A DNA stretch of 64,000 nt from Deltaproteobacteria bacterium. GTDB taxonomy: Bacteria > Desulfobacterota > Dissulfuribacteria > Dissulfuribacterales > UBA3076. The stretch spans positions 41,008 to 105,007 of the forward strand of contig PQXD01000009.1 in the NCBI GenBank assembly GCA_003194485.1. The letters are read 5' to 3'. This document shows positions 1 to 64,000 of this stretch, in pieces. The translations under genes were made by a program, and so were the position numbers. The notes beneath the pieces were generated by a model, which searched no databases, had not been told where the DNA came from, and was given only the letters and a program-made list of their open reading frames with translations. Within the stretch, counting starts at the first letter, position 1. Every line of letters starts with the position of its first letter.

Positions 1-1179
1 GAGAGCGGGATAGATATAAAGATCAGGCTGTGTGATACACTTGGTTACGGCGTTACGTATCCCGGTGCAGCCCTTCCAAGGAGTGTTCCGAGACTGGTGA
101 GGGCGATGATAGACGATGCCGGAGTGCCGGGTGAACTCCTTGAGTGGCACGGCCACAACGACTTTCACAAGACAGTGATTAACGCCACCACGGCATGGCT
201 TTATGGATGTGACGCTATAAATGGCACACTGCTGGGATTTGGCGAACGTACAGGCAATACTCCCATAGAGGCGGTATTGATAGAGCGCATAGCCCTGAGG
301 GGAACCGATGATGGTATAGACACAAGGGCCATTACAGAGATGGCCAGGTATTTTGAGAGGGAGCTCGATGTGCACATTCCCAGGAACTATCCCCTGGTTG
401 GTGAAAATTTCAACGCCACCAGTGCGGGCATACATGCAGACGGTCTGCTCAAGAACGAGGAAATTTACAACATATTTAACACCGAGAAGATACTTGGCAG
501 GCCTGTAGCTGTCATTATTTCTGACAAGTCAGGCACAGCGGGCATTGCACACTGGATAAATGCACACCGGGAACTGGATGGCAGACAAAGGATCGATAAG
601 CGTCACCCTGGAGTCGTGCAGATATACAAGCATGTCATGAGAGAGTATGAGCAGGGCAGGGTTACCTCCATGTCAAATGAAGAGATGCATATCCTTGCCA
701 GAAAATACCTGCCGGAACTCTTTATCTCAGAGTTTGACAAGCTTAAGCACAAGGCCCATGAATTGGCCTTCCACCTGGTGGAGGAACTGATAGATCGTAA
801 AGAGATACGATCCATGGATCCTGTTCTTGCAAGGCCTGTCTTTGAGCAGGTCCTCGACGATAATCCTTTTATCCAGTTCCTTTACGTGGTCAATGCAGAC
901 GGGCGCAAAATCACCCAGAACTTCACTCACTTGGAAGATAGGGCCAAATATGCAAACTACCAGTTGGATAGCGATTTCTCTGCCCGTCCCTGGTTTATAG
1001 AGCCAATAAAAGATGGAAATATCCATGTTACTGATTTTTATACATCCAGGATCACAGGCGCCCTCTGTATTACAGTATCAGGCCCGATCCGCAACGATGA
1101 AGATGAGATCGTCGGCATCCTGGGGATAGATCTCCGATTTGAAGACCTCGCAAAGATGGAGCAGGAATCCGAGGAATGA
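1..1179 (+). CDS. HMGL-like/DRE-TIM metallolyase (Re-citrate synthase-like), 5'-truncated by the window edge, with C-terminal Cache/PDC-type domain
   Basis: Frame 1 is open from base 1 (ESGIDIKIRLCDTLGYGVTYPGAALPRSVP). It has WHGHNDF and GFGERTGN motifs. The C-terminal RPWF...TDFYTSRITGALCITVSGPI...GILGIDL resembles a Cache domain. Confidence 0.75.
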   Translation, partial: ESGIDIKIRLCDTLGYGVTYPGAALPRSVPRLVRAMIDDAGVPGELLEWHGHNDFHKTVINATTAWLYGCDAINGTLLGFGERTGNTPIEAVLIERIALRGTDDGIDTRAITEMARYFERELDVHIPRNYPLVGENFNATSAGIHADGLLKNEEIYNIFNTEKILGRPVAVIISDKSGTAGIAHWINAHRELDGRQRIDKRHPGVVQIYKHVMREYEQGRVTSMSNEEMHILARKYLPELFISEFDKLKHKAHELAFHLVEELIDRKEIRSMDPVLARPVFEQVLDDNPFIQFLYVVNADGRKITQNFTHLEDRAKYANYQLDSDFSARPWFIEPIKDGNIHVTDFYTSRITGALCITVSGPIRNDEDEIVGILGIDLRFEDLAKMEQESEE

Positions 1180-2851
1180 GAAGGGCTCTGTTCGGAAGAA
1201 GTGGGCCGGCCGTATCTCCATCGCCCTGATCTTCCCTGATGCCTATTCTGTGGGCATGTCCAATCTCGGCCTCCAGTCGGTCTATGCCGGGCTTAATGCC
1301 GAAAACCGGGTGGTGACCGAGCGGTTCTTTGTGCCGAATCGCCTCTGGCTTTCCGAGGAGTCCGGCAGACCCCTGAAGGACTTTGATCTCATACTCTTTT
1401 CAGTCAGTTTTGAGTCCAATTATCAAAACATGGTAAAGGCCTTGGAAGCAGCAGGGCTGTCTCTCAGGTCTGAAAATCGTCTGGATCAGGAACCGATTGT
1501 GCTGGCAGGTGGGATTGCTACCCAGATCAATCCCGAACCCGTGGCCCCTTTTGTGGACGCCTTTCTCCTTGGCGATTTCGAGGCCATTTCAGGGGCCTTT
1601 GTCTCATGCCTGCCTGAACTCACTGACCGAAGTCTTTCAAGAACTGAACGATTAAAACGGCTTGCGGACAATATTCCCGGGGTCTATGTCCCAAGTGCCT
1701 ATAGGCCTCTCTACAATGCCTCAGGGGATCTGGTCGAGTGGGAATATGAGCGGGGCTTTTCTTTTCCTGTTGTTCCGGCTATCTTTTCCCCGGATTCCCA
1801 ATTTCAAATTCCTCAGGTCCCGCACACCGGGATCCTCAGCCCGTATTCTGTTTTCCCCAATATGTTTTTAATAGAGTTTGCCAGAGGCTGCGGGAAAGGC
1901 TGCAGGTTCTGTGCCGCGGGATTTGTGTATCGGCCTCCGAGACAATGGCCCATTGAGAGCCTCAATGCAGCCCTCCAAGAATGTAAGGATACCGACCGGG
2001 TGGGGCTGGTCGGCCTCGAGTTTCTCGGAAGGGAGGAGATCGGACAGCTTTGCAGAAGGCTCCTGGATAAAGGGCTGAAGCTCGCCTTTTCATCCCTCAG
2101 GGCCGATGAAATTACTCAGGACCTTGTGCGTCTCCTCAAGGCCTCGGATACCAGGCTGGCGACTATTGCGCCAGAGGCAGGGTCCCAGCGGCTGAGACAG
2201 GTGATCAATAAGAATCTTGATGAAGATGTAATATTGAGGGCGGCAGAGACACTTGTATCAGGCGGGGTCCCGAACCTGAAACTCTACTTCATGCTGGGCC
2301 TGCCTTTTGAAGCCGACGAAGACGTCCAGGGCATCGTGAAGCTGGTTGACAAGATCAGGCGCGCTGTCAGGCCGGCCGGCCGGGCAAGGGGTCATATGGG
2401 CTCTGTAACAGCGTCAATCAGCACTTTTGTGCCAAAGGCATGGACCCCGATGCAGTGGGCCGGGTCTGTAAAGAGGCCTGCACTTAAACGCAGGAGACGG
2501 ATACTGCAGAAAGGTCTGCGTAATATGCCAAATGTAAAGTTGCAACTGGACTCTGTGCGTGAAGCCCATTTTCAGACCATATTGAGCAGGGGGGACAGGA
2601 GGCTTGCACCTGTTCTGGAGGCAGTGGCACTCAGGGGGGTCACCTGGAGCAAGGCCCTGAAAGAGGCTGCTCTCTCAGCAGATATGTATTGCAGGGCCCT
2701 GGATGCGGACATGCCTTTTCCATGGGAGATCATAGGCCACAGGGTGCGCAGGGAATATTTGCGGGAAGAATGGAACAAGGCTTCAGAGGGCAGGGAAACG
2801 GCTTTTTGCATCCCCCAAGTCTGTAATAAGTGCGGAGCTTGCTGCATTTGA
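1139..2851 (+). CDS. Radical SAM protein (TIGR03960-like, B12-binding-domain-related)
   Basis: CGKGCRFC CxxxCxxC motif, N-terminal FPDAYSVGMSNLG, YFMLGLP and STFVPK motifs, C-terminal CNKCGAC. The start (TTG 1139) is uncertain. Confidence 0.8.
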   Translation: MKTSQRWSRNPRNEKGSVRKKWAGRISIALIFPDAYSVGMSNLGLQSVYAGLNAENRVVTERFFVPNRLWLSEESGRPLKDFDLILFSVSFESNYQNMVKALEAAGLSLRSENRLDQEPIVLAGGIATQINPEPVAPFVDAFLLGDFEAISGAFVSCLPELTDRSLSRTERLKRLADNIPGVYVPSAYRPLYNASGDLVEWEYERGFSFPVVPAIFSPDSQFQIPQVPHTGILSPYSVFPNMFLIEFARGCGKGCRFCAAGFVYRPPRQWPIESLNAALQECKDTDRVGLVGLEFLGREEIGQLCRRLLDKGLKLAFSSLRADEITQDLVRLLKASDTRLATIAPEAGSQRLRQVINKNLDEDVILRAAETLVSGGVPNLKLYFMLGLPFEADEDVQGIVKLVDKIRRAVRPAGRARGHMGSVTASISTFVPKAWTPMQWAGSVKRPALKRRRRILQKGLRNMPNVKLQLDSVREAHFQTILSRGDRRLAPVLEAVALRGVTWSKALKEAALSADMYCRALDADMPFPWEIIGHRVRREYLREEWNKASEGRETAFCIPQVCNKCGACCI

Positions 2852-2863
2852 CACTTTCATATA

Positions 2864-3700
2864 ATGCTTAGTTTTGATCGAGTCGGAGAGATGACTGTTG
2901 CAGCACTGCTGGCCTCTATAGGTTCGGGCTTTATTGTAGCCTATCAGTATGAGGTGGCGGACCCTTTTGTAACCAGCGTTGCCATTGAAGCAGTACTTCC
3001 CTTTGGCGCCTTCTGGAGGGCCCTGCACTTCTGGACCGGTCAGGCCTTTTTACTTCTGCTTATTTATCACGCATGGCAAAGCATCGATGATCTGCCAAAA
3101 ATCTCCAAGCGGCCTTCGAGTCGCAGACAGTGGACTGTCTTGAGCCTTACCCTCCCTATTGGTATCTTTGTCCTGTTTACCGGATATGTTCTGCGGTATG
3201 ACGGAACAGGTCAGGCTGCGGGCACAATTGCCGAGCACCTCCTCCTGAAGGTCCCGCTGATTGGATCAGGACTCAACCGTTTTCTGATGGCGTGTACAGA
3301 TGAAGGTTTAAGCCGTGTCTACCTTCTGCATCTGCTCCTGACTGTCCTGTTGTGGGGTATTGGCACCTGGTATCACACTCGCCGGGTGATACTGAGCCGG
3401 AAGATTTTTCTGAGCGTTCTGGCCTGTTCCATCGCAGTGGCCGTTCTGTTTAATGCCCCGATAGACCTTCCGGGGAAAAACATAGATCTGATACAGGGCC
3501 CGTGGTTCTTTCTGGGAGTTCAGGAGCTCTTGCGGCATTTTCCGCCGTTCGAAGCCGGAATCCTGTATCCACTGGTGCCTGTGATCGCCTTTGCGTCCCT
3601 GCCCTGGGCAGGTAACGAAAAGATACCTCTCTCGATTCTCATAGGATGGCTTGTGACTTACTTCGGCTTGAGCCTGGCCGGATGGTTGAGGTCAGCCTGA
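2864..3700 (+). CDS. Di-heme cytochrome b (cytochrome b/b6 family)
   Basis: Four heme-ligand His in H-x13-H (ALHFW...YHAW) and H-x14-H (LLHLL...WYH) pairs. FTGYVL motif. GPWFFLG sits at the PEWY position. Confidence 0.85.
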   Translation: MLSFDRVGEMTVAALLASIGSGFIVAYQYEVADPFVTSVAIEAVLPFGAFWRALHFWTGQAFLLLLIYHAWQSIDDLPKISKRPSSRRQWTVLSLTLPIGIFVLFTGYVLRYDGTGQAAGTIAEHLLLKVPLIGSGLNRFLMACTDEGLSRVYLLHLLLTVLLWGIGTWYHTRRVILSRKIFLSVLACSIAVAVLFNAPIDLPGKNIDLIQGPWFFLGVQELLRHFPPFEAGILYPLVPVIAFASLPWAGNEKIPLSILIGWLVTYFGLSLAGWLRSA

Positions 3701-3759
3701 CATGTCATCCAGGGATTGTGGCAGAGAGTCTCCAGATGCGGCATCTCCAACCTGAAAAT

Positions 3760-4719
3760 TCACAGAATAAATTCCAAAATATACTTAATAGCTGGGAATA
3801 GGATACAAAATACCAGTATCGATTTGATCAGCCTGGCCGGGACAAATTTCTGTAACCTTGCTCCGCAATACATGCCGGCAAATCCTCCCATCCCGAACAG
3901 GAGGCCCAGTGCCCAATCCGGTGCAACGGCCATGTGAGGATAAAAGGGAGCTATTGCCTGATAAAACAGCACGCCCACAACTGAGGTTACAAAGGTCCCC
4001 ATCAATGCCGCACCAGCTATAGTATAAACCGGGAGGCAGAAGAAGCTTACAAAGAACGGAGCAATAATGGCCCCTCCTCCTATCCCGTAAATACCGCCGA
4101 TGATACCAACCGAAAAGCTTAACAGCATTATTCCCATGGCGTTTATATCAAACGTTTGGCCATAGAATTCATAGATAATGCGGGAGATATTGAACTTCTT
4201 TACGATAATTCGTGGTAATTGCTTTTGACCTGAAGCGGTTCCGGATTGATTTGATTCATAGTATTCTTTAACTACCTTCTGGAATTGCTCCTCTGCTGAC
4301 ATTCGATGGCCATCGGCCTGCTTTTTCTTAAGCACATCTTTTATCAATCTACCACCAATATATAAGAGGACCAGACCGGCAAACATCTTGAAGTTCTTTG
4401 GATCCGGAAGGTACTGTATTCGCAGAATGGCACCGATTAAGACCCCGGGCAGGGTTCCTATTATGACCGCCCATGTGAGCGGCCATACCATTCGGCCTTC
4501 CCTGATATATCGATAAACGCCGCTGGGAATGGCAACAATATTGAAAAGATGGTTAGTGGCACTGACTGCCGGGCTGCTGAAACCAAGGAAACTGACCTGG
4601 AAGGGCAAGATCAGAAAGGCGCCTGACACACCCCCCATTGAGGTAAAGAAAGAAATAACAAAAGCTACAAGAGGCGGGATCCAGGGACTAACTTGGATAT
4701 CGGCAATCGGGAAATACAT
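3760..4719 (-). CDS. Sulfite exporter TauE/SafE family membrane protein
   Basis: Duplicated Gly-rich TM motifs (GGVSGAFLILPF; GGIYGIGGGAIIAPF) and multiple hydrophobic helices. Confidence 0.85.
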   Translation of the reverse strand: MYFPIADIQVSPWIPPLVAFVISFFTSMGGVSGAFLILPFQVSFLGFSSPAVSATNHLFNIVAIPSGVYRYIREGRMVWPLTWAVIIGTLPGVLIGAILRIQYLPDPKNFKMFAGLVLLYIGGRLIKDVLKKKQADGHRMSAEEQFQKVVKEYYESNQSGTASGQKQLPRIIVKKFNISRIIYEFYGQTFDINAMGIMLLSFSVGIIGGIYGIGGGAIIAPFFVSFFCLPVYTIAGAALMGTFVTSVVGVLFYQAIAPFYPHMAVAPDWALGLLFGMGGFAGMYCGARLQKFVPARLIKSILVFCILFPAIKYILEFIL

Positions 4720-4792
4720 TCAGAAATCCTCAGATAGCCGCCTGCAAAATTCAGGATTCATTATGATTGGCGTTCATAGGTTCAGTTGTTTT

Positions 4793-4987
4793 GTAAATAT
4801 TCGGTGAACCCTTTATATCCTGCCTTGAAGCGGTTACCTTTTTCCGGGTTTCAAAGCTCACTCATTGCAGACCGGAGAGGCAGTGCAATCCGGCCCGCGA
4901 TCGAAACCCTGCAAAAGGTAAACCGCTCCTGCGGCAGGGCACGGATGGCAACTTCCACAGCGGACCGCGGGTTCACCGAATATTTAC
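4793..4987. mobile_element. MITE family A, full-length 195 bp
   Basis: Perfect 19-bp TIR gtaaatattcggtgaaccc/gggttcaccgaatatttac. Flanks gttgtttt (4785-92) and gttgcttt (4988-95) form a 7/8 TSD. Confidence 0.9.
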
Positions 4988-5038
4988 GTTGCTTTGACCT
5001 TACAACTTTGAGGATGTTCCGCCGTAAACAGTTACGAA

Positions 5039-5737
5039 TCAAGCTATTTCTCCCCAAAAAGTGACGCCTTCTAACGTCATTCCTTTTGCATACGCCTTTG
5101 CACTTTGGTCTGCCCTGCGGAGGGGCTCGGATATTCTGTATCTGGATGAAAGATTCAGAATTACTTCTATTGACGTTTTCAGGCTTACTCCATGCCCTGG
5201 ACTGACAAAGACAGGCTTTGTATTGTCCCGTGTTACTAAGACTGCACCGATTACCCCTTTCTCATCCTTGATGAACAGGCAATTCCCTCTCTTCTTATCT
5301 ATTTTTCCATTGTAATGCATCAAAGTCTCTTTAGCACAACCTATTGAGGGGATGTCAGTATTCACACCAATCCAGCAGGCAACTCCAAAACGTCTTGGAT
5401 GTGCTATCCCGTGCCCATCCACAATGATCAATTCGGGCTGCAGAGACAGGCGCTTTTTGGCTGCTTCCAGCATTTCCAGCAACAGAGGCCCTTCCCTGAA
5501 GCAAAAGAATTGCGGTACGTATGGGACTTCTACCTTTGCAGTACCTACATAAGTGCCAACAATTCCACCTTTCCATTTCTGCACATCCAATGCAATACAG
5601 GCCTTATCTTTCACATAGTGGACATCCAGACTAAAAATGATATCATATTCTTGCGGATGGTAACCTGAATCATCGGGCGGAATACACACTTTTTGCGCCA
5701 GCTTTTTCTGCAGTTCGGCCAAGTATGTCCTGTTCAT
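5039..5737 (-). CDS. nfi: Endonuclease V
   Basis: YVPQFFCFREGP, IVDGHGIAHPRRFGVAC, IGCAK, PVFVSPGH and EPLRRAD motifs. Confidence 0.92.
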   Translation of the reverse strand: MNRTYLAELQKKLAQKVCIPPDDSGYHPQEYDIIFSLDVHYVKDKACIALDVQKWKGGIVGTYVGTAKVEVPYVPQFFCFREGPLLLEMLEAAKKRLSLQPELIIVDGHGIAHPRRFGVACWIGVNTDIPSIGCAKETLMHYNGKIDKKRGNCLFIKDEKGVIGAVLVTRDNTKPVFVSPGHGVSLKTSIEVILNLSSRYRISEPLRRADQSAKAYAKGMTLEGVTFWGEIA

Positions 5738-5831
5738 TGAGTATCTGTTTTCATTTTGTCATGATCCTGTTATTAATGACCGAATATAAGAGAGGTAAAA
5801 TATTTTCATCCGTGTATTTTTGAGGTTCGTC

Positions 5832-6683
5832 ATGAAATATTCGTGGCTGTTGATATCAGTCACCTTTAGAGACGGAAACAATTCAGAACCTGCGCACACA
5901 TATCAGCATAGGCTGTTTCCGAAATCTTACAATAAGACCGGCTTTGGTGCCTTTTTTCTTGTTTTTTTCCTCTTTTTTCATTTATCAGGTTGCGGGCACC
6001 GGCATATATCGCCTCCAACAATATCCATTCGGCGATTACCTGCAACCCAGCGTCCCTATGAGGTGAATGGACACGTTTACTATCCCTTGCCCTCTGCCGA
6101 AGGCTTTGTGGAGGAAGGGTATGCATCCTGGTATGGAGGCAAGTTTCACGGAAGGCCGACCGCCAGCGGCGAGCCATACAACATGTATGCCATGACTGCT
6201 GCCCACCGCATATTGCCCATGAATACATATGTCAGAGTAATCAACCTTGAAAATGGGCGGGAAGTCGTAGCCAGGATCAGCGACCGCGGGCCTTTTGCCA
6301 AGAACAGGATTATAGATCTCAGCTATGGGGCAGCCAGGAAGGTGGGGCTGATCGGTCCGGGTGTGGCAAGAGTGAGGATAGAGGCGCTGGGAGAGGTCCG
6401 GCCTGGAGCCGGAATTCCCGCGGTATTTAAGCCACACCCTGATTTCAGAAGAGGGAAATTCTATGTACAGGTAGGGGCCTTTTTGGAACCGGATAACGCT
6501 TATGCCCTGGGGCGAAAAATAAACAGATATTATAAGGATGTGGCTGTATTTCGCCAACAAAGAGGAGATCAGACCTTTTACCTGGTGCAGGTATTTGCAT
6601 CCACCGAGTATAATACGGCCAAGGACTTTGAAGCCAGGCTTGAAAGCTCAGGTTTCCCGGAGGCTTTTGTGGTTGCCAGATGA
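5832..6683 (+). CDS. rlpA: Septal ring lytic transglycosylase RlpA family lipoprotein with SPOR domain
   Basis: Lipobox LSGC, ASWYG, TASGEPYNM...TAAHR, RISDRGPF...RIIDLS and C-terminal YVQVGAF SPOR domain. The start is uncertain (5820/5832). Confidence 0.9.
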   Translation: MKYSWLLISVTFRDGNNSEPAHTYQHRLFPKSYNKTGFGAFFLVFFLFFHLSGCGHRHISPPTISIRRLPATQRPYEVNGHVYYPLPSAEGFVEEGYASWYGGKFHGRPTASGEPYNMYAMTAAHRILPMNTYVRVINLENGREVVARISDRGPFAKNRIIDLSYGAARKVGLIGPGVARVRIEALGEVRPGAGIPAVFKPHPDFRRGKFYVQVGAFLEPDNAYALGRKINRYYKDVAVFRQQRGDQTFYLVQVFASTEYNTAKDFEARLESSGFPEAFVVAR

Positions 6684-6705
6684 GGTGGAGAGGCCTGTAT
6701 CTTGC

Positions 6706-6734
6706 TTGACAGGTATCTCTGTGGGCCGTAATTT
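6706..6734 (+). promoter_or_regulatory. Putative sigma70 promoter of the T2SS operon
   Basis: TTGACA (6706-11), 17-nt spacer, TAATTT (6729-34), about 45 nt upstream of gspG TTG. Confidence 0.4.
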
Positions 6735-6777
6735 AATTAGTAATGATTTGAGCATGATATTGTCGGAGGTATTATTT

Positions 6778-7227
6778 TTGAGAAAAAGACTGAATGACCG
6801 TGGTCTTGCAAGGGGCATTGAGAGAGATTCGGGTTTTACCTTGATCGAGCTCCTGGTAGTGGTGATAATCATCGGACTCTTGGCTTCCCTGGTGGCACCC
6901 AAATTTTTCGGAAAGCTGGGAATGAGCAAACAAAAGGCCGCAAAGGCCCAGATCGAGCTCTTTGGCGCCGCCCTTGACGAGTTTCGCCTGGATAACGGTC
7001 GTTATCCTGATACTGAGGAGGGCCTTTCGGCCTTGCGGGAAAAGCCGGATGATCTTGAAAACTGGGCCGGGCCCTATCTGCCCAAGGCCGTTCCAAAGGA
7101 TCCGTGGGGACACGAATACGTCTACAAATCTCCCGGAGAGCACTATGACTATGATCTGATCAGCTACGGCCGTGACGGTGAGCCAGGTGGAGAAGGTGAA
7201 GACTCGGACATAGTAAGTTGGAAGTGA
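6778..7227 (+). CDS. gspG: T2SS major pseudopilin GspG
   Basis: SG|FTLIELLVV prepilin site, YPDTEEGLSAL, W.GPYL...PKDPWG...Y. GGAGG at 6765-69 precedes TTG 6778. Confidence 0.95.
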   Translation: MRKRLNDRGLARGIERDSGFTLIELLVVVIIIGLLASLVAPKFFGKLGMSKQKAAKAQIELFGAALDEFRLDNGRYPDTEEGLSALREKPDDLENWAGPYLPKAVPKDPWGHEYVYKSPGEHYDYDLISYGRDGEPGGEGEDSDIVSWK

Positions 7228-7232
7228 AGTAA

Positions 7233-8885
7233 TTGGGTGATCCTGTGAATATTCAAAACGTAGGATCTCGCCTGGTGTCTTTATTCAAAGGGAAAGGCGG
7301 GAACGGATTCCAAAACGCAGGCGGCGATCAGGTTCCTGGAGCCGAATCAAACTTAGCGGAGATTTCAGGGCCGGGATTTCCTGAAATAAGTGCGGCTGAT
7401 TTCCCAGACAAGCCACCCATGATTAATGGGCTGTCTCCGCAGCTAATGCGGCAGTGGCGGGTCGTCACACTGTCCCTGGACGACTCTGAAGCCAGGGTGG
7501 CCATGGCCACGCCCCAGGATCTGTACATGAGGGAGCTCCTTGAAAGTATTTACCAGAAGCCGGTCAGGCCCTTTCTCGCCAGTGAAGAGGATATCCTGGC
7601 CGCTGTTTACAGGTGGTACGAAGCCGATTCGGACCTGGGAGGAGAGGAGTCAGAGGACGAATCACGCGCTGTTGATGAGCTGTGGGAAGATCCTGAACAG
7701 TTGCGGGACCTTGCCTCCGAGGCCCCTGTGATACGTCTTGTAAACCACGTTATCAGCCAGGCCCTTGAAGTAAAGGCCTCAGATATACATTTTGAGCCGT
7801 TCAGGGATCTCTTGAAGGTAAGGTTCCGTATAGATGGAGTCCTTCACGACATCGAGACGGTCTCAAAAAGGCTACAGCCTGCGATTACCTCACGGCTGAA
7901 GCTTATGGGCAAGATGAATATCGCTGAGATGCGCTTGCCTCAGGACGGGCGCATCAAGGTCCGCGAAGGGCAAAGAGAGATCGACATAAGGGTCTCTTCT
8001 CTGCCCACCCTTTTTGGGGAAAGTGTAGTGCTCAGGCTCCTGAACCGGGAGGAGGTCCGGCTGGAACTTGAAACCCTCGGGATTTCAGCCGATATACTGG
8101 GAGATTTTGAAAAGATAATTTCAAGGCCCTATGGGCTGGTCCTGGTCACCGGTCCGACCGGCAGCGGGAAGACCACTACTCTTTACGGGGTCATGAACCG
8201 CATCAATGCCCCTGACAAGAAGATTGTAACAGTAGAAGACCCGGTTGAGTATCAGCTCGATGGAATAAATCAGATCCAGATCCGTCCTGAGATAGGGTTG
8301 GGCTTTGCCTCCGCCCTCCGCAATATCCTCAGGCAGGACCCGGACGTGATACTTATAGGGGAGATCAGGGACGCTGAGACCGCCGAGATTGCCATACAGT
8401 CCGCCCTTACCGGACATCTTGTATTTTCTACCCTTCACACAAACGATGCTGCAAGTGCAATTACCAGGTTGCAGGAAATGGGCATCGAGTCTTATCTTTT
8501 GTCTTCCTGCCTGCTGGCAGTGATGGCCCAGAGACTGGTGAGGAAGATCTGTCCCCATTGCCGGACTTCCTATGATCTGCCGCCCGGTTTTTTAGATGAG
8601 GTAGTTCAGGCCCTTGGAGCGGACAATATCCAGGCCCCATCCGAGGTCTGGCGGGGTAAGGGTTGCGCTCACTGCGCCAATACGGGGTTTTCAGGTCGTA
8701 CCGGCATATACGAGCTGATCAGGGTGGATGACGAGATAAGAAGAATGATAGTAAAGGGTGCTGACAGCAGCTCAATCCTTTCCAAGGCACAATCCCTGGG
8801 CATGAGGACGCTCCGTCAGGACGGCCTTCTAAAGGTCCTTGCAGCTCAGACAACCTTTGAAGAGGTTATGAGAGTCACTAATTAA
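7233..8885 (+). CDS. gspE: T2SS ATPase GspE
   Basis: ASDIHFEP, GPTGSGKTTTLY Walker [32 protein letters not shown] and Cys-pair Zn motif. Confidence 0.95.
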   Translation: MGDPVNIQNVGSRLVSLFKGKGGNGFQNAGGDQVPGAESNLAEISGPGFPEISAADFPDKPPMINGLSPQLMRQWRVVTLSLDDSEARVAMATPQDLYMRELLESIYQKPVRPFLASEEDILAAVYRWYEADSDLGGEESEDESRAVDELWEDPEQLRDLASEAPVIRLVNHVISQALEVKASDIHFEPFRDLLKVRFRIDGVLHDIETVSKRLQPAITSRLKLMGKMNIAEMRLPQDGRIKVREGQREIDIRVSSLPTLFGESVVLRLLNREEVRLELETLGISADILGDFEKIISRPYGLVLVTGPTGSGKTTTLYGVMNRINAPDKKIVTVEDPVEYQLDGINQIQIRPEIGLGFASALRNILRQDPDVILIGEIRDAETAEIAIQSALTGHLVFSTLHTNDAASAITRLQEMGIESYLLSSCLLAVMAQRLVRKICPHCRTSYDLPPGFLDEVVQALGADNIQAPSEVWRGKGCAHCANTGFSGRTGIYELIRVDDEIRRMIVKGADSSSILSKAQSLGMRTLRQDGLLKVLAAQTTFEEVMRVTN

Positions 8886-8886
8886 A

Positions 8887-10092
8887 ATGCCTACCTTTGC
8901 TTATGAGGCCCTGGATGTTAAAGGGCAAAAAATTCAGGGGACCGGCGAGGCTTCAAGCCAGGATCTCTTAATTTCTATGCTGATCTCTAAGGGCCTTCAG
9001 CCTGTCAGGGTTAAGAGGCTGAAGCGGTTTTATGCTTTGTGGAGCAGGAAAGGGGTCAGGTTCAGACATGATGATCTCCTCTACTTCACCAGGGAATTGG
9101 CTGATCTTCTGGAGGCCGGTGTCCCTCTGGAACGGGCTCTGGCCGTCGTGGAAGATGCTGCTGAGCAAAAGACAATACGTGAGCTGATTAATACCATAAG
9201 ACGGGAGATCCAGGGGGGTAAAAAGCTGTCAGAGGCCTTATCTTCCTATCCGGACATCTTCAACCGCCTCTACATCAATATGATACGGGTTGGGGAGTTG
9301 GGAGGTGTCCTCCCCATGGTTCTTAAAAGGTTGGATGGTTTCATCGAGCGTTCAAGAAATATTCGAAAGTTTATTATTACTTCATCGATCTATCCCGGCA
9401 TCCTGGCCCTTGTGGGCATCCTGTCCGTCTTTATCCTGGTGACCTTTGTAGTGCCAAAGTTTGGCCAGATCTTTGAGGATCTCAATCAGCCTATGCCCCT
9501 GGCCACCAGGTTAATAGTCAGGGCCAGCATGTTTCTTCAGTCATGGTGGTGGCTGTTATGCCTGGTTATTCTTGTACTTGGCACCGGTTTTTACTCCTAT
9601 ATCAAGACACCTGATGGAAGGGCCTGGTGGGACAGGGCAGTGCTTCGCCTGCCCTTGGCCGGCTCCATGTTGCTGAAGATAGAACTCGGTCGTCTGGCCC
9701 GCACCATGGGTACCTTGCTTGAGAGCGGTGTTCCCATACTCAAGGGTATTTCCCTCTCGGGAGAAGTGGTGTCCAACAGCGTCATACGGGGTGCTGTGGA
9801 GGACCTGTATAAGGGGGTCCGCCAGGGAAAGAGTCTCAGTCAGCTTATGAAACAGGCAAAGGTGTTTCCGTCACTCATGGTACATCTGGTGGCTATTGGG
9901 GAGGAAACAGGGGCCATGGGGCCCATGCTTCTGAAGATTGCAGATGATCTCGAAGAAAGGGTCCAGCACGATACCAAGGTCTATCTGTCCTTGGTGGAAC
10001 CTGTAACCATAGTACTGATGGGAATTATTATCGGCGGGATTATCCTGTCCATGCTCCTTGCCATATTCGGTATTAATGATGTGGCCTTATAA
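8887..10092 (+). CDS. gspF: T2SS inner membrane platform protein GspF
   Basis: MPTFAYEALD start, GELGG, IYP, GEETG motifs and three TM segments. Confidence 0.93.
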   Translation: MPTFAYEALDVKGQKIQGTGEASSQDLLISMLISKGLQPVRVKRLKRFYALWSRKGVRFRHDDLLYFTRELADLLEAGVPLERALAVVEDAAEQKTIRELINTIRREIQGGKKLSEALSSYPDIFNRLYINMIRVGELGGVLPMVLKRLDGFIERSRNIRKFIITSSIYPGILALVGILSVFILVTFVVPKFGQIFEDLNQPMPLATRLIVRASMFLQSWWWLLCLVILVLGTGFYSYIKTPDGRAWWDRAVLRLPLAGSMLLKIELGRLARTMGTLLESGVPILKGISLSGEVVSNSVIRGAVEDLYKGVRQGKSLSQLMKQAKVFPSLMVHLVAIGEETGAMGPMLLKIADDLEERVQHDTKVYLSLVEPVTIVLMGIIIGGIILSMLLAIFGINDVAL

Positions 10093-10101
10093 AAGGTCAA
10101 A

Positions 10102-10337
10102 GTAACCGTTCAATGGTTCAAAGGTTTACAGTTCAGAGGTTCAAGGGTTTACCGAAAATTTGAACCGTTGATTCGTGAGTTCTGAATGGAGAAGGCATGA
10201 GAATAGAACAATAGAGCAATGATAAATCAACAATCAACAATCAACAATCCAATGAGGCATGGCACTTGGCCCGAGACCTAACTCGCAAGGTCAAGGGAAG
10301 AAAGGTAACCCTGAACCCTGAACCCTTGAACGGTCAC
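10102..10337. mobile_element. MITE family B (GTAACCGTTCA-type TIR, heptamer-rich), 236 bp, inserted in the gspH leader
   Basis: TIR gtaaccgttcaa / ttgaacggtcac (11/12). Flanks aggtcaaa (10094-101) and aggtcaag (10338-45) form a 7/8 TSD. Internal GGTTCAA-, AATCAAC- and CCCTGAA-type repeats. Confidence 0.8.
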
Positions 10338-10775
10338 AGGTCAAGGGGTTTTACGCTAATTGAGCTCCTCGTGGTACTGGTACTTATAGGCATTTTCAGT
10401 TCCCTGGTCTTTGTGGCAGTTGCCGGCGGGATACTTCGGTCTGAAGAGAGGCGTTTTGTGCAGTCCTTTACACAGACCCTGGTCCGCGCCAGGTCCGCAG
10501 GTCTGGGTAGAGGCGAGGCAGTCAGGTTTTTGATTGATGGTGAGAGCAGGACCTTTTGTGTTGAAGGTCTCAAATGGCAGGATATACCCGAGTCCATAAA
10601 GGTAGAAGGCAAGGGAGTGGGCGCAGTGGAACCAGGTATCCATGCCGTGACCTTTTATCCTGACGGAAGCTCAAGCGGCGGTGAGATTGACCTCAAGTGG
10701 GAAGGAGGTCGCATGGACCGGATAGTGATAGACAGGTTCCTGGGGCTGGTAGGCATGGAGCGCATTTCATCGTGA
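10266..10775 (+). CDS. gspH: T2SS minor pseudopilin GspH with MITE-derived leader
   Basis: RSRG|FTLIELL site and VTFYPDGSSSGG GspH/FimT motif. The only in-frame start is TTG 10266 (GAGG 8 nt upstream), which lies inside the MITE. Confidence 0.85.
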   Translation: MARDLTRKVKGRKVTLNPEPLNGHRSRGFTLIELLVVLVLIGIFSSLVFVAVAGGILRSEERRFVQSFTQTLVRARSAGLGRGEAVRFLIDGESRTFCVEGLKWQDIPESIKVEGKGVGAVEPGIHAVTFYPDGSSSGGEIDLKWEGGRMDRIVIDRFLGLVGMERISS

Positions 10776-11200
10776 CAATCACTAAATCGTCAAATCGTCA
10801 AATCGTCAAATCGTCAGGTTTTACCCTCATAGAGGTCCTGGTTGCCACGGCAATAATGGGTATCGCGCTTGGAGTGCTGCTTTCCGGCTTTGCGCAGGGC
10901 CACAGGCAGGCCTTCAGGGGCGACATGGCCAGAGAGGCAGCGTATATAGCAGAGTCCGTGCTTTATGGATTGCTCCATGAGCCTGAATCCCTGTCTCCGG
11001 GTGAGGAGGACGTAAAAGATCATCCCGGATGGAGCTATAAGGTGGAAGTTCGGGACCTGGTCTTGAAGATAACGGTCCAGGACCAGGAAGAGAAAGAGAT
11101 CGAGATCCCCGAACTGAAGGAGCTTATTCTTACCGTACAACCTCCGTATAATGCACATCCTTTTGTATTGACCAGCTGGATACCGGCAGAGCAGATATGA
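10772..11200 (+). CDS. gspI: T2SS minor pseudopilin GspI
   Basis: SSG|FTLIEVLVA. GTG start overlaps the gspH stop (GTGA 10772-75). Confidence 0.85.
   Translation: MTITKSSNRQIVKSSGFTLIEVLVATAIMGIALGVLLSGFAQGHRQAFRGDMAREAAYIAESVLYGLLHEPESLSPGEEDVKDHPGWSYKVEVRDLVLKITVQDQEEKEIEIPELKELILTVQPPYNAHPFVLTSWIPAEQI
10784..10816 (+). repeat. Tandem repeat (AAATCGTC)x4 within the gspI leader
   Basis: Four perfect 8-bp units at 10784, 10792, 10800 and 10808. Confidence 0.95.
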
Positions 11201-11877
11201 GGAAAAAATCAATCACCAGATCCTCAGGCTTTACCCTGCTTGAACTCCTGATCTCAGTCACCCTCATTGCCGTGCTGGTCCTCATACTTTCCATGGCTGT
11301 CCGTACAGGACTGAGGGCCTACAGCAGGGGTAAAAAGATCAACAAACGTCTGATAGTTGTATCCTCCATTGAAGGACTTTTGGGAAGACAGCTCAGGGCC
11401 GTGGTGGCGGACGGATCTGATCTCAAGGATTTTTCCGAGTTTAATGGGAAAGAGAACGAGATATCCTTTGTGACTACCCACGTACCGCTTGGTTCCCAGG
11501 CAGGTGGCCTTTTCAGGGTAGTTTATCGTTTTGATGAAAAAAGAAAAAAGCTCATCTATGCCCAGAAGGTCATCACCAGGCCCGAAGACCTGAAAGAACC
11601 CCTTCCTGACAACATAGATCAGGAAGATAAAGAGGACCTGACGGAACAGGGCTGGGGCGTTTCGATCATAAACGGGATAGATTCGCTGGCCTTTACATAT
11701 CAAAGTCAATTGCCGGATGAATCCGACCCTGAGGATTGGCAGGATAACTGGAGTCAAAAGGGTAATGTGCCCGAGGCTGTAGCCATGGGCCTGGCCTTTT
11801 CCGATAATGGTAAGGAGCCTGTAACCACTTGGCGAGTTTTTTATACAAGTCCTTTTATTCTGGTAAGTGCAAAGTGA
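11197..11877 (+). CDS. gspJ: T2SS minor pseudopilin GspJ
   Basis: SSG|FTLLELLIS, C-terminal W...W....PEAV motif, ATGA overlap with gspI. Confidence 0.88.
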   Translation: MRKKSITRSSGFTLLELLISVTLIAVLVLILSMAVRTGLRAYSRGKKINKRLIVVSSIEGLLGRQLRAVVADGSDLKDFSEFNGKENEISFVTTHVPLGSQAGGLFRVVYRFDEKRKKLIYAQKVITRPEDLKEPLPDNIDQEDKEDLTEQGWGVSIINGIDSLAFTYQSQLPDESDPEDWQDNWSQKGNVPEAVAMGLAFSDNGKEPVTTWRVFYTSPFILVSAK

Positions 11878-12761
11878 TGGGACAGAAGGGTACGGTTCTT
11901 GTGCTGGTGTTGTGGGTGTTGACCCTGCTTACACTGGTCGGCGGCTTCTATGCGGTTGAGGCAAGAATCCGCAGGAACCTGGGGCAAGGTGCCTGGGATG
12001 CCCTGCAGGGCCGGGAGGCTGCGAGGTCTTTGCTGCTTCTTGCAGCAAGCAGATTGTCTCCTCCAGGAATGGACAGGGAAGAGGCAGAGGGCCGTCTTTT
12101 TGCTGACGGTAGTGTGTACAAGGCAAGGCTTGGAGGCAGAGAGGTCTTTTTTACCCTGCAAGACGAGAACGGAAAGCTCGATCTCAATAACAGCTCAGAG
12201 GATCAGATCAGGGAGGTAGTGAGAGCGATTCTTGGGGACGAGGAGCTTGAAGCCGCGGATACTATGGTGGATGGTATCTTGGACTGGAGGGATTCTGATA
12301 AGCTGGTGAGGCTGAACGGGGCAGAGGATGACATCTACCAAGACAGATCTCCGCCCTACTATCCTGCCAATGGTCCATTTCATTTGCTGGAGGAACTGCT
12401 CCTGGTAAACGGGGTCGGCCAGGAGGCGTTTTACGGGCCCATTACCTGGTCATCCCAGGAGGAAGACAGTGAAGTTATATGGCGGGGAGGCCTCTGGGAT
12501 TTATTTACAGTCTACAACAAATCAGGCGCCGTAAGTAAGGAATACGCACCCTTGCCTCTTAAGGAGATCCTGGGTGCCGAACTCGGTGATAACACTATAT
12601 CAACTCGTGAGGTGGCGTGTCTCAGAGTCTGGTTTGGCAGTCGTATATATCAGATTTACTGGGATACCCGGTCCGGGGCAGAGAAATTAAAGGTCAAGCA
12701 TTGGATAGAGGCAATTACTCCTGGACGAAAAGGCTCAAGGTGGTCAGAGAACGTGAAATAG
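11877..12761 (+). CDS. gspK: T2SS minor pseudopilin GspK
   Basis: QKG|TVLVLVLWVL (no E5, as typical), DENGKLDLN, ILDWRDSD and FHLLEELLLVNGV motifs. Confidence 0.9.
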   Translation: MGQKGTVLVLVLWVLTLLTLVGGFYAVEARIRRNLGQGAWDALQGREAARSLLLLAASRLSPPGMDREEAEGRLFADGSVYKARLGGREVFFTLQDENGKLDLNNSSEDQIREVVRAILGDEELEAADTMVDGILDWRDSDKLVRLNGAEDDIYQDRSPPYYPANGPFHLLEELLLVNGVGQEAFYGPITWSSQEEDSEVIWRGGLWDLFTVYNKSGAVSKEYAPLPLKEILGAELGDNTISTREVACLRVWFGSRIYQIYWDTRSGAEKLKVKHWIEAITPGRKGSRWSENVK

Positions 12762-14113
12762 TAGGGATTTACCTGGACGAGTCCAGGCTTGATGTCTTTT
12801 GTCTTAAGGGACGGCTCGGAAAATGGTCTTCTGTCCAACTGCCCTATACATTTGATGATACCGGACGTTCTTTGGCGGAACAGGTAAAAGGCGTACTTCA
12901 GGCTATTCATCCCTTGCGGAGACGTATTATATGTCTGGCCCTTTCTCGAAAGAACCTGTTTATGAGAGAATTAAGCTTTCCTCAACTGGAACCGGACGAG
13001 GCGGCAAATGCGGTCCGTATGGGCATAGGGCTTCACGCACACCTGAAACCGGATGAGATATATCATGATCAATGGGCATTTAAGCGTGGAGATAAGACGG
13101 TGGTGCTTCTGGCCTATATCCCAAGGAGTTTTCTGGATCCGATACTCCGGGTCGTTCGTGAGACAGGCCATGCCGGATCGCTTGGCCCTGTATCACCTGC
13201 GACTTTGGGGCTGGATATCCTGCTGCGCAGCAGCGCAGAATCCTCTCTTCCCTGTGTCAGCCTTGGCCGGCAGGGTAACTGCTGGATTATTTCTCTCCAC
13301 GGTATTTACGGGTGGGAAGGTTCACATTCCGTATCGGTCTCGGATGAGGAGGATATCTCGACGGACCTGCAAAAACTTGCCGAACATCTCCCTTCTCCTT
13401 TTCCTGATCTTGCAATGGCCCCCAAGTATGCAGTAGGGGGTTCCGGTGCGGTAATTCTGGATCCTCCCCCCAAAGATCCCTGTAGTGCCATAAAGGACCT
13501 TTCGAATATCTGTGGGCATGGGGAAAAAGTCACCTGGGGGTTATGTGCCGCTGCATTAGGGCTGAGTTCTTATCCTGCGATTTCTCTCCAGGAAGGCCCC
13601 CGTCGCAGACCTTTCCGTTTGCGCATAAAACCATATCAATTTGTTGTAGGGGCTGTTGCTGCGTCAGTCATACTGGCCACAGGGATACAGGGTTTGAGGA
13701 TCCAAAAGCGTGTACACTCTGTCCATAAGATGGAACAGGAGGTTCAGGAACTGCAAGAGCGCCTGTCGCCCATGCTGGATGCTCAGAAACGGTTGGAAAA
13801 AATCGACAATAAGCTCAAGGACCTGGAAGACTTCAAGCTCGAGAAGCCCTCTGAACTGAAGGTCTTAAAGGCCGTAGCCGAGCTTACGCCTCCAGAGACC
13901 TGGATAAGAAGTCTCGATATCAAAAATGACAAACTTAAGCTCACGGCCGAGGGCGGTTCAGCAGTAAAGGCCATGGGAAACTGGCGCCGGAGCCCGCTTT
14001 TTTCAGAGGTCAGGCTCATATCTCCTGTTAGAAAGTACAGACAGCAAAGGGAACGTTTTTCCGTGGAGATAAAGCTGGTCAGTGGAAAAGGAGAGGAGGG
14101 CAATGGAAATTAG
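12740..14113 (+). CDS. gspL: T2SS GspL-like protein (PilM-like N-terminal and PilN-like C-terminal domain)
   Basis: VGIYLD start, single TM, coiled coil, LTPPETWIRSLDI...LTAEG PilN-like end, operon position. GTG 12740 is preferred over the ORF-track start 12617. Confidence 0.75.
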   Translation: MVREREIVGIYLDESRLDVFCLKGRLGKWSSVQLPYTFDDTGRSLAEQVKGVLQAIHPLRRRIICLALSRKNLFMRELSFPQLEPDEAANAVRMGIGLHAHLKPDEIYHDQWAFKRGDKTVVLLAYIPRSFLDPILRVVRETGHAGSLGPVSPATLGLDILLRSSAESSLPCVSLGRQGNCWIISLHGIYGWEGSHSVSVSDEEDISTDLQKLAEHLPSPFPDLAMAPKYAVGGSGAVILDPPPKDPCSAIKDLSNICGHGEKVTWGLCAAALGLSSYPAISLQEGPRRRPFRLRIKPYQFVVGAVAASVILATGIQGLRIQKRVHSVHKMEQEVQELQERLSPMLDAQKRLEKIDNKLKDLEDFKLEKPSELKVLKAVAELTPPETWIRSLDIKNDKLKLTAEGGSAVKAMGNWRRSPLFSEVRLISPVRKYRQQRERFSVEIKLVSGKGEEGNGN

Positions 14114-14675
14114 CCGTCGGCTCTCCAGTAATGGAAGTCCCTTATTACGTTATGGTTTTTTGGTTATAGGACTTATACTCTGGTACAGCCTGGCATGGGC
14201 ACCGCTGTCCGGAAAAATCGAGGAGTTGGATAGCAGGATTGAGGCCCAGGAGGCGAAAATCGGGCGTCTGAAGCGTGACATCAAACGGCATCGCGGTGTA
14301 GATCAACGCATTGTGCAGTCGAAGCGCAGACTCACTGTTGCCGTAAAGGGGCTTATGCCGGGTGATACCCCCCAGCTTGTGGCATCCAATTTACAGGATA
14401 CCTTGCTCAAAATGGCCTCTGAGGCCGGTCTCCAGGTAATCACTTATAAAACAGGCCGGCAACGAAAATGGAGAGATTATCAACTTGCCGTAGCTATTTT
14501 CAGTGCCAAGACTGATATCAGGAAGCTGGTCAAGTTTTTGAAATTATCAAACGATGATCACAGGATATTTCGAATACATAGTATTCGCGCAATCAAGGTA
14601 GAGGGGCGTAATCCGCATCTCAGGGTCGACCTTGAGGTGGAAGCTCTCTTTATGAAAACTGGATCTGAGGGGTAA
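14103..14675 (+). CDS. gspM: T2SS GspM/PilO-like protein
   Basis: N-terminal TM (YSLAWAPL), coiled coil, operon position, GAGGAGG RBS before ATG 14103. Confidence 0.75.
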   Translation: MEISRRLSSNGSPLLRYGFLVIGLILWYSLAWAPLSGKIEELDSRIEAQEAKIGRLKRDIKRHRGVDQRIVQSKRRLTVAVKGLMPGDTPQLVASNLQDTLLKMASEAGLQVITYKTGRQRKWRDYQLAVAIFSAKTDIRKLVKFLKLSNDDHRIFRIHSIRAIKVEGRNPHLRVDLEVEALFMKTGSEG

Positions 14676-14682
14676 GGTCGAG

Positions 14683-16746
14683 ATGAGAATACAAGATCGG
14701 AGATGGATGGTCTGGAGTCTGGCTGTCATATGTTTTTTGGGATCCATTCAAGGCTTGGCTCTTGCTCAGAATCAGGCTACACAGGAGATCCCGTCAAAGG
14801 AAATTGAAAATGCCGCGCCTGATTCTAATGCAACTGTAATAAAGTCTCCATTTTCCGGAGCCGGGGTTGGTGAACGCCGTCAGATAGACATTACTCTGGA
14901 CAGTATGGATATATATCCTGTCCTGGATCAGGTCCTGGGGCGTATTCTGGAGCTCAACTATGTGGTAGATCCAGCCATTAAGGGGACCATTTCACTCAAT
15001 ATCAGGGGCAGATATACCAAGAATGAATTCCTTGATCTCTTCAATTCCATATTGCAGATACACGGCTTGGCCATAACCCGCGGCGCTCAGGATCTTTATA
15101 AGGTGGTACGGAAGGCCGGCAGCGCCAGAGCCGGATCAGAAGTGATAAATATCGGTGAACGGGTCCCCCATGCAGGAGACGTAATCAGTGTCTTTCAGCT
15201 CCAGTACCTCTCTGCGGCCCATGTAATCGCAAATCTCAGGAACTTTATCTCTCCCGGGGCGGTCATGGTGGCCGAGCCAAGTATAAATGCCGTTATCCTG
15301 GTGGACACTGCAGAAAATGTGGGCAAGTTGTCCAAAATATTGGCCTTAATGGACACGGATTTTTTTAAGGATATACATTGGCGTTTCTATACTCTGGAGC
15401 ATACCGATGTGGATGATCTGTCGAAAGACCTTGATAAGATATTCAAGACAAAAGGACTTTATATAAAGCCTGGTATTGATCCGGGCGGCCTGCAGATCAT
15501 GCCCTTAAAGACCATCAACTCCTTGCTTGTAGTGACCAAGTGGGAGGAAGTCCTGGATGTGGTGGGCAACTGGGTGACCCAACTGGATCAGGAGATATCA
15601 CAGAAGGGAACCCAGGTCTATGTATACTTTGTCCAGAACGGCAAGGCTGCAGATATCGCCGATATCCTCCGGCAGCTCTACGGCGGAAAGCCGTCAGATC
15701 GCAAAGGCAGGAAAGAGGTCCTTGTGGAAAGGGAGAAAAAGCCTGCAAAAGAGAAAGCCGTGCAGCATGCCGGGGAATTGGCCGGTGAGGTGGAAATCAT
15801 TGCGGACGAAGTCAACAATGCCATACTCATCAAGGCCACGCAGAGAGATTATGCCATCCTTTCAGAAGTGCTGAAAGAGATCGACATTGTTCCGCGGCAG
15901 GTCCTGATCGACGTGTTGATTGTAGAGGTCTCGCTGGGTAACGATATTGAATACGGGGTCGAGTGGTTTCTCAAGAGCCATATGGGGGGATCATATTCTT
16001 CTAACATTGCACTTACCGATCCTAATCTCGGAAACTTACCCAGGAACACGGCGCTTGGTACGGGCATTTCAGGATTTGCATACAGCCTGTACACAGGTGA
16101 CAGCCTTCGAAACTTAATTAAGTTGTTGGCTACGACGACAGATGTCAATATCCTCTCAGCGCCCAATATCCTGGCTGTGGATAACAAGGAATCCACCATC
16201 GAGGTCGTACAGGACGTGCCTACTTTGACTAGCTCGACTACCAGTACGACCGAGAGCACTCTCACACAATCGATCCAGTATCGAAGTGCCGGCATCCTTC
16301 TGAAGGTAACGCCTTCTATCAATGAGAGCAGACTGGTCAGTATGGAGATAACCCAGGAGGTCAGTTCTCTCCTTGAAAAGGCCAAAGTAGAGGGTATTGA
16401 CTCCCCAATCTTTCAGACCCGTAAGACTACAACCAATCTGGTGGTGCAGGACGGCCATACCATCATAATCGGCGGCTTGATGAAGACAAAAAAAGAAAAG
16501 AGCCGCAGTGGTATCCCTTTTCTCAAGGACTTGCCGGTCCTAGGCTATCTGTTCGGCTGGCGAAGTTACACAAACGAGAAGACGGAACTATTGATGACTA
16601 TTACTCCCTATGTCATACAATCCAAGGAGCAGGCCGACGCACTGACCAGGGAATTTAAAGGGCGAGTCAAGTCCTTGAAGCAGATGCTGGGGGAACATAA
16701 GGGCCTGGCCGGCGAGAAGGGTCTGGAGCAGGAAGATGATAACTAG
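14683..16746 (+). CDS. gspD: T2SS secretin GspD
   Basis: Signal peptide, N-domains, DIVPRQVLIDVLIVEV, ILSAPNILAVDNKES, GILLKVTPSIN, PFLKDLPVLGYLFG and ELLMTITPYV. Confidence 0.95.
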   Translation: MRIQDRRWMVWSLAVICFLGSIQGLALAQNQATQEIPSKEIENAAPDSNATVIKSPFSGAGVGERRQIDITLDSMDIYPVLDQVLGRILELNYVVDPAIKGTISLNIRGRYTKNEFLDLFNSILQIHGLAITRGAQDLYKVVRKAGSARAGSEVINIGERVPHAGDVISVFQLQYLSAAHVIANLRNFISPGAVMVAEPSINAVILVDTAENVGKLSKILALMDTDFFKDIHWRFYTLEHTDVDDLSKDLDKIFKTKGLYIKPGIDPGGLQIMPLKTINSLLVVTKWEEVLDVVGNWVTQLDQEISQKGTQVYVYFVQNGKAADIADILRQLYGGKPSDRKGRKEVLVEREKKPAKEKAVQHAGELAGEVEIIADEVNNAILIKATQRDYAILSEVLKEIDIVPRQVLIDVLIVEVSLGNDIEYGVEWFLKSHMGGSYSSNIALTDPNLGNLPRNTALGTGISGFAYSLYTGDSLRNLIKLLATTTDVNILSAPNILAVDNKESTIEVVQDVPTLTSSTTSTTESTLTQSIQYRSAGILLKVTPSINESRLVSMEITQEVSSLLEKAKVEGIDSPIFQTRKTTTNLVVQDGHTIIIGGLMKTKKEKSRSGIPFLKDLPVLGYLFGWRSYTNEKTELLMTITPYVIQSKEQADALTREFKGRVKSLKQMLGEHKGLAGEKGLEQEDDN

Positions 16747-17380
16747 CCTGGAGTTCCAAAAAAAAGTAACTTATTCGATCTTGCTTTTGATAGCATCTTT
16801 TTGCGTCGGCCTGTGGTACTCTTTTAGTCCCGGGGCTGTCCATGCCAAAGAATCTCAGGTTGAGCTCGGCCCCTATGAAGCCATTGTCAGCAAGGATCCT
16901 TTTGATCCGGAACGGGGCAGGAATGAAAATCTGACTGAGAATGACACCTCAGCGGAGGGAGATCTAAAGAGCAGCTACCAGGTCTATGGTACTATTATTG
17001 CGGGAGAAATGCGTCAGGCCTTTCTTATGTTGGCAGCCCCGGAATCCAGGTCCGGCCAGCAAAAAAAAATAGTTAAGGGCCCTCAAAAAAACCTGCGCAC
17101 CGTAACTGTTGGAGACCTTGTCGATGGCTGGCGTGTAGCGGATATAACAGCTCAAGGCGTCAAGTTTGAATCGGACGGGGAATATGTCGAAATCGGTATA
17201 TTTGATGAGGTCAAGAAAGAGAGAAAGGCTACAGCTCCGGTTGCCCTTCAAACTCCCCGTCCAAAGCCACGGGTTATCCGGGCTCCTCAATCAACACCGG
17301 CAAAAGGGGCTTCTTCCAGCAAGCCGGGCTCTCGTTTGCCCCTGAGGCATGCTCTAAGACCCTCAGGATCTTCCCCCTGA
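16736..17380 (+). CDS. T2SS GspC-like protein (single TM, HR domain, no PDZ)
   Basis: N-terminal TM, DPFDPER, VYGTIIAG, TVGDLVDGWRVADI pattern, last gene of the operon. Confidence 0.6.
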   Translation: MITSLEFQKKVTYSILLLIASFCVGLWYSFSPGAVHAKESQVELGPYEAIVSKDPFDPERGRNENLTENDTSAEGDLKSSYQVYGTIIAGEMRQAFLMLAAPESRSGQQKKIVKGPQKNLRTVTVGDLVDGWRVADITAQGVKFESDGEYVEIGIFDEVKKERKATAPVALQTPRPKPRVIRAPQSTPAKGASSSKPGSRLPLRHALRPSGSSP

Positions 17381-18267
17381 AAGACTGAAACAGACCTTCC
17401 GGGCAGACACTTCCTTATCAGGTTACCAAGCACCTTTTTGGGGCCGAGCTCAATAAAGTTAGATATTCCGTCCCGGTCCATGTTGATTACGATCTCATAC
17501 CACCTGACAGGCGAGCAGATCTGCTTCTTCATAAGGTCCTTGATTTTCTCCGGATCTGATTCCGGCCTTGCCGTGACATTGCTGTAAATCGGGATCTCGG
17601 GCCTAAAAAAAGATATTTTATCCAAGATTTCAGAAAAGCGACCTGATGCCTCAGCCATAAGGGGGCTGTGATAGGCACCGGACACCTTCAGGGGAATCGC
17701 CCTGGCTCCTTCAGCCTTGGCTTTCTTGCACAGATCGCCGACCAGGTCTGTTTCCCCGGTGACTACGATCTGGTCAGGCGAGTTGTGATTGGCCAGGACC
17801 AGGACACCTTTTTTTGTTAGGGGCACAATCAATTCTTCCAGCTCTTTCCTGCTGAGACCAACCACGGCGGCCATGGAACCCGGATTTTTATCCCCCGCCT
17901 CTTTCATAAGCCTGCCCCTGGCATGGACCAGCCTGAATGTGTCTTCAAGGCTAATGACCCCGGCGGCCCACAGTGCCGGATACTCTCCCAGGCTGTGTCC
18001 TGCTACTGCTGTCGCCTTCAATCCCGCATCTCCGGCGGCCATGCAGCAAATGATCTCCACGGCGGTCAGACAGGGCTGGAGATTTTCAACCCGGGTGAGT
18101 TCTTCCAGAGGCCCTTCAGCGCAAAGCTTCTTGAGGGGAAGCCCTGTCATTTCTTCTGCCACAGAAAGAACATGGGCCGCATCAGAAACCGTTTCCAAAA
18201 AGGTCTTGCCCATTCCAACATATTGAGAGCCCTGTCCGGGAAAGACAAAGGCCAGATTCATTTCCAT
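17287..18267 (-). CDS. fabD: Malonyl-CoA:ACP transacylase
   Basis: FVFPGQGSQYVGMG, QPCL, AGHSLGEY, ANHNSPDQIVVTG and VSGAYHSPLM. ATG 18267 follows GGAGG. Confidence 0.95.
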   Translation of the reverse strand: MEMNLAFVFPGQGSQYVGMGKTFLETVSDAAHVLSVAEEMTGLPLKKLCAEGPLEELTRVENLQPCLTAVEIICCMAAGDAGLKATAVAGHSLGEYPALWAAGVISLEDTFRLVHARGRLMKEAGDKNPGSMAAVVGLSRKELEELIVPLTKKGVLVLANHNSPDQIVVTGETDLVGDLCKKAKAEGARAIPLKVSGAYHSPLMAEASGRFSEILDKISFFRPEIPIYSNVTARPESDPEKIKDLMKKQICSPVRWYEIVINMDRDGISNFIELGPKKVLGNLIRKCLPGRSVSVFQGEDPEGLRACLRGKREPGLLEEAPFAGVD

Positions 18268-18295
18268 TATCAGAAGTCCTCCACGAAGAAGCCGA

Positions 18296-19300
18296 TCATC
18301 CACCTATGCTGGACATGCCTCTGTTGCAAGACAGTCCTTCTTTATTCAAAAACTTTAATCCTTTCGGTTTTCTTAATACTGCGCGGCGAAAAAAAAGAGC
18401 CAGTTCCTCTGTGTTCAATCCCCGGCGCAAGGCCTTTTTGACATCTATTTCCTCGTCAGAAAAAAGGCATAAGCGAAGATGTCCATCTGCGGTGAGGCGC
18501 AGGCGGTTACAGCTCTCACAAAAATTGTGGCTTAAGGCGCCGATAAATCCCACACTTCCTGCGGCCTTATCCAGCCTATATTCACTTGCCGGTCCGGCGC
18601 TGTGTGATTCGGTCAACGGACGCAGCTTTCCGAATGCGCTCTCCACCTGATTTATGATCTTATCACGACTGACGAACCTGTCCGGACCCCAAAAAATATC
18701 CTTGCCAACAGGCATAAACTCTATAAAACGAACCTGTACGGGATATTTCATGCTCAGTCCTGCCAGGGCTGCTATTTCACTGTCATTTATGCCCTTCATG
18801 ATCACCGAGTTGATTTTTATCGGGGAAAATCCCATTTCCAGGGCCTTTTCCATGCCCCGCCACACCTGCTCAAAGAGATCGAAGCCGGTAATACAGGCAA
18901 ATAGTTCCGGATTCATGGAATCAAGACTGATGTTGATATGTCTGATACCTGCCTTGAACAGGCCATCCGCATACTCTTCCAAGAGAACACCGTTTGTCGT
19001 GATACAAATTTCTTCAAGCCCGTCAATCTCGGTCAGCCTTTCCACAAGGCTTATAAGGTTACGCCGGACCAATGGCTCTCCACCTGTAAGTCGCACTTTT
19101 GTGACGCCAACGCCTGCCAGTATACGGCAGACCTTGAGAATTTCTTCATAGGTGAGAATTGAGCCACGGGGCAGCCAGGAGAAATTAGTCTGAGGCATGC
19201 AATACCGGCATCGAAGATTACACCTGTCAGTCACCGAGAGCCTGAGATAGGTCAATTGCCGGCCGTACCGGTCAATCAGGATATCTTTTTCTCTTTTCAC
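18296..19300 (-). CDS. moaA: GTP 3',8-cyclase
   Basis: LRLSVTDRCNLRCRYCM, VRLTGGEPL, RFIEFMP, FCESCNRLRLTADG and C-terminal MSSIGG. Confidence 0.97.
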   Translation of the reverse strand: MKREKDILIDRYGRQLTYLRLSVTDRCNLRCRYCMPQTNFSWLPRGSILTYEEILKVCRILAGVGVTKVRLTGGEPLVRRNLISLVERLTEIDGLEEICITTNGVLLEEYADGLFKAGIRHINISLDSMNPELFACITGFDLFEQVWRGMEKALEMGFSPIKINSVIMKGINDSEIAALAGLSMKYPVQVRFIEFMPVGKDIFWGPDRFVSRDKIINQVESAFGKLRPLTESHSAGPASEYRLDKAAGSVGFIGALSHNFCESCNRLRLTADGHLRLCLFSDEEIDVKKALRRGLNTEELALFFRRAVLRKPKGLKFLNKEGLSCNRGMSSIGG

Positions 19301-19304
19301 CGGA

Positions 19305-20576
19305 TCAGTTAGGCCTTTTCTCTCTCTTGATTTTGGCCCCTACTGCTGCAAGCTTCTGTTCCAGATGTTCATACCCGCGATCGAGGTGGTAAACCCTGGA
19401 TATCGTTGTAGTCCCTTTGGCTGCGAGTCCGGCCAGCACCAGGGAGGCGCTGGCCCTGAGATCAGTGGCCATTACAGGCGCACCGTTTAATTCTTTTACA
19501 CCCTTGATGATGGCGCTCCTGCCTTCAACCTTTATGTCGGCTCCAAGCCGCCTCAACTCGGCAACATGCATGAAACGGTTTTCAAATATGGTCTCGGTAA
19601 TTACGCTGAGGCCACCGGCCAGGGCCATCAGCACCAGGATCTGGGCCTGAAGATCGGTCGGGAAACCGGGATATGGCAGGGTCTTGACATCCACGCTGTG
19701 CAGGACGCCTTTTTTTCTGACAGAAATACGGGCATTATCTACTTCAATCTGAAGCCCGGTACTCCTGAGCTTGGATATGACCGCCTCCAGGTGATCTGCC
19801 ATAACGTTCTCAATTATCAGCTCTCCGCCTGCTGCCCCCGCGGCCATCATGTATGTGCCTGCCTCTATGCGATCAGGGACTATTTCCCAATCAACAGACC
19901 TCAGCTCCTTTACTCCTTCTATCTTGACGGTATTTGAACCAAGGCCCCTGATTTTTGCCCCCATCTGGTTAAGCATCTGCCCCAGGGCAACCACCTCCGG
20001 TTCCCTTGCGGCATTCCCCAGTACAGTTGTCCCGTTGGCAAGAACTGCTGCCATCATCAGGTTTTCAGTGCCTGTCACAGATGGCGTGTCGAAATAGATA
20101 TGAGCTCCATTCAGCCGCCCGGCCCTTGCTTCTATATAGCCCTCTTTGAGCCTGAGCTTAACCCCCATGAGCTCAAGACCCTTTAAGTGAAGATTTATGG
20201 GGCGGGCACCGATGGCACAGCCCCCGGGAAGGGAGACACGGGCCTTTCCAAAACGGGATATAAGAGGCCCCAGCACCAGGATCGAGGCCCGCATCCTGCG
20301 CACGAGGTCATAGGGAGCCTCGTGGTCAGAGAGTCCTGAAGAGTCTATGTCCAAGAAATCAGAGTCATTATCTGCGCCGTATTTTACCGCAACGCCCAGA
20401 TCGGTCAGAAGATCAGTGAAGGTCTTTATGTCAACCAGCCTGGGGATATTCTGCAGCCTGAAGGTGCCGCCCGTGAGGAGCGTTGCCGCAAGAATGGGGA
20501 GCGCCGCGTTTTTGGCCCCGCTAATCCTGATGGTTCCCCTGAGCGGGTGCCTGCCTTGAATGACCAGTTGATCCAT
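19305..20576 (-). CDS. murA: UDP-N-acetylglucosamine 1-carboxyvinyltransferase
   Basis: [43 protein letters not shown] and HLDRGYE. Confidence 0.97.
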
Positions 20577-20590
20577 AGGGAAAGAAGTTA

Positions 20591-23164
20591 TTATCTGGGC
20601 GCTTTGCCCTTGTGCCACAGGTACACTACAGGACTGGCTACGAATACCGAGGAATAGGTCCCAATCAGCACTCCCGATAGCAGGGTAAAGGCAAAGTCAT
20701 GAATTACGACACCGCCAAGGAAGAAGATACACAAGATCACCATCATCGTGGTCAGAGACGTGATAATTGTCCTGCCAAGCATCTCGTTGATGCTTCGATT
20801 TATGATCTCGGCAAAAGGCAATTTTTTGTAATGTTTAATATTTTCTCTGATTCTGTCAAAGACTACCACGGTATCAGTAAGGGAATAGCCACCAAGAGTC
20901 AGGAGGGCGGTTATTGTCAGGAGCGTTATCTCCTTGTTCAGGATAAACAAGATGCCAAGTACCGCCAGCACGTCATGAAAGGTGGCGGCAGTAGCTGCCA
21001 CTCCAAAGCTCAAATTAAACCTGAAGGCCAGGTAGCAGATTATACCCGCAAATGATATGCTTATTGCTATCAGTGCCTTGCGTCTCAGTTCCCGGCTCAC
21101 GGTGGAACCGATCTCCGCCTTGCTTTCCATTACAAAACGGGTCCCGGGAAGGCCTTCTTTCAAACTGTTTGTTATACCGGTTTCTATGTCTCCTACAGTA
21201 GCCACTGACTTCTTGACGCGTACGATCAAGACGTGTTCTTCCGGCACTTCTTGAAGAGAATAGCCCTCGATACCCGTGTTTGCCAGGGCGGCCCTGACCT
21301 TGTCCAGGGTGAAGGGCCTGTCTGCGCGGTACTGGACCATGGTTCCGCCGGAGAAATCCACGCCGAGGTTGGCCGCCCCCCTTACGATCTGCACGAAGCC
21401 CGCAAGACCTAAAATTACCAGGATACCTGACAGTATGAAGGCGAAATTCCTGTATCCTATGAAGTCCAGACTGGTTTTCCTGATTAGCTGGAAGAACCTC
21501 AGGTTACTCAGGGCATGCTTGGCCAGCAGTCCGTCATATACCATCCTGGTTCCAAAGATGGCAGTAAAGAGGTTAATGACAATGCCGGCGGAAAGGGTGA
21601 CGGCAAAGCCTTTGATCGGGCCGGTCCCGAAGAGAAACAGGGCTATGGCGGTTATTAGGGTTGTGACATGGGCGTCTACGATGGTCCAAAAGGCCTTGTC
21701 ATATCCCCCGTCGATAAATGCCTTAAGAGGTTTTCCAAGGGCCCTTTCCTCACGCATGCGTTCAAAGATCAGGACATTTGAGTCAACCCCCATGCCGATG
21801 ATGAGTATGATGCCGGCTATGCCGGGAAGGGTCAGCGTGGCCTGAAAGAGCGACAGAACAGCCATGAGGAAGAGCAGGTTCAGGACCATGGCTATATCCG
21901 CTATGAAACCTGAAAGCGTGTAATATACGACCATAAAGACAACCACAAAGGCCGCTCCGATCAGGCCTGAATACAGGCCGTGCCTTATGGAATCACGCCC
22001 AAGGGACGGACCCACCGTGACGTTTTGAATAATGCTGATCGGCGCGGGCAGGGCACCGGCCCTTAACACAATGGCAAGGTCTGAGGCCTCGTCAGGAGTG
22101 AATGAGCCGGATATCTGGGCATGCCCTCCTCCTATACGTTCCCTTATTACCGGTGCAGAGCGGACCACTCCGTCCAGGATGATGGCAAGGCGCTTGCCTA
22201 CATTGTCACTGGTGATTTTCTCAAAGAGTCTTGCACCCCGGTCTGTAAATTCAAGGGCAACATACGGCTCGTTATAGGTCCCGCCGATCCGGACATGGGC
22301 GGTCTTTACGGTGTCCCCGGTCATCAGCGTTTTGTCCTTGAGAAGAATGGGCGTCTTCCGGATTCTGCCGGTGCGATAATCTACCTCCTTAAGGAAGTAG
22401 ATGGCATCATCTCTGGGTATCTGTCCCTTCAGTACCGTGTTAAGGGCCTTGGCATCATATCCTGCAGAAAGGCGGCCGCTATCTATTGCCTGGCGGATAA
22501 GCCTTCCGAGGTCTATCCCGGCCTCGTCATCCACCAGCTTGAACTCCAGTTGCGCAGTCTGCCCTATGAGCTTGAGGGCCCGTTCAGGGTCCTGGATCCC
22601 CGGAAGCTGGACTACTATTTCCTCTTCGCCCTGACGGACGATTACAGGTTCTGTGACACCGAACTGGTCTATCCGGTTACGAATGATCTCCAGTGACTGG
22701 TCAACTGCATTTTCTCTTATGAATTTTTCCTCTTCCGGAGAGAGTCTTAGCACCAGGCTGGGGAATTTCCCCTCTTCTTTTATCTCTACGAGTTCGAGGC
22801 TTGGGAATTCATCTTCCAGAACGGCTTTCACCCTTTCCACAGCGTCCTTGTTAGGGAGAAAGAACAGTATTTTGTCAGGGTCCGGACTCCGGCGACGCAC
22901 CAAGGTTATCTGCCTGCGGCCAAGAGACTCCTTAAGGTCCCTTGCTGCAAGATCTGCAGAATTTTTGACTGCCTGGTCCACGTCTACCTTGAGGATGAGA
23001 TGCATTCCTCCCTGGAGATCCAGGCCGAGCTTCAGACCCTCACTGTAGATATATTTTTTGAACCAGTCGGGCGTATCTTTATAGAAAGAAGGCAGGACAA
23101 AGACCACAGACACGGCAATAAGTACTGCCATTAAGGAATATTTCCAGCGCAGACCCGTGGGCAT
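20591..23164 (-). CDS. secDF: Fused protein translocase subunit SecDF
   Basis: [41 protein letters not shown], then SecF half ([25 protein letters not shown]). Confidence 0.96.
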
Positions 23165-23216
23165 AATAAGAAATCTCCTATTCTAATTTATTTGTTGAGG
23201 ATGTAACTCTCGCAAT

Positions 23217-23320
23217 GTAAATATCCAGTAAACCCGTCCATAGTCCATTGGCAACCGGTCACAGGGTGCTTCTTCTTCCAACATGCTCTCGCCCCTTGTT
23301 TTCTGAGGCCTTTGCAGCCC
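23217..23320. mobile_element. Degenerate left-end remnant of a composite A+B MITE
   Basis: gtaaatatccagtaaaccc TIR variant, followed by gcaaccggtcacagg (B-type TIR) and gccccttgttttct shared with the 48176 element. No right TIR was found and the right boundary is approximate. Confidence 0.6.
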
Positions 23321-23448
23321 CGGCAAAACGCAGTCTGCTATCGAAATTAAGGTAGCCATTGATCAGTGCAGCCGCGCTTCTTGCCATGCCAAGGACATCC
23401 GCTATCAAAAGAAATCGCTGTGCAAAGGCATCCAAAGCCAAGGTCCAT

Positions 23449-23799
23449 TTAGCATGTAAGGTGAACTGCAAGGGCAACGGCCTCGTGTCCATTCCGCGAT
23501 GACAGTTCATTGAATTTCTTTATGGCCGGTTCGGTGGGAAGGGCCTCTATACGGATGCCCCTGGACTCGAGTTCCTCGGACAGTCCGGGGCTTAGGACCA
23601 TTCTGCCGTAGGCACCTGTTCCGACTATCAGGGTACTGGGTTTTGCGGCTACAACATCCATGATATCAGAGAGTTGGAGGGTATGTCCCTGAGACCTACA
23701 CCAGTTCCCGAAGATCTTTCCCTTAATAATTTTCAGGTCCTTTGTATAGCGTATTCCATCAATTACGATTTCACCAAACCGATACGACTCAATCTTCAC
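23449..23799 (-). CDS. Mth938-like domain protein
   Basis: IESYRFGEIVIDG, LIVGTGAYG, LPTEPAIKKFN and VHLTC motifs. GTG 23799 follows AAGGAG. Confidence 0.88.
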   Translation of the reverse strand: MKIESYRFGEIVIDGIRYTKDLKIIKGKIFGNWCRSQGHTLQLSDIMDVVAAKPSTLIVGTGAYGRMVLSPGLSEELESRGIRIEALPTEPAIKKFNELSSRNGHEAVALAVHLTC

Positions 23800-23890
23800 A
23801 GGCCTTGTCTCCTTCATGAAAAAGCATGGATTGCACCTGGTATACGCATAATCTGGAATTATAGTCAACCTTTATCACCGGATGCCCCGG

Positions 23891-23919
23891 TTGACAAGGT
23901 CCGGCTTGGCGAATATATG
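23891..23919 (+). promoter_or_regulatory. sigma70 promoter of tRNA-Pro/purH/aroD
   Basis: TTGACA-17-TATATG, 15 nt upstream of the tRNA. Confidence 0.6.
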
Positions 23920-23934
23920 GAATAGATCCCCGGT

Positions 23935-24011
23935 CGGGACGTGGCTCAGTCTGGTAGAGCACAGCGTTCGGGACGCTGGGGTCGGAGGTTCAAATCCTCT
24001 CGTCCCGACCA
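23935..24011 (+). tRNA. tRNA-Pro (anticodon CGG)
   Basis: Acceptor stem cgggacg/cgtcccg, D-loop ggta, anticodon arm cagcg-ttCGGga-cgctg, T-loop ttcaaat, encoded CCA. Confidence 0.97.
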
Positions 24012-24072
24012 GCTTGTTTCCGTTTTGTTAATATTCTATTTTGAACTAAACAAAAAAAGGCGGCCAATGCAT

Positions 24073-24690
24073 ATGACAAAGATAAAAAGGGCACTCATCA
24101 GCGTAACTGACAAGACAGGTGTAGCAGAACTGGCCAAAGAGCTTGAGGATATGAGTGTAGAAGTCATATCCACCGGCGGTACGGCACGAGTAATAAGAGA
24201 GGCAGACGTTTCCGTAAAAGACGTTTCAGAACTCACTGGTTTCCCGGAGATGATGGATGGCCGTGTAAAGACTTTACACCCCATGGTCCATGGCGGCATC
24301 CTGGCCCTTCGTGACAACGCCGCCCACAGGCAACAGATGGAAGACCACGGTATTTCACCTATTGATATGGTAGTGGTAAATCTTTATGCCTTTGAAAAAA
24401 CAGTAGCCAAAAAAGGGGTGAGTTTGGCTGATGCCATAGAGAATATTGACATAGGGGGGCCGACTCTGCTTCGCTCCTCGGCAAAAAACTTCCGGTATGT
24501 GACTGTGGTTGTAGATCCGTCTGATTATCCTAAAGTGATCGGAGAGATGAAGGCCAATGACGGAGCCACTTCCCTGACTACACGTTTTGAGCTGGCCAAA
24601 AAGGTCTTTATTACAACAAATAAGTATGATAAGGCCATTGCCGGCTATTTGGAGGGAATCGACCCGCGGAAGGACCCATATTTTATTTAA
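24073..24690 (+). CDS. purH: Stand-alone IMP cyclohydrolase (N-terminal/MGS-like domain of PurH only)
   Basis: [34 protein letters not shown] and ENIDIGGP. It ends at about 205 aa without the AICAR transformylase domain. Confidence 0.92.
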
Positions 24691-24702
24691 TGATTTGGTA
24701 GA

Positions 24703-25422
24703 TTGTCTCGCATGATCTGTGTCTCCCTGGCTGAACCTACCTGTGATGCCCTGCTGAGGCGTCTGCAACAGGTGGCGGCAAAAGCCGACCTGGCAGAGAT
24801 TCGTCTGGATGCTCTTGCTGATGCGGAATCCCTGGATTTTGCAAGCTTATTAAAAAATCGGCCCTGTCCTCTTATTTTCACTAATAGGTCTTCGAAAGAG
24901 GGAGGTCTTTTTTCAGGTTCAGAAGAAGAACGAATCAGCCTTTTGGGAAAGGCCGTATCCGAAGGGGCGGATTATGTTGATATTGAGCTCAGAACAGATC
25001 CGGTCTTAAGAGACGCTGTAATAAAAGAGGTCCGTAGGACCGGGATAAAAGTCATTATTTCCTACCACGATTTTTCCTGCACTCCGGCAAAGGAGAAGCT
25101 GATCGAAGTATTTGATTCGGAAAGGCGGGCCGGCGCAGACATTGGGAAGATCGTCACCTTGGCTGAGGGTTTGCAGGATGTCTTGAAGGTATTATCTCTG
25201 CACTTCAGGGCAATGGATGACGGTCTTTCTTTAATAGCCTTCTGTATGGGGCCTTTGGGAAAGATGAGCAGGCTTGCCTGCCTGGCGCTGGGGGGTTATC
25301 TGACCTATGCGTCTCCGGCCAGGGGTCATGAGACCGCTCCGGGGCAAATACCACTGGACGACTTGAAGGCTATGGTTGATTACCTGAGCTGTAATGGAAA
25401 AAAATTAATATCTGAAACGTAA
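24703..25422 (+). CDS. aroD: Type I 3-dehydroquinate dehydratase
   Basis: EIRLDAL, YVDIEL, IISYHDF, ADIGKIV, MGPLGKMSRL and TAPGQI. Confidence 0.93.
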   Translation: MSRMICVSLAEPTCDALLRRLQQVAAKADLAEIRLDALADAESLDFASLLKNRPCPLIFTNRSSKEGGLFSGSEEERISLLGKAVSEGADYVDIELRTDPVLRDAVIKEVRRTGIKVIISYHDFSCTPAKEKLIEVFDSERRAGADIGKIVTLAEGLQDVLKVLSLHFRAMDDGLSLIAFCMGPLGKMSRLACLALGGYLTYASPARGHETAPGQIPLDDLKAMVDYLSCNGKKLISET

Positions 25423-25452
25423 ATATTCTTATGAAACAGTTATATCCAGCCT
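25419..25452. mobile_element. MITE family A left-end remnant providing the aroD stop codon
   Basis: gtaaatattcttatgaaacagttatatccagcct matches the family-A left end. The aroD TAA (25420-22) is the TAA of the terminal GTAA. Confidence 0.75.
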
Positions 25453-25553
25453 ACAGAAGATCTGGATAAGACGTATGAAAAAGCCTGCATGTAAAGATAT
25501 TGAATCCCTTGTGGTTCTTTTCCCCTCGGCTTACGGCGTTCCTTGCGGTTCAA

Positions 25554-25585
25554 GATACCCTGCGGCCTGCCGCGGGCAGTTAATT
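25554..25585. repeat. Short GC-rich palindromic (REP/PATE-like) element
   Basis: gataccctgcggcctgccgcgggcagttaatt hairpin. It resembles, from memory, a dispersed palindromic repeat of anaerobes; unverified. Confidence 0.35.
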
Positions 25586-25598
25586 CAATCAACTCCTT

Positions 25599-25615
25599 TT
25601 GGCATATTCTTTGCT
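25599..25615 (+). promoter_or_regulatory. sigma54 (-24/-12) promoter upstream of small Ala/Pro-rich protein genes
   Basis: TTGGCATATTCTTTGCT = TGGCA-N6-TTGC with exact GG-N10-GC spacing. Confidence 0.7.
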
Positions 25616-25715
25616 GCTATGAATAAAAGCTTTAAAGCCACACATGCATGCAGTTTAGAATAAATGAATTATGAAATGAAAGATTTCATTTTATAAAAGA
25701 GGAGGAACCATTAAA

Positions 25716-25901
25716 ATAAAAAAATTTGTTGTGTCGTTATCTTTTGTAATGTTATTATGTTTGGGTATGCTGGATCTTCAGGAAGCGGAAAGTATTCCGC
25801 CGGACGAAACCGTAGTCGTAGCTCCTGCAGGAGAGGCAGCAAATGCGACCGCCCCGGCTGAGGCTGCCCCAGCAGCAAATGCGACCGCCCCGGCTGACTG
25901 A
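25716..25901 (+). pseudogene. Degenerate or non-AUG paralogue of the downstream small lipoprotein (61 codons)
   Basis: GAGGAGG RBS, then ATA AAA AAA TTT GTT... = IKKFVVSLSFVMLLCLGMLD...APAGEAANATAPAEAAPAANATAPAD*. It lacks ATG and the lipobox Cys and shares near-identical DNA blocks with 26010..26204. Confidence 0.55.
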
Positions 25902-26009
25902 TGAGCCCGGCCTTTATCTCACCCGGCAGTGGCAGAAGAGGCCGTCCCTGTCGGAGAAAGAAATGGAGAAGAATGGAAGAAGTCTGTCACGAAAAGGAGG
26001 AATAATTAA

Positions 26010-26204
26010 ATGAAAAGATTAATTGTGTTGGTATCTCTTGCGGCGTTGATGTGTTTTGGCTTTGTGGGTTGCAAGGAAGAAGGTGGCACCCCGCCAGCTG
26101 AAACAACGGCCGTAACACCTGCAGGAGAGGCAGCAAATGCGACCGCCCCGGCAGTGGCAGAAGAGGCCGCCCCTGCCGGAGAAGAAGGTGCTCCTTCCCA
26201 TTAG
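26010..26204 (+). CDS. Small Ala/Pro/Glu-rich lipoprotein
   Basis: AAGGAGG RBS, MKR + hydrophobic stretch + FVGC lipobox, low-complexity mature part. Confidence 0.85.
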   Translation: MKRLIVLVSLAALMCFGFVGCKEEGGTPPAETTAVTPAGEAANATAPAVAEEAAPAGEEGAPSH

Positions 26205-26322
26205 AGAAATAGCCGGATAATGTAAAAAAGGTTGAGGAAAACCAGGTATACTTTTTTATATTGATGTCCTGCGGACAGGTTTCATGGTTTTAATAAACCG
26301 GTAATTAAACATAATATCAATA

Positions 26323-27141
26323 TCAATCGGCCTGGGCCTCAACCTCCACAGGATCCTTTTCAGCCACCTGTTCCCTGATTTCTAGCTTCTGCTCTCCCAA
26401 TAGCGTAGTCTTCAGCCAATCAACAGCAAGCTCCAGCATTGCCATGTCGTCTTCTGAAATTTTTTTCTTCCTTTCTTCCGGAACGATGTATACGTTGAGG
26501 AATAGGCTGTCAAACACAAAACGACGAAATCGATCTATATTGTAACAACCCATAAAGAACATCTGCAGCGTTTTTTCAGGGATAGTAACAAATGGACCCA
26601 GAGACTTGCGCTTAAGTATCAATTCCGTCCAGCCGAAATTTGCCTCATCGTAGGGAATGATACCCTGGTCTTTGCGCCATTCATCTACCGTGAGTTCCCT
26701 GCCGAGATCGTGCCCAAGGCAATGGCCCTCTTTTATCAGGGCAAAAAAAGGTTCATCAGAAGACAGATCCCGGTCATGGAACATCCCGGCGCTTAAAGGA
26801 TAGTACCTGCAGGTCAACGGACGATCTTCATATATGCCGCACCCCGGCTCTTCCAGAAACGGGCAGGATTTTTCGTCATCTTCCAGCATCTTTATGACAG
26901 GGATCGGCAGATCTGTCTTCTCGATATGTCCAAGGGTTGTATAAATATGAAGAAACTCATCCGAGGAGAGCCCTAATCTCTGCTTCATGCGGATTATGTC
27001 ACATGGAGTCAGCATGATATAAGCATCCTTGCAACACCGGGTATAGCAGGCCATTTCTTTCTCGCAGGCAAAGGTAAAAGTGCTCTTAAGGTCCAGTCGG
27101 ACAGGAACTATCAAATCTTTCTTTTCTCTCTGTACATGCAT
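26323..27141 (-). CDS. YkgJ family cysteine-cluster (Zn/Fe-chelating) protein
   Basis: CEKEMACYTRCC, CPFL...CGIYEDRPLTCRYYP and HCLGH. ATG 27141 is preferred. Confidence 0.88.
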   Translation of the reverse strand: MHVQREKKDLIVPVRLDLKSTFTFACEKEMACYTRCCKDAYIMLTPCDIIRMKQRLGLSSDEFLHIYTTLGHIEKTDLPIPVIKMLEDDEKSCPFLEEPGCGIYEDRPLTCRYYPLSAGMFHDRDLSSDEPFFALIKEGHCLGHDLGRELTVDEWRKDQGIIPYDEANFGWTELILKRKSLGPFVTIPEKTLQMFFMGCYNIDRFRRFVFDSLFLNVYIVPEERKKKISEDDMAMLELAVDWLKTTLLGEQKLEIREQVAEKDPVEVEAQAD

Positions 27142-27201
27142 GGCTTGGCCTTCCTTGCAATTGGTATAATAAAGTTTTACCGTAAAATAGGTTTCGGTAT
27201 T

Positions 27202-27230
27202 TTGCAAACGTCTGCGCAGATCAGTATAAT
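27202..27230 (+). promoter_or_regulatory. sigma70 promoter directly before the SDR start codon (leaderless-type)
   Basis: TTGCAA-17-TATAAT. The ATG is 8 nt downstream and there is no SD. Confidence 0.65.
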
Positions 27231-27238
27231 CACATTAC

Positions 27239-28114
27239 ATGGATAAACAAGTAGAATGCGCGAAGTCTGAAAACAAGGTTGCTATTGTTACCGGTGCCAT
27301 CAAAGGCATCGGCCTTGCCATAGCCCTTGAGCTGTTACGTTCAGGGATTAAATGTGTTTTGCCCTACTACGACTGGCTGGACAGCCTTGAGAGTATGCAC
27401 GGGCATATGAAGGAAACAGGAGTTGACTATCACGCCATCCCGGCCGACCTTACTTGTCTTGGAGACGTAAAAGAGGTGATTCGTACTGTTCAAGACCGGT
27501 TCGGGCGACTGGATATATTGATTAACAACATAGAAAGGGGTGGATGGCCCGTAGTCCATGGCCCGTATTTACCGGAACAGTGGGATCTGGAGTTCGAAAC
27601 CACTGTGACTGCTAAATGGTATCTCTTCAATGAGGCTTTACCGGTTTTGAGGGCCGGGGGCGGCGGAGTGGTGGTCAATATTTCGTCCATTGCCGGGGTG
27701 GTGGGAAGAAGCGGTCCGGCAGGCCTGGTGTTTAATGATTGCTACTCGCTGTCAAACAGGGCTATTCAATCACTTACTGAAACATGGGCAAGACAGGGCG
27801 CCCCTGAGGTGCGTGTCAATGAACTCATGCTGGGCTTTGTCGAGACGCGTCATGGACCGTCCACCAGGGGTTGGGATATAATCAGTGCCGAGGAGCAAAA
27901 GGCCATACTTGATCATACTCTCTTAAAACGCATCGGAAGGATTGAAGAGGTGGCAAAAATGGTGAGCTTCCTGGTCTTTGACGCAAGTTTCATGACCGGA
28001 TCAACTATACGGATGGACGGAGGCTATGTCCTGGGAGGGGATAAAGCAGCCTCTATGCCAAGGGGAGTTGTCGAACCCGGTGAACAGACCTTTGGAGGTC
28101 CTGTCTCACCTTAA
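27239..28114 (+). CDS. SDR family oxidoreductase (atypical, YxxxN)
   Basis: TGAIKGIG, RLDILINN, NISSIAG, YSLSN and FMTGSTIRMDGG. Confidence 0.88.
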   Translation: MDKQVECAKSENKVAIVTGAIKGIGLAIALELLRSGIKCVLPYYDWLDSLESMHGHMKETGVDYHAIPADLTCLGDVKEVIRTVQDRFGRLDILINNIERGGWPVVHGPYLPEQWDLEFETTVTAKWYLFNEALPVLRAGGGGVVVNISSIAGVVGRSGPAGLVFNDCYSLSNRAIQSLTETWARQGAPEVRVNELMLGFVETRHGPSTRGWDIISAEEQKAILDHTLLKRIGRIEEVAKMVSFLVFDASFMTGSTIRMDGGYVLGGDKAASMPRGVVEPGEQTFGGPVSP

Positions 28115-29217
28115 ACAACTGAAGACGGCATAAAAACCCGCGAGTACAGGTTCTGCACGTAACGGTCGGTCATCCCGGCAATGAAATCACAGACCCTGCG
28201 CTCATAAGAAGTCCTATCATCTATATCTACCGCCTTTTCTTCGAACATCCGAATGTTTTCCCGGACAAAGGCGTCTTTGTTTTTTAAGAAATATTCATAC
28301 AAATCAAAGAGGATCTTCCTTGCCTTTTCGAACTCGCCATGCACCTGAGGTGCCCTGTACACATTGTCATAGAGAAAGGCCCTGAGGTGAACCATCGTTT
28401 CATAAAGACGGGGACTTATTGAAAGCTCCATCTTCCCGTCCACTATCTTGGTGTTCGCTATAACGTCTTTGATCATTGTCGAGATGCGGGCAGCGTGATT
28501 TTCTCCCAAGACATTTTTACACCTTGACGGCACATCCTCCTCACAGATCACTTTGCTTCTGATTGCGTCGTCCAGATCGTGGCTCAGATAGCCGATGACA
28601 TCTGCTATACGCACGACCCGTCCTTCAACAGTCATGGCCCATTCATCTGATTTTTTGGGGATGATTTCCCCAAAACCCTTTGAGTGCTTAAGTATCCCAT
28701 CCCGGACTTCATAGGTGAGGTTGAGACCCCGGCCGCCGTTTTCCAGCACATCCACTACCCTCAAACTCTGACGGCAGTGAGAAAATCCCCCGGGCACAAT
28801 CTCATTTAAGATGGTTTCACCGGCATGTCCAAAGGGAGTATGTCCAAGGTCATGACCCAGGGCCACAGCCTCTGCCAGATCCTCGTTAAGGCGAAGTGCC
28901 CTGGCAATTGTCCTGGCGATCTCTGATACTTCAAGTGTGTGAGTAAGACGGGTACGATAGTGGTCACCCATGGGAGACAAAAAGACTTGTGTCTTGTGCT
29001 TGAGACGGCGAAAGGACTTGGAATAGACAATACGATCACGGTCCCTCTGAAAGGGGGTTCGGATGTTACAGGGCTCCACGGGATAGAGCCTTCCCCTGGT
29101 CTCACTGCTGAGACAGGCCTGGGGACACAGGATCAGGCGTTCGCGTTCCTGGATCTCTTCCCTGATAGTTAAGGGCTTATTCAGCTCCCCGTGCCTTGGA
29201 CAGGACCTTGAATACAT
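28111..29217 (-). CDS. dgt: Deoxyguanosinetriphosphate triphosphohydrolase (short HD-type dGTPase)
   Basis: RTPFQRDRDRI, FRRLKHKTQVF, RTRLTHTLEV, GHDLGHTPFGHAGE and DFIAGMTD. The start is uncertain. Confidence 0.92.
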   Translation of the reverse strand: MYSRSCPRHGELNKPLTIREEIQERERLILCPQACLSSETRGRLYPVEPCNIRTPFQRDRDRIVYSKSFRRLKHKTQVFLSPMGDHYRTRLTHTLEVSEIARTIARALRLNEDLAEAVALGHDLGHTPFGHAGETILNEIVPGGFSHCRQSLRVVDVLENGGRGLNLTYEVRDGILKHSKGFGEIIPKKSDEWAMTVEGRVVRIADVIGYLSHDLDDAIRSKVICEEDVPSRCKNVLGENHAARISTMIKDVIANTKIVDGKMELSISPRLYETMVHLRAFLYDNVYRAPQVHGEFEKARKILFDLYEYFLKNKDAFVRENIRMFEEKAVDIDDRTSYERRVCDFIAGMTDRYVQNLYSRVFMPSSVV

Positions 29218-29267
29218 ATACTTTTTATAACCGTGGCATTCCAGAAAATCAACCGCGCAGCAATTTT

Positions 29268-30332
29268 TCACCTCCTTGCGCCTTGTCCTCGAACAAAACC
29301 CTGGGTCCTGCAAACGGCTCTGCAATATATCCCCACATTGACTACTGTGTAGCAAATACAAAGACCGGTTGTAACCCAGAGGAAGGCCGGAACCGCTCTT
29401 TCAAACCCATACAACACATAGCCCGACACCAGCGACAGCAAGGCACCAGGCACCAATATACGTATTTTTATCCAGGAGATATCAATCTTTCTTTCCTGCA
29501 CTGTCCACATCTCAAGACCCTGGCCTCCGAACTCCAGTGCCAGGATTAAGACCACCAGGCTGGTCATTCCCTTCGGAGCCAGGGGCATCAGGGCTATTGA
29601 TAAGAGCGGCAGTATTAGCGAGGCAGTGAGTCTTCCCGCGGCAGGCAGCCCTCTTCTCAGGCATTCAGGAAGGCCCACAACAAGATACCGGCTGCCGGAC
29701 ACCAGGGTTATGCCGAGCATAATGAGGGCATAGGTGATGATGATCTGAGAAGGCCTGAGTACCAGTCCTACTGCAAGCCCCAGGATAAGAAGGCTCAATG
29801 CGGTTTGCATGCGGGTTGACAGATGGCCATCCCTCCAATAAAGGCCCACAGCCAGAAAGAGAGTGGCCAGCAAGGCGCCGGACAGAAATGCTATAAGAAC
29901 TGATTTGTCAGGAAACATATCGGTAATGAGAACCAGGCCCGCACCTACCATTTGAAGAGCGGTCTTGATTTTTGCAAGCTCGGTGACACGGAGTTGCCTT
30001 TTTGATGCCATGCAAAACCTGCGGAGTTCTGTCACCAGGAATTCCCTGAAAAAAATCGGCCATACGATCCAAAGGGGGAGGATGCCAAGGTCTGCCAGGG
30101 GGATAAGGGTAACAGCAATAAATATCTTGTCGGCAATAGGGTCAAGGAGTCTGCCCAGCGGTGTGCTGCCGTCACGTCGGGCCAGCAGGCCATCAAGATA
30201 GTCGGTAAGACCCAAGATGGTAAAGGCCAGCAGGGCCACAATCTTTGCCCTGTTACCTCCATAGAGTAAAAAATACGGCAGGGGTAACAGAATGATCCTG
30301 AGGGCCGTAAGGTGATTAGCGCGGATCTTCAT
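29268..30332 (-). CDS. CDP-alcohol phosphatidyltransferase (PgsA-like) with extra C-terminal membrane domain
   Basis: ANHLTALR, TDYLDGLLARR...GRLLDPIADK, REFLVT and AKIKTALQM, followed by about 170 extra hydrophobic residues. Confidence 0.85.
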   Translation of the reverse strand: MKIRANHLTALRIILLPLPYFLLYGGNRAKIVALLAFTILGLTDYLDGLLARRDGSTPLGRLLDPIADKIFIAVTLIPLADLGILPLWIVWPIFFREFLVTELRRFCMASKRQLRVTELAKIKTALQMVGAGLVLITDMFPDKSVLIAFLSGALLATLFLAVGLYWRDGHLSTRMQTALSLLILGLAVGLVLRPSQIIITYALIMLGITLVSGSRYLVVGLPECLRRGLPAAGRLTASLILPLLSIALMPLAPKGMTSLVVLILALEFGGQGLEMWTVQERKIDISWIKIRILVPGALLSLVSGYVLYGFERAVPAFLWVTTGLCICYTVVNVGIYCRAVCRTQGFVRGQGARR

Positions 30333-31420
30333 CAGAGATATTCCGCAAGTCCTTCTTTCCTGATCTTCTCTACCACCTGCTTAATCTCACCAAGCCTGTT
30401 CCTGGGGCAGACGAGCACTGCATCACCTTCAGCCACGATTACCATATCCTCTGCCCCCACAGCAGCCACCAGGATACCACCTTCCGACATGAGCAGACAA
30501 TTCCTGCATTCAACAGGAATGACCGGTCCGTCAACGGCATTGCCGTCCTTATCCCTGGCCGATAGATCATAATAGGTCTCCCAGACCCCCATATCATGCC
30601 AGCCGAAATCACATGGAAAGACCACGACATTGGAGGCCTTTTCAATAAGACCTTTATCCAGGGAATCATCCGGTATCAGGTTATAGTACCGGCTGGCCAC
30701 GGATGCTTCTTCCATTGAGCCGGAGAATGACCTCGTACGTTCAAGGGCCTCCCATGCCGCGGGTATCCATTTTTTAAGGCTCTCAAACAGCACCGTGGAT
30801 GAAAAGGCAAATATCCCGCTATTCCAAAAAAAAGCCCTTGATGAAATATATCTGAATGCGGTTTCCCTGTCCGGCTTTTCGTGAAATGCCGTAACCTCAT
30901 AGCAATCTTTATCTCCCACCTTATTCTGTAACCTGCCGATCTCTATATAGCCATAAGCAGGCTCCGCCCTTGAAGGCCTTATCCCAAAGGTAACAAGGCA
31001 GGGATTGGATCCGGCAAAGGAGAGCCCGGCATCCAGGACACGCCTGAATTCTTCCTCATCCTCGATAAGGTGGTCAGAGGGCAGGACTGCTATCACATTA
31101 TTGGGATGAAGGGACTCGATCCTGGCCGTGGCCCAGGCGATTGCTGCCGCAGTTCCCTTGGGGCACGGCTCAATGAGTATATTAGAGCTGATAAGGCCCG
31201 GAACATGAGCCAATACATCTTCCTTTTGGGCCGGTTTTGTAAATACCCAGATCCTATCCCAGGGAAACATGGGCCGGATCCTGGAGATGGTCTGCTCAAG
31301 AAGGGTCTCCTGGCTGTGGATACAAAGAAACTGCTTGGCCCTGTGCCGTCGGCTCCTTGGCCAAAGCCTGATCCCGAATCCTCCTGCCAACACCAGGGCA
31401 TGGCGGCATTCCTTACTCAA
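30332..31420 (-). CDS. manC: Mannose-1-phosphate guanylyltransferase
   Basis: LAGGFGIRLWPRSR, ILIEP, LPSDH, LVTFGI, YGYIE, FHEKP, WNSGIF and GWHDMG. Confidence 0.92.
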   Translation of the reverse strand: MSKECRHALVLAGGFGIRLWPRSRRHRAKQFLCIHSQETLLEQTISRIRPMFPWDRIWVFTKPAQKEDVLAHVPGLISSNILIEPCPKGTAAAIAWATARIESLHPNNVIAVLPSDHLIEDEEEFRRVLDAGLSFAGSNPCLVTFGIRPSRAEPAYGYIEIGRLQNKVGDKDCYEVTAFHEKPDRETAFRYISSRAFFWNSGIFAFSSTVLFESLKKWIPAAWEALERTRSFSGSMEEASVASRYYNLIPDDSLDKGLIEKASNVVVFPCDFGWHDMGVWETYYDLSARDKDGNAVDGPVIPVECRNCLLMSEGGILVAAVGAEDMVIVAEGDAVLVCPRNRLGEIKQVVEKIRKEGLAEYL

Positions 31421-32178
31421 TGCCTTTCCTCCAGACCCGAGGTTATCACCGCTGCCAGTGCGGCCGCTGCTCCAATGGCTGCGGTCTCCGAGCGAAGTAT
31501 CCTTTTACCCATAGTGGCAGCGGAAAAGCCTGCGCCCTCACATGCCAGGACTTCTTCCCTGGAAAGGCCTCCTTCCGGCCCGGCAATAACAATTACAGGA
31601 GTGGCGTTTCCCTGGTCCCTCCAGGCGGATAGCAAAGAGCGCTTCTTTTCCGACTCCCAGAGAAGGATCCTTGCCTTGGCGTAAGAGATCTTTTCCAGGG
31701 CCTCTTCCAGTGAAACCGCCGGGTGAATGGTTGGAGCAAGACTTCCCCTGCATTGTTTCAGGGACTGCATGGCTATCTCCTTCCAGCGGGCAAGATGACC
31801 GCCGGTCTTTTCAGCATCTATTTTTATCACAGTATGCCGGGTAATTACAGGACAGATGGTCTGCACTCCCAGCTCGGTCGCCTTCTGTATCATCCAGGCC
31901 ATGCGGTCCCCCTTGAGCAGGGCCACGATCAGCGTAATCGGCAGGCGATCATCTTGCTGTTCCAGGACCTCCACAATATGCAGACCTACTTCCGGTCCGT
32001 TTACACGAATGACTTTCGCCCTGGCTGTCACTCCGGAGCCGTCTATGAGTTCGACAAAGCTGCCTGGCCCCAAACGTCTCACGCGCGACATGTGATGCGC
32101 CTCCCCGCCCGTGAGGGTAAACGTGCCTTGGGACCCTGAGAGGGCATCAGACGATATCAGAAAGCGGGGAAGGGACAT
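31417..32178 (-). CDS. rsmE: 16S rRNA (uracil1498-N3)-methyltransferase
   Basis: HHMSRVRR, IQKATELGV, AMQSLKQC, GPEGG and RILRSETAA. Confidence 0.95.
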   Translation of the reverse strand: MSLPRFLISSDALSGSQGTFTLTGGEAHHMSRVRRLGPGSFVELIDGSGVTARAKVIRVNGPEVGLHIVEVLEQQDDRLPITLIVALLKGDRMAWMIQKATELGVQTICPVITRHTVIKIDAEKTGGHLARWKEIAMQSLKQCRGSLAPTIHPAVSLEEALEKISYAKARILLWESEKKRSLLSAWRDQGNATPVIVIAGPEGGLSREEVLACEGAGFSAATMGKRILRSETAAIGAAAALAAVITSGLEERH

Positions 32179-32211
32179 TAATCTGCAAACTGAATATTAT
32201 TTCATCTCACT

Positions 32212-32238
32212 TCAGGCCTGAGAGATTTAAGCCGATAT
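32212..32238 (+). promoter_or_regulatory. Putative sigma28 (FliA) promoter upstream of second GspE/PilB ATPase
   Basis: TCAG-N15-GCCGATAT. The -10 element matches well and the -35 element is weak. Confidence 0.35.
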
Positions 32239-32280
32239 AAGTAATGCAATCAAGCTAAGGACCACAAGAACGCACAGGCC

Positions 32281-34016
32281 ATGTCTCATCCATATCACGA
32301 CCCTGACTATATCTTCCCAATCCTTGAAAGGGAAGGGCTTTTATCAAAAGAGCAGGTAGCTGAATTGACACACAAGCTCTCCATACGCAAACGAAAAGGC
32401 CGGGATCTTGTGCAATGGCTGGATTCACTGAAACTCCCCCGGGCGGATTCCCCTGATGTTAATCTCATGGAAGCGGATATTATTTCTCTCATAGCAAGAG
32501 ATCATAAGTGGACGTTCAGGCGATTGGACCCCTTGCGCCTTGATATGGAGATCGTGACAAAGACGCTTCCGGCCTCTTTTGCTAGAAAGCGCCTGGTCCT
32601 GCCTGTTTCCTGGGAGGATGGAGAGTTGGAAATAGTCTGCTACGATCCCGAAGATCAGGAGCTCCAGCAGGATCTGGAGAGGGCATGCCAGGCCCGGACC
32701 CGTATCTCAGTGGCTCCCCGGAGAGATATCGAACGTATTATCAGTGAATTTTTTGACTTCAAACAATCCATCGCTGCTGCTGAAAATGTACTCAAACTTC
32801 CGGCAGTGGATATATCCAACCTGGAACAGTTTGTGCGGCTGGCAGCTCCAAATATCGCGGCCTCGGATAAATACATACAAAAGGCAGTGGATCACCTTTT
32901 TCAGTATGCCCTGGATCAGCGTGCCAGCGATATCCACATAGAGCCAAAGCGAGCGCTGTCCTGGATACGCATTCGCATAGATGGAATCCTGCATACTATC
33001 TATCGTCTTCCAAGGGTAGTACACGAACCTATATGCACCAAGATAAAAACCATGTCCAGGCTGGACATAGCAGAAAAACGCCGGCCTCAGGATGGCCGCC
33101 TGAAAGTTGCATGGAAGAATAAGGAGGCAGAGGTCAGGGTCTCGACCATACCGGTTGCCTTTGGTGAAAAGGTCGTACTGAGGCTGCAAAGTGAAGACAT
33201 ACTCTTCAGCGACTTAAACAAGCTCGGATTTTCAGAGAGGGACCTGCGGGCCTATGAGCGTTTTATTCAGAACAGCCACGGCATAATACTTATTACAGGA
33301 CCAACAGGAAGCGGAAAGTCCACAACGCTTTATTCTACACTTCGGCACCTCAGCTCACCTGATATCAATATCATTACCGTGGAAGACCCTATCGAGATGG
33401 TTTACGAAGAGTTTAATCAAATAGCAGTGCAGCCGCAAATTGATGTGACATTTGCCTCAATACTCAGGAATATACTGAGCAGGACCCTGACATCGTCATG
33501 ATCGGGGAGATACGGGACGGTGAAACCGCCCGGTATGCCATACAGGCAGCCCTGACCGGCCACCTGGTCTTTTCCACCCTGCACACCAATGATGCCGTCA
33601 GCGCGATTACGAGGTTGAAGGATCTGGGCCTTGATTCTTACCTTATTGCATCTACCCTGATCGGAATCGTGGCGCAACGGCTCGTGCGCATGGTCTGCAG
33701 ATCGTGCGGCAAACCTGTGATTATACCTGCGGATCGGCTAAGGGCCTTTGGTTGCAGGGTATCCGGGCATACTGCGGTAAATAAGGGCACGGGTTGCAAC
33801 CGCTGTCGCAATACGGGTTATTGGGGAAGGATCGGAATCTACGAGGTCTTCTCTGTCTCTGATACGATCAGAGAAATGATACACTCGGAAGAAAATGAAG
33901 AAACCATCAAGAAGCAGGCCTTCAAGGAGGGAATGAGAACACTGAAGCATGATGCCTGCAGAAAACTTCTCTCCGGGATCACCAGCATGGAAGAGGTGAT
34001 CGGGGTTACCTCATAA
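32281..34016 (+). pseudogene. GspE/PilB-family secretion ATPase split by a 1-bp deletion (or sequencing error) at about 33479
   Basis: ORF 32281..33501 ends [10 protein letters not shown]. Restoring one G (ctg ag[g] cag gac cct gac atc gtc atg) gives [17 protein letters not shown], continuing into ORF 33498..34016. Confidence 0.9.
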
Positions 34017-34190
34017 TAAGGAAATTGGTTAAAACCTTCCTCTGTAAAATTTTTTGCAAAGCTCTTAAGGCCCCTTTATAGTATAATACCTTAGTAATTA
34101 TTTTTGCGTTTTTTCTGGCAGAAAATTCTGAAACACAATCACGAAAACACGAAAGATTGAAGGCACGAAATAAAACAACATTCAGGCCTG

Positions 34191-35384
34191 ATGATTGATC
34201 AAGAGCAGCTAAGCAGGGACTATCCCGCGGACGTGCAGGTCGTCCATCTGGGAACCAGGGAGATTATCCTTATCGGTACAGCCCATATCTCCAGGGATTC
34301 GGTTGATTTGGTCCGCCGCGTGATTGAAAACGAAATGCCGGACTGCGTGTGCGTGGAACTTGATGCGAGGCGGTACGAGACCCTGTCCAGAAAGAAACGC
34401 TGGGAATCCCTGGATCTTAAGGAAATCATACGGAAAAAGCAGCTAAGCACATTGTTGTTCAACCTGATACTGGCGTCTTACCAGAAAAAGTTAGGGGACC
34501 AGTTGGGGGTACTGCCGGGTATGGAACTTCTGGCGGCCGTGAAGACTGCGGAGGAAAACCTGATTCCCATAGCCCTGTGCGACCGCGATGTCAGGATCAC
34601 ACTGCGCAGGGCCTGGCATGCCCAGTCCTTTTTTAAGAAAAGCTATTTGCTGGCCAGCCTATCTGCCGGATTGTTTGATCGGACTGAAATCACGGAAGAA
34701 AAGCTGAACGAATTAAAAAAGACGGATCTCATCTCGGAGCTTATGCTGGAACTGGGGAAGGCACTGCCTGAACTAAAGCAGGTCCTTATCGATGAACGAG
34801 ATACGTTTCTATCCGAAAGAATCAAGGACGCAGAGGGCAAGCGAATCGTTGCGGTGGTGGGGGCCGGCCATGTCCAGGGAATAAAAATGGCGCTGCTGGA
34901 AGACAGGCATGCCCAGATGGAGGAAATCAATACCATTCCGCCTGTTTCCCAGATATGGAAGGTCCTGGGATGGTCCATTCCTGTGGTAATTGTTGCCTCT
35001 CTTGGGGTAATTGCATGGGGAAAAGGGTGTGATGTGGCCGGTGAAAATATTCTGTACTGGATCCTGGCTAACGCGATCCCCTCTTCCATAGGTGCCATGC
35101 TGGCCCTTGCCCACCCGCTTACCATTGTCTCTGCATTTGCCGCAGCGCCCGTAACCAGCCTGACGCCGGTAATCGGTGCCGGCTATGTCACCGCGTTTGT
35201 CCAGGTCTTGCTCCGGCCACCGGTAGTCAGGGAATTTGAAACCGTACTGGAAGATATGTCCACACTGACCGGCTGGTGGAAAAACAAACTGCTCAGGGTC
35301 TTTCTGGCCTTTCTGCTTCCGGGCCTTGGCAGCATGATCGGCTCGTGGATTGGTGGGTATGAGATTATTACCAATCTGTTTTGA
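34191..35384 (+). CDS. TraB/GumN (pheromone shutdown-like) family protein
   Basis: LIGTAHIS, CVCVELD..R, PGMELL, LCDRDVRITLRRAW, LIDERD and VVGAGHVQG, with C-terminal TM helices. Confidence 0.9.
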   Translation: MIDQEQLSRDYPADVQVVHLGTREIILIGTAHISRDSVDLVRRVIENEMPDCVCVELDARRYETLSRKKRWESLDLKEIIRKKQLSTLLFNLILASYQKKLGDQLGVLPGMELLAAVKTAEENLIPIALCDRDVRITLRRAWHAQSFFKKSYLLASLSAGLFDRTEITEEKLNELKKTDLISELMLELGKALPELKQVLIDERDTFLSERIKDAEGKRIVAVVGAGHVQGIKMALLEDRHAQMEEINTIPPVSQIWKVLGWSIPVVIVASLGVIAWGKGCDVAGENILYWILANAIPSSIGAMLALAHPLTIVSAFAAAPVTSLTPVIGAGYVTAFVQVLLRPPVVREFETVLEDMSTLTGWWKNKLLRVFLAFLLPGLGSMIGSWIGGYEIITNLF

Positions 35385-35457
35385 CATTAATCAGGACTCC
35401 TTCAAGACGGAGTGAATCCGGCGCGGAAACGATCGGAATGCAGTCTAAGGCAGCGTT

Positions 35458-36450
35458 ATGTATCTAGCAAGGCATCATCAGAAGGACGGCAGCATAAAAT
35501 ATTTCATCAGGCATTCCTACCAGGACAAGTCAGATGCGTGGCTCAGCAAGAGCCTGTTCAGCCTGGGTCACGATCCTGAAGAATTCATAGTCTATGTGGG
35601 GGACAGGTCTTTCTATATTGATCCTGCTGTGGAGGAAGCCATCTCATCCCAGGGAGTTGTCTTTAATTACGATGAGTTGGAGAAGATATTTATGCCTTTT
35701 CTGGATCCTGAAATTCGCAGGGTTGTGGAACAATTTGATAGACATTGGGGTAAAAGGCGCAGATACAGCAGAGTAGAGCTTGCGGCCATGCAGAAGGACA
35801 TCCATCCATTTGACCGGCGCAGGCTATGCTTTCTAAAATTCTGTCACACAAAGATAGAAAATTTGTCAAATCAGCCCTTCCCTTTTTTCAATATCTTGCT
35901 CAACAAATCCAGGGATGAAATTGAACAGGTCCTTGAAGGCATGGAATACATGCTAAATCCACGTGAGAAAAGAGAATACCTCTATGCCATATTTGATATT
36001 CCCAGGCGGTTTGCCCCTAGACTTACGCGTTTTATTCCAGATGCCCAGGATCAGGACCTCATTGACAAATATTTGCTGGAGGAGATCTGCAGGCTTGACC
36101 AGGATTCCATTTTTTTAGACCAGGGTGCAGTCCCCTCGAAGGCAAAGGGCCTTCATCCTTATCTGCGCAAGTATCTGATCCAGTACTTTGATGTTTTATA
36201 CAAATGGCCAACTACTGGCGGCAGTGCCCGGCATAATACTATGTGGCAGCCCCCCGCAAGATCCTCAGACGAAAAGCATTTCAGGGCGATGGGTATAAGC
36301 GCCGGTGAGTTTTCGCACATGAAAAAGAAGGAATTTACTCTTCTGTTCAGACGTAAGGCCCTTGAACTGCATCCTGACAAGGGAGGAAGCCATGAGGCAT
36401 TTATAGCACTCCAACAAGCATATCAGGTCCTTATACGCAGGAAGACATAG
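35458..36450 (+). CDS. Hypothetical protein with C-terminal J-domain
   Basis: C-terminal FRRKALELHPDKGGSHEAFIALQQAY (HPD motif). Confidence 0.8.
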   Translation: MYLARHHQKDGSIKYFIRHSYQDKSDAWLSKSLFSLGHDPEEFIVYVGDRSFYIDPAVEEAISSQGVVFNYDELEKIFMPFLDPEIRRVVEQFDRHWGKRRRYSRVELAAMQKDIHPFDRRRLCFLKFCHTKIENLSNQPFPFFNILLNKSRDEIEQVLEGMEYMLNPREKREYLYAIFDIPRRFAPRLTRFIPDAQDQDLIDKYLLEEICRLDQDSIFLDQGAVPSKAKGLHPYLRKYLIQYFDVLYKWPTTGGSARHNTMWQPPARSSDEKHFRAMGISAGEFSHMKKKEFTLLFRRKALELHPDKGGSHEAFIALQQAYQVLIRRKT

Positions 36451-36598
36451 CGGGACTGCAAGCGACACATTAATCCCATGACTTCATGAAAAATTTATCG
36501 TTTTCTGAGCATGATTACACAGGAATTACACAGAAAATTGCACCGTGTAAAAATCATGTAACGCTTTGTTTATACGTTAAATGGGGTTAGCGTCCTAA

Positions 36599-36694
36599 TT
36601 TGAATCGGCTAGTTCCGATAGAGATGAACTCATGGCGAGATGGGAGAAAGCCCAAAGGAAGGAGCCCTTAGAAGATATTGAACCCCTTGATTAG
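36599..36694 (+). pseudogene. 3' remnant of a DUF4160-like gene
   Basis: FESASSDRDELMARWEKAQRKEPLEDIEPLD* resembles the DUF4160 C-terminus. It has no start codon and abuts the DUF2442 RBS. Confidence 0.55.
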
Positions 36695-36698
36695 GAGG

Positions 36699-36986
36699 AT
36701 GATCATGCGTTGGATAACTGAAGCAATATATCTTGATGGATACAAGCTCAAGATACGTTTTGACAACGGAGAGACCAAGGTTGTCGATTTACATCCGCAT
36801 ATTGATGGTCCCATTTTTGAGCCCTTAAAGGACCTTGATTTCTTCAGGTCCTTTCGTGTTAACCACGATATAGATACAATCGTGTGGCCAAACAACGCCG
36901 ACTTTTCGCCCGACTTCCTCTATGAAATCGGCCAGAAAGTCAGCGAACAAGACGCTTCAACCGACGCTCGAAACTCGCGCGGCTGA
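36699..36986 (+). CDS. DUF2442 domain protein (putative antitoxin)
   Basis: AGGAGG RBS; YKLKIRFDNGETKVVDL...GPIFEPLKD..FF...TIVWPNNADFSPDFLY. Confidence 0.85.
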   Translation: MIMRWITEAIYLDGYKLKIRFDNGETKVVDLHPHIDGPIFEPLKDLDFFRSFRVNHDIDTIVWPNNADFSPDFLYEIGQKVSEQDASTDARNSRG

Positions 36987-37003
36987 TTAGCTGTTTGTTA
37001 ACC
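36942..37003 (+). other. attC-like integron cassette recombination site
   Basis: R'' AGCGAAC, 5-nt spacer, L'' GCTTCAAC, 20-nt centre CGACGCTCGAAACTCGCGCG, L' GCTGATT, R' GTTAACC. The right arm is degenerate. Confidence 0.6.
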
Positions 37004-37028
37004 GAAAAAGTATATCGGAGAAAGAAAG

Positions 37029-37247
37029 ATGAAAGTAAATATTATAATCGAGAAAGATCAATATGGGTATTATGCTTTTTGTCCTGAATTGAAAGGTTGC
37101 CATACCCAGGGGGATTCTCTTGAAGAAGTGCTTGAGAATATAAAAGAGGCTATAGAACTTTATTTAGAAACTTTATCGCCACATGAAAGGGAATATTGCC
37201 TAAACAAGGAAATATTAACGACCTCTATGGAGGTTAAAGTTGCCTAA
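37029..37247 (+). CDS. hicB: Type II TA antitoxin HicB (short form, no DNA-binding domain)
   Basis: IIEKDQYGYYAFCPELKGCHTQGDSLEEVLENIKEAIELYL. Confidence 0.92.
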   Translation: MKVNIIIEKDQYGYYAFCPELKGCHTQGDSLEEVLENIKEAIELYLETLSPHEREYCLNKEILTTSMEVKVA

Positions 37248-37452
37248 GTTGCCAAAATTGATAGCTGAAGAAGCTGAGAGAATGCTCCTCAAAGCAGGGT
37301 TTGAGCACGTGAGGACTAAGGGGAGCCATAAGATTTATAGAAGAGATAAAGAAAGATTTGTTTTGCCCTTTCACAAGGGTAAAACATTACATCCCAAGAT
37401 AATAAAAGCACTTATTGAGGTGGACCCCATTGTCAAGACAGAAAATCGGTGA
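37240..37452 (+). CDS. hicA: Type II TA toxin HicA (mRNA interferase), C-terminus replaced
   Basis: LLKAGF...RTKGSHKIY...VLPFH...LHPKIIK. TTG start after GGAGG, overlapping hicB. Confidence 0.85.
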   Translation: MPKLPKLIAEEAERMLLKAGFEHVRTKGSHKIYRRDKERFVLPFHKGKTLHPKIIKALIEVDPIVKTENR

Positions 37453-37503
37453 TAATGATAACAGGAATATCGAACCTGAGCGGCACGGGAAAATTTCCAC
37501 TTT
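37416..37503 (+). mobile_element. Probable IS3-family left-end remnant
   Basis: TGAGGTGGACCCCATTGTCAAGACAGAAAA fits the TG...ACCCC...GACA pattern of IS3/IS150-group ends (recalled, not searched). It is followed by GATAAT and a degenerate OrfA-like start. Confidence 0.45.
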
Positions 37504-38541
37504 TCAGGCATCCCGGAATTCAAACCCCTTCTCTTTGAAAAGCCTCAAGCAGGCATCAACTACATCCGGGTCATAGAGTATACCTTTGTTTTGCGAGATT
37601 TCCTCCAATGCCTTTTCTATTCCAAGAGCGGGTCTGTAAGGTCTGTGCGAGGCCATGGACTCAACTACATCAGCTACACCTAATATTTTCGCTTGCAGGA
37701 GAATTGCTTCACCGGATAGACCTTGAGGATATCCGGATCCATCCAGCCTTTCATGGTGTTGATAAACCATCTGAGCTACCGGCCAAGGAAACTCTATCTG
37801 TTTCAATATTTCAAAACCAATCTTGGGGTGTAATTTGATTATGCCGAATTCGTATTCAGTTATTCGCCCCGGCTTGGTGAGAATCTCAGCAGGTATAGAA
37901 ATCTTGCCGATGTCATGAATCATCCCTGCCATATGGATTCCCTCAATCCGGTCTTTTGAGAGATTCATCTCCTTTGCCACTGCAGCGGCAAGCTTGGCTA
38001 CCCGGCGCTGGTGTCCGGCTGTGTAAGGGTCCCTGGATTCAACGGTCAAAGACATTGCATGGATGATCCCTTCCAAGACTTTTCGTAACTTGTTGGTGCG
38101 CTGAGCTACCATTTGCTCCAGATTTTTCCGGTAACTCCGGCCGTTGATTTCAAGTTCCCGACGGCGTAACGAATTTTGAATATTAATTATCAGCTCGTTG
38201 TTCCTGAAGGGTTTAATGATGTAGCCATAAGCTCCTATTTCCAGCGCAGTCTCGGCGATCTTCGGGTCATCCACTCCAGTAACCATCATTACTGCCGTAT
38301 CCGGATGTTCTGCCGTAACATACCGGATAAAGTCTATGCCTGATTCACCAGGCATATTTATATCGCAAAGGATCACCTCGAAATTGTTGTTTTTCAGACA
38401 CTTACGGGCCTCTGCTACACTGTTGGCCGAGGTGCAGTTGTAATTATTCATCTCCAGCAATTGTCTCAGCATCCGCCGGACGGGTTCTTCATCGTCCAAA
38501 ATCAAGATATTGGGCATCATATTGCTATTTTTTTTAAGCAT
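37504..38541 (-). CDS. Response regulator with HD-GYP domain (c-di-GMP phosphodiesterase)
   Basis: REC domain (ILDDE, ILCDINMPG, YIIKPF), plus RDPYTAGHQRRV, HDIGK, HHERLDGSGYP and HRPYRPAL. Confidence 0.95.
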   Translation of the reverse strand: MLKKNSNMMPNILILDDEEPVRRMLRQLLEMNNYNCTSANSVAEARKCLKNNNFEVILCDINMPGESGIDFIRYVTAEHPDTAVMMVTGVDDPKIAETALEIGAYGYIIKPFRNNELIINIQNSLRRRELEINGRSYRKNLEQMVAQRTNKLRKVLEGIIHAMSLTVESRDPYTAGHQRRVAKLAAAVAKEMNLSKDRIEGIHMAGMIHDIGKISIPAEILTKPGRITEYEFGIIKLHPKIGFEILKQIEFPWPVAQMVYQHHERLDGSGYPQGLSGEAILLQAKILGVADVVESMASHRPYRPALGIEKALEEISQNKGILYDPDVVDACLRLFKEKGFEFRDA

Positions 38542-38619
38542 TTAGCACTCACCGTTTTACCGGCCAAAGCCTCACCGGTATCCCGCAGGGACCTGTATAA
38601 ATGTATCTCTATATATAAT

Positions 38620-38647
38620 TTATCGGAACAGCAGAGATGGTAGTTTA
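38620..38647 (-). promoter_or_regulatory. Putative sigma28 promoter of the HD-GYP response regulator
   Basis: Minus strand TAAA-N16-TCCGATAA (spacer 1 nt longer than the canonical N15), about 75 nt upstream of the ATG. Confidence 0.45.
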
Positions 38648-38653
38648 AACCGG

Positions 38654-38849
38654 GTAAATATCCGGTGACCCCGTGGTCCACTGTGGAAGTTGCCATCCGT
38701 GCCCTGCCGCAGGAGCGGTTTGCCTTTTGCAGGGTTTCGATCGCGGGCCGGATTGCACTGCCTCTCCGGTCCGCGATGAGTGAGCTTTGAAACCCGGAAA
38801 AAAGGTAACCGCTTCAAGGCAGGATATAACGGGTTCACCGAATATTTAC
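38654..38849. mobile_element. MITE family A, full-length 196 bp (reverse orientation)
   Basis: TIRs gtaaatatccggtgacccc/gggttcaccgaatatttac. Flanks taaaccgg (38646-53) and taaactgg (38850-57). Confidence 0.9.
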
Positions 38850-40099
38850 TAAACTGGATGATTAACCGCGGTTATGAAGTCCCTTTGCTCATAAAGCTTC
38901 CGGGTGAAGTCCTGGGCCTTGAGTTCGGGATGAACGCTGCATCCCGGCCCTATTGTTATACCTTGTGGAATTTGGGTGCGGATGCCGATTACGGTGAGCG
39001 CCCCGTCCTGCTTGCCAATCACGGAATCCCTTCCGATGCTGGCACCAATGTCGGTTATAGCGCGCTCAACCCTGGCCCCTGGTCCTATTTGAGTGTCAAA
39101 AAACAGTATCGAATCTTTTACCTCTGCCCCTACTCCTACGTAAGCTCCTGGAAAAAGAATCGATCGAGAGACTCGCCCTTCGATCCTGACCCCGTTATAA
39201 AGCCTTGAGTTTTCTATGGAGCCTTGAGGGCCGATAAGTGCGGGGCCTCGATCTCTTATTGCCTCATGGTCCAGGTTGGTGCATATCTGCCATTCGGACA
39301 GTTTTATTTCAGGGTGTTCTCCCAGGAGATCCATATTGGCGGCCCAATACTCCTCAAAGGTGCGGCAGTATCCCCAATAACCGTGAAATTTGTAACCATA
39401 TACCTTATGCCTGCTCAATATGGCAGGGAATATATCCCGGCCGAACTCATGGGAGTCAATTCCGGCATTTTCCTCCAGGGCCTGGTACAAGATCCCGGCC
39501 TTGAACAGGTATATAGTCATGGAAGCCCAGTTCGATGCAGGATGGGCCGGTTTCTCTGAATATCCCAGGAGACGGCCTCCCCTTGTGTCGTCTTCAGAAA
39601 TCAGGGCCAGGCCGAATCTGGACGAACCTGCCTGAGAGACCTGAACAAAGGAGGCAGTGACATCGGCCCCGGTATCCAGATGAAATTGAATGATTTCCTG
39701 ATAATCCATGTGATAGATATGGTCGCCTGATAAGATCAATACAAGATCTGGCTTGTGGGCATGGATAAAATCAAGGTTTTGATATACCGCATCAGCCGTG
39801 CCCTTGTACCAGTCTGAGGCGTGCAAGCCTTGAAAGGGAGGCAGGAGAGTGATGCCGCGGTGTCTGCCTATCATGTCCCAGGAGGCGCCTGTCCCGATGT
39901 GCTCTATTAGAGATGAGGACCTGTACTGGCCGAGAATTCCGACCCTCTCGATGCCCGATTGCATGAGGTTGCTGAGAGGGAAGTCTATGAATCTGTACAG
40001 GCCTCCGAAAGGTACTGTGGACTTGGGCCTGAGGAAGGTAAGGACCCCGAGTTCATCAACCCTGCCGCCGGCAAGGAGCATGGCTAAGGTTTTCGGCAT
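38849..40099 (-). CDS. Glucose-1-phosphate adenylyltransferase-like protein (GlgC/GlgD family, atypical)
   Basis: LAGGRVDEL...RPKSTVPFGGLYRFIDF, WYKGTADAVYQN, ILSGDHIYHMDY, SEKP, HEFGRDIFP and a beta-helix tail. Confidence 0.88.
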   Translation of the reverse strand: MPKTLAMLLAGGRVDELGVLTFLRPKSTVPFGGLYRFIDFPLSNLMQSGIERVGILGQYRSSSLIEHIGTGASWDMIGRHRGITLLPPFQGLHASDWYKGTADAVYQNLDFIHAHKPDLVLILSGDHIYHMDYQEIIQFHLDTGADVTASFVQVSQAGSSRFGLALISEDDTRGGRLLGYSEKPAHPASNWASMTIYLFKAGILYQALEENAGIDSHEFGRDIFPAILSRHKVYGYKFHGYWGYCRTFEEYWAANMDLLGEHPEIKLSEWQICTNLDHEAIRDRGPALIGPQGSIENSRLYNGVRIEGRVSRSILFPGAYVGVGAEVKDSILFFDTQIGPGARVERAITDIGASIGRDSVIGKQDGALTVIGIRTQIPQGITIGPGCSVHPELKAQDFTRKLYEQRDFITAVNHPV

Positions 40100-40119
40100 T
40101 TGCTAACCCGATAGTTGAC

Positions 40120-40539
40120 TTACATGGAATTATTTAATGAATCGGCAGACATCGAGTCCGTTACAGGCGAAGAGGATTCATCCGGCCTGCTGCCTGGTTC
40201 AAGATCGCCTGCCGCTTCTTCCGCAGCCGCCTCTTCCATGGCTTCATCAACCATCTGGTCAAAGTCTTCGCCAAGCTCATCTCCTATCAGACCTCCCATC
40301 TTCTTCATCCACCTGGCCATACTCTTGGGATCATTTTCGTCGAGGCCCGTCATCATTGCAGGATCTTCTAATTTTTCCAGTCTTGTCTCTTCGGAGAGAC
40401 GTACATTAACTCTGGAGATCAATTTGGTGACCGAGTCACTTCCGCAATATTTGCAATGGAATTCAAAATCGTCCTTGTTAAGAACCAGGTAAGAAGAAAT
40501 CTTTCCACATTTTTCACAGCGGTATTCATAGATAGGCAT
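40120..40539 (-). CDS. FmdB-family zinc-ribbon protein
   Basis: MPIYEYRCEKCG...CKYCGS...KLIS with an acidic tail. Confidence 0.88.
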   Translation of the reverse strand: MPIYEYRCEKCGKISSYLVLNKDDFEFHCKYCGSDSVTKLISRVNVRLSEETRLEKLEDPAMMTGLDENDPKSMARWMKKMGGLIGDELGEDFDQMVDEAMEEAAAEEAAGDLEPGSRPDESSSPVTDSMSADSLNNSM

Positions 40540-40587
40540 GATTGATTTACCTCCTACATGTGACGGATTTATACAAGGATTTGTTGT

Positions 40588-41643
40588 TTACACCAGATGT
40601 TTAACCATCAGGCGAAGGAGCACATTTGTCGTAAAATTTTTTGCTGCGCCCTCGGGAAGATTCCTAAAAGGGACCTCTGCCCTGGCACTTTGCCTGTGTC
40701 CGCCGGCTGAACCTATTTTCCCAAAGACCCGGGTCGCCAGCTTGCCTGCATTTTTCTTGTAGCCATCACAGCGAAAGATAACTATCAGCTTTTCTCCGTA
40801 CTGACCAGAGATTATGACCCAGCCTATTTCATGAACATGTGCAAGGAAATCGGCTACCACGACCAGGATATCCGGATTCCCGACACGGCCCAGGTGGACA
40901 TAAATACGTTTTTTGCTGGTCCTCATGTTTTCCAGGGCGATCTTGAAATACTTCAGTTCTGATTGCCTTATAACAGCAGTCTCTATCTTATTCAGCAGTT
41001 GCTGGTTGATCCGCTTAAAGAGGTATTGGAAACAGAGCACATCAGATTGAGAGGTCTTCTTGCTAAAATTCAAGGTATCGGCTTTGATGCCGTAAAAGAG
41101 TGCTGTTGCAAGGGCTACCGTAGGTTTTATATTGGCGGCCTTCAGGTATTCCGTGAGCATGGAGGCAACCGCTCCATATTCCGGCCGTATGTCTACAAAA
41201 GGGGCATTCCATCCATCAGTGACAGGGTGATGGTCTATTACTGCATTATAGGAAATTGAGGCCAGGTCCGGATGGTGCGGAGGTTGGGAATCTACCAGCA
41301 CGAATTTGCTGTATTGATCCTGTCTTATTCCCTTCAGGCGATGCAGTGGGATTTTGAGCAGGTCTCTCATTGCAAGGTTGTTCACACGCTTTATGTCATT
41401 ATTATGAGCGATTGTCACCTCTTCCACTCTCCGGCTGAGCAGTCTTTTTACTGCAAAGGCACTGGCCATGGCATCCGGATCAGCTACTATTACGACCAGT
41501 ACGCGATCGTGTCGCCTGAAGATCTGCAAGAAAGAGCGGAGACGTTCTTTGTTGGAAAGCCTTCTTGTAACACGTGCGCTATGATCGGGAGATTGCAATG
41601 GACCAGTCTTGCGTTTACTGGTATTACTATCTGAATTTCTCAT
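40588..41643 (-). CDS. DHH/DHHA1 family phosphoesterase
   Basis: ADPDAMAS, LVDSQ, IDHHP, GIKADT and GGHRQSA. ATG 41643 is used; the ORF-track extension to 41766 is MITE sequence. Confidence 0.88.
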   Translation of the reverse strand: MRNSDSNTSKRKTGPLQSPDHSARVTRRLSNKERLRSFLQIFRRHDRVLVVIVADPDAMASAFAVKRLLSRRVEEVTIAHNNDIKRVNNLAMRDLLKIPLHRLKGIRQDQYSKFVLVDSQPPHHPDLASISYNAVIDHHPVTDGWNAPFVDIRPEYGAVASMLTEYLKAANIKPTVALATALFYGIKADTLNFSKKTSQSDVLCFQYLFKRINQQLLNKIETAVIRQSELKYFKIALENMRTSKKRIYVHLGRVGNPDILVVVADFLAHVHEIGWVIISGQYGEKLIVIFRCDGYKKNAGKLATRVFGKIGSAGGHRQSARAEVPFRNLPEGAAKNFTTNVLLRLMVKHLV

Positions 41644-41661
41644 ATTATTATAACTTACAAT

Positions 41662-41856
41662 GTAAATATCCGGTGAACCCGTGGTCCGCTGCGGGAGTTG
41701 CCATCCGTGCCCTGCCGCAGGAGCGGTTTGCCTTTTGCGGGGTTTCAACCGCGGGCCGGATTGCACTGCCTCTCCGGTCTGCGATGAGTGAGCTTTGAAA
41801 CCCGGAAAAAGGTAACCGCTCCAAGGCAGAATATAACGGGTTCACCGAATATTTAC
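41662..41856. mobile_element. MITE family A, full-length 195 bp with perfect TSD
   Basis: TIRs gtaaatatccggtgaaccc/gggttcaccgaatatttac. Identical 8-bp flanks cttacaat (41654-61, 41857-64). Confidence 0.95.
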
Positions 41857-41922
41857 CTTACAATGTGTATAATTTCCTGTAACAATTGTGCCAGGCGGTC
41901 CCATGACGTTTCCAGGATCGCT

Positions 41923-42699
41923 TCACGGTATTATATAACCCCTTGGGGTTATCATCCTGTCCTGCCAGACAAAGGTCTGACTGTTCCCAACTATTATTGT
42001 AGTCTGCATATCAATATCCTGGCTTGCAAGGTCAGAAAGTGTAGTAATTTTAACAGACTCTCCCTGTCTCATGGCCCTTTGGACTATGCCGACAGGGGTG
42101 AAAATTTCTCTGTACTCCTTGAGAATTTTCACCGCCTCTTCAAGCTGTGTGACCCTGCGGCGACTTCTGGGATTATAAATGACGACAACAAAGTCCGCCT
42201 GACCCGCAGCATGTAGACGTTTAACAATAATATCCCATGGAGTTAGGATGTCGCTGAGGCTGATAACTGAAAAATCGTGGGCAAGAGGGGCGCCGAGCCT
42301 TGAAGAGCAAGCGTTTAGAGCTGAAATACCGGGAATGATATCAACTTCAACCTGCGTACCTGCTGGATGACCTTTCAGTATTTGCAGTACCAATCCAGCC
42401 AGTCCATATATCCCCGGATCACCACTACAGACCATGGCTACCCGTTTACCGGAAATGGCAAGATCCGCTGCGGCCCTGCATCGCTCAACCTCCTGTCTCA
42501 TGCCGCTGGCAAGGACCTCTTTTGCAGGATCTAAAATCGGGCTTATCAGGTCTATGTAGGTCTTATAACCCACTATTACGTCTGAAGAGGCTATGCTATC
42601 ACGGGCAACAGGAGCCATCCACATGGGATCTCCGGGTCCAAGGCCGATAATGTCCAGTTTGCCGCTTTCATGATCATGTAAGTCTGATGTCACAATCAT
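41923..42699 (-). CDS. cobJ: Precorrin-3B C17-methyltransferase
   Basis: IGLGPGD, VGYKTYI, SGDPGIYG, GAPLAHDF.VISLSD, IYNPRS and MITPRGY. Confidence 0.95.
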   Translation of the reverse strand: MIVTSDLHDHESGKLDIIGLGPGDPMWMAPVARDSIASSDVIVGYKTYIDLISPILDPAKEVLASGMRQEVERCRAAADLAISGKRVAMVCSGDPGIYGLAGLVLQILKGHPAGTQVEVDIIPGISALNACSSRLGAPLAHDFSVISLSDILTPWDIIVKRLHAAGQADFVVVIYNPRSRRRVTQLEEAVKILKEYREIFTPVGIVQRAMRQGESVKITTLSDLASQDIDMQTTIIVGNSQTFVWQDRMITPRGYIIP

Positions 42700-42765
42700 C
42701 TTGATATTTTAATGACTTTTCTATTATATATAGCCAAATGGGCTTTGGATATCCAGGGCCGTATC

Positions 42766-42888
42766 GTAAATATTCTGAGGCAGTGCAATCCGGCCCGCGA
42801 CCCAAAACCCTGCAGAAGACAAACCGCTTCTGCGGCAGGGCATGGATGGCAACTTCCGCAGCGGACCACTGGTTTACTGAATATTTAC
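42766..42888. mobile_element. MITE family A, internally deleted (123 bp)
   Basis: gtaaatattc joined to tgaggcagtgcaatcc..., right end ggtttactgaatatttac. Flanks match 5/8. Confidence 0.8.
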
Positions 42889-42952
42889 ACCGGATTTTAC
42901 ACTTAAGTTAAAAAATCAGCAAATTAGACCGAGCAGGCTTAAGGAGGATATC

Positions 42953-43078
42953 TTGCAAAATCGCCTGAGGTGTTACCATTGGGTCTGGTTGGCGTTCCTG
43001 GCCAAGCTTGGATGGGATATATTGGGAACCCGGATCAAGAAAAAGAGGACGAAATCAATAAAAAAAGCCCGCAAGTAG
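42953..43078 (+). CDS. Candidate 41-aa small protein (Trp-rich helix, polybasic tail)
   Basis: AAGGAGG 5 nt before TTG; MQNRLRCYHWVWLAFLAKLGWDILGTRIKKKRTKSIKKARK*. Confidence 0.4.
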   Translation: MQNRLRCYHWVWLAFLAKLGWDILGTRIKKKRTKSIKKARK

Positions 43079-43135
43079 AGTTGGTTACAAAACTCAAGAT
43101 CTTTTTCGGGGCAAGGTGCTGTGGACTGAAACGCA

Positions 43136-43867
43136 TCATTGTTTCATCAAATAACCCTTGAGCCGGATATCCTCCACTCTGAGGGGTGCAAGCTCACGAT
43201 TCAGACAACTGACTATCGGCCGCCTGTATTTTATCAGGAGATTTTCTTGGATACCTGAGCCTACGTCAATACCCTTAAGTTCCCTGTAAATTATATCTCT
43301 GACCCAGGCCTCTTTTTTACGGATTGCGTGTTTTGTCTCGGCATCAGAGACAACAAGTTCTACCTGTAATTTAAAAAAGATCGTTTCTTTATTCCGCTGA
43401 GCCGGGATAAGAAACGGGGCAAGATTCATTGTTTCAAGGTCGCGATGACCGGCCAGGGAATCAGGTATATTCTCTGTAATTGCACTACGTGGCCCAAAAA
43501 ATGAGGCCGAAAGATTCCACAGGACCAGGAGCCCCGCTGCAAGAAAAATTCCAGATACACCGATTATGGCCCAGGTGATCCACGATGCCTCGGCCGGCAC
43601 ACCGGCCTCCTCAGTGGATGATATCAGTGTCTTTTCGTACGACTCATCTTGACCATTATCCTCAAAAAGTCTGATTCCGGTCCGGGAATCTCCTTCATCC
43701 CATACGTCGGAAAGTGTAACCTTCAGGTCATTTTCCAGTGACCATCTTGAGTTTGTATCGGTTTGCTGGCTATTTTCGCAGGTATCCTCCATCGGTCCGG
43801 CGATTTCTATCTCCGGTCCTTCTCTTGAACAATTTTTGTCTTTGGGAATAGGAGTATCTTGAGACAC
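43136..43867 (-). CDS. fliL: FliL-like flagellar basal body-associated protein with acidic N-terminal extension
   Basis: TM helix, then LAPFLIP...FFKLQVEL...VRDIIYRELKG...IVSCLNREL FliL-type domain. The start is uncertain (GTG 43867, or MITE-encoded GTG 43903). Confidence 0.7.
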   Translation of the reverse strand: MSQDTPIPKDKNCSREGPEIEIAGPMEDTCENSQQTDTNSRWSLENDLKVTLSDVWDEGDSRTGIRLFEDNGQDESYEKTLISSTEEAGVPAEASWITWAIIGVSGIFLAAGLLVLWNLSASFFGPRSAITENIPDSLAGHRDLETMNLAPFLIPAQRNKETIFFKLQVELVVSDAETKHAIRKKEAWVRDIIYRELKGIDVGSGIQENLLIKYRRPIVSCLNRELAPLRVEDIRLKGYLMKQ

Positions 43868-43885
43868 GGCAATGGTTATAAGTAC

Positions 43886-44031
43886 CCGGGTTTCAAAGCT
43901 CACTCATCGCGGACCGGAGAGGCAGTGCAATCCGGCCCGCTATCCAAAACCCCGCAAAAGGCAAACCGCTCCTGCGGCAGGGCACGGATGGCAACTTCCG
44001 TAGCGGACCACGGGTTCATAAGAATATTTAC
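43886..44031. mobile_element. MITE family A, left-truncated
   Basis: ccgggtttcaaagctcac...gggttcataagaatatttac, with the first ~45 bp missing. Confidence 0.88.
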
Positions 44032-44169
44032 CTTAAAGCATAGCGGAATCATAACTCAATTGACAGGACTTTGTAATCCCTTTTGATCCCAAACGGAGAT
44101 GATAGATGGTGAGCAGTTGAAATGACTTGTATAAGGAGTAGATCTTACGGAACTTCTGGCCGGATACGG

Positions 44170-44242
44170 GTAAATATTCTTATGAACCCTTTATATCCTG
44201 TCTTGGAAGCGCAGCGGACCACGGGTTCACCGAATATTTTAC
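44170..44242. mobile_element. MITE family A, minimal 73-bp derivative
   Basis: Both TIRs are kept (gtaaatattcttatgaaccc ... gggttcaccgaatattttac) and most of the core is deleted. Confidence 0.82.
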
Positions 44243-44267
44243 GATATGGGCTACTTTCTGTAAGTAC

Positions 44268-45122
44268 TTATTCATCGATTTCCTCTGCTACAGAGGCTAA
44301 ATGTGCCCTCAGTCTTAACATAGCCTTGGTGTGCATCTGGGAAATCCGTGATTCCGTGTATCCCATTATTTCTCCTATTTCCCGCATTGTGAGATCCTCA
44401 TAATAATAGAGAGAGACTACGATTTTTTCTTTTTCAGGAAGTGCGTTAATGGCTTTTATCAAAATCTCTTTGATCTCGGTCTTGTTCAATAGGGCAAAAG
44501 GGTCTATCTTGCCGTCGTCTGCTATTAAATCAAAGAGATCATTTTCATTATCGTCCGGCATTCTTCTGCGGATATTCTCTATGTCAAGGAAGGTTATACT
44601 CTTTGTTTTGTCCAGCAACTTGTGAAATTTTTCTATGCTGACCCCTAATGCCTCGGCAACTTCTTTGTCTTCTGCAGGTCGATTGAGCTCTTTTTCCAGA
44701 TATCCGTAGGTCTTTTCCAGTTCTGTGGCCAATTTCCGTATGGATCTCGGGATCCAGTCAAGAGATCTGAGTTCATCCAACATGGCCCCGCGGATACGGA
44801 ATTCCGCATAAGTCTTGAATCGGATATTTTTTGATGAATCAAATTTTTCAATAGCATCCATCAATCCGATGACTCCTGAGCTTATGAGATCGTCCGGGGA
44901 TATGTTTGGGGGCAGACGCATGGCAAGTCTTCCGGCAACGTACTTGATCAGAGGAGAATACTTCAGTATCAGTTCCTCGCGTTTCTCCCGCGTGAGTGGT
45001 TTGCCGTTGCCGAAAAATGCGTCGGTATAATCTTTGAGTACCCCCCTCCTGGTCTTTGCCATCCATCTCTTCCATACTAATAAGGAGGTGTCCTCGGAGG
45101 CGTTTGATGTTACCAGCAACAT
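44268..45122 (-). CDS. fliA: RNA polymerase sigma-28 factor FliA/WhiG
   Basis: DDLISSGVIGLMDAIEKFD, FKTYAEFRIRGAMLDELRSLDWIPRS, YYEDLTMREIG and SRISQMH. Start is ATG 45122 (GGAG) or 45062. Confidence 0.95.
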   Translation of the reverse strand: MLLVTSNASEDTSLLVWKRWMAKTRRGVLKDYTDAFFGNGKPLTREKREELILKYSPLIKYVAGRLAMRLPPNISPDDLISSGVIGLMDAIEKFDSSKNIRFKTYAEFRIRGAMLDELRSLDWIPRSIRKLATELEKTYGYLEKELNRPAEDKEVAEALGVSIEKFHKLLDKTKSITFLDIENIRRRMPDDNENDLFDLIADDGKIDPFALLNKTEIKEILIKAINALPEKEKIVVSLYYYEDLTMREIGEIMGYTESRISQMHTKAMLRLRAHLASVAEEIDE

Positions 45123-45345
45123 GATTATCGCTCCAATCGTCTGGCGGACTCTATTGTTAAGACAAAAAAAATCATGAACAGTGGGGCTGCCTGCAAAATT
45201 CGATATCTTGTTCGATTGCAAGACAAGAGAAGTGAAAAAGGCGCAGCACAACGAAAGAAATGAAAAACAATTGATTGCATACCCTCTCCCCCTGTCATAA
45301 CCTGATCCCAGAGTAAGTTGTTAAATCAAATTCCTCAGTTTAGTA

Positions 45346-45362
45346 AGCAACACTTGTGCCAG
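45346..45362 (-). promoter_or_regulatory. sigma54 promoter upstream of fliA
   Basis: Minus strand CTGGCACAAGTGTTGCT = consensus TGGCAC-N5-TTGC. Confidence 0.8.
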
Positions 45363-45670
45363 GAGTCTGGAAAACATTCTTTATATGCCGTGGCAGAATA
45401 GAGCTCAGCCCTCTCTACCATACTTTGAGATAAACACTGTAGTATCTATTGAACCGATTAGTCTTCGGACACAAATTCCATTTGCAAAAATTTTTGCTGG
45501 CAAAACAAAAATTTATATTATTGAAGCCGTTTCCGACCTCGTTTTATTTATGAGATTAAAGAACGGCTTGATAACAGAGAGGCGGATAATTAAATATATA
45601 TGGAAATACAAAGGAAATGCTGAAGAACTTAAATCTATATTTTAAGACAGGGTGCCAAAATATGAAATTA

Positions 45671-45688
45671 TTGTCAATATTTTGACAA
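45671..45688. promoter_or_regulatory. Perfect dyad TTGTCAA-N4-TTGACAA, putative transcription factor site
   Basis: Perfect inverted repeat. A second dyad, ATGACAA-N4-TTGTCAT, lies at 45713-45730. Confidence 0.5.
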
Positions 45689-45726
45689 CAATTAACAATT
45701 TGTGTAAAGAAAATGACAATTTTTTG

Positions 45727-47034
45727 TCATCGGTTTCTAAGTAAACTCGTGAACAATTGCGGTAATTTCAATATGCGGCTTGTAGATGTATCATAGACAA
45801 AAGGAATCCTTGCTATGCGGCCGCCTGCGTTCTTCACTGTTTCGGCCCCTACTATGTCCTTCTCTTTCCAATCCGCTCCCTTGACTAAAATATTCGGGAT
45901 AATGGTCTGAATAAGGTGCAAAGGTGTAGGATCATCAAAAATCACCACATAGTCTACAGCGGCAAGACCGGCCAGCACATGGGCCCTCATCGCTTCGTGG
46001 TTTACAGGGCGACCCGGCCCCTTTATCTTTCTGACCGATTTGTCGCTGTTCAATCCTACCACCAGATAGTCACCCATGTGCCGGGCTGATTCCAGGTATG
46101 AGACATGACCTGCATGGAGGATATCAAAGCATCCATTGGTAAAGACCATTTTCTGGCCGGCCTTGCGCCTTCGATTGACCGCGGCACTGAGAGAAGGCAG
46201 GTCCAGTATCTTCGGATTGGCCTTTGGCCACCAGGACCTTGGGGCATGTGCGGTAAAGAAGTCCTGCCGTACAGAGTGTATCTCATCCATATCCAACTCA
46301 GCCAGGAGGATCGTTTCTCTGTCAGAGGCCTTCGCAAGGATCTCCCCTCGAGGTCCTATAATCTCAGAACCTCCGCCGAATTCCGTGTCTCCAAGCATGC
46401 CCCAGGCATTCGCGCCTGCCAAAAAACATTGGCTCTCAACAGCCCTTGACTCCATCAGGAGTTCCAGGTGGCGTCTTCGGCTGAGTGGCCACAAGGCCGA
46501 CAGAAGTACCAGGTCCACCCCCAGATATACAAGATGGCGGACTATCTCCGGGAAGCGCAGGTCAAAACAGGTTATCAGGCCCAATCCAAGTTCGGATCTC
46601 TTGAAAGGTATCCACAGGGCAACAGGATCGGTCCCGGGGCTGAAGACATGATCTTCCCCCATCGGGGCAAAGAGATGAATCTTTCTATAGGTATGAAATA
46701 TATTATCAGGGCCGATCACATAGGTGGTATTGAAGAGCTTTTCTCCTGATTCATCCGCTGCCAATTCGGGAAGCGTACCGACAACATGGATTCCGTTTTT
46801 TTCTGCTAAGGTTTTAAGTTCTGACAGAAGCTCTGGTATCTCATGGGCCAGATACCTGTCGGCTTCACCAAGAGGACCTGTTGCCCATAGTTCAGGGAGC
46901 AGAAGCAATTCCGCTCCAGCACCTGCGGTTTCATTGGTTGCGGATTCAACTTTCTTCCAGTTGGCATGGATATCTTTTCCCTTGGGAGTGAACTGGAAAA
47001 TTCCCATTTTGAAAGTCGATTCTGAATGTCTCAT
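45727..47034 (-). CDS. Fusion: carbon-nitrogen hydrolase (nitrilase/amidase) + ADP-heptose synthase adenylyltransferase (HldE domain II/RfaE2)
   Basis: LLPELW, YRKIHLF and TCFDLRFPE triad, then VFTNGCFDILHAGHV...VGLNSDKSV...KGPGRP...LVKGADW in one frame. Confidence 0.88.
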   Translation of the reverse strand: MRHSESTFKMGIFQFTPKGKDIHANWKKVESATNETAGAGAELLLLPELWATGPLGEADRYLAHEIPELLSELKTLAEKNGIHVVGTLPELAADESGEKLFNTTYVIGPDNIFHTYRKIHLFAPMGEDHVFSPGTDPVALWIPFKRSELGLGLITCFDLRFPEIVRHLVYLGVDLVLLSALWPLSRRRHLELLMESRAVESQCFLAGANAWGMLGDTEFGGGSEIIGPRGEILAKASDRETILLAELDMDEIHSVRQDFFTAHAPRSWWPKANPKILDLPSLSAAVNRRRKAGQKMVFTNGCFDILHAGHVSYLESARHMGDYLVVGLNSDKSVRKIKGPGRPVNHEAMRAHVLAGLAAVDYVVIFDDPTPLHLIQTIIPNILVKGADWKEKDIVGAETVKNAGGRIARIPFVYDTSTSRILKLPQLFTSLLRNR

Positions 47035-47068
47035 ATTTGGAAAATACTCTTTTCTTGAGCGGAATCAT

Positions 47069-48019
47069 TCACCGGCCCATTCTCCAATCCAAAGTTTTTT
47101 CAATACCTTCGGAAAGAACTGTCCTGGGTTTCCAGCCCAGTACATCCTCGGCCAGATTTATCTTCAGGCAACTTTTTTTGAGATCTCCAGGCCTCGCAAG
47201 GGTCCTGTCCGGTGTCATGAGAGAATTGCTCAGAAGACGTCTGCTGGAAATTACATCAAAGATGGTCTCAAAGAGGAGCTGGGTCCTGGTTTCCTTCCCG
47301 GTGCCAATATTTACGGCCTTTTTATTTCCTGCCTCGAGGGCAAGGAGATTTGCCTCAACGACATCTCCCACATAGCAGTAGTCCCTGATCATACCCTCAG
47401 GCTCAGAAGGAAAATGAAAAAGCGTACAGGGCCTGTTTTCGAGTAATCTGTCCATGAAAATGGCCACCACTCCTGCCTCGCCATGAGGTATCTGCCTGGG
47501 GCCATAGATGTTTGAATAGCGTAAAACAGTATAGTCCAATTCGTATTGGTGCCCGTAAAAGTGAAGGTAGCTTTCTGAAGCCGCCTTTGTTATGGCATAA
47601 GGGGACAGGGGCTGCAGGGAACAGTCCTCAGAGGTGGGGTACTCTTCAGCCTCTCCATAGATGGCCCCCCCTGAGGATATGAATATGACCTTGTGTGTCC
47701 CGACTCTCCTGGCGCCTTCCAGCAGGTTTATAAAACCCTCGATATTCACTGAGGCGTCAAATCCGGGGTCTTCCACAGAAGCAGGTACGGAGATTTGCGC
47801 TGCGTGGTGATTTATCACCTCAGGCCTTTCGTACTCCAGGAGTTTGCGTATCTCAGGGGCCCTGATGTCCATTAAATAGAACCTTGCCTCGGGATGCAGG
47901 TTTTCCCGTTTTCCTGTATACAGATTGTCTACCACTACGACTTCATGACCTGCCTCTATATAGGCATCAGCCACATTTGAACCTATAAAACCAGCCCCGC
48001 CGGTTACAAGGATTTTCAT
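47069..48019 (-). CDS. NAD-dependent epimerase/dehydratase (UDP-glucose 4-epimerase-like)
   Basis: VTGGAGFIGS, HHAAQISV, ISSGGAIYG, YAITK, LRYSNIYGPRQ and RDYCYVGDV. Confidence 0.92.
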   Translation of the reverse strand: MKILVTGGAGFIGSNVADAYIEAGHEVVVVDNLYTGKRENLHPEARFYLMDIRAPEIRKLLEYERPEVINHHAAQISVPASVEDPGFDASVNIEGFINLLEGARRVGTHKVIFISSGGAIYGEAEEYPTSEDCSLQPLSPYAITKAASESYLHFYGHQYELDYTVLRYSNIYGPRQIPHGEAGVVAIFMDRLLENRPCTLFHFPSEPEGMIRDYCYVGDVVEANLLALEAGNKKAVNIGTGKETRTQLLFETIFDVISSRRLLSNSLMTPDRTLARPGDLKKSCLKINLAEDVLGWKPRTVLSEGIEKTLDWRMGR

Positions 48020-48175
48020 ACCTAAGGATCTCCTTAATTAAAAGTATTATCATGCTATCATGGTTATAGAAGCTCTCGCAAGAAATGTGGGCGATTTTAT
48101 TCTCTTGGGCCAATTTCAAAAATATAACTGAATTTGCTGGACGTAATACGAATCGATAAATATTATTAAGGGACA

Positions 48176-48574
48176 GTAAATATTCTTATGAACCCGTGGT
48201 CTCAAGTAACCGTTCACAGGAAGGGGATATTTCTTTTCACTTAACACTTCAGCCCCTTGTTTTCTTAAGGCTTTTGACATGGGGGATGTCCTGCCCCCTC
48301 TGCATTCGCCTTACGCTGCGCTCAGGCGATGCAGTTTCCCCCACAGCAAAAGCCGAGAAAACTACGGGGGCTTCCGTTAAACTGTTCAAAGAAATATCCC
48401 CTGCCAGTGAACGGTTGCCATCCGTGCCCTGCCGCAGGAGCGGTTTGCCTTTTGCGGGGTTTTGGGTAGCGGGCCGGATTGCACTGCCTCTCCGGTCTGC
48501 GATGAGTGAGCTTTGAAACCCGGAAAAAGGTAACCGCTTCAGGGCAGGATATAACGGGTTCACCGAATATTTAC
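48176..48574. mobile_element. Composite MITE (family A, 399 bp) carrying a nested family-B-type element at 48206..48418
   Basis: Outer A TIRs with flanks aagggaca/aagggacc. Inner TIRs gtaaccgttcacaggaaggggatatttctt / aagaaatatcccctgccagtgaacggttgc. Confidence 0.9.
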
Positions 48575-48611
48575 AAGGGACCGGTAATATTGTGAAGAAA
48601 TAGGATTAATT

Positions 48612-50495
48612 ATGCCTGAAGTAACCTTTTTGCCAGCCAATATGACCGTAAAAGCGAACCAGGATGAAAATCTGCTGAGGATAGCCATGAGGGCCGGTGT
48701 ATATATCAATTCCTTATGCGGTGGGGCAGGGGTATGTAACAAGTGCCGCATTCTTCTGGAACGGGGCCGGGTCCGGGGAGAGGCCCTGCCGGAAGGCGGA
48801 TGGAAGGCCTGCGCCACCTTTCCGGTCTCAGACGTGGTGGTCCGTGTACCAGTTGAATATGAAATGGACCGAAAGGTACTCAGGCGGCCGATGGCCAGAA
48901 AGGCTGCATCCTGGATCAAGGCCCAGGAAGAGCCTGTAACCTGGAAGCTGCATCCTGCTGTGCGAAAACGCGTTATTAACCTGCCCCAGCCAAGCCTTCA
49001 GGACAGTGCAAGCGACCTCGACAGGCTGATGCGCGAGATTGTCCAGGGCAGGCTCCAGGCGATTTCAATGGAGGTAGACAGCCAGATTCTCTTTAATTTG
49101 CCGGAATCGATACGGAACAAAGACTGGAGAGTCACTGTCAGCTTAATGGAAGGAGCAAAGAAAGACGTCCGTCGCCTCATTCGTGTGGAGCCTGGTGATG
49201 CAACGGACCAGCATCTTGCCGTGGCCGTGGATATAGGGACTACCACGGTGTCGGCCCAGTTGTTGGATCTCGGGAGCGGAGCGGTCCTGGCAGAGGCATC
49301 CAATTACAATCCGCAGATCAGTTATGGGGAAGATATCATCTCCCGGATGGAGTTTGCCAGAAGAAAAGAGGGCCTGAAGACCCTGCAAAAAAAGATAGCC
49401 GAATGCCTCAATGGGCTCATAGGAGAACTCCTTTCAGATGCGGACCGGGGGAAGGACGCCTTGAGTCTGATTACTGTTGCCGCAAATACCGTAATGATTC
49501 ATCTTCTTCTTGGACTTGATACGCGTTTTTTGAGGACCCAGCCCTATACTCCTGTCGCCACCCGATTCCCTCCGGTAAGGGCCATAGAGTCAGGCATAAA
49601 TGTTCCTGAGCACGTGCGCGTGTTTTTAGGCCCCTGTGTTGCCAGTTACGTCGGTGCGGATATCGTGGCCGGAGTAGTAGGCGTAGGGCTTAACCGCCGC
49701 CCGGAACTTACGCTTTTCATAGATATAGGGACAAACGGAGAGATCGTCCTTGGAAATCAGGACTGGATGGCCTGTGCAGCCTGCTCTGCAGGTCCTGCCT
49801 TTGAGGGGGGCGGCATAAAGCACGGCATGCGAGCCACCACAGGGGCAGTGGAGGTGGTGTACATACATCCCGGGACTTTTGAACCCATGGTCTTGACCAT
49901 TGGCGGCAGAAAGGCCAAGGGAATATGCGGATCAGGCATAATCAGCCTGCTTGCAGGCCTTTTCATGGCAGGTGTGCTGGATCAGCAGGGAAAGTTTCAT
50001 ACCGGCCTGGGGACGAAAAGGGTCCGCTTTGGCAGGGATGGCTGGGAATACGTGGTAATAGAGGCGGAATCCACTTCCATAGGTCAGGATATTGTGTTTA
50101 CAGAGGCAGACATTGAGAATCTCATCAGGGCAAAAGGTGCCATGTTTGCCGGTTATTTTACTTTGCTGGAATCGGTGGGTATGGGATTTGAGGACCTGGA
50201 ACGGGTAATACTGGCCGGCAATTTTGGAAGCTACCTGGATATTGACCAGGCCATCACCATAGGACTCCTTCCGGATATTCCAAGGGACCGATTCTTTTTC
50301 GCAGGCAACAGCTCTCTCCTCGGGGCAAAGGCCTCGGCTGTTTCCCGGTCTGTTATGAAAGAGCTGCACGAGGTCGCTCAGATGATGACACACTTTGACC
50401 TAAGCGATAACCCGAGGTTCATGGAACACTATGTCTCCTGCCTGTTCCTGCCTCATACGGATCAGAAACTGTTCCCCTCAGTCAGGCTGGACTGA
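48612..50495 (+). CDS. ASKHA-domain [2Fe-2S] reductive activator of corrinoid proteins (RACo/DUF4445)
   Basis: CGGAGVCNKC...KAC ferredoxin, AVDIGTTTV, IDIGTNGEI, CSAGPAFEGG, GICGSG and GNSSLLGA. Confidence 0.93.
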   Translation: MPEVTFLPANMTVKANQDENLLRIAMRAGVYINSLCGGAGVCNKCRILLERGRVRGEALPEGGWKACATFPVSDVVVRVPVEYEMDRKVLRRPMARKAASWIKAQEEPVTWKLHPAVRKRVINLPQPSLQDSASDLDRLMREIVQGRLQAISMEVDSQILFNLPESIRNKDWRVTVSLMEGAKKDVRRLIRVEPGDATDQHLAVAVDIGTTTVSAQLLDLGSGAVLAEASNYNPQISYGEDIISRMEFARRKEGLKTLQKKIAECLNGLIGELLSDADRGKDALSLITVAANTVMIHLLLGLDTRFLRTQPYTPVATRFPPVRAIESGINVPEHVRVFLGPCVASYVGADIVAGVVGVGLNRRPELTLFIDIGTNGEIVLGNQDWMACAACSAGPAFEGGGIKHGMRATTGAVEVVYIHPGTFEPMVLTIGGRKAKGICGSGIISLLAGLFMAGVLDQQGKFHTGLGTKRVRFGRDGWEYVVIEAESTSIGQDIVFTEADIENLIRAKGAMFAGYFTLLESVGMGFEDLERVILAGNFGSYLDIDQAITIGLLPDIPRDRFFFAGNSSLLGAKASAVSRSVMKELHEVAQMMTHFDLSDNPRFMEHYVSCLFLPHTDQKLFPSVRLD

Positions 50496-52148
50496 TTTCA
50501 TTGCATTCCTGAAGGCCTCTGCGTAATCTTCCGGGTAGTGACCTGTGATCCATCTTTCCTGCCTTTCGCTGAAAGCACCCGGGGAACGGGATGCTCTGGG
50601 CAGAAAGCAGTAAAAGAGACGCTGGTCCATATCCGGATTGTCGAAACGTTTTGAGATCTCATAGCCCGTGACCATCTGGGCCCCCATACAGTCCAGGGTC
50701 CGGATTACGAGCTCGATGCACTTATCCAGTGACTTTCGGACCTCCGGGTCCGCCTCAAGCACATTACCCACCGGACAAGTGGTCATAATCTGGACCTCGC
50801 CATGGAAGCGCTGGGCCTTGGGGATATGGATCATGACGTTTTCATCCTCGTGAACAATCAAACTTGATGGCAGGTCTTTTTTCCCGTCCAATCTTTTGTT
50901 GGAACGGATTGCCCTTAAATATGTCTTAAAAAAGGGGTGTCCACAGGCCTTTTCGTAAAGAGCGGAAAAGCGGGCCACCTGATCTCCTACTGCATAGGTA
51001 GAGATTGATTTTGAGCCGGCACCCCCTGTATCCACTGATTTCACATTGGGAGGTATAAGGGCAAACTGCTGGTGAATCTGTTGGTGGGATGCATGTAATC
51101 TGTATCCTGATGGAGAGAAATCAAAGCCGTAGTTCCAGCCCCAAAGGGTGGCTGTATAAGGCAGGCCCTCTCCGCTCTCAAGCCTCTTTGCAACTTCCTT
51201 CAGCACTGACTGTCTCATGGATTCAATCTCAGCGACCGGCAAAGTGTTCCTGCCTTCCCGGGAAATTCCCTTCGCAATATCGAGATTGACGGCCATTTGA
51301 GTATAGACCCGCTGGTAATAGAGGTGACGCAGGCCCGTTATATCATCGGGAAGCAGTTCCGCTGCCCTGTACCTCACACAGTCATGAGCCATATTAGATG
51401 CATAATGACCCCATGGAATATAGCTGTCTGCCCTGAGATATTCCCATACGTGTGTCTTGCAGCCGGATGCATATTCGCCGACAATCGGGCTGCTTCCCTG
51501 AATCCCTGGAATTAATACCATGGCAAGCTTATAATTATATGGACAGGCCATATTGTTACCAATCACATCAAAGAGTTCCTGGTCAAATAGGACCGGTTTG
51601 GGATGGCCCAGTTCGTCATACTCATATTTCACGCCAACCGGGTTCCCGCTGTCGTCAAGCTCAAACTTACATGCCAAATGTGCCATCGCCTTGAGGAGCC
51701 TGCTGTCCCTGGATGTCTGGGCCAGGGACAAGAGAACGGGCCTCGGGAGGTCTTTCAGGGAATAAGCCCTTTCGTTCGAACCCTTTAAGCGCCCATTCAA
51801 CAGGTCTTCCAGTAATGGCGAACGCCTGCCGGACCCCTCGTCGCTTCTCCTGAATCCGAGTCTTTTCGGGTCCTTTGAAAATTGCTCTGCCTGATCATAA
51901 AGTATGTATGTGGCACCCCAGAAAGGAAAGGCATTCGGGATCTCATAGACTTTGCCGGCATTGTTGATAACAAGGTCGCCCCTGGGGAAGTTGACCCGGT
52001 TATTAATTGCATTGCCGTCTGAATCATGGCCCAGCACGGCCAAAGTTTCAGTCCGCCTGAGGTTTACAACTTTGTAAGATGGCTCGTGAAGGGCACAAAT
52101 AAAAACCCCTGACGGATCTATGCACGTGCAAAGGATGTCTTGATTCAC
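50478..52148 (-). CDS. Hypothetical protein with GalT/HIT-like nucleotidyltransferase motifs
   Basis: WGWNYG...HASHQQIHQQ and HEDENVMIHIPKAQRFHGEVQI segments. The assignment is an inference. Confidence 0.6.
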   Translation of the reverse strand: MNQDILCTCIDPSGVFICALHEPSYKVVNLRRTETLAVLGHDSDGNAINNRVNFPRGDLVINNAGKVYEIPNAFPFWGATYILYDQAEQFSKDPKRLGFRRSDEGSGRRSPLLEDLLNGRLKGSNERAYSLKDLPRPVLLSLAQTSRDSRLLKAMAHLACKFELDDSGNPVGVKYEYDELGHPKPVLFDQELFDVIGNNMACPYNYKLAMVLIPGIQGSSPIVGEYASGCKTHVWEYLRADSYIPWGHYASNMAHDCVRYRAAELLPDDITGLRHLYYQRVYTQMAVNLDIAKGISREGRNTLPVAEIESMRQSVLKEVAKRLESGEGLPYTATLWGWNYGFDFSPSGYRLHASHQQIHQQFALIPPNVKSVDTGGAGSKSISTYAVGDQVARFSALYEKACGHPFFKTYLRAIRSNKRLDGKKDLPSSLIVHEDENVMIHIPKAQRFHGEVQIMTTCPVGNVLEADPEVRKSLDKCIELVIRTLDCMGAQMVTGYEISKRFDNPDMDQRLFYCFLPRASRSPGAFSERQERWITGHYPEDYAEAFRNAMKSVQPD

Positions 52149-52314
52149 ATTACTCCATCCTCAATAATAAATATTTATGAGTTATTTCCATTGACTCCAG
52201 ATATCTCTTTATACTTGTACAGTCAAGGTGCAGACGATTATTCCAAGATTATAAACAATTTGCACGAGTAAATCATGTCCTGATCGAATATGTTATAGTT
52301 AATCATCGGAGGAG

Positions 52315-52376
52315 AATTTTGAATGGTGAATTAATAATTTAAAATCTTATAACTTTTTCCTCCATAATTCAAAATT
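52315..52376. repeat. AT-rich heptamer-type inverted repeat upstream of rtcA
   Basis: aattttgaat (52315-24) / attcaaaatt (52367-76). Confidence 0.45.
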
Positions 52377-52430
52377 TAGCATTCAGTAACTCAGCATCAT
52401 AATCTATTAATGTCTGGTATGTAAAAAAAC

Positions 52431-53465
52431 ATGATTATTATCGACGGTTCCTATGGAGAGGGAGGGGGCCAGATTCTGAGGAGCTCCCTGGCCCTTTCCA
52501 TGATCACCGGACAGGCTATTGAAATCCTGAATATTCGTGCCAGGAGGCCGAAGCCCGGCCTTCGTCCACAGCATCTGACTTGTGTAAAAGCGGCTGCCTC
52601 GGTATGTGGAGCCCGGCTGGAAGGAGCTGAGTTCGGTTCGCAGCGCCTGGTATTTATCCCGGGTAAAGTAAAACCGGGTAATTATAGCTTTGCCGTAGGT
52701 ACCGCCGGCTCTGTCATGCTGGTTTTTCAGACCGTACTTCTTCCTCTGGCCCTTTCCCCCGGCCCTTCTGAGATTACTTTTACAGGCGGCACCCATGTCC
52801 CGTGGAGTCCGTGCTTTCACTATATTGACCTTGTATTTAGGCCTGCCGTATCTGCCATGGGAATATTATTTGAAATGGAGCTTGAGAGATGGGGTTACTA
52901 CCCAAAAGGAGAGGGGATAGTAAGGACAAGAATTCTGCCGTCAGAGGGTCTCGGTTCCTTCAGGCCGGTTCCCCGGAGAGGAGAAAGAGTCTGCGTTAAG
53001 GCCATTTCGGCCACGGCCTGCCTGCCTGGCCACGTCAGGAAAAGGCAGTCCGCACGAGTAAAATCTGTTTTGGAGGGCAGAGAAATCGAGGTAGATGTAG
53101 AAGAAATGGAGGGATCTGCCATGTGCCCGGGCAGCCTCCTGTTCTGCTGGATATCCGGTCAGGGGAGATATGGTGGTTTCACCGGGCTGGGCGCAAGAGG
53201 CAAGCCTGCCGAGAAGGTTGCTGATGAAGCGGTTTCCGGACTATTGGCCTTTCTGGACAGTGGCGCAGCCTGCGACAAATACCTTTCTGATCAAATACTG
53301 CTCCCGGCAGTGCTTGCACGTGGAGAGAGTCAATGGTCCACAAACTCTATAAGCAATCACCTTCTCACAAACATATGGGTGACCGGACGCTTTGGGCTCG
53401 GCAAGGTGAAGCTGCTGGAAGAAGACGGGAAATCCGGCTTGATCAAATGTTACGGAACCGATTAA
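52431..53465 (+). CDS. rtcA: RNA 3'-terminal phosphate cyclase
   Basis: IDGSYGEGGGQILR, RPKPGLRPQH, TAGSV.LVFQ, GGTHV, GYYPKG, YLSDQ and HLLTN. Confidence 0.96.
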   Translation: MIIIDGSYGEGGGQILRSSLALSMITGQAIEILNIRARRPKPGLRPQHLTCVKAAASVCGARLEGAEFGSQRLVFIPGKVKPGNYSFAVGTAGSVMLVFQTVLLPLALSPGPSEITFTGGTHVPWSPCFHYIDLVFRPAVSAMGILFEMELERWGYYPKGEGIVRTRILPSEGLGSFRPVPRRGERVCVKAISATACLPGHVRKRQSARVKSVLEGREIEVDVEEMEGSAMCPGSLLFCWISGQGRYGGFTGLGARGKPAEKVADEAVSGLLAFLDSGAACDKYLSDQILLPAVLARGESQWSTNSISNHLLTNIWVTGRFGLGKVKLLEEDGKSGLIKCYGTD

Positions 53466-53559
53466 GACATCCTGGAAATTTGCAATCCGTTGTAATCATC
53501 GGTATCCGGCGTCAGTCGGCCTTTGCCGCCATTACGGAACGATAGGATCAAGAGGAGAT

Positions 53560-53958
53560 GTAAATATCCGGTGAACCCGTTATATCCTGCCTTGAAGCGG
53601 TTGCCTTTTTCCGGGTTTCAAAGCTCACTCATCGCGGACCGGAGAGGCAGTGCAATCCGGCCCGCGATCGAAACCCTGCAAAAGGCAAACCGCTCCTGCG
53701 GCAGGGCGCGGATGGCAACCGTTCACAGGAAGGGGATATTTCTTTGAACAGTTTATAACGGAAGCCCCCGTAGTTTTCTCGGCTTTTGCTGTGGGGGAAA
53801 CTGCATCGCCTTAAGCGCAGCGTAGGGCGAATGCAGAGGGGGCAGGACATCCCCCATGTCAAAAGCCTTAAGAAAACAAGGGGCTGAAGTGTGAAGTGAA
53901 AAGAAATATCCCCTTCCGTGAACGGTTATGTAGGGTCACGGGTTCACCGGATATTTAC
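53560..53958. mobile_element. Composite MITE (family A, 399 bp) with nested element at 53715..53929
   Basis: Near reverse complement of 48176..48574. Flanks gaggagat/aaggagat. Confidence 0.9.
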
Positions 53959-53972
53959 AAGGAGATAAAAAT

Positions 53973-55889
53973 TTGGCCATGAATCTACCCTATGTCACAG
54001 GAAGGCCCTATCCTCTGGATGCAGCAAGTATTTTAAAAGGCCTTACTGATATAGAATGCTTTGTATTTCTTGAAACTTCAAGGGTTGCCGGAGAAGAGAA
54101 TACCTCATACCTATTTTTAAATCCAATAAAAATCCTTACTGCATACGGCCCTGATGATCTGGAGCCTCTTTACAAATCCATGGAGACGGCCATTGACAGA
54201 GGATACTATCTGGCCGGATGGTGGGCCTATGAATGGGGATATGCCCTTGAGCCCAAATTATATCACCTCCTGGACGCGCTCAGACCCAAGGCCCCCCTGG
54301 TATGGCTCGGTGTGTTTGAGAACCCGAAGATATGGATTCATAAGCCCGACGCCCCTTTTTGCCCTTTAAAAAATATTCCGGATATCCGGAAGAAATTAGG
54401 ACCTCTGAAACTGGAGGTAGAAAAAGAACGATACATCAGGGCTATAGACTGTATAAAGGACTATATAGCCGGCGGTCATACCTATCAGGTCAACTATACC
54501 TTAAGGGGAAGGTTTGACTACACCGGTCTTCCATCTGATCTCTATCTGTCGCTCAGGGCCCGGCAGTCTGTTTCTTACGGGGCGGTGATACGCAACAGGA
54601 AAAAATGGCTCCTTTCCCTCTCCCCGGAACTTTTCTTTCGCCTGGAAGGGCGAAAGATCTGGTCCAAACCCATGAAGGGCACATTAAAGAGAGGAAGGAC
54701 AATAGACGAAGATCGTGAACTGGCTCGTTTTCTGGCCAATGATCCCAAGAACCGGGCAGAAAACATCATGATTGTTGATCTGCTTCGAAACGATATAGGG
54801 AGGCTCTCTCTCCCCGGAACGGTCCGGGTACCGGAGATCTTTACCGTTGAGCGCTATGAAACCCTCTTTCAAATGACATCCAGGATAGAGGGAGAAATTC
54901 GCCCGGGCACATCCTGGCATGAGATCTTTAAGGCCCTGTTTCCGTGCGGATCTGTGACCGGTGCACCAAAGATCCGGACAATGGAGATCATCTCCGAGAT
55001 CGAGTCCTCTCCAAGGGGCGTATATACCGGTGCCATAGGATTCATTTCACCCCGCAGAAGGGCGGTGCTGAATGTGGCCATCAGGACAGTGGTCCTGGAC
55101 GGAGAATCAGGAGAGCTCGGGATAGGAAGCGGGATAACAATAGATTCAGATCCTGCAAGAGAATACGATGAGTGCAGACTTAAGGCCAGATTCCTGACAG
55201 ATCCTCTTTACTTTCCCCATCTTGAAAAGGGTGAAACAAGGAAGGATTTTTCCCTTATAGAGACCATGAGGTGGGACCCTGTAAGGAGAGAGCAGGAAGT
55301 CACAGAGGGCTACTTCCTGCTGGAAAGGCATCTTGAAAGGCTCTCGCAATCCGCTCATTATTTCGCCTTTTACCTGGACCTGAAAAAGGTGAGAAGGGAG
55401 CTGGCTGAATTCGCAAGAGGCCTCTACCCTGAAAGAAGACCCCATCGGGTCCGCATGTTGTTGGGAAGAGACGGTTCTTTGACTGTTTCAGCCTCTGCTC
55501 TATCCATGCAGGAAAAGCAGGTCTATTTTGACCTGTCTGCAAAGGCAGTCGACTCTCAAGACCCTTTTTTATATCACAAAACCACATACAGGCCTCTGTT
55601 CACTGAAGAATACCAAAGGGCCAAGACCCGCGGTCTCTTCGACTGCGTGTTTGTAAACGAGCGCGGCGAGCTTACTGAAGGTTCTATCAGCAATATATTT
55701 CTGGAAATTAATGGCGGACTCGTCACCCCTCCGGTATCAAGCGGGCTCCTGAACGGCACCTTTCGCCAGGAACTTGTGGAGCAAGGCCGTGCCAGTGAGC
55801 ATGTGCTCTATCCGGATGACATGAATAAGGCCACAGCGATATATTTGGGGAACTCGGTACGCGGGCTCTTGAGAGCAAGCTGCAAATGA
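53973..55889 (+). CDS. pabB: Aminodeoxychorismate synthase component I fused to ADC lyase (PabB-PabC)
   Basis: YQVNYT, SLSPELFF, KPMKGT, KNRAENIMIVDLLRND, GSVTGAPK, then HKTTYR...LTEGSISNIF...GLLNGT class IV aminotransferase. Confidence 0.93.
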   Translation: MAMNLPYVTGRPYPLDAASILKGLTDIECFVFLETSRVAGEENTSYLFLNPIKILTAYGPDDLEPLYKSMETAIDRGYYLAGWWAYEWGYALEPKLYHLLDALRPKAPLVWLGVFENPKIWIHKPDAPFCPLKNIPDIRKKLGPLKLEVEKERYIRAIDCIKDYIAGGHTYQVNYTLRGRFDYTGLPSDLYLSLRARQSVSYGAVIRNRKKWLLSLSPELFFRLEGRKIWSKPMKGTLKRGRTIDEDRELARFLANDPKNRAENIMIVDLLRNDIGRLSLPGTVRVPEIFTVERYETLFQMTSRIEGEIRPGTSWHEIFKALFPCGSVTGAPKIRTMEIISEIESSPRGVYTGAIGFISPRRRAVLNVAIRTVVLDGESGELGIGSGITIDSDPAREYDECRLKARFLTDPLYFPHLEKGETRKDFSLIETMRWDPVRREQEVTEGYFLLERHLERLSQSAHYFAFYLDLKKVRRELAEFARGLYPERRPHRVRMLLGRDGSLTVSASALSMQEKQVYFDLSAKAVDSQDPFLYHKTTYRPLFTEEYQRAKTRGLFDCVFVNERGELTEGSISNIFLEINGGLVTPPVSSGLLNGTFRQELVEQGRASEHVLYPDDMNKATAIYLGNSVRGLLRASCK

Positions 55890-55890
55890 A

Positions 55891-55956
55891 GGTTCAAAGG
55901 TTCGGGGTTGCTTTGATAACCCTTAACCTTTGAACCATGAATCCCTGAACAGTCAC
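55891..55956. repeat. Family-B MITE remnant forming a hairpin between convergent genes
   Basis: ggttcaaaggtt (55891-902) / aacctttgaacc (55925-36) perfect IR. It ends ctgaacagtcac like the B right TIR. Confidence 0.7.
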
Positions 55957-55958
55957 AG

Positions 55959-56660
55959 CTACAGTAAAATGCTCTCCCCTGGCCTCATCTCCACTAACTG
56001 AGTATCAACTTGCTGGGATACCAGTTCCCTGCCGAATTCCTCTACAGTGCCCGTAAGAGCAGGGAAAGAACCATAGTGCATCGGGACAACTTTTTTTGGC
56101 CTGAGGAATTTGCAGGCACAGGCCGCTTCTCTGGGTCCCATGGTATAATGGTTTCCTATGGGGACCATGGCAATCTCGGGCCGATACATTCCCCCTATCA
56201 GGGCCATATCACCAAACAGGCCGGTGTCTCCTGCATGGTAGAGAACGAGTCCGTCTTCAAGGCGGATCACAAAGCCTGCGGCCTCTCCGCCGTAAAGGAT
56301 CTCGTTGCCTTCCTGGATCGAGGAACTGTGAAGCGCTGATACCATGGTGATCGCGACTCCCTTTGTAATATAAGTTCCTCCGATATTCATGCCGGTCACA
56401 TTCGGAATTCCCCTGATCAGGAGATATTGTTGTATTTCGTGGATTGCCACTACTTCGGTGGAAGATGACCTGGCCATTGCCTGACAGTTTCCCATGTGAT
56501 CTTCATGGGCATGAGTAATAAGAATGAGATCAGCGTCCAATGAATCGGGCTTATCTGCGGCTTGGGGATTGTCCAGCCATGGATCAATCCATATCTTCAA
56601 ATCCTGTTCCGTCACTATCCTAAAGGCTGAATGACCAAAAAAGCTTAGTTTATGAGACAT
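55959..56660 (-). CDS. Metal-dependent hydrolase (UPF0173, metallo-beta-lactamase fold)
   Basis: FFGHSAF, IDPWL, THAHEDH, HSSS, YHAGDTG and PMHYGSF. Confidence 0.92.
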   Translation of the reverse strand: MSHKLSFFGHSAFRIVTEQDLKIWIDPWLDNPQAADKPDSLDADLILITHAHEDHMGNCQAMARSSSTEVVAIHEIQQYLLIRGIPNVTGMNIGGTYITKGVAITMVSALHSSSIQEGNEILYGGEAAGFVIRLEDGLVLYHAGDTGLFGDMALIGGMYRPEIAMVPIGNHYTMGPREAACACKFLRPKKVVPMHYGSFPALTGTVEEFGRELVSQQVDTQLVEMRPGESILL

Positions 56661-56738
56661 GATTACCCCTTTCTAATAAGTAAAAAAATAAAATTTTCAT
56701 TCTTCATGACAAGTAAAAAGTAGTTTACATTTAGCGGT

Positions 56739-56803
56739 GAAATTGGAAATTGGGAAAAACATAAGGGTGTAGATGCATCACCTAATTTCAAATTTCCAAT
56801 TTC
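56739..56803. repeat. Heptamer-type inverted repeat overlapping the HD gene 3' end
   Basis: gaaattggaaatt (56739-51) / aatttccaatttc (56791-803). Confidence 0.6.
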
Positions 56804-57386
56804 CGGTTTCACCATCGGCATTCACTTTCACTGCCGGGTCAAGGACATTTAGCTCATCCAGACTGGCAGGTCCGATATCCAGCTTTTTAAAAATAAAAGA
56901 CTCAATTTCCAAGGTCTCATCATGGAGCCTGCTGATCATTTCCCGGCGCTCCGCAGTGCTTCCATAACGCCTTAACAGGTCCTCAAACCTCTCTGATAAT
57001 GTGACTATGGAGGCGTGCCTTACTCGCTTGTCAGCATAATTCACAAGTAAGGCCTCGGTCATCATTGGATTATGCTTAATATTACAGTCAAGATGTACGT
57101 GTTGACGTACTATATCTGCTGTCGCAGGATGCCCCAGGGCCTCAAGCAACTTGAAGGCCGATAAGGCGTGATCCTGCCCTGTATTGACAGAATCCATCTT
57201 GGTTATATCATGGAGAAGGCAGCCTGCCTCCACAAGACCGATATCAAGATTTTCACCCGCTTTTTTCAGATGACCCGCAATGAACATTCCTGCCTGGGTC
57301 ACCCTGAGACTGTGGGACACTATGTGTTCCGGAACTCGATACTCTTGCAGGAGAGCCAGGCACCTTTTTCTGTCAAGGATTTCCAT
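56778..57386 (-). CDS. HD domain-containing phosphohydrolase (HDIG)
   Basis: HSLRV, LLHDITK, HAL.A, IVRQH and YADKRV. Confidence 0.9.
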   Translation of the reverse strand: MEILDRKRCLALLQEYRVPEHIVSHSLRVTQAGMFIAGHLKKAGENLDIGLVEAGCLLHDITKMDSVNTGQDHALSAFKLLEALGHPATADIVRQHVHLDCNIKHNPMMTEALLVNYADKRVRHASIVTLSERFEDLLRRYGSTAERREMISRLHDETLEIESFIFKKLDIGPASLDELNVLDPAVKVNADGETGNWKFEIR

Positions 57387-57711
57387 TCAGACACTATTCC
57401 AAAACAACAACATTCCTCGGGACAAAGCACCGATTATTGCATCCGTACTCCTATGGCAGTATTTAAAAAAGCTACAGATAAAAAATAGACGAAAATCGAA
57501 GGATCTGCAAGTTTTGGTTATTTGAAAAAAATGTTGAAAAAACCTGTTCAGCAGGAAAACTTACGGAAATTATGTGAATTTTTACGCATAATAAAAACCT
57601 TGTTTTCTCCGCAAGTTACACAATTCTTCAAAAAAAACAACAAAAAATTCAAGAGATAGCCCTTGTTGATAACTTATTTGCCGGCCGAAGGGAAAACACA
57701 CTTTCTCCACT

Positions 57712-57740
57712 TTGACAATGCAATATGGCTTCATTATAAG
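57712..57740 (+). promoter_or_regulatory. sigma70 promoter of dnaA paralogue
   Basis: TTGACA-17-TATAAG. A near-consensus DnaA box (8/9; TGTTGATAA, 57664-72) lies upstream. Confidence 0.65.
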
Positions 57741-57952
57741 AATCAAGGTATTTGTAAAACAACAATGTTCAGCACCTGAAGAAAAGAATAGGTCCTTTCA
57801 GGCAATTAACCAAAAAAACAATGCCTTATAACCATTTTCATGCTAATGAGATGAAAATCAGGTCCATCTCTGGCCAAGAATTTAAGTCATAGTCAGGTCA
57901 CTTTACACCCGAAAGGCGATGAGGCCGCAATTGCTTCTTTAGGTAATCAGAA

Positions 57953-59284
57953 ATGGAAAGCGTCTGGCAAAACCTGAAAGAAATTCTTCGCCCCAGGATA
58001 CCTGAGGGCAGCTACCGGTTATGGATTGCCCCCCTGACCTATAGGAAGACAGATGGCGACACTATCATTATCAACTGCCCCAATCAGTTCTTTGCTTCCT
58101 GGGTCCAGGAGCATTATTTGCACTTGTTAAACGACGCACTTATTCAAGAGGGGCATGCTTCCTGGAAGATAAGGCTTTCTCCTGCCGAAATTGCAAAAGA
58201 GGCTGCACGGGATCAATTACACCTTCCAAACTTTGCCCCCAGTGAGCTGACAAGACCCCGGTTCTGTGAACGTTTTACCTTTAATGAGTTTGTAGTTGGA
58301 GACAGCAATCGCTATGCCTTTTCAGCTTGTTGGGCTGCAGCTAATGGATGGGATAATCACAGCAGGATAATCTACCTGCACTCTGATGCAGGACTCGGGA
58401 AGAGCCATCTTACCCAGGCAGTCGGACAAAAAATACTTGAAAACAGAGCGGATACGAAACTGTGCTATCTCACTGCCAATGAGTTCACCACGCAGGTCGT
58501 AAAATCAATAAAAAGCGGCCAAATGGACGCATTTGTGCGCCGCTATCAAAATGACTGTGACGTCCTTCTCCTTGAAGAGGTCCATTCCTTTGCAGGGAGA
58601 GAAAGGACCCAGGCAGAACTGGCACTGGCCCTTGATTATCTTATGGACAAGGATAAGACAATAATTTTTACCGGAAGCAAACTCCCGAGAAAGATACCCA
58701 GTGTGAATGATCAACTTCGGTCGAGGCTGGTTAGCGGGCTGATTACCTCCATAAATCCTCCGGATCTGCCTACCAGAAAAAAAATTATTGAACGTAAGGC
58801 CGCGAATTGCGGAGTATGTCTCAGGAAAGAGATTATTGAATTTCTTGCCCAGCATCTGACGGGCGATATCAGAAGAATCGAGGGGGCGGTGATCGGGCTT
58901 GTTACCAAGTCCTCACTGCTCAGACAGACTGTTGATATGGATCTGGCTCGAGAAGTGGTTAAAGATCTGGTCGGAGAACCGAAGGCGATCACTGTCGCAA
59001 CTATACGGGAAATGATCTGCCGTCATTACCAATTGAGCAGGGATGATATCTGCTCAAAATCCAGAAAGAGTTCAGTTGCACGGCCGAGACAAATGGCCAT
59101 GTTTCTTGCCCGTCGCTACACCGAGTCTTCTCTTGAGGCCATTGGGAGAGAATTTAATCGCGACCATGCCACTGTGCTGCACTCTGTTAACCGCATTAAG
59201 AAACAACTGAATGAGTCTGGCAAGCTCAGGCACCAGTTGGAATTCCTGGTCGATCAACTTGAAAAACAGCAATGGCAGAACTGA
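57953..59284 (+). CDS. dnaA: Chromosomal replication initiator DnaA-family protein (probable second paralogue)
   Basis: Domain I (WIAPL, CPNQF..SWV), FNEFVVGDSNRYA, GLGKSHL, LRSRLVSGL, RPRQMAMFLAR and RDHATVLH. There is no dnaN downstream. Confidence 0.9.
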   Translation: MESVWQNLKEILRPRIPEGSYRLWIAPLTYRKTDGDTIIINCPNQFFASWVQEHYLHLLNDALIQEGHASWKIRLSPAEIAKEAARDQLHLPNFAPSELTRPRFCERFTFNEFVVGDSNRYAFSACWAAANGWDNHSRIIYLHSDAGLGKSHLTQAVGQKILENRADTKLCYLTANEFTTQVVKSIKSGQMDAFVRRYQNDCDVLLLEEVHSFAGRERTQAELALALDYLMDKDKTIIFTGSKLPRKIPSVNDQLRSRLVSGLITSINPPDLPTRKKIIERKAANCGVCLRKEIIEFLAQHLTGDIRRIEGAVIGLVTKSSLLRQTVDMDLAREVVKDLVGEPKAITVATIREMICRHYQLSRDDICSKSRKSSVARPRQMAMFLARRYTESSLEAIGREFNRDHATVLHSVNRIKKQLNESGKLRHQLEFLVDQLEKQQWQN

Positions 59285-59305
59285 AGGCCTGTAACCTCTC
59301 TAATA

Positions 59306-60682
59306 ATGAAAAAGGTCCTGGTTCGGCAGTTTTTGGAGATTGTGGGACCTGGGAATTTTTCCACGGATCCGGCTGATCTCAAATGTTATTCCTATGATGC
59401 AAGCAGCATCAGCTCTCTTCCAGAGGCCGTAGTCCTTCCAGGATCTACTGAAGAAGTCTCGCGGGTCCTTTTCCTTGCAAACCAGGAAGGCTTGGCGGTA
59501 TTTCCAAGGGGTGCCGGCACAGGTACTACAGGGGCATCGGTCCCGATCAACGGCGGGCTTGTGCTCTCCCTTACTAGGATGGACCGGATAATATCCATTA
59601 ATCCGGCAGATCTCACCGCCATGGTGGAGCCCGGGGTCGTTACGGGAAAGTTGCAGGAAGAGGTATCACGATACGGGCTATTTTATCCTCCGGATCCAGC
59701 GAGCATGCATTTTTGCACTATCGGAGGGAACGTGGCTACTGGCGCCGGAGGACCAAGGGCGGTAAAATACGGCGTTACCAGGGACTATGTCCTGGCCCTT
59801 GAGATAGTGCTTGCTGACGGAAACGTGATACATACAGGCGTACGGACGGCAAAAGGAGTGGTCGGATACGACCTTACCAGGCTGATGGTAGGCTCTGAAG
59901 GCACGCTGGGCGTCGTGACCGGGATCACCTTGAAGCTCATACCCGGCCCGGAAGCAGAGGGCATGCTGATCGCGTTTTTCCCGGATGCAAAGTCGGCTTC
60001 AGATACAGTTGTAAGCCTTTTCGAATCAAGGATTCTGCCCAGGTGTGCCGAATTTCTTGACAAGATGAGTATTGAATTGATATCAGGGCAGCTTCCGGTT
60101 GCAATACCTGAAAGGGCTGATGCCATGTTGCTCATTGAAGTGGATGGTGTCCGGGAATCTATCCCTGGGCAACTCGGGGAAGTGGTCAACTCCTGCAAGA
60201 ACTGCGGGGCGATTGATATACACGTAGCGGAATCCGATGATCAAGCAAAGGCCTTCTGGTCAGCCAGGCAGGGCCTGTCACCTTCCATAAGGAGCCTTGG
60301 ATTCCCGGACAAAATCAATGAAGACATATGCGTTCCGAGGAGCTGCCTGCCGGAGATGATAAACGAGCTGGAAAAAATAGGCAGGAAGACCCGGATCACA
60401 ATCCTCAGCTTCGGACACGCAGGTGATGGAAACCTTCATGTAAACCTCTTGCTCGACCTGAGCGACAAGGAAGAAAAGCTCGGGGGAGATGCCGCTGTTA
60501 TGCAGATCATGGAGGCAACACTGGCACTTGGAGGAACCATTTCCGGAGAGCACGGCATTGGTCTTACAAAAAGGCCTTTTATTAAAATGGAGATAGATGA
60601 CAGAGGCCTTGAGATCATGAGAGGTATAAAAAGGATATTTGATCCCGGAAATATTCTGAACCCCGGAAAGGTGTTTCCATAA
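59306..60682 (+). CDS. FAD-linked oxidase (GlcD/D-lactate dehydrogenase family)
   Basis: RGAGTG, FYPPDPAS, KYGVTRDYV, GSEGTLG, FGHAGDGNLH, SGEHGIG and NILNPGK. Confidence 0.93.
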   Translation: MKKVLVRQFLEIVGPGNFSTDPADLKCYSYDASSISSLPEAVVLPGSTEEVSRVLFLANQEGLAVFPRGAGTGTTGASVPINGGLVLSLTRMDRIISINPADLTAMVEPGVVTGKLQEEVSRYGLFYPPDPASMHFCTIGGNVATGAGGPRAVKYGVTRDYVLALEIVLADGNVIHTGVRTAKGVVGYDLTRLMVGSEGTLGVVTGITLKLIPGPEAEGMLIAFFPDAKSASDTVVSLFESRILPRCAEFLDKMSIELISGQLPVAIPERADAMLLIEVDGVRESIPGQLGEVVNSCKNCGAIDIHVAESDDQAKAFWSARQGLSPSIRSLGFPDKINEDICVPRSCLPEMINELEKIGRKTRITILSFGHAGDGNLHVNLLLDLSDKEEKLGGDAAVMQIMEATLALGGTISGEHGIGLTKRPFIKMEIDDRGLEIMRGIKRIFDPGNILNPGKVFP

Positions 60683-60698
60683 GGGCCTTGGGAATACT

Positions 60699-61391
60699 AT
60701 GAAAGTCTCAGCTATTATTGTGGCAGCAGGTGCTGGTATACGTTTTGGTGCAGGGATTCCAAAGCAGTTTATCGCCCTGGGAGGACGTCCTATTCTTGCC
60801 TGGAGCCTTAAGGAATTTGACAGGTCAAGCCTTATAAATGAAATTATAGTGGTGGCACCGCCTTCAGATGAGGGAGCTGTCAATGCAATAATACAAAAAT
60901 GGATCCGCAGGGTCCGTGTCAAGGTGGTCCCGGGAGGATCAACCAGGCAGGAATCGGTAAAGTCGGGGTTGGATGCGGTTGATGGTGACCTGGAGTGGAT
61001 AGCGGTGCACGATGCTGCGAGGCCCCTTGTGACCTTGATGCATATAGAGGCTGCGTGCTTCCTGGCCCAGGAGGTAGGGGCTTCCATCCTTGCCGTTCCT
61101 GTCCGGGATACGGTGAAGGTAGTGGATGAAGACGGACTGGTTATCAGGAATCAGAACCGTACCCGTCTCTATCTGGCCCAAACGCCTCAGGTCTGCAGAA
61201 AGAAAGACCTGCAGTCCGCATACAGGCTGGCAGAAGATAAGGGCATAAGGGCTACTGACGAAGCAGGACTCCTGGAAGTCGCGGGAGTTGTCGTGGGCGT
61301 GGTTGAAGGCAGCCCCAGCAATTTCAAGATCACCAGTCAGGAAGACCTCAAGATGGCCGAGGCCCTGATAACTTCGATTCAAAAGGCATGA
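60699..61391 (+). CDS. ispD: 2-C-methyl-D-erythritol 4-phosphate cytidylyltransferase
   Basis: AAGAGIRFG...PKQF, GGSTRQESV, VHDAARP, AQTPQ, TDEA and NFKIT. Confidence 0.96.
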   Translation: MKVSAIIVAAGAGIRFGAGIPKQFIALGGRPILAWSLKEFDRSSLINEIIVVAPPSDEGAVNAIIQKWIRRVRVKVVPGGSTRQESVKSGLDAVDGDLEWIAVHDAARPLVTLMHIEAACFLAQEVGASILAVPVRDTVKVVDEDGLVIRNQNRTRLYLAQTPQVCRKKDLQSAYRLAEDKGIRATDEAGLLEVAGVVVGVVEGSPSNFKITSQEDLKMAEALITSIQKA

Positions 61392-61870
61392 ATACGATTC
61401 GAATAGGCTTCGGCTATGACGTGCACAGACTTGTGAGCAGTCGCAACCTTATTCTGGGGGGCGTAAAGATTCCCCATCCTTACGGCCTTCTTGGCCACTC
61501 TGATGCAGATGTCATAACTCATGCCCTGTGCGACGCAATACTTGGAGCTGCAGCCTTAGGCGACCTGGGACGGCATTTTCCGGACCTCGATCCGCGTTAT
61601 GCTGGGATTTCAAGCATAAAGCTCCTGAAAGAGGTAATTCAAAAAATAGTCTCTTCAGGATGGAGATTGGGGAATGCCGATATCACCCTTGTTGCCCAAT
61701 CTCCTAAAATTGCTCCGTTTGTAGCCGAGATGAAAAAAAATATCTCTGAGGCCTGCAAAGTCTCCGTAGATCAGATCAATATCAAGGCCACCACCACTGA
61801 AGGGCTTGGATTTACAGGAAACGGGGAGGGTATGGCTGCTTACGCAGTCGTGACAATAATCGATTCCTGA
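61388..61870 (+). CDS. ispF: 2-C-methyl-D-erythritol 2,4-cyclodiphosphate synthase
   Basis: IGFGYDVH, GHSDADV, GDLGRHFPD and NIKATTTEGLGFTG. Confidence 0.97.
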   Translation: MNTIRIGFGYDVHRLVSSRNLILGGVKIPHPYGLLGHSDADVITHALCDAILGAAALGDLGRHFPDLDPRYAGISSIKLLKEVIQKIVSSGWRLGNADITLVAQSPKIAPFVAEMKKNISEACKVSVDQINIKATTTEGLGFTGNGEGMAAYAVVTIIDS

Positions 61871-61994
61871 TTCCGCTCAAAATGCTCCGGATGCAAGGCG
61901 CGAGATTTTTCAGGAATGAGACGTACTTGGCGTACGTCGCAGTGACTGGAAAATCGAAGCAACGCAGCATATTGTGGTATTTTCAGCGAAATCA
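61868..61994. repeat. 127-bp TIR-bounded palindromic element (third MITE/REP-like family) between convergent genes
   Basis: tgattccgctcaaaat ... attttcagcgaaatca (14/16). Central hairpin gacgtac-ttggc-gtacgtc. Both ends coincide with TGA stops. Confidence 0.65.
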
Positions 61995-62792
61995 TTCTTC
62001 AATAGCATCTGTAAGATCATAGGGTCCGGCCAGTTTGCCTCCGGCCTTGTCGTAAAGCTGGAAATCCTTAATTGAGATATCTCCTGCGGCAAGAAGCCTG
62101 ATGGTATGGACGATGAGCGGGAGCTCCCTTTTTACTCCCTCGTCGCGGATTCTGGCAAAAAGCGGCTGTGATTCTCCATATGATTCCTTTATCTCTTCAA
62201 GGCTTGACCTTTGAAGCTCATGCTCAAGCTGCTCCCACAGGATATCCCATGTATCTCCCTTTATGGGAAAAGAGCAATAGGTGACAGCAGGGCCTTTGTC
62301 GAGATCCGGGGTCACAAGGTGCATCATGACTCCGGTCTTATCAGCTTTCCGGTCCAGCAACTGCCAGATTACCTCCTGCCAGGTGCCGGCAGGCCCTCCA
62401 GGGGCCGCGGGATGAAGGTTGATAATCGAGAGCTTTTGGCAGACCTCCGGGCTGACTACCCACATGTAGCCCGCGAGCACTACCACCTGGGCCGAAAAAT
62501 CCCTGATTTTATCAAGGATACCTTTGTGGTAGGCCTGTCTCCATGCCTCGCGGTCCCGTTTCCTGAGATCAGGGAGAAAACGCACTGCCGAAAGACTGAC
62601 CACAGGTATGCCACGATCTTCAGCCCTTATCATCAACCTGTCACTGAATTCGCTTTCACCAGGCTCCCTTGAAGAAAACATATATGAGATCTCTCCGGGG
62701 ATGATTCCATTGTTAATGGCATTATGTACTGTCTCAAACAGGTCAATGGCTGCCTGATCCCTGCCCGTGGTCCACCATCCGAAACTCCACAT
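61992..62792 (-). CDS. 10-formyl-THF-dependent formyltransferase (PurN-like, divergent N-terminus)
   Basis: VLAGYM, INLHP, TGVMMHLV..DLDKGP catalytic motifs; N-terminal GWWTTGRDQAA. Confidence 0.85.
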   Translation of the reverse strand: MWSFGWWTTGRDQAAIDLFETVHNAINNGIIPGEISYMFSSREPGESEFSDRLMIRAEDRGIPVVSLSAVRFLPDLRKRDREAWRQAYHKGILDKIRDFSAQVVVLAGYMWVVSPEVCQKLSIINLHPAAPGGPAGTWQEVIWQLLDRKADKTGVMMHLVTPDLDKGPAVTYCSFPIKGDTWDILWEQLEHELQRSSLEEIKESYGESQPLFARIRDEGVKRELPLIVHTIRLLAAGDISIKDFQLYDKAGGKLAGPYDLTDAIEE

Positions 62793-62852
62793 ATTTCCTC
62801 CTTGTCCAATGCAATATCCGCCTGCAGTGCCGGCGCTGCCCTGATCCCCACC

Positions 62853-63707
62853 TTAAAGAAGCACGTTCTTATCCAGAATATTTGACAGCGTTACAAAGTT
62901 TTTAATGCTCAAGACCTCTGCCCGGTATCCCGGATCTATCCCGCAGATCTTCAGCGCATGAAGTATTTCGTCCTGGGAAAAAGGGGGCAGTCCCTTAAGG
63001 GCGTTTATCAGCTTCTTTCGTCTCTTCTGAAATGCCTTCCTGACAATATTCTTAAAAAGTGCGAAATCCGTTGCGACTATAACAGGCTCTCTGAATTCCA
63101 ATTGCACCAAGGTAGAGGTGACCTTGGTACGGGGGCGGAAAAGGCCCGGCGGTATGTCCATTAATCTGGCGACATCGGCGCAATATCCGGTAATTACTGA
63201 TAATATTCCGTAAGCCTTGCTTCCCGGACGTGATGCGAGGCGCTCGGCTACTTCCTTTTGAAGCATCAATATAGCCCGGTCTATATGATTACGTTCCTCA
63301 ATCAGCTTAAATATTATCTGGCTTGAAATATTATAGGGCAGGTTGCCGATTATCTTGAGGGGGCCTCCCAGTTCTTCCGCAAGGCCCTGAAAAGAGACCC
63401 TGAGGATGTCCGAATGACGCAATTCCACATTCCATGGCAGGGGTCGCTTTTCGCGCACCCATTTGATCAGCCTTTCGTCTATCTCAAGGCCTGTAACCTT
63501 GGAGGCCTTTTTTGAAAGCTCCCTGGTCAGGGTCCCGAGCCCTACACCCAATTCTACTACTCGATCTCCGGGCTGTATGCCGGACAGTCTCACTATGGTC
63601 TCAATTGTGCCTTGATGGACAAGAAAGTTTTGACCAAGGGAGCGTTTCGGCCGTGGAAAGCCTGGTTTATGGATACCAGGTTGCAGGATATCTCTTTGCC
63701 GGGTCAT
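62853..63707 (-). CDS. rsmA: 16S rRNA (adenine1518/1519-N6) dimethyltransferase
   Basis: KRSLGQNFL, VELGVGLGTLT, GNLPYNISS, MLQKEVAERL and FQKRRKKL.NAL. Confidence 0.96.
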   Translation of the reverse strand: MTRQRDILQPGIHKPGFPRPKRSLGQNFLVHQGTIETIVRLSGIQPGDRVVELGVGLGTLTRELSKKASKVTGLEIDERLIKWVREKRPLPWNVELRHSDILRVSFQGLAEELGGPLKIIGNLPYNISSQIIFKLIEERNHIDRAILMLQKEVAERLASRPGSKAYGILSVITGYCADVARLMDIPPGLFRPRTKVTSTLVQLEFREPVIVATDFALFKNIVRKAFQKRRKKLINALKGLPPFSQDEILHALKICGIDPGYRAEVLSIKNFVTLSNILDKNVLL

Positions 63708-64000
63708 GAATCATCAGGGCTGGCTTTAATAATACGATCCATTCGTTTTTTCTGACGATGGATGTATAAATGCAGGGCTGAGAAATAGGATGCTGCTGCA
63801 AACGGAAGGGAAAAGACTACGCCTCCGAGCACCACAGATCCCATTGACTTAAAGCTGTCTATGTATATCAATTTTACTGCTTCGAATATATTTGCATCAC
63901 GGGCCATATCCATGAGGTGCTTTACATGTTCCCAGGAAAACGAGCTGCCTGTAAGTATGGTACCCACTTTCCAGGATACATAGTACTGGAAGGGAATGGT
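63704..64000 (-). CDS. DUF2062-family membrane protein, 5'-truncated by the window edge
   Basis: The frame is open to base 64000: TIPFQYYVSWKVG...VVLGGVVFSLPFAAASYF. Confidence 0.65.
   Translation of the reverse strand, partial: TIPFQYYVSWKVGTILTGSSFSWEHVKHLMDMARDANIFEAVKLIYIDSFKSMGSVVLGGVVFSLPFAAASYFSALHLYIHRQKKRMDRIIKASPDDS

Follow-up and report, generated by a model that had tools for sequence, protein, structure and literature searches.

Family A, a numerous group of MITEs with IS66-type ends in a Deltaproteobacteria genome that lacks a detectable partner element

The window, the whole stretch of 64,000 nucleotides of DNA that was analysed, carries ten copies or remnants of a short repeat (family A), all of them present where a first-pass annotation had placed them (Table 1). 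The inverted repeats at the ends of the element (TIRs), initially described as 19 bp long, were confirmed and measure 19-21 bp (consensus GTAAATATTCGGTGAACCCGT); the consensus of 60 copies is a perfect 21-mer. The terminal motif GTAAATATTCGGTGAACC is the element-end sequence of family A. We found the same 8-bp flanking duplications (TSDs) that had been called before, perfect at one copy and with seven matching bases at four others. Of the proposed size series of 73, 123, 195 and 399 bp, the three larger sizes held and the smallest was corrected to 72 bp. Several copies touch on genes. The copy at 4793 occupies a spacer with a minus-strand ORF on either side, and the copy at 38654 adjoins the 3' end of the minus-strand ORF 38849-40099. 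The stop codon of ORF 24703-25422 is the TAA of the GTAA terminus of the remnant at 25419, and the right TSD copy of the element at 53560 provides ORF 53973-55889 with its ribosome-binding site, AAGGAG.

Table 1. Family A copies and remnants in the window, with the 8-mers that flank them (left/right) and the number of matching bases
Copy	Position	Strand	Flanking 8-mers	Remarks
Complete, 195 bp	4793..4987	-	GTTGTTTT/GTTGCTTT, 7/8 (4785-4792 / 4988-4995)	97.4% to the 195-bp consensus
Long form, truncated	23217..23320 (end approximate)	+		Single terminus and ~100 bp; second end gone
Terminal remnant, 34 bp	25419..25452	-		Variant end GTAAATATTCTTATGAA
Complete, 196 bp	38654..38849	+	TAAACCGG/TAAACTGG, 7/8	
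Complete, 195 bp	41662..41856	+	CTTACAAT, perfect 8/8	Single long hairpin fold, -57.7 kcal/mol
Internally deleted, 123 bp	42766..42888	-	5/8	Both termini retained
Remnant, 146 bp	43886..44031	-		Without ~50 bp at the window-left end; variant terminus GTAAATATTCTTATGAACCC at 44031
Mini copy, 72 bp	44170..44241	-	6/8	Two ends only
Long form, 399 bp	48176..48574	+	AAGGGACA/AAGGGACC, 7/8	195-type shell and ~212-bp internal hairpin module
Long form, 399 bp	53560..53958	-	GAGGAGAT/AAGGAGAT, 7/8	

The internal module of the 399-bp form at 48176 has GTAACCGTTCAC-type repeats at its borders. We dropped the view that this 212-bp module is integral to family A, given that a GTAACCGTTCAC-ended family flanked by 8-bp TSDs also occurs on its own. 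The 399-bp form contains open frames of 104-106 codons that are no longer than those of shuffled sequence (107, with the 95th percentile of the shuffles at 115), vary in strand from copy to copy and match no Pfam family; hence they were rejected as genes. No Rfam family matched the element. A search of the window for repeats longer than 416 bp found none, and it therefore holds no multi-copy transposase gene, in line with the first-pass annotation.

Across the 2.55 Mb genome we counted 361 termini, compared with none in a reversed-sequence control. The family occupies ~251 loci, about one per 9.7 kb and 2.1% of the genome DNA, bearing out the earlier extrapolation to hundreds of copies. The main sizes are ~195 bp (n = 60) and ~399 bp (n = 31), with a median divergence from the consensus of 3.6% and 6%, respectively, and the closest pair of copies differ by 0.5%. 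Perfect 8-bp TSDs flank 56 of 103 elements and TSDs with at most one mismatch flank 78 of 103, where shuffled flank pairs give an expectation of about 1; there is no signal at offsets of 6, 7, 9 or 10 bp. The view that most insertions are old and fixed fits the window but not the genome as a whole, in which 54% of TSDs are perfect and the youngest copies lie 1% from the consensus. A quarter of the termini carry the variant end GTAAATATTCTTATGAAC. The sites are strongly intergenic, 6 of 78 falling inside long open frames compared with 70% of random positions. The family is also confined in its distribution: 229 TIRs were counted in the source genome, versus 0-2 in 17 genomes of the same genus and none in 23 genomes of other genera.

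Comparison with empty sites, which had been proposed as a check, revealed one polymorphic site. In six other metagenomes some of the population lacks the copy at 53560, and in one of these data sets (X12) the summed depth of empty and filled alleles equals the depth of the flanks. The empty allele reads GAGGAGAT-AG-TAAAA, three bases more than the simple expectation. No empty allele was found for the other six intact copies of the window, nor, in four metagenomes, for two young copies on contig C44. The copy at 38654 is missing at the corresponding gene end in sixteen same-genus genomes; in this cross-species comparison the coding flank alone is conserved and the spacers are unalignable, so a single 8-mer is not shown.

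An element of 2.74 kb that shares its ends with the MITE occurs in same-genus MAGs and metagenomes. Complete partner elements of 2743 bp lie at L021:3-2745 and L023:127-2869, and one of 2736 bp at L020:1957-4692; their ends, GTAAATATTCGGTGAACCC and GTAAATATTCGGTGAACCT, match the MITE TIR at 19/19 and 18/19 positions. ORF1, which starts 127 bp downstream of the TIR, encodes a 555-aa IS66-family transposase (PF03050 DDE_Tnp_IS66, E = 6.9e-60; NF033517, 292 bits against an equivalog cut-off of 180 bits). ORF2 overlaps the transposase stop codon and encodes a 290-aa DruA/DUF4338-like protein (PF14236, 1.7e-47). The element carries TnpC and a DruA-like ORF without TnpA or TnpB. These data support the IS66 origin that had been proposed from the GTAA ends and 8-bp duplications. 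They also supply the autonomous element with the same TIR that had been sought, although it lacks TnpA/TnpB and occurs outside the source genome. The variant end GTAAATATTCTTATGAAC was not seen on it.

IS66 inverted repeats begin with GTAAGCG and the family produces 8-bp direct repeats (PMC11946415); the MITE ends fit the rule of ~20-30 bp inverted repeats beginning with GTAA given in the same source. The partner and the MITE have only the first ~27 bp of their ends in common, which makes the MITE an end-capture type rather than a form derived from the partner IS by deletion. The two complete partner copies having both flanks (L020 and L023) showed no TSD; these are short metagenome contigs, and chimerism is a possible cause. 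In another genome (G007) the left and right junctions of two copies, compared across contigs, have AATTATTT in common, and a related TnpC and DruA element (L061), with ends GTAATTTCTCAATAAGTC, has the perfect 8-bp TSD ACTTTAGG.

With TnpC and a DruA-like ORF only and no tnpA/tnpB, the partner resembles the ISBst12 group rather than canonical IS66. Members of this group have a single ORF and a TIR of the form GTAAC..., and their direct repeats are 8 bp long (PMC12898284). Like ISDge4 of Deinococcus geothermalis (PMC12898284), the partner has DDE_Tnp_IS66 and GTAA repeats and no TnpA/TnpB, and the MITE has the same end type and duplication length; the partner differs by its second, DruA/DUF4338-like ORF, and the window elements by being 72-399 bp long and gene-less, with an interior unrelated to the IS. 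As a separate observation, DruA-like genes regularly accompany IS66 transposases. It is conceivable, though we regard it as doubtful, that IS66 has a very large and apparently undescribed two-gene branch, the partner included, in which a DruA (DUF4338) homologue takes the place of TnpA/TnpB as accessory protein.

The source genome was searched for a transposase of its own. Neither tblastn nor a whole-genome search detected a homologue of the cognate transposase in the assembled genome, of which 110 kb is N; partner DNA matched the genome over at most 32 terminal bp, and there was no match to TnpB (PF05717). Contigs of the source samples X1 and X2 yielded nothing of the partner beyond a 24-bp end and a conserved stretch of DruA, contig data of this kind showing presence, not absence. 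The sole PF03050 match in the genome spans the end of contig C54 and the start of C27 and belongs to an IS66 and DruA element that is split by another small repeat and contains a TGA. We rejected it as the cognate transposase since it is broken and has different ends (GTAACTTCTCAATAAGTC). TIR-bounded units of 2208, 2209 and 3284 bp were likewise rejected as autonomous copies, being MITEs with unrelated IS nested inside. Because the partner is found neither in the assembly nor in the source-sample contigs, family A is orphaned in this genome. The swarm remains polymorphic in a population whose transposase depth is under about 1% of that of the organism; mobilisation by an enzyme supplied from elements of neighbouring cells is conceivable, though doubtful.

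The MITEs might instead be moved by a resident transposase, either one hidden in assembly gaps (81 runs of N, 110 kb in total, many within IS copies) or that of a resident multi-copy IS of the IS4-like/DDE_Tnp_1_4 or IS1182-like kind, considering that the three larger TIR-bounded units hold transposase genes and that the polymorphism at 53560 may reflect recent activity. We regard such a source as unlikely. In the larger units the unrelated IS are nested at differing positions: the IS1182-like element sits at two different internal positions of the MITE, and the IS4-like element ends ~240 bp short of the MITE terminus, with 100%-identical copies elsewhere that lack MITE ends. Moreover, subterminal sequence belonging to an element with these TIRs was found at no gap edge, and the only IS66-type gene is the broken one with other ends.

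It is less probable still that the copies persist mainly through a host function of the hairpin core, such as a signal for transcript stability or processing within operon spacers, with transposition as the means of spread. The strong fold (z = -8.1 for the copy at 41662..41856), the nearly exclusive use of intergenic sites, and the ribosome-binding site and stop codon that copies at 53560 and 25419 contribute would agree with such a role. However, the element has no Rfam match, intergenic bias is expected for any transposon from purifying selection against gene disruption, any fold-back MITE built from inverted repeats will take a hairpin shape, and part of the population does without one of the copies. 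Repeats of the REP/BIME or ERIC type, which derive from recombination or replication, resemble family A in being palindromic, intergenic and numerous, but they are without defined TIRs and fixed-length TSDs. REP elements are associated with transposases of the RAYT (Y1) type. The sharp termini and exact 8-bp TSDs of family A, whose statistics already refute this origin, together with identical termini on a transposase-bearing element and a presence/absence allele at one site, leave it a negligible probability.

The two main lengths of 195 and 399 bp, short of the ~600-bp limit for MITEs, with a perfect 21-bp TIR, the TSD of 8 bp only, and the many copies with an autonomous element of common ends, here outside the source genome, are those of a MITE. 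From the observed ends, 8-bp duplication, copy number, identical ends of the IS66 element and one presence/absence polymorphism, we consider it highly probable that family A is a MITE spread in trans by an IS66-family transposase and that its ~250 copies are the legacy of a lineage-specific burst. The element is a non-autonomous DNA transposon that comes as a fold-back hairpin of 195 bp or, with an additional hairpin module inside, at a length of 399 bp. An IS66-family DDE transposase would recognise the 21-bp ends starting with GTAA, make an 8-bp staggered cut in the target and copy the MITE in trans. Surviving copies sit almost exclusively in spaces between genes and at AT-rich targets. The autonomous counterpart is probably the 2.74-kb IS of same-genus genomes, with its IS66 transposase and DruA/DUF4338-like ORF. 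Since the cognate transposase is without homologue in the assembly or the source-sample contigs, we infer mobilisation by the partner transposase, rather than another, from the sister genomes. The source has presumably been lost since, or may never have been resident; as the autonomous element is undetectable in the genome, the ~250 copies are best read as the remains of a burst.

Correia, RUP, Nezha and Chunjie are bacterial MITEs mobilised in trans. Further bacterial examples are an IS982-derived MITE of ~240 bp in Cardinium (PMC9769881) and MITEPsy1/2 in Pseudomonas syringae (PMC3189936). Family A is like trans-mobilised bacterial MITEs in its small size, IS-shared TIRs, TSD, hairpin, copy number and intergenic sites, and differs in its IS66-type ends, its 8-bp TSD and the absence of the cognate IS from the host genome. 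It is of a known kind, bacterial MITEs with IS66-type ends, and is ordinary mobile DNA; the literature searched gave no description of an IS66-derived MITE.

The family accounts for ~2% of the genome, for many contig breaks and for several junctions at gene ends and ribosome-binding sites, and for these reasons annotators should mask it. It clearly exemplifies an IS66-type MITE and, apparently, a MITE burst that has survived longer than its own transposase. The pairing of an IS66 transposase with a DruA-like protein may interest those working on Druantia. If ORF2 were needed for transposition, for example in dealing with long hairpin ends of the kind imitated by the MITEs, this would be the first biochemical role for DruA and would link an anti-phage system (Druantia) to a transposon module.

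Reading of the individual coordinates, a repeat scan, and a search with the terminus pattern and consensus identified ten elements in the window, all members of one GTAA-ended MITE family (family A), confirming the repeats that the first-pass annotation had described. The flanking 8-mers reported there were the same on re-reading, with 8/8 bases matching at 41662 and 7/8 at 4793, 38654, 48176 and 53560. All repeats in the window measure 416 bp or less, hence it contains no multi-copy transposase gene. Two further short repeats, at 34084-34187 (104 bp) and 61868-61995 (128 bp), have 2-3 other copies each in the genome. Three metagenomes have contigs in which 44032 runs directly into 44169, so that the 136-bp spacer separating two MITE remnants is missing; as the shorter side of this joint spans only 28 bases, it may be a repeat artefact.

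Family-A elements in the window (window positions), complete copies of the partner IS and DruA-like ORFs behind IS66-type transposases (L, metagenome or MAG contigs; G000 C27, contig of the genome carrying the window)
Feature	Location	Remark
Complete family-A copy	4793-4987	195-196 bp
Complete family-A copy	38654-38849	195-196 bp
Complete family-A copy	41662-41856	195-196 bp
Complete family-A copy	48176-48574	399 bp
Complete family-A copy	53560-53958	399 bp
Deleted family-A form	42766-42888	123 bp, both ends kept
Deleted family-A form	44170-44241	72 bp, both ends kept
Family-A remnant	43886-44031	
Family-A remnant	23217-~23320	
Family-A remnant	25419-25452	
Complete partner IS	L021:3-2745	2743 bp
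Complete partner IS	L023:127-2869	2743 bp
Complete partner IS	L020:1957-4692	2736 bp
DruA-like ORF	L021:1789-2664	partner IS
DruA-like ORF	L061:1898-2767	related TnpC+DruA element
DruA-like ORF	G000 C27:~858-1730	genome's own broken IS66 element

The window corresponds to C87:41008-105007 in a draft assembly of 2.55 Mb (87 contigs, 47% G+C, 110 kb N). Allowing up to 3 mismatches, the terminus (GTAAATAT, then C or T, then C, then GGTGAACC or TTATGAAC) occurs 361 times in this genome; a stricter single-terminus pattern gave none in the reversed genome. Plus and minus termini form 127 pairs. Most belong to size classes of about 195 bp (~60) or about 400 bp (~30), and a few measure close to 600 bp. 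The flanking 8 bases are identical in 56 of 103 paired elements and differ once in another 22, whereas shuffled flank pairs would yield about one case with at most one difference. Offsets of 6, 7, 9 or 10 bases showed background identity only, and one-base boundary shifts caused several of the seeming failures of the duplication. BLAST matches to two consensus sequences, when merged, define 251 loci covering 51 kb. Their share of the non-N genome is 2.1% and their density one per 9.7 kb, and the window is typical of this density.

In the consensus of the 195-bp form the TIR is a perfect 21-mer, GTAAATATTCGGTGAACCCGT, and the sequence folds into one long imperfect hairpin (-57.7 kcal/mol vs -30.3 for shuffles, z = -8.1). 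Three terminus variants are freely mixed within pairs, and Rfam holds no family matching the element. The 399-bp form consists of a 195-type shell and a module of about 212 bp that also forms a hairpin and has GTAACCGTTCAC-type repeats at its borders. Free elements with such ends and 8-bp duplications are present elsewhere, for example at 10102-10337 (ends GTAACCGTTCAA/GTGACCGTTCAA, flanks AGGTCAAA/AGGTCAAG); they represent a second GTAA-ended family, with free copies of 117-202 bp elsewhere in the genome, of which the inner module is a member. Because these free elements exist, the 399-bp form is most simply read as one GTAA-ended MITE inside another that later spread as a unit. A duplication flanking the inner element could not be shown, and the short form may instead have arisen from the 399-bp form by deletion. 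Open frames of 104-106 codons in the 399-bp form were rejected as genes: shuffled sequences give frames just as long, the strand differs between copies and Pfam has no match.

Copies of 195 bp lie a median of 3.6% (range 1-21%) from their consensus and those of 399 bp a median of 6%; the closest family-A pair is 0.5% apart. Contigs from other metagenomes containing this organism were aligned to the window; they end at every MITE border. A joint 53559/53966, omitting the 399-bp copy and seven bases, was found in six runs (X3, X4, X5, X7, X8 and X12) and is missing from X1 and X2, the probable source-sample runs. In X12 the depths of the empty (15.8) and filled (23.2) alleles together equal that of the flanks (37-40). 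The copy at 53560 is thus a presence/absence polymorphism. The sequence of its empty allele, GAGGAGAT-AG-TAAAA, exceeds by three bases what would remain if the element and a single 8-mer were simply absent. These contigs yielded no empty allele at 38654, 41662, 42766, 43886, 44170 or 48176, and none was found at two young copies on contig C44; the copy at 38654, at a gene end, is missing from sixteen same-genus genomes. With each element and one duplicate removed by script before scoring, 6 of 78 sites fall in an open frame that extends 50 codons or more in each direction, compared with 70% of random positions. The duplicated 8-mers have no consensus and a G+C content of 36% (genome, 47%). Some copies abut gene ends: ORF 24703-25422 ends in a TAA stop codon that belongs to the remnant at 25419, and ORF 53973-55889 has as its ribosome-binding site (AAGGAG) the right-hand duplicate at 53959.

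The first-pass annotation had inferred mobilization by IS66. Within this genome the IS66 transposase domain is confined to a single broken gene, whose parts lie at the end of C54 and at the start of C27, and TnpB is absent. The broken element has perfect 18-bp ends of its own, GTAACTTCTCAATAAGTC, and since these differ it is not the family-A partner. A repeat of ~125 bp with TATACAC...GTGTATA ends (C54:3201-3334 = C27:1-134), probably another MITE family, interrupts this transposase gene, the genome's only one of IS66 type, and joins the two contigs. Units of 2.2-3.3 kb bounded by family-A ends were rejected as autonomous copies, being MITEs with unrelated nested IS. Such landing sites for other IS lie at C1:80224-83507, C1:17343-19550 and C33:103790-105998, their interiors mostly N in the assembly. 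One nested element is IS4-like (weak match to DDE_Tnp_1_4) and present in at least 7 copies of 100% identity, and an IS1182-like element occupies two differing positions within the long form.

Among 40 relatives searched, the TIR count was 0-2 in 17 same-genus genomes and 0 in 23 of other genera, compared with 229 here. In the congener G007 a long ORF starting 127 bp after the TIR encodes an IS66 transposase (PF03050, E = 3.6e-57). Complete copies of this partner IS came from one MAG and metagenomes. Its ends, GTAAATATTCGGTGAACCC and GTAAATATTCGGTGAACCT, match the MITE TIR at 19/19 and 18/19 bases; the likeness runs to about base 27, with no common sequence beyond the ends. ORF1 (555 aa) scores 292 bits on the NCBI IS66 equivalog model (cut-off 180), and ORF2 (290 aa), overlapping its stop codon, matches DruA/DUF4338 (E = 1.7e-47). 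The same end, together with a transposase of 79% identity, is found on a contig of MAG E20SeepSRB2; by this evidence the genus belongs to the Seep-SRB2 lineage or lies close to it. At an orthologous locus of two congeners (G007:C212:~8220-8443 and G017:C6:24149-24373) an internally deleted derivative of the partner IS retains one TIR and transposase codons 34-82; it may represent an incipient MITE of the deletion type.

IS66 inverted repeats begin GTAAGCG and direct repeats are 8 bp (PMC11946415); the ISBst12 group has a single ORF, GTAAC... ends and an 8-bp repeat (PMC12898284). Among the complete partner copies, two have both flanks, and neither shows a duplication; both lie on short metagenome contigs of a multi-copy element. 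In G007 one copy has the 8-mer AATTATTT at its left junction and a second copy has it at its right junction, and a related TnpC+DruA element with 24-bp ends starting GTAATTTCTCAATAAGTC has a perfect 8-bp duplication, ACTTTAGG, in L061; both indirectly back the 8-bp rule for the partner group. A DruA/DUF4338-like ORF of ~290 aa directly after an IS66-type transposase, overlapping or at most 40 nt apart, occurred in 4 of 5 unrelated contig sets sampled. Protein clusters of its size that match at E ≤ 1e-20 number more than 8000, most of them from contigs of 1-4 kb, and the literature searched contained no paper pairing DUF4338 with IS66.

Neither tblastn nor a whole-genome search found a homologue of the partner transposase in this genome. 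Partner DNA matches only up to 32 terminal bases and the DruA gene of the broken IS, and its subterminal sequence is at no gap edge of the assembly. Two small runs covering the window completely (X1 and X2, probably the source sample) gave no piece of the transposase at 80% likeness, contigs that cannot prove absence. In a large metagenome the depth is about 550-600 for the organism and 3-8 for transposase-like contigs, which therefore belong to something else. The IS66 attribution is thus supported by an element with the same ends; the expected TnpABC partner gives way to a two-gene TnpC+DruA-like element located outside this genome. The partner IS is absent from the assembled genome, as far as contigs and 110 kb of N can tell, and the family-A swarm is therefore orphaned.

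Follow-up and report, generated by a model that had tools for sequence, protein, structure and literature searches.

The window, i.e. the whole 64,000-nucleotide stretch of DNA that was analysed, contains a tightly overlapped type II secretion (T2SS) operon with the gene order G-E-F-H-I-J-K-L-M-D. The gene for the platform protein, gspF (8887-10092, + strand, stop codon TAA at 10090-10092; PF00482 T2SSF, E 4.9e-58), is followed on the same strand by that of a GspH-like minor pseudopilin (10347-10775), counted here from its Gly-1 codon at 10347; the mature protein (FTLIELL...) has 141 aa and ends at a TGA at 10773. The GTG start of gspI (10772-11200, + strand) overlaps this stop, and the gspI leader contains (AAATCGTC)x4 at 10784-10815. 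The GspH-like gene encodes the first minor pseudopilin, ahead of gspI-J-K, and its mature product has the features of a prepilin, namely G-1, F+1, E+5 and a hydrophobic helix (PF07963, 35.3 bits; TIGR02532, 32 bits). It did not reach the curated GspH models (XpsH, 60.3 bits vs. a cut-off of 160; TIGR01708, 42.1 bits vs. 80); distant homologues bear PF12019, and homologues are labelled GspH by JGI. The remaining T2SS genes are all intact, the genome (G000) also encodes a cognate prepilin peptidase (PF01478, 81.6 bits, C44:132429-132752), and leaders of about 11-19 aa are already usual in the operon (gspG 19, gspI 16, gspJ 11).

Between the gspF stop and the gspH Gly-1 codon lies a 236-bp MITE of the IS66 type (10102-10337, + strand). 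Its terminal inverted repeats, GTAACCGTTCAATGGTTCA and TGAACCCTTGAACGGTCAC, are 19 nt long and 89% complementary, and its ends read GTAACCGTTCA and TGAACGGTCAC, with the GTAA start expected of an IS66-derived MITE. It is flanked by an 8-bp target-site duplication (left copy AGGTCAAA, 10094-10101; right copy AGGTCAAG, 10338-10345; no strand assigned), the two copies of which are identical at 7 of 8 positions. The insertion, which adds 244 nt, hit the three leader codons (R-S-K) that separate the gspF stop from Gly-1 of gspH. The ancestral gspH start, which shares 17 nt with the end of gspF, is still recognizable in truncated form (10076-10105, + strand; ATG ATG TGG CCT TAT AAA AGG TCA AAG TAA, i.e. 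MMWPYKRSK and stop). As the first-pass annotation had read it, the frame of ATG10076 halts at TAA10103; this stop is brought in by the insertion, and the ancestral gspF-overlapping start is therefore dead.

When the MITE and one copy of the duplication are removed, the sequence ...AAAAGGTCAA(A/G)GGGTTTTACG results, and exactly this sequence is found in the congeners G004 and G011 and in the metagenome contig L179. The leader at the empty site of G004 and G011 is MWLYKRSKG↓FTLIEL (the arrow marks the cleavage site), and in the outgroup genus (G020) the gspF-gspH junction reads MMWPCKSRG↓F, with no insert. The short-leader allele that had been predicted for relatives thus exists, and together with the inverted repeats, the 8-bp duplication and the copies of the family elsewhere it bears out the earlier claim that a MITE was inserted into the leader codons of gspH. 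The converse reading, in which the 236 bp were present ancestrally as an intergenic spacer and have been lost in relatives, could appeal to the variability of the junction and to nothing else. It was rejected as having a negligible chance of being right, given the inverted repeats and target duplication, the family structure with dispersed full-length copies that each have a duplication of their own, and the clean single-copy target in the outgroup genus and several congeners. Searches with mature GspH in genome contigs and in metagenome contigs contributed no junction data, because the generic GFTLIELL pattern swamped both; the relatives retrieved had only about 30% identity (best segments at most 68%).

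The element belongs to an abundant family. Its 11-nt terminus occurs six times in the window (0.46 expected by chance) and about 120 times in the genome. Partial matches to the MITE were found at 14-65 places per genome in 17 of 18 genomes of the genus and at four places in G011, and unrelated loci of G003 (89% identity), G013, G007, G002 and G005 carry full-length copies. Other copies of the family are likewise flanked by 8-bp target duplications (AGATCCTC, GTTAAATA, TTTAAATA). The element is thus small, free of transposase and dispersed in many copies, as is a MITE. The ends described for IS66 are GTAAGCG.. and GTAACCGTCCGG (PMC12888890). In the congener G010 (contigs C95 and C60), a PF03050 (IS66 DDE transposase) gene ends 40-110 nt away from GTAACCGTTCAC, so that this genome has an autonomous partner with the same termini; G000 itself holds only fragments of IS66 transposases. 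Judged by its termini and 8-bp duplication, which match those of the congener's IS66-family elements, the MITE is IS66-derived.

Inside the MITE, three larger parts can be distinguished on the + strand: the left inverted repeat with RGGTTCA heptamers occupies 10102-10151, the 5' module of a four-helix-bundle cassette follows at 10150-10196, and the TGAACC heptamers with the right inverted repeat take up 10305-10337. Alignment to other MITE copies and to the full cassette at C44:14452-14763 places the remnant of the start of the four-helix-bundle gene at 10197-10214 (+ strand), where GGAGAAGG is followed by a mini-ORF of five codons (ATG AGA ATA GAA CAA TAG). A threefold AATCAAC repeat at 10225-10245 (+ strand) marks the MITE subfamily and is also present in the copies on G003 C71 and G005 C109 and in the gspH copy of G013. 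At 10257-10292 (+ strand), remnant codons of the four-helix-bundle protein (AWHLARDLTRKV; cf. EDIEAWQLARELTGRV of the PF05635 gene at C44, 95 bits) are read in their own frame, which is also that of gspH. A complete PF05635 domain (about 105 residues) is absent from the MITE, in which about 12 remnant codons and the 5' module are left. The interior, which is collinear with the PF05635 gene cassette at C44, is a deletion remnant of such a cassette. No RNA family was found in or near the MITE with Rfam (whole window; also at E ≤ 1 on 4300-5300). A scan of the + strand from 9900 to 10500 found neither a promoter nor a terminator within the element, and so gives no support for one carried by the MITE.

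Only two start codons are in frame with gspH, TTG10266 and TTG10326, and both lie within the MITE. The first is preceded at a distance of 8 nt by GAGG (GAGG at 10254-10257, the pair spanning 10254-10268 on the + strand) and is in frame with G↓FTLIELL, as first noted; it would yield a leader of 28 aa (MARDLTRKVKGRKVTLNPEPLNGHRSRG). Its predicted duplex with the anti-Shine-Dalgarno sequence (-5.6 kcal/mol) equals that of gspI, and the mean unpaired probability is 0.45. TTG10326 (10326-10328, + strand), which lies in the right inverted repeat, was absent from the first-pass annotation; it would give a leader of 8 aa (MNGHRSRG↓F). Peptides expected of the product include FTLIELLVVLVLIGIFSSLVFVAVAGGILR, and those of the leader would include DLTR and VTLNPEPLNGHR. 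A chance ATG, GTG or TTG in frame is no rarity over 27 codons, and 28 aa is a long leader for a T2SS pseudopilin.

It is conceivable, though on balance unlikely, that GspH from the MITE allele starts at TTG10326 instead of TTG10266, so that the MITE terminus and the target duplication would recreate a canonical short, basic leader. In length and charge this leader resembles the ancestral MWLYKRSKG. TTG10326 is also the sole candidate start common to the copies in G000 and G013: the GAGG-TTG segment, which already exists in other copies of the subfamily (G003 C71), is missing from the G013 copy, and the inverted-repeat TTG of the latter predicts MNGYRSRG↓F. If survival required an in-frame start, the same position and orientation of the MITE in two lineages would be explained. 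However, TTG10326 has no Shine-Dalgarno sequence (-2.8 kcal/mol), it is buried in a long inverted-repeat stem with a predicted unpaired probability of 0.03-0.10, and G013 offers another start, a GTG 36 nt upstream of the Gly codon with AAGGA before it. From these predictions, TTG10266 is the favoured candidate. Its position also supports the suggested uncoupling from gspF: it lies 173 nt past the gspF stop and has a Shine-Dalgarno sequence of its own. The old ATG, by contrast, lay within the end of gspF and was preceded by no such sequence.

The gspH gene itself shows no sign of decay. The ORF in G000 contains no stops or frameshifts, dN/dS against 15 relatives is 0.10-0.16, and the codons unique to the terminal branch of G000 comprise 14 synonymous and 6 non-synonymous changes. 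The gene is thus under purifying selection. Transcription across the MITE, which the first-pass annotation had proposed to check, was observed: contigs from two metatranscriptome runs match the window exactly at 9581-10190 and 10171-11457 and so cover both MITE junctions, the evidence consisting of assembled contigs that carry neither strand nor read ends and may include some DNA carry-over. Depth over the 4-20 kb region ranged from 0 to 1341 and therefore does not reflect uniform DNA carry-over. The MITE allele was the only one seen in the RNA runs. Because the gene is still transcribed and conserved although its original start has been cut off, gspH probably now starts inside the MITE.

The same transcript could have another fate. 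RNase III might cut the inverted-repeat stem, as in Correia elements or 23S rRNA intervening sequences, and separate the mRNA into gspG-F and gspH-D parts of independent stability. In the predicted fold, 10102-10150 is paired with 10300-10337 (-75.8 kcal/mol, z-score -2.3). The MITE interior goes back to a cassette that belongs to the intervening-sequence protein family, and Correia elements provide a documented case of MITE inverted repeats being cut by RNase III (PMC10969869). Depth on either side of the MITE is similar, however (in contigs that have no 5' or 3' ends), and we regard such processing as quite improbable.

The same MITE is present in a second species, G013, where the right junction coincides with that in G000 and gspH is intact; the G013 contig ends within the MITE and the gspF end is unassembled, so that the comparison with G000 extends to the right junction only. 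G016, like G013, carries this MITE or a remnant of it together with an intact gspH. A simple reading of the insertion shared by G000 and G013 as inherited by descent was rejected. The two genomes are not sisters in the gspH-J tree, and their MITE copies differ at 3 of about 83 aligned nucleotides while the gspH genes differ by 12.7%. Recombination may therefore have carried the allele across, and the case that gspH stayed intact long after the insertion is correspondingly weaker.

This leaves room for the reading that the MITE allele is a null allele: GspH would no longer be translated, the ORF would look healthy as the allele is young here or has been refreshed by recombination, and the cells would either have no functional T2SS or manage without GspH. 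The ancestral start is indeed closed, both TTG codons are candidates by sequence alone, and the similarity of the G000 and G013 copies relative to the surrounding genes suggests recent transfer. Moreover, DNA runs from the same population revealed a second allele with a palindromic element, about as common as the MITE allele and located within flanks that are identical over at least 4.7 kb. It retains the ancestral ATG frame, and a functional allele is thus available in the population. On the other hand, the terminal-branch codons of G000 and the absence of stops and frameshifts speak against inactivation, as do the intact gspH genes in G013 and G016 and a Shine-Dalgarno sequence before TTG10266 equal to that of gspI. 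The MITE allele also makes up about 35-75% of the population (samples from independent studies), is the sole allele in both RNA data sets, and belongs to a protein cluster of 17 member sequences. We thus consider a null allele unlikely and favour a GspH that is translated from within the MITE.

Across the genus, at least four unrelated insertions have occurred within about 8 nt of the MITE site. Most of them keep the frame with the old ATG and give leaders of 9-64 aa, and relatives retain open frames for leaders of 33-64 aa. Any insert that spares the cleavage site and leaves some in-frame start survives selection, and several unrelated inserts therefore accumulate at this spot. The landing site is permissive rather than adapted. 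The proposal that the element has been "domesticated" is hence overstated: the GAGG-TTG pair pre-exists in the subfamily, the site accepts other unrelated inserts, and a second allele occurs at similar frequency. A more far-reaching and rather improbable extension would be that the three free codons of the GspH (and GspI) leader are a recurrent landing site. Co-occurring species would exchange leader alleles built from different mobile or repeat elements (a MITE, a palindromic element, heptamer arrays or an AT-rich insert), and the polymorphism would be maintained. The peptidase would then accept leaders of 8-64 aa, and the alleles would differ in whether gspH-D translation is coupled to gspF, resulting in different doses of minor pseudopilins.

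The best explanation of the whole, to which we assign a probability of about 0.6, is an IS66-type MITE in the gspH leader from which GspH is made with a MITE-internal start and a leader that is cleaved off. The MITE transposed into the sole unconstrained nucleotides of an overlapped T2SS operon and is co-transcribed with gspF and gspH-gspI. Translation of GspH would begin inside it, most likely at TTG10266 with its own GAGG Shine-Dalgarno sequence in an accessible interior loop. The predicted leader of 28 aa (net charge +6) would draw on three sources, namely remnant codons of the four-helix-bundle gene, the right-hand heptamers and the target-site duplication; alternatively, TTG10326 in the inverted repeat would provide the 8-aa leader. 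Prepilin peptidase would cleave at G↓F and remove the foreign residues, and since the leader would be discarded, the mature pseudopilin would be unchanged.

With IS66-family IS and their MITEs, the element shares the GTAACCGT start of the terminus, the 8-bp duplication, the lack of a transposase and the many dispersed copies; unlike these, it carries a truncated PF05635 cassette with heptamer arrays as cargo. If confirmed, the case links IS66-type MITEs with the poorly understood four-helix-bundle (23S intervening-sequence / Avd-like) cassettes. Small palindromic mobile elements that are tolerated within genes and add residues to the product are known from the Rickettsia palindromic elements and the Coxiella QMITE (PMC10969869, PMC5896051). 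Those are read in frame in the mature protein or replace a 3' end, whereas the MITE described here sits in a cleaved leader, upstream of the cleavage site, breaks the original frame at TAA10103 and has to supply a start codon; it is therefore not an in-frame insertion of the Rickettsia type. Like Correia elements of Neisseria, it is a MITE in an operon transcript with a long stem that is a possible RNase III target and could alter downstream expression, but Correia elements occupy untranslated regions and RNase III cleavage is only hypothetical here. Searches of the open-access literature turned up no previous description of a prepilin leader that contains a mobile element, and the case can be regarded as a variation on known MITE-gene fusions. 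It offers a natural example of a cleaved targeting peptide that absorbs mobile DNA within an otherwise gap-free operon, in which a coupled start codon would have been exchanged for a transposon-carried one with the mature protein unaltered. If confirmed, it would also document one way in which MITEs can alter the translational coupling of genes in secretion operons. Compared with class III signal peptides of type IV prepilins and T2SS pseudopilins, G-1/F+1/E+5, the basic leader and the peptidase gene in the genome agree, while the predicted leader of 28 (or 8) aa is transposon-derived. The congener leaders of 9-64 aa are far more variable than the 5-10 aa usual for pseudopilins, and the set of 8-64 aa would, if confirmed, be a natural collection with which to probe the tolerance of prepilin peptidase.

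The window encodes a compact type II secretion operon in which gspG (~6778-7227), gspE (7233-8885) and gspF (8887-10092, stop TAA10090) precede a GspH-like prepilin gene, gspI (10772-11200), gspJ, gspK, L-like and M-like genes, and the secretin gene gspD (14683-16746). A 236-bp MITE (10102-10337), with terminal inverted repeats GTAACCGTTCAATGGTTCA / TGAACCCTTGAACGGTCAC and a flanking target duplication (AGGTCAAA, 10094-10101; AGGTCAAG, 10338-10345), lies in the leader codons of gspH. The frame of ATG10076 reads MMWPYKRSK and then stops at TAA10103. The G|FTLIELL frame (Gly codon 10347) has no stop back to a TAG at -135 nt and contains two starts, TTG10266 and TTG10326. The first-pass annotation described this junction correctly, but overlooked TTG10326. 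The empty short-leader allele that it expected in relatives was found in a comparison of the junctions of 17 congeners and one outgroup genus: in G004 and G011 the junction is ...TATAA(A/G)AGGTCAAAGGGTTTTACG (MWLYKRSKG|FTLIEL), i.e. the window sequence without the MITE and without one duplicate. The site is empty in the same way in a metagenome contig (L179), and the outgroup (G020) reads MMWPCKSRG|F. The MITE is certainly a true insertion.

The ancestral ATG had no Shine-Dalgarno (SD) sequence (-3.0 kcal/mol) and overlapped gspF; an overlap of this kind is typical of translationally coupled genes. TTG10266 is located in the element interior, with GAGG 8 nt upstream, an SD duplex of -5.6 kcal/mol (equal to that of gspI) and a mean unpaired probability of 0.45, while TTG10326 is located in the long inverted-repeat stem, with no SD sequence (-2.8 kcal/mol) and a mean unpaired probability of 0.10. 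Because of these duplex and pairing values, TTG10266 is favoured over TTG10326 as the predicted start. The leaders would have 28 and 8 aa, respectively; 28 aa is long, yet the gspG, gspI and gspJ leaders of this operon have 19, 16 and 11 aa. Speaking against TTG10266, other subfamily copies (G003, contig C71) already have its GAGG-TTG pair, and the G013 copy lacks this 48-nt segment, so that only the inverted-repeat TTG is in common (MNGYRSRG|F). The G013 copy has its own GTG with AAGGA.

Two other leaders in the operon deserve mention. For gspG, which encodes the major pseudopilin, TTG6778 is the probable start codon (6778-6834; GGAGG 9 nt upstream, -10.8 kcal/mol), yielding the 19-aa leader MRKRLNDRGLARGIERDSG|F, long for a GspG. 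The gspI leader carries (AAATCGTC)x4 at 10784-10815. In congeners the unit AAATCACC occurs at 1 or 4 copies only, both in-frame states (leaders of 9 or 17 aa), and no out-of-frame copy number was seen among 16 species. The repeat looks like a tolerated in-frame expansion, not an on/off switch.

The gspH ORF is intact, with a dN/dS of 0.10-0.16 (NG86, against 15 relatives); codons unique to this genome comprise 14 synonymous and 6 non-synonymous changes, and a prepilin peptidase gene is present. RNA coverage across the element, proposed as a check in the first-pass annotation, was available from two metatranscriptome runs of hydrothermal-vent samples, as contigs without strand or read ends. In the two runs, exact-match contigs (9581-10190 and 10171-11457) jointly span both MITE junctions and the whole of gspH and gspI. 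Between 4 and 20 kb the depth varies from 0 to 1341, a pattern that speaks for RNA and against uniform DNA carry-over. Depth is similar on either side of the MITE (13.6/13.1 and 14.3/24.4), whose + strand shows no promoter or terminator motif. We consider it probable (roughly 0.6-0.65) that gspH function continues via a start inside the MITE, TTG10266 ahead of TTG10326.

Unitig paths across the site were also compared in DNA runs from independent studies. Two paths use the same flanks, 9950-10098 (within 4.7-5.1-kb unitigs) and 10371 onward: one passes through the MITE (depth ~300 of ~620 in run X12; 38-51 of 64-75 in X8), the other continues from 10098 into a palindromic element (TGAAAAAATAGAGCCGCTCGC...; ~375 in X12; 28-30 in X8). 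Otherwise identical backgrounds thus carry two coexisting leader alleles. The second (10098/10341; X5, X6, X7, X8, X12, X13) has the palindromic element, 153 bp long, in frame with the old ATG; flanks are identical over at least 4.7 kb and depths roughly equal. The MITE allele accounts for roughly 35-75% depending on the sample, and is the only one in the two RNA runs. Two more near-full copies of the palindromic element are present in the genome (C6:35572-35711 and C3:6547-6684). This genome and G013 do not group as sisters in a gspH-J tree; between their MITE copies 3 of ~83 aligned positions differ, against 12.7% for their gspH genes. Probably the MITE allele was transferred by recombination, or arose from two separate insertions under the same selective filter; this weakens, but does not remove, the case for a gene intact long after insertion. 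That the MITE instead abolishes gspH function, leaving a null allele, seems unlikely given the intact ORF and its substitution pattern.

The leader-coding junction is hypervariable among relatives, whose leaders, measured from the ancestral ATG, have 9 aa (G004, G011), 11 (G009), 16 (G001, G006, G008, G012; a 21-nt heptamer array GGTGGAA GGTTAAA GGTAGAA), 17 (G010), 25 (P0010), 33 (G002), 44 (G007), 60 (G017, G015; the 153-bp palindromic element, which has no stop in this frame) or 64 aa (P0012; an AT-rich insert). At the same position, a more distant relative (~71-79% nucleotide identity; L180, JGI Ga0376529_000200, 1501-1700) has an AT-rich insert of 165 nt, across which the frame of the ancestral ATG stays open and gives a 64-aa leader; the same protein occurs on 17 contigs. 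Since most length variants are in frame with the old ATG, coupling to gspF seems normally to be kept, with the MITE allele as the exception. The old frame is lost in G003, G005, G016, G013 and the present genome, each with another in-frame start; G016 retains a 23-nt left-end remnant of the MITE family, in frame. Four unrelated inserts begin no more than ~8 nt apart (~10094-10101). The simplest reading is a selective filter: these few leader codons are the only nucleotides in ~10 kb of overlapping genes free of both gspF and cleavage-site constraint. The earlier term "domestication" should be replaced by tolerance at a permissive site.

Within the genome the MITE recurs in parts only, but full-length copies (~235-250 bp) occupy unrelated loci in G003 (89% identity), G013, G007, G002 and G005, several with their own 8-bp duplication (AGATCCTC, GTTAAATA, AGTCCTG). 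The window has 6 occurrences of its 11-nt terminus (0.46 expected), and the genome ~120 termini of this type. Two ~213-bp MITEs (48206-48418, 53715-53929) share the GTAACCGTTCAC-type termini of the gspH element but have an unrelated interior. Several cargo types were probably mobilised by one and the same transposase. An 8-bp target duplication is an IS66 trait (ISfinder). In G010, the same terminus, GTAACCGTTCAC, follows two PF03050 (IS66 DDE) transposase genes at a distance of 40-110 nt from their 3' ends, and GTAA-type ends are typical of the family, e.g. GTAACCGTCCGG in ISPa75 (PMC12888890). On these three grounds we file the gspH element as an IS66-type MITE. Its interior derives by deletion from a four-helix-bundle gene cassette. 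A full cassette (C44:14452-14763; PF05635, 95 bits) opens with GTAACCGTTCA and GGTTCA heptamers, and its ORF begins MKIERFEDIEAWQLARELTGRV; in MITE copies the first ~20 codons are retained and followed at once by the TGAACC array of the right side. The window copy has its remnant start at ATG10197, cut short after five codons. The gspH frame coincides with the original frame of the remnant codons AWHLARDLTRKV (10257-10292), so "MARDLTRKV" in the leader first proposed is a fossil N-terminus that belonged to another protein.

PF05635 is a four-helix-bundle / 23S intervening-sequence / Avd-like family. Its eight best genes in the genome (C55:5250-5567, C7:4473-4790, C5:42445-42765, C44:14452-14763, C62:319-630, C22:50038-50289, C44:18263-18550, C5:50395-50682) are each flanked by their own pair of inverted 7-8-nt tandem-repeat arrays, with units varying between genes (e.g. 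GTTAGCT/AGCTAAC, CTCGATT/AATCGAG, GAACATC/GATGTTC). They resemble intervening-sequence cassettes located outside rRNA; one type (GGTTCA) was captured between IS66-type ends. A further MITE (4788-4997; inverted repeats TTGTAAATATTCGGTGAACCC...GGGTTCACCGAATATTTACG) has no match in Rfam or Pfam and an RNA word depth of ~1300 in both metatranscriptomes, compared with 0-25 for neighbouring genes; many transcribed copies, or several organisms, may add up to this depth.

The source organism, a bacterium of hydrothermal and marine sediments, is uncultured; its GspH homologues are found in MAGs labelled as Deltaproteobacteria or Thermodesulfobacteriota. The open-access literature yielded no case in which a mobile element lies in a prepilin leader or has replaced the start of a secretion gene. 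MITEs fused in frame with genes are known from Rickettsia RPEs and, at 3' ends, Coxiella QMITE (PMC10969869, PMC5896051), and the stems of Correia elements are cut by RNase III (PMC10969869).

Follow-up and report, generated by a model that had tools for sequence, protein, structure and literature searches.

An octanucleotide array in the leader of a GspI-like pseudopilin gene of Seep-SRB2, probably a frame-constrained member of a genome-wide class of short repeats

Three described systems resemble the repeat considered here in one respect or another. In the opa genes of Neisseria, a non-triplet CTCTT repeat separates the start codon from the mature part of the protein; it belongs to a cleaved leader, and the number of units sets the reading frame. 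Copy number varies at ~1e-3 per cell and generation, with ON as well as OFF alleles common (PMC3745409). The LSSRs of prokaryotic genomes have units of 5-11 nt (Mrazek, Guo and Shah 2007, as summarised in PMC4679880) and appear in that summary as short arrays, dominated by heptamers, that exceed chance, are enriched in non-coding DNA, occur sporadically across taxa and are ascribed to polymerase slippage. The third system consists of TAACTGA heptamer direct repeats, which occur in marine Beggiatoaceae, Cyanobacteria and Bacteroidetes (MacGregor 2015, PMC4679880).

The array that we describe lies in a complete type II secretion system (T2SS) operon of an uncultured sulfate reducer from methane seeps. 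The organism belongs to Seep-SRB2, a group equated with genus UBA3076 (Dissulfuribacterales), which lives in syntrophy with ANME archaea (PMC10553843). We found no literature linking Seep-SRB2 with type II secretion, and the Seep-SRB2 genomics paper is silent on both tandem repeats and type II secretion (PMC10553843). The DNA analysed, referred to as the window, is a stretch of 64,000 nucleotides of contig PQXD01000009.1. In layout, the closest counterpart of its array is the CTCTT repeat of Neisseria opa; in kind, the closest are the prokaryotic LSSRs. We consider, with a probability of roughly 0.7, that it is a frame-constrained LSSR of a genome-wide class, tolerated in a disposable leader. 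A preliminary description of the same DNA had proposed a contingency ON/OFF switch for the whole T2SS.

The operon has the gene order G-E-F-H-I-J-K-L-M-D and spans 6538..16746, on the forward strand like all features given below. Pfam and NCBIfam matches identified it as a whole and placed GspE at 7233-8885, GspF at 8887-10092, GspK at 11829-12761, a GspL-like protein at 12617-14113, GspM at 14082-14675 and the secretin GspD at 14683-16746; GspG, GspD and the T2SSK domain scored above the curated cut-offs. Of the three prepilin genes, the first matches XpsH/GspH, the second XpsI/GspI and the third GspJ, with scores below the curated cut-offs in each case. The first, a GspH-like minor pseudopilin (10266..10775), has two candidate starts on comparison with G013: TTG10266, with an SD-like GAGG 9 nt upstream, and TTG10326, which would give the leader MNGHRSR. 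The third, a GspJ-like minor pseudopilin (11197..11877; ORF, HMMs and relatives), has a single-unit leader, AATCACCA GATCCTCA at 11211-11226. A prepilin peptidase gene is present at another genomic site (PF01478, 81.6 bits).

The second prepilin gene carries the array. Its product matches the prepilin motif above the cut-offs of both models (PF07963, E 2.2e-7; TIGR02532, 26.7 bits), with a leader that ends in glycine and a hydrophobic N-terminus containing F-x-x-x-E (...KSSG|FTLIEVLVATA), and the gene is situated between gspH and gspJ-gspK in a cluster with GspD, GspE, GspF and GspG. The GspI family cut-offs were missed, at 25.5 bits vs 44.35 for TIGR01707 and 37.2 bits vs 150 for NF047828. 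Because the family matches of the three prepilins fall below curated cut-offs, 'GspI-like by motif and synteny' is the accurate label. An AF2 model of the protein (pLDDT 80) predicts a long helix at residues 19-69 followed by a four-stranded sheet, the 'lollipop' shape common to pilins. Foldseek of this model against the PDB gave no match at E <= 0.001, and a PDB sequence search returned pilin N-terminal helices only and nothing GspI-specific. The protein shares with canonical GspI/XpsI the G|F-T-L-I-E cleavage/methylation motif, size, the gspH-to-gspJ/gspK position and coupled overlapping genes. It differs, apart from the sub-threshold family scores, in its leader: the canonical leader is short, at 6-8 residues, whereas the leader here is twice the usual length owing to the array.

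The leader region reads GTG10772-ACA-ATC-ACT, then (AAATCGTC)x4 at 10784-10815, A10816, GGT10817 and TTT10820. TRF reported a period of 8, 4.1 copies and a match of 100% at 10784-10816, that is, a perfect octanucleotide array (AAATCGTC)x4.1 that encodes the leader residues KSSNRQIVKSS. The start codon GTG (10772..10774) overlaps the TGA stop of the GspH-like gene (10773-10775) in a GTGA. From this codon the frame extends over 142 codons and reads VTITKSSNRQIVKSSG|FTLIEVLVATA, in frame with the G|FTLIEVL cleavage site. The prepilin leader coding region, M/V-TITKSSNRQIVKSS-G, comprises 16 codons including G-1 (10772..10819; ORF, relatives and the PF07963/TIGR02532 motif), which gives 15 residues before G-1 here and 7 in the short alleles of relatives. 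The mature GspI-like minor pseudopilin, FTLIEVL..., would have 126 aa and is followed by a stop (10820..11200; weak XpsI/GspI HMM, synteny and AF2) that overlaps the gspJ ATG in an ATGA.

The preliminary description had reported four 8-nt units between GTG10772 and the cleavage site and had stated that the frame is kept at 1, 4 or 7 copies only. The first statement is correct by sequence and by TRF, and the second was confirmed when unit numbers were simulated. The gspI array is therefore a non-triplet tandem repeat in a translated region, and its unit number sets the frame. Simulated alleles with 2, 5 or 8 units yielded a 14-30-residue peptide that ends at a stop at 10832, while those with 3 or 6 units yielded a 66-74-residue product that ends at 10980. 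These premature stops lie 365 and 217 nt, respectively, 5' of the gspJ ATG. As this ATG and the gspI stop normally overlap, out-of-frame gspI alleles would probably also impair the coupled translation of gspJ.

This reasoning assumes that translation starts upstream of the array. In the NCBI annotation the start lies inside it, at ATC 10802, giving MVKSSG|FTL and a protein of 132 aa, and with such a start the unit number could never shift the frame. The NCBI product of this contig (P0084, 132 aa) begins MVKSSG, and P0086 and P0021 are called alike. Each unit contains an ATC, and the in-frame ATC is set by the distance from the 3' end of the array, so that it is present at two or more units. 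There is no in-frame ATG, GTG or TTG between the array and the cleavage site; the gspI start must therefore be upstream of the array or a non-canonical codon within it. ATC is a very weak initiation codon. At 10772, on the other hand, every relative has either GTG or ATG. G002, G005 and L051 have exchanged the former for the latter, a G-to-A change that is synonymous for gspH and retains a start codon for gspI. The codon at 10772 overlaps the gspH stop in every relative, which parallels the ATGA at gspI-gspJ, and all alleles keep it in frame with the mature protein. An internal start would leave the unit number free with respect to the GTG10772 frame, yet in two genes no number other than 1 and 4 occurs, and this restriction to numbers that keep 10772 in frame supports an upstream start. 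The comparison of relatives thus argues for translation from upstream of the array, contrary to the ATC call, and we regard a start inside the array as highly improbable. The gene model of the preliminary description, with the repeat translated between start and cleavage site, holds on the relatives' start codons and in-frame states. For annotation, the locus is a warning that the octamer repeat misleads start calling.

To see how the unit number varies, we compared ~90 gspI/gspJ leader sequences, not all of them independent, drawn from genomes, metagenome contigs and a protein collection. The unit number was 1 or 4 only. No out-of-frame number occurred among these ~90 leaders, in assemblies that represent a consensus and in which subpopulations below ~20-30% are invisible. 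Among 15 congeneric genomes the gspI leader measured 45/48 nt (four units) in 11 and 24 nt (one unit or none) in 4. The gspJ leader measured 57 nt (four units) in 7 congeneric genomes and 30/33 nt (one unit) in 9; the genus-typical AAATCACC x4 is found in the gspJ leader of seven congeners, and the window genome has one unit there. All four gspI/gspJ combinations of 1-unit and 4-unit alleles occur among close species. A metagenome scan with a pattern tolerant of ~1-8 units recovered 15 contigs, part of which were already among the genome contigs, and 15/15 had four units. The GspI N-termini in the protein collection (~75) had leaders of 7-8 or 15-16 residues only, bar exceptions explained by alternative start calls, contig-end truncations, N-masked stretches and the start-less contig L055.

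The window's own species is represented by the window and by three metagenome contigs from other samples (L046, L048 and L049), which are <=0.003 substitutions per site apart; AAATCGTC x4 is present in 4/4. The preliminary description had named exactly four units in all reads and strains as a finding that would speak against its proposal. Constancy at four holds in the four assemblies of this species, and related species also have one unit. Six other near-identical or close pairs were available, and the state was shared within each (6/6).

Several apparent OFF alleles were rejected. P0040/L056 and P0094/L057 are both cut by contig ends, and P0033 derives from an N-masked stretch of G006. In P0036/L055, a 718-nt contig, foreign AT-rich DNA abuts the array and there is no start codon; the contig is chimeric or rearranged, and its unit number has not changed. 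A double gspI leader in L054 is a scaffolding artefact in which duplicated segments are joined by single N's. Three assemblies (L012, L055 and L057) are broken or masked at or beside the array. Heterogeneity of the array could cause such breaks, but the fact that the gspI and gspJ leaders are almost identical would explain them equally well.

These counts bear directly on the proposed switch, in which one-unit slips would toggle GspI and, through lost coupling to gspJ/K, the pseudopilus tip and the T2SS, as a form of bet-hedging. Several features agree with it. A non-triplet unit downstream of the start in a dispensable leader is the layout of Neisseria opa CTCTT (PMC3745409), and out-of-frame products would stop well before the gspJ ATG, at the two positions given above. 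The array is kept perfect, state changes have occurred several times within the genus at both gspI and gspJ, and the system to be switched, the T2SS, is a non-essential one that works at the cell surface. However, in contrast to opa, only in-frame alleles occur here, and the tract of four units is stable within the species in the assemblies compared. In classical contingency loci the tracts are longer, and near-identical isolates already differ in unit number; mixed populations would take a slippage rate of about 1e-5 to 1e-2 per generation, and the tract here is short, at 4 units and 33 nt. The mechanism by which slippage would produce GspI-null cells is sound, but the sequences compared give no sign that such variants are selected or become appreciably frequent.

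The same octamer family also occurs in other genes, among them essential ones, in which a switch is impossible. It is found in frame in murG, on the sense strand and with 4, 7 or 10 units among species; in pheT, with 5-6 units that are homogenised differently by lineage; in the N-terminal part of pdxA, with 1, 4 or 7 units among species; and, in frame and on the sense strand, in an Opp-like ATPase gene. The unit numbers of murG and pdxA thus differ between species in threes. Switching murG or pheT off would kill the cell. As the pattern of in-frame states and steps of three is seen in such genes, it can be attributed to purifying selection on a slippery non-triplet repeat, and the gspI and gspJ leaders behave as the essential-gene arrays do. 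These controls make selection a sufficient explanation, which does not amount to showing that switching is absent, since the T2SS is non-essential and an OFF state would be viable. The sense-only orientation of the octamers was considered as a sign of a strand-specific mechanism and rejected: in the reverse complement (GGTGATTT or GACGATTT), three units are enough to bring up a TGA in each frame, so that the orientation needs no cause beyond selection.

The repeat class, with members in murG, pheT, pdxA and the Opp-like ATPase gene, is therefore not specific to surface or contingency functions. Given this, the like behaviour of essential genes, the lack of any out-of-frame allele in ~90 leaders and the four units in 4/4 assemblies of the species itself, the idea of an ON/OFF switch for the whole T2SS is not supported, and we judge a true contingency locus unlikely. 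Had it held, a phase-variable T2SS would have meant, for an obligate syntroph of methane-oxidising archaea, notable surface and secretome variation inside ANME-SRB consortia.

We then asked how unusual the array is in its genome (2.55 Mb), counting perfect arrays of at least 2.5 copies and using a locally shuffled genome as control. There were 147 perfect 7/8-nt arrays (110 of period 7 and 37 of period 8) vs 0 in the shuffle, whereas period-5 arrays were at chance level (36 vs 33). Periods 7 and 8 therefore exceed the expectation from base composition, and the gspI array is far from chance, yet not unique. Intergenic DNA, ~13% of the genome, contains 73% of the 7/8-nt arrays, and several occur together in each of 28 spacers. 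Some unit families are found many times over: AACATCG in 55 arrays, AACCCTG in 32, AAATTGG in 23, and the octamers ATCACCAA/ATCGTCAA (ATCNNCAR).

The neighborhood of gspI contains further arrays. The expanded gspF-gspH spacer (10093..10265; TRF and relatives), which belongs to the 28 spacers just mentioned, is dense with short ones: a GTTCAAAG-like array at 10108-10152, a AATAGAAC array at 10202-10220 and AATCAAC x3.6 at 10225-10249, all three reported by TRF. Several relatives (e.g. G004, G009 and G020) have no such spacer, and their gspH ATG overlaps the end of gspF. A heptamer array, (AACCCTG)x3.4, lies at 10307..10331 (TRF), in the gspH leader or just 5' of it; as the gspH start is ambiguous between TTG10266 and TTG10326, the array may be outside the leader. 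The preliminary description had seen repeats in two adjacent pseudopilin leaders and taken their clustering to be non-random. There is indeed a heptamer array by gspH, and octamers occupy the gspJ leader of other species, but the gspH array may precede the start. The clustering reflects the genome-wide 7/8-nt class, found in spacers, 5' ends and linkers, and is not specific to the T2SS.

Compared with LSSRs as the summary in PMC4679880 presents them, the class in this genome agrees in the dominance of heptamers, in its enrichment in non-coding DNA, in its abundance above chance at periods 7 and 8 and in a slippage-like change of copy number between relatives, with lineage-homogenised units (gspI 1/4, gspJ 1/4, pdxA 1/4/7 and murG 4/7/10). 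It differs from that account in two ways. A small number of unit families recur at many unlinked loci, and non-triplet units, one of them in a prepilin leader, lie inside coding regions and change there in three-unit steps only.

One possibility is that the array has a role in the transcript or in translation: a G-poor, structure-free tract could keep the gspH-gspI (and gspI-gspJ) initiation region open, or bind a factor, and thereby tune minor pseudopilin stoichiometry. No RNA structure formed by the array was found: when the initiation region is folded with 1, 4 or 7 units, nearly all of the tract stays unpaired in the minimum-free-energy structure, and this openness fits the idea. Many arrays of the genome are close to start codons (24/92 within 30 nt and 57/92 within 100 nt), gspI, gspJ and pdxA share a unit at their 5' ends, and translational regulation has been proposed for TAACTGA arrays (MacGregor 2015, PMC4679880). 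On the other hand, 1-unit and 4-unit alleles coexist in all gspI/gspJ combinations with no visible compensation, the octamer family also occurs mid-gene, far from starts, in murG and pheT, and neither a binding factor nor a conserved structure was identified for the tract. We consider such a role quite improbable.

On evolutionary time the array is not static. A tree of flanking genes indicates that the long gspI leader is ancestral, and an array of equal length, with four decayed units, is present in the sister genus (AAGTTGTC AAATTGGC AGATGGCC AGGTCTCC). On the in-group tree, whose branch lengths were hand-summed to ~1.07 substitutions per site, two state changes are needed for gspI and three for gspJ; those of gspI include at least two contractions from four units to one. 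The units themselves have also turned over. In the window, 4/4 units depart from the genus-typical one at the same two positions (CGTC vs CACC), and the array of G017 shows an alternating (ab)(ab) pattern that points to a two-unit duplication, that is, a 16-nt step. The array is perfect here although the long leader is older than the genus, which implies continuing homogenisation and hence a real rate of slippage or conversion. With such turnover, single-unit slips, and with them GspI-less mutants, must arise.

The reading that we prefer, a frame-constrained repeat in a disposable leader, accommodates these mutants without a switch. Translation from GTG10772, coupled to the gspH stop, would run through the array and produce a hydrophilic leader of 15 residues in place of 7, and removal of the leader by the prepilin peptidase would make this site permissive. 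Replication slippage, short-patch conversion or both may remodel the array over evolutionary time, while selection would retain the frame-preserving states alone, 1 or 4 units, as with octamers inside essential genes. Single-unit slips would then give GspI-null cells with uncoupled gspJ translation, a mutational load and no regulated switch. We infer that the leader is cleaved, that its 8 extra residues are neutral and that adaptive switching is absent. Seen in this light, the locus would be a natural experiment in which a prepilin leader tolerates a doubling of its length and non-triplet microsatellites persist in coding sequence if they change in threes.

It could also be speculated that in Seep-SRB2 the dispersed octamer arrays of the ATCNNCAR type, those of the gspI and gspJ leaders among them, exchange sequence by ectopic short-patch conversion or another templated process and do not slip independently. 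The derived unit ATCGTCAA, two positions off the genus-wide ATCACCAA, fills three unlinked loci in the window genome (gspI x4, pheT x5 and pdxA x7). In the congeners searched, by comparison, perfect gspI arrays all consist of ATCACCAA, which is also found more often than any other unit at pheT and pdxA. Through the array, the leaders of gspI and gspJ, which lie 430 nt from each other, have nearly the same sequence, and the same derived gspI array is present in L051, a single metagenome contig of a distant lineage. This concordance of units across loci, which comes from one lineage plus the L051 contig, hints at exchange; we regard exchange as possible, though doubtful. If it were true, arrays could jump between in-frame states without out-of-frame intermediates. 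In any case, the gspI locus joins a genome-wide 7/8-nt repeat family of Seep-SRB2 in which unit variants are shared between loci.

The family has a parallel in the TAACTGA repeats of Beggiatoaceae. Both consist of many short arrays (2-6 copies of a specific 7-mer in the latter), mostly intergenic and near starts, in an uncultured sediment bacterium. In both, a few arrays are in frame at the periphery of proteins that include MurG, and orientation within ORFs is limited by stop codons. The unit itself is not shared, as a search of the whole genome on both strands found 0 tandem TAACTGA or TCAGTTA arrays. Two further differences are that several unit families, octamers included, are present here, and that arrays here are found not at termini alone but also within essential enzymes, in internal loops or linkers. 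Guaymas Basin is the source both of the Beggiatoaceae genome with TAACTGA repeats (PMC4679880) and of several Seep-SRB2 genomes in the list of PMC10553843.

The derived octamer ATCGTCAA is the unit throughout arrays at three unlinked loci of the window's own genome: gspI on contig C87, pheT (C3:15047-15089) and pdxA (C33:72700-72759). In the congeners searched, all perfect gspI arrays are built of ATCACCAA, which is also the commonest unit in pheT and pdxA. The remaining lineage-specific unit variants are each found at one locus (pheT in G003, G005 and G007; pdxA in G013; murG in G015).

The array lies in the leader of gspI (C87:51779-52204, window 10772-11200; protein P0084). On the window's contig, the NCBI annotation starts gspI at an ATC within the repeat, giving a product of 132 aa (MVKSSG/FTL), and the orthologues P0086 and P0021 have the same type of start call, an ATC inside the array. 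The in-frame constraint seen when the sequences are compared points to the upstream GTG or ATG as the gspI start.

In the G017 lineage (loci L003 and L050), the units of the gspI leader alternate between AATCACAA and AATCACCA in an (ab)(ab) pattern. This pattern indicates a duplication step of 16 nt, or two units, which makes it probable that the lineage went through an out-of-frame intermediate.

Start codons also differ at the junction of gspF and gspH. In several congeners (e.g., G004, G009 and G020), gspH starts at an ATG overlapping the final gspF codons (MWLYKRSK/GFTL). A relic of this ORF is present in the window genome (10079-10105), where it begins at ATG10079 and is terminated by TAA10103-10105. 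Between the relic and mature gspH lie ~240 nt, consisting mostly of 7- and 8-nt arrays together with decayed repeats of the former gspF-gspH junction; the expanded spacer (10093-10265) is partly common to G013. In the window genome a new TTG start, at 10266 or 10326, must be used for gspH. In the same operon, ~95 codons of the GspG ORF as listed (window 6538-7227) precede the prepilin motif (residues 96-119); the true GspG start is probably much further downstream.

At or right beside the gspI array, three assemblies (L012 from G006, L057 and L055) show an end, N-masking or a change of partner. These breaks may be caused by the identity of the gspI and gspJ leaders over ~50 nt, or by heterogeneity in unit number. 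In L055 (ENA contig k119_2355157, 718 nt; bases 1-140), the 3' end of gspH is replaced by unrelated AT-rich DNA fused directly to the octamer array (AATCACAA x3), and gspI has no in-frame start codon. Two origins are considered for this junction: a chimeric assembly, or a rearrangement with its breakpoint inside the array. In L054 (NKAJ01001138.1, oriented 7650-8533), the segment spanning the gspH 3' and gspI 5' ends occurs twice, as does a later gspI segment. A real duplication was rejected, as the copies are linked by single N's and have the appearance of a scaffolding artefact.

The murG octamer array is interrupted by a second, nested insert in five species: G009 (L085), G005 (L086), G013 (L088), G010 (L089) and G003 (L090). 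The insert is made of a different short repeat (CCACAGACCCACAC GGACACACAC GGACA), codes for ATDPHGHTRTF and keeps the reading frame.

Follow-up and report, generated by a model that had tools for sequence, protein, structure and literature searches.

Two 399-bp elements lie in opposite orientation in the stretch analyzed here (the window: 64,000 nucleotides, GCA_003194485.1 PQXD01000009.1:41008-105007, from a deltaproteobacterium), and each looks like one MITE inside another. Did the inner element insert once into the outer one, and did the composite then move as a unit, as an earlier note on this DNA proposed, or did the two copies arise in some other way? We conclude that they are very probably copies of two nested MITEs, both derived from the IS66 family, which act together as one transposon.

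Both elements consist of a family-A shell (ends GTAAATAT and GTGAACCCGT) around an inner element of family B, whose left end is GTAACCGTTCAC (Table 1). A left arm of A (29-30 nt) is followed by the inner element (211-213 nt) and then by positions 36-195 of A, so the inner element does lie at the same internal site of both shells, as proposed. It ends in GTAACCGTTCAC and GTGAACGGTT (the right end is ATAACC in composite 2) and in both cases adjoins ...GCCATCCG (reverse complement CGGATGGC). In composite 1, the right end of B is shortened to GTGAACGGTT: it lacks the final AC, and the inner target duplication is gone as well. Terminal repeats of 21-22 nt (GTAAATATYCGGTGAACCCGT...ACGGGTTCACCGRATATTTAC) bound both window copies and 117 intact shells in the genome.

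Table 1. Composite elements and other A- or B-related elements in the window (positions counted from its first letter)
Feature	Position	Strand	Remarks
Composite 1, A::B nested MITE	48176..48574	+	399 bp
Composite 1, left TSD copy	48168..48175	.	8 bp, AAGGGACA
Composite 1, A left arm	48176..48205	+	terminal inverted repeat, GTAAATATTCTTATGAACCCGT variant, then linker GGTCTCAA
Composite 1, inner MITE B	48206..48416	+	211 nt; whole-length hairpin; left end GTAACCGTTCAC
Composite 1, A core and right terminal inverted repeat	48417..48574	+	A positions ~38-195; 94% identical to solo A 36-195
Composite 1, right TSD copy	48575..48582	.	8 bp, AAGGGACC
Composite 2, A::B nested MITE, inverted orientation	53560..53958	-	399 bp
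Composite 2, TSD copy	53552..53559	.	8 bp, GAGGAGAT
Composite 2, A core and right end	53560..53716	-	
Composite 2, inner MITE B	53717..53929	-	
Composite 2, A left arm	53930..53958	-	
Composite 2, second TSD copy	53959..53966	.	8 bp, AAGGAGAT
Solo A MITE	4793..4987	-	TSD AAAGCAAC/AAAACAAC
Solo A MITE	38654..38849	+	TSD TAAACCGG/TAAACTGG
Reference solo A MITE	41662..41856	+	195 bp; perfect TSD CTTACAAT
A::B' 5' fragment	23217..23318	+	~100 bp; A left arm and first ~70 nt of B'
Family-D MITE, gspH leader	~10101..10338	+	ends GTAACCGTTCAA...TTGAACGGTCAC

The two composites are 92.8% identical in a full-length alignment. This homology ends exactly at the GTAAAT...ATTTAC termini, and the flanks are unrelated. 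The TSD copies match at 7 of 8 positions in each composite, and their sequences differ between the two, so the opposite orientations and distinct TSDs reported in the earlier note are correct. Composite 1 is predicted to fold as two hairpins closed by the terminal repeats of A (DNA dG -104.7 kcal/mol, z -11.8). The composite contains frames of about 105 amino acids, and a tblastn search with the cognate transposases found no match inside the elements. A scan for promoters and terminators gave counts no higher than the shuffled background, and a search of the window against Rfam found only a tRNA. Composite 2 is also present in two same-species metagenome contigs (L065 and L079).

The window composites lie directly upstream of genes, namely RACo and pabBC. 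The second TSD copy of composite 2 doubles as a Shine-Dalgarno-like sequence for the downstream pabB-pabC fusion gene.

A census of the window's own genome assembly (G000, 2.55 Mb) found 334 A-type termini and 214 A or B loci, which together span 45 kb (1.8% of the genome). This abundance is far above chance expectation. There are 63 intact solo A elements (49 with a TSD matching at 7 or more of 8 positions) and 32 intact A::B composites at different, unrelated loci, of which 23 reach the same TSD match and 15 have a perfect TSD. The genome also contains 6 composites with a related inner element (A::B') and about 6 triple elements (A::B'::B; 4 with a perfect TSD). TSD sequences were unique in 95 of 96 elements. 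These intact copies, most of them with TSDs of their own, bear out the proposal that the composite spread as a unit. The census found no intact solo B: the only solo B in this genome is a truncated relic (C23:2443).

The inner junctions indicate how B was captured. All 56 B-to-A junctions read GTGAACGGTT followed by GCC(A/G)TC, with the same loss of B's terminal AC and of the inner duplication. Because they have this one deletion in common, the likely origin of A::B is a single nesting event by which B became locked in A, as had been proposed. The evidence for a single origin is this common junction rather than phylogeny: when the 140-nt A cores of 96 elements were placed in a maximum-likelihood tree, no branch was starred, and solo and composite elements are intermixed. 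The inner target duplication is absent from A::B, whose right junction is GTGAACGGTT followed by GCCATCC; we read its absence as a secondary deletion. The left-junction variants can be derived from ...CCCATGTGC followed by GTAACCG. A::B' retains an inner 8-bp duplication (GTCCAYTG) and is a second nesting, independent of A::B. Between B and B', the hairpin has 17 compensated pairs, and the conserved hairpin may itself be under selection, whether for a structured RNA in the 5' UTR or for a DNA substrate.

Sister species hold the two components separately, which agrees with the proposal that B is a distinct MITE nested in A. Six sister-species genomes (G004, G006, G007, G010, G013, and G017) contain solo B with no surrounding A, with complete inverted repeats and the full right end GTGAACGGTTAC; at one locus (L007) the TSD matches at 8 of 8 positions (AAAACCCT). 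Solo A is present in congeneric genomes (TSD GACTGTCC). A search of 41 relatives revealed no composite, and the A::B junction sequence had no match in 185,579 species genomes. A search for the pattern of A ends matched only two MAG contigs (Thermodesulfobacteriota/Deltaproteobacteria), one of them from Guaymas. Eight sister genomes have an empty site in place of composite 1, with a single copy of the target (AAAGAACC) and no element; the flanks of composite 2 are not syntenic in the sister genomes.

Sister genomes also contain autonomous insertion sequences with matching ends. A 2,736-bp IS with A-type ends (G007, locus L016, 343-3078) encodes a DDE_Tnp_IS66 transposase (PF03050, E = 2.6e-58); its second ORF is DruA/DUF4338-like and not a classical tnpA or tnpB. 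A 1,648-bp IS with B-type ends (G010, locus L025, 111-1758) also encodes a DDE_Tnp_IS66 transposase (PF03050, E = 1.2e-31). The two transposases are just 22% identical. In the window's own assembly, tblastn found neither the A-type nor the B-type transposase, and the sole IS66-family transposase there has other ends (GTAACTTCTCAATAAG) and is interrupted. According to ISfinder descriptions, the IS66 family has ends that start with GTAA and an 8-bp duplication, and the elements studied here have both. In ISDge4, of the IS66/ISBst12 group, the repeats start with GTAA or GTGA (GTGACTACTCAGCA/GTAACTGCTCAGCA) and the direct repeat is 8 bp (CCTCGATG) (PMC12898284). Judging from their ends, A and B are probably MITEs derived from IS66-family elements, and a transposase of this family would be the one that acts on them. 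A likely parental IS type has been identified for each of the two, in the sister genomes. The earlier note's suggestion that the two lineages share machinery holds at the level of the family and no further, since A and B match different IS66-family elements.

Comparisons between strains show both insertion and a change of content at fixed loci. Two same-species contigs (L070 and L072) contain a composite with TSD GGTCATAA where G000 has an empty site (C11:258023). Together with the empty sites of composite 1, this also agrees with spread as a unit. A truncated and immobile copy (C77:1620) is a solo A in G000 and A::B in L082, and its locus-specific variants are common to both. We attribute this switch to gene conversion from one copy to another as the probable mechanism. 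Another locus (C44:20409) is A::B' in one strain and a triple in another; the genome, like the contigs compared with it, was assembled from short metagenome reads, so that repeats can have induced chimeras, especially at this locus. Overall, of the approximately 26 orthologous elements that could be compared, only 1-2 differ in module content between strains. Variants of the ends and of the junctions are also combined almost freely, with nearly all combinations occurring. The modular recombination that the earlier note suspected is supported both by these mosaics and by the switch at C77:1620.

Could the duplication or inversion of a chromosomal segment have made both 399-bp copies, without transposition? 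The high identity of the copies (93%) fits such an origin, and nothing else does: the homology stops exactly at the element's ends, each copy has a separate 8-bp duplication, 32 intact copies occupy unrelated loci, and sister genomes have no element at the site of copy 1. We also looked for common flanks beyond the 8 bp, which the earlier note had named as the mark of a segmental duplication, and excluded them; the probability of this explanation is negligible. It is very improbable, too, that the 399-bp form is ancestral, that the 195-bp solo A is derived from it by internal deletion, and that B was never independent. The window's own genome does lack an intact solo B apart from its truncated relic, and the right end of B (GTGAACGGTTGCC) resembles GTGGAAGTTGCC of solo A, so that a deletion could yield a near-solo A. 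However, the CCACTGTGGAA of solo A could not be restored by a simple deletion of B, and solo A with the same GTGGAAGTTGCC is found in sister species that have no composites. Furthermore, the solo B elements of six sister species are free of A and have complete repeats and their own 8-bp duplication, a separate IS66-family IS ends in the B-type terminal 12-mer, and the inner duplication of A::B' is the signature of an insertion.

The other alternatives concern how A::B reached so many loci. B might have inserted repeatedly and independently into resident A copies at a hot spot. Related elements did nest independently at least twice, no more than 3-4 nt apart in A (B' after GGTCCACTG and B after GGTCCACTGTGC), and the intermixing of solo and composite A cores in the tree would fit as well. 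Yet independent insertions would not repeat the same deletion at 56 of 56 junctions, this genome has no mobile solo B to act as a donor, and conspecific strains have a composite versus an empty site, with no solo intermediate; we consider recurrent insertion quite unlikely. Alternatively, few composites may have transposed, and most A::B elements would be resident solo A copies that acquired B, mainly by gene conversion. The switch at the right-truncated copy C77:1620, the A::B' versus triple switch at C44:20409, and the mosaic combination of end and junction variants all fit this scenario, and so does the equal divergence of the A cores of solo and composite elements (6.2-6.7%). Against it are the composite versus empty site with TSD GGTCATAA and the low proportion of orthologous elements that differ between strains, which makes conversion look rarer than stable inheritance. 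In addition, composites still show an excess of the left-end variant TTCTTAT (12 of 32, versus 3 of 63 solo elements; Fisher p = 9e-5), which argues that linkage to a founder has not been erased. We therefore think it unlikely, though with a real chance of being right, that conversion was the main route.

Returning to a nested pair that transposes as a unit, we infer the following order of events. A hairpin MITE of about 213 bp (B, GTAACCGTTCAC...GTGAACGGTTAC) would have inserted into the 195-bp MITE A behind ...GGTCCACTGTG(C), a point just internal to the left terminal repeat. The right inner junction would next have undergone a small deletion, in which B lost its last two bases and A about 5 nt, and the inner duplication of 8 bp disappeared. 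With its end lost, B could presumably no longer move independently. The 399-bp A::B would have kept intact A ends, and an A-type IS66-family transposase, acting in trans, could have copied it to many sites. Every new copy would gain its own 8-bp duplication, and the amplification would have run in parallel to that of solo A. Finally, ectopic gene conversion among the dispersed copies would add the B module to resident A copies or remove it from them, giving rise to mosaics and triples (A::B'::B). Given conversion, some composites may be converted resident solos and not composite transpositions.

Two of the earlier note's comparisons fared less well. The element at 23217 had been taken for a decayed copy of the composite. 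Instead, it is a 5' fragment of the sister composite A::B', with a different inner subfamily: it aligns with positions 1-105 of A::B' at 84-87% identity, versus only a 23-nt match to A::B. The inner terminal repeat had also been said to match an element in the gspH leader. The terminal 12-mers do agree, at 11 of 12 positions (GTAACCGTTCAA versus GTAACCGTTCAC), but this family-D MITE and B have nothing more in common.

As a feature, the composite is real, and it is a fairly ordinary case of nested transposons. The elements have terminal inverted repeats, fixed 8-bp TSDs specific to each copy, small size, many copies, no transposase, and empty orthologous sites. This is the profile of bacterial MITEs, which are small and transposase-free, have terminal inverted repeats and a duplication of fixed length, form strong hairpins, are mostly intergenic, and have empty sites in relatives (PMC3184786). 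Examples are Nezha (Anabaena/Nostoc), Chunjie (Geobacter uraniireducens), Correia, ERIC, and RUP (reviewed in PMC3184786). The word "nested" is absent from the two reviews of prokaryotic MITEs that were searched, including that one, and a literature search on nested MITEs in prokaryotes returned nothing useful. Unlike in those examples, a MITE has here lost its inner end and is thereby permanently locked inside another, and both pair and triples amplify as a unit. Members of the IS66 family, including the single-ORF ISBst12 group and ISDge4, likewise have repeats that start with GTAA and an 8-bp duplication; in contrast to them, the elements described here are non-coding, are 195-400 bp long, and occupy roughly 200 loci in an assembly from which the cognate transposases are absent.

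REP and BIME sequences are imperfect palindromes of about 20-40 nt that are associated with a RAYT gene and have no target duplication. We rejected an identity with these RAYT-mobilized repeats on account of the length (195-399 bp), the 8-bp duplications, and the IS66-type ends. The pneumococcal BOX element (boxA-boxBn-boxC) is a modular repeat in which conserved end modules enclose internal ones that vary in number, and the forms A, A::B, A::B', and A::B'::B are modular in a similar way. However, the BOX modules are not independent transposons, whereas the inner modules here are MITEs that, in relatives, have terminal repeats and a duplication of their own; the outer shell has canonical 8-bp duplications. 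The closest parallel in form comes from plants, in which MITEs such as Tourist and Stowaway are found inside each other, and the nested form is occasionally amplified into a new, longer subfamily. Here too a MITE lies within a MITE and the nested form was amplified; the differences are the bacterial host, the superfamily (IS66 instead of PIF or Mariner), a junction deletion of single origin that is directly visible, and the strain-level evidence that the inner module is gained or lost by gene conversion.

The birth of MITE subfamilies by nesting is well known in plants but has, to our knowledge, hardly been reported in prokaryotes or in the IS66 family. This locus provides a clean and datable bacterial example of how a longer subfamily arises, by nesting, loss of the inner end, and amplification of the pair. 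The switch between solo and composite at one locus points to gene conversion, and the concerted evolution it brings about, as an influence on bacterial MITE families. More tentatively, the dispersed A copies could form a recombining population in which conversion adds B and B' to copies at fixed loci or removes them again, even where the copy is truncated and dead. If so, a "frozen" nested MITE would spread without transposition, and the A::B'::B forms would be assembled by recombination. The host belongs to an uncultured lineage from hydrothermal sediment, in which A and B repeats sit directly upstream of genes; at 1.8% of a small genome, these repeats are relevant to annotation, to breaks in metagenome assemblies, and possibly to gene expression.

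Two 399-bp elements of the window (copies 1 and 2) each consist of a hairpin MITE (B) nested within a 195-bp MITE (A). They are 92.8% identical across their full length. Relative to a solo copy of A, both contain A positions 1 to ~26, a short linker, a 211-213-nt insert with ends GTAACCGTTCAC and GTGAACGGTT, and A positions 36 to 195, so the paired composites (A::B) are as the earlier note described them. We also considered whether they might derive from a segmental duplication, which that note named as the finding that would refute its reading. However, the copies have no flank homology (the repeat arms stop at the element termini) and their 8-bp target duplications differ, which excludes this explanation.

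Locations of the elements and related features (C, contigs of the host genome; L, metagenome contigs or sister-genome loci; G007 and G010, sister-species genomes)
Feature	Location	Strand	Length	Ends	Target duplication
Copy 1, A::B	window 48176-48574	+	399 bp	GTAAATAT...ATATTTAC	AAGGGACA/AAGGGACC
Copy 2, A::B	window 53560-53958	-	399 bp	GTAAATAT...ATATTTAC	GAGGAGAT/AAGGAGAT
Solo A, reference	window 41662-41856		195 bp		CTTACAAT
A::B' fragment	window 23217-23318
ORF between copies 1 and 2	window 50478-52148	-	556 aa
A-type IS	L016 (G007)		2736 bp	GTAAATATTCGGT(A/G)AACCTGT
DruA-like ORF	L016:422-1294 (G007)
DruA-like ORF	C27:858-1724
B-type IS	L025 (G010)		1648 bp	GTAACCGTTCACTCCCCCC / GTAATCATTCACTCCCCCC
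Third-family IS	L029:259-3270 (G010)		3 kb	GTAACTTCTCAATAAG
Third family, host	C54:~2240 and elsewhere			GTAACTTCTCAATAAG
MITE-like element in transposase gene	C54:3180-3334 / C27:1-130		~250 bp	TATACACAGCGTCATAAGTAATTGCC...
MITE-like element, second locus	C11:116852-117102		~250 bp	TATACACAGCGTCATAAGTAATTGCC...
Insertion starting ...AAACCACTACCTGCTGAAAGCAGGTAGATTTC...	C33:40795-41390		594 bp
Insertion starting ...AAACCACTACCTGCTGAAAGCAGGTAGATTTC...	C22:81713-82535		821 bp
Composite with extra 177 bp	L091:1479-2050
Same composite locus, host	C9:27664-28060
Family C/D examples	C2:3217-3371, C6:38630-38784
Family D, gspH-leader copy	window 10101-10338

The host genome (a 2.55-Mb assembly in 87 contigs, with the window at C87:41008-105007) has 334 A-type termini, and its intact A shells number 117. 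Sixty-three of these shells are solo A (target duplications match at 7 or more of 8 positions in 49 and perfectly in 36) and 32 are A::B (23 and 15, respectively). The others are six copies of A::B' or A::B'', where B' is a related inner subfamily; about six triples (A::B'::B), four with perfect duplications; and a few internally rearranged shells. Almost all of the target duplications (95/96) differ from one another. Thus, A::B ranks second in abundance among the forms of the family and has inserted as a unit on many occasions. Together, A- and B-family DNA, at 214 loci, occupies 45 kb (1.8% of the genome).

Intact solo B is absent from the host genome, which has just one relic (C23:2443), truncated on the right and flanked by non-A sequence, along with a few 5'-truncated composites. 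Solo B is present in six congeneric genomes (G004, G006, G007, G010, G013, and G017), at ~85% identity and with complete ends (GTAACCGTTCAC...GTGAACGGTTAC); the copy in G013 has a perfect 8-bp duplication (AAAACCCT). Therefore, B is a genuine MITE that entered A. Solo A is found in G005 and in G010 (duplication GACTGTCC). These sister-species solos bear out the proposal that the inner part was a separate MITE, and they contradict the idea that solo A is a deletion product of A::B; also, excising B cannot regenerate the solo sequence CCACTGTGGAAGTTGCC. B' is ~72% identical to B, has ends GTAACCGGTCAC, and occurs solo in the host genome with full terminal repeats. No composite was found among 41 relatives, and the diagnostic B-to-A junction had no match in 185,579 species genomes.

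That junction reads GTGAACGGTT/GCC(A/G)TC (the slash marks the boundary) in all 56 cases in the host genome. Compared with the full B end (GGTTAC) followed by the expected target duplicate and A (...GGAAGTTGCC), ~15 nt have been deleted, among them the inner duplication and the final two bases of B, and the loss is bounded by GTT microhomology. Because independent insertions would not repeat one deletion, A::B probably has a single origin, with B locked in. This shared deletion, and the many separately inserted copies, agree with the earlier suggestion that nesting happened once and that the composite then spread. The left junction takes five forms: CCCATGTGC/GTAACCG, CCCAC/GTAACCG, CCACTGTGCA/GACCG, CCATTCCGCA/AACCG, and GACCCTAC/ATAACCG. 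Small indels and substitutions would be enough to obtain the last four from the first. A::B' is a separate and older event: its A cores are 12-14% diverged, the site of B' is 3-4 nt upstream of that of B, and the flanking inner 8-bp duplication (GTCCAYTG) is retained. The fragment at 23217, which had been taken for a decayed version of the same composite, belongs to the A::B' lineage instead.

The copies also seem to recombine. At C77:1620, an A copy that is immobile because it is right-truncated has the solo form (GTGGTCCACTGTGGAAGTTGCC) in the host genome and the A::B form in a same-species metagenome contig (L082), and the two alleles have the truncation and locus-specific variants in common. 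Transposition of B does not account for the switch, as B lacks a functional inner end and a solo donor is absent, and a simple deletion cannot interconvert the alleles. Ectopic gene conversion, with another copy as the donor, could do so. An assembly chimera is unlikely, since the A arm is short (30 nt) and locus-specific variants lie close by. At C44:20409, the host genome has A::B' with an old shell and contig L075 has a triple with a right-hand part of the young A::B type; this difference fits with triples arising by recombination, or it could be an assembly chimera. More broadly, three end variants (CCGG, TTCGG, and TTCTTAT) occur at either end in the host genome; almost all of their possible combinations are seen, alongside every junction type. 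Modular recombination, as previously proposed, is upheld by these combinations and by the C77:1620 alleles. TTCTTAT left ends are over-represented among composites (12/32 against 3/63 for solos, P = 9e-5), which suggests a founder shell that was later unlinked. The A cores of solos and composites intermingle and have diverged to the same extent (6.2-6.7%), which we attribute to gene conversion. Separately, a composite in a conspecific strain (L091) has an extra 177 bp, comprising a partial A-core duplication and a fragment ending in GTAACCTCTCAATAATTGAGG, and so underwent further rearrangement or nesting.

GTAA-started terminal repeats and 8-bp duplications are hallmarks of the IS66 family in ISfinder descriptions, and both types have them. 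ISDge4 has the same features (PMC12898284). The A-type IS of G007 encodes, besides a DruA/DUF4338-like protein, a DDE_Tnp_IS66 transposase (E = 2.6e-58), and the single ORF of the B-type IS of G010 encodes another DDE_Tnp_IS66 (E = 1.2e-31). Identity between the two transposases is just 22%, so the claim that the two lineages share machinery holds at the level of the IS66 family but not below it. With B's inner end lost, A's ends are the only ones through which A::B can be moved. We infer the enzyme that does so rather than observe it, because neither cognate transposase was detected in the host genome. Another small element interrupts that genome's sole IS66-family transposase (C54 end/C27 start), whose ends are GTAACTTCTCAATAAG.

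Those ends define a third GTAA-ended family, matching a 3-kb IS66-family IS in G010; short MITE derivatives also exist. The interrupting ~250-bp MITE-like element also occurs on C11 at a locus where same-species contigs L102 and L116 lack it. A DruA (Druantia, DUF4338)-like ORF adjoins the transposase in this genus's IS66-family elements, and those of G007 and the host are 69% identical, even though the transposases and terminal repeats differ.

At the copy 1 site, the alignment to eight sister genomes runs straight across, with one target copy and no element. A search for the junction pattern yielded 80 metagenome contigs, which we consider to be the same species given their 95-99.8% identity to the host genome. 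Two of them (L070 and L072) contain a composite with duplication GGTCATAA where the host genome has an empty site (C11:258023). The 594- and 821-bp insertions of the host genome are missing from contigs L087, L118, and L064.

Both forms are predicted to fold strongly relative to shuffled sequence (solo A, dG -57.7 kcal/mol, z -8.1; composite, dG -104.7 kcal/mol, z -11.8). B is predicted to form a whole-length hairpin at the base of A's terminal stem, which leaves A's own fold intact. When B, sister-species B, and B' are compared, double compensatory changes are seen at 17 of the 65 predicted pairs, as is normal for palindromic MITEs. Both copies lie upstream of genes: copy 1 is 37 nt from a RACo (corrinoid activator) gene, and copy 2 immediately precedes a pabB-pabC fusion gene (TTG 53973 or ATG 53979 as start codon). 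The duplication at copy 2 repeats this gene's Shine-Dalgarno-like AGGAG (window 53952-53980), so the gene keeps a putative ribosome-binding site and gains a 399-bp hairpin-rich leader. Promoter and terminator scans gave counts no higher than background. No Pfam match at E <= 0.001 was obtained for the ORF between the copies.

Genome-wide, the host has at least two further MITE families with the terminal 12-mer GTAA(C/G)CGTTCAC: family C (~157 bp, GTAACCGTTCACGGGGTTACAACGCC... / GTAAGCGTTCACAGGGCACCGC...) and family D, which has tandem GGTTCA-type repeats.

Plants provide familiar examples of nested MITEs that re-amplify, and the phenomenon is of a known kind; the word "nested" is absent from the two reviews of prokaryote MITEs that we searched. 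The variant features, which we consider modestly interesting, are the single diagnostic junction deletion, the triples, the identified parental IS types, and the strain-level switching of modules by conversion. Overall, the whole set is an IS66-family-derived MITE swarm, in which a nested and immobilised inner MITE has become a new 399-bp subfamily, along with higher-order forms.
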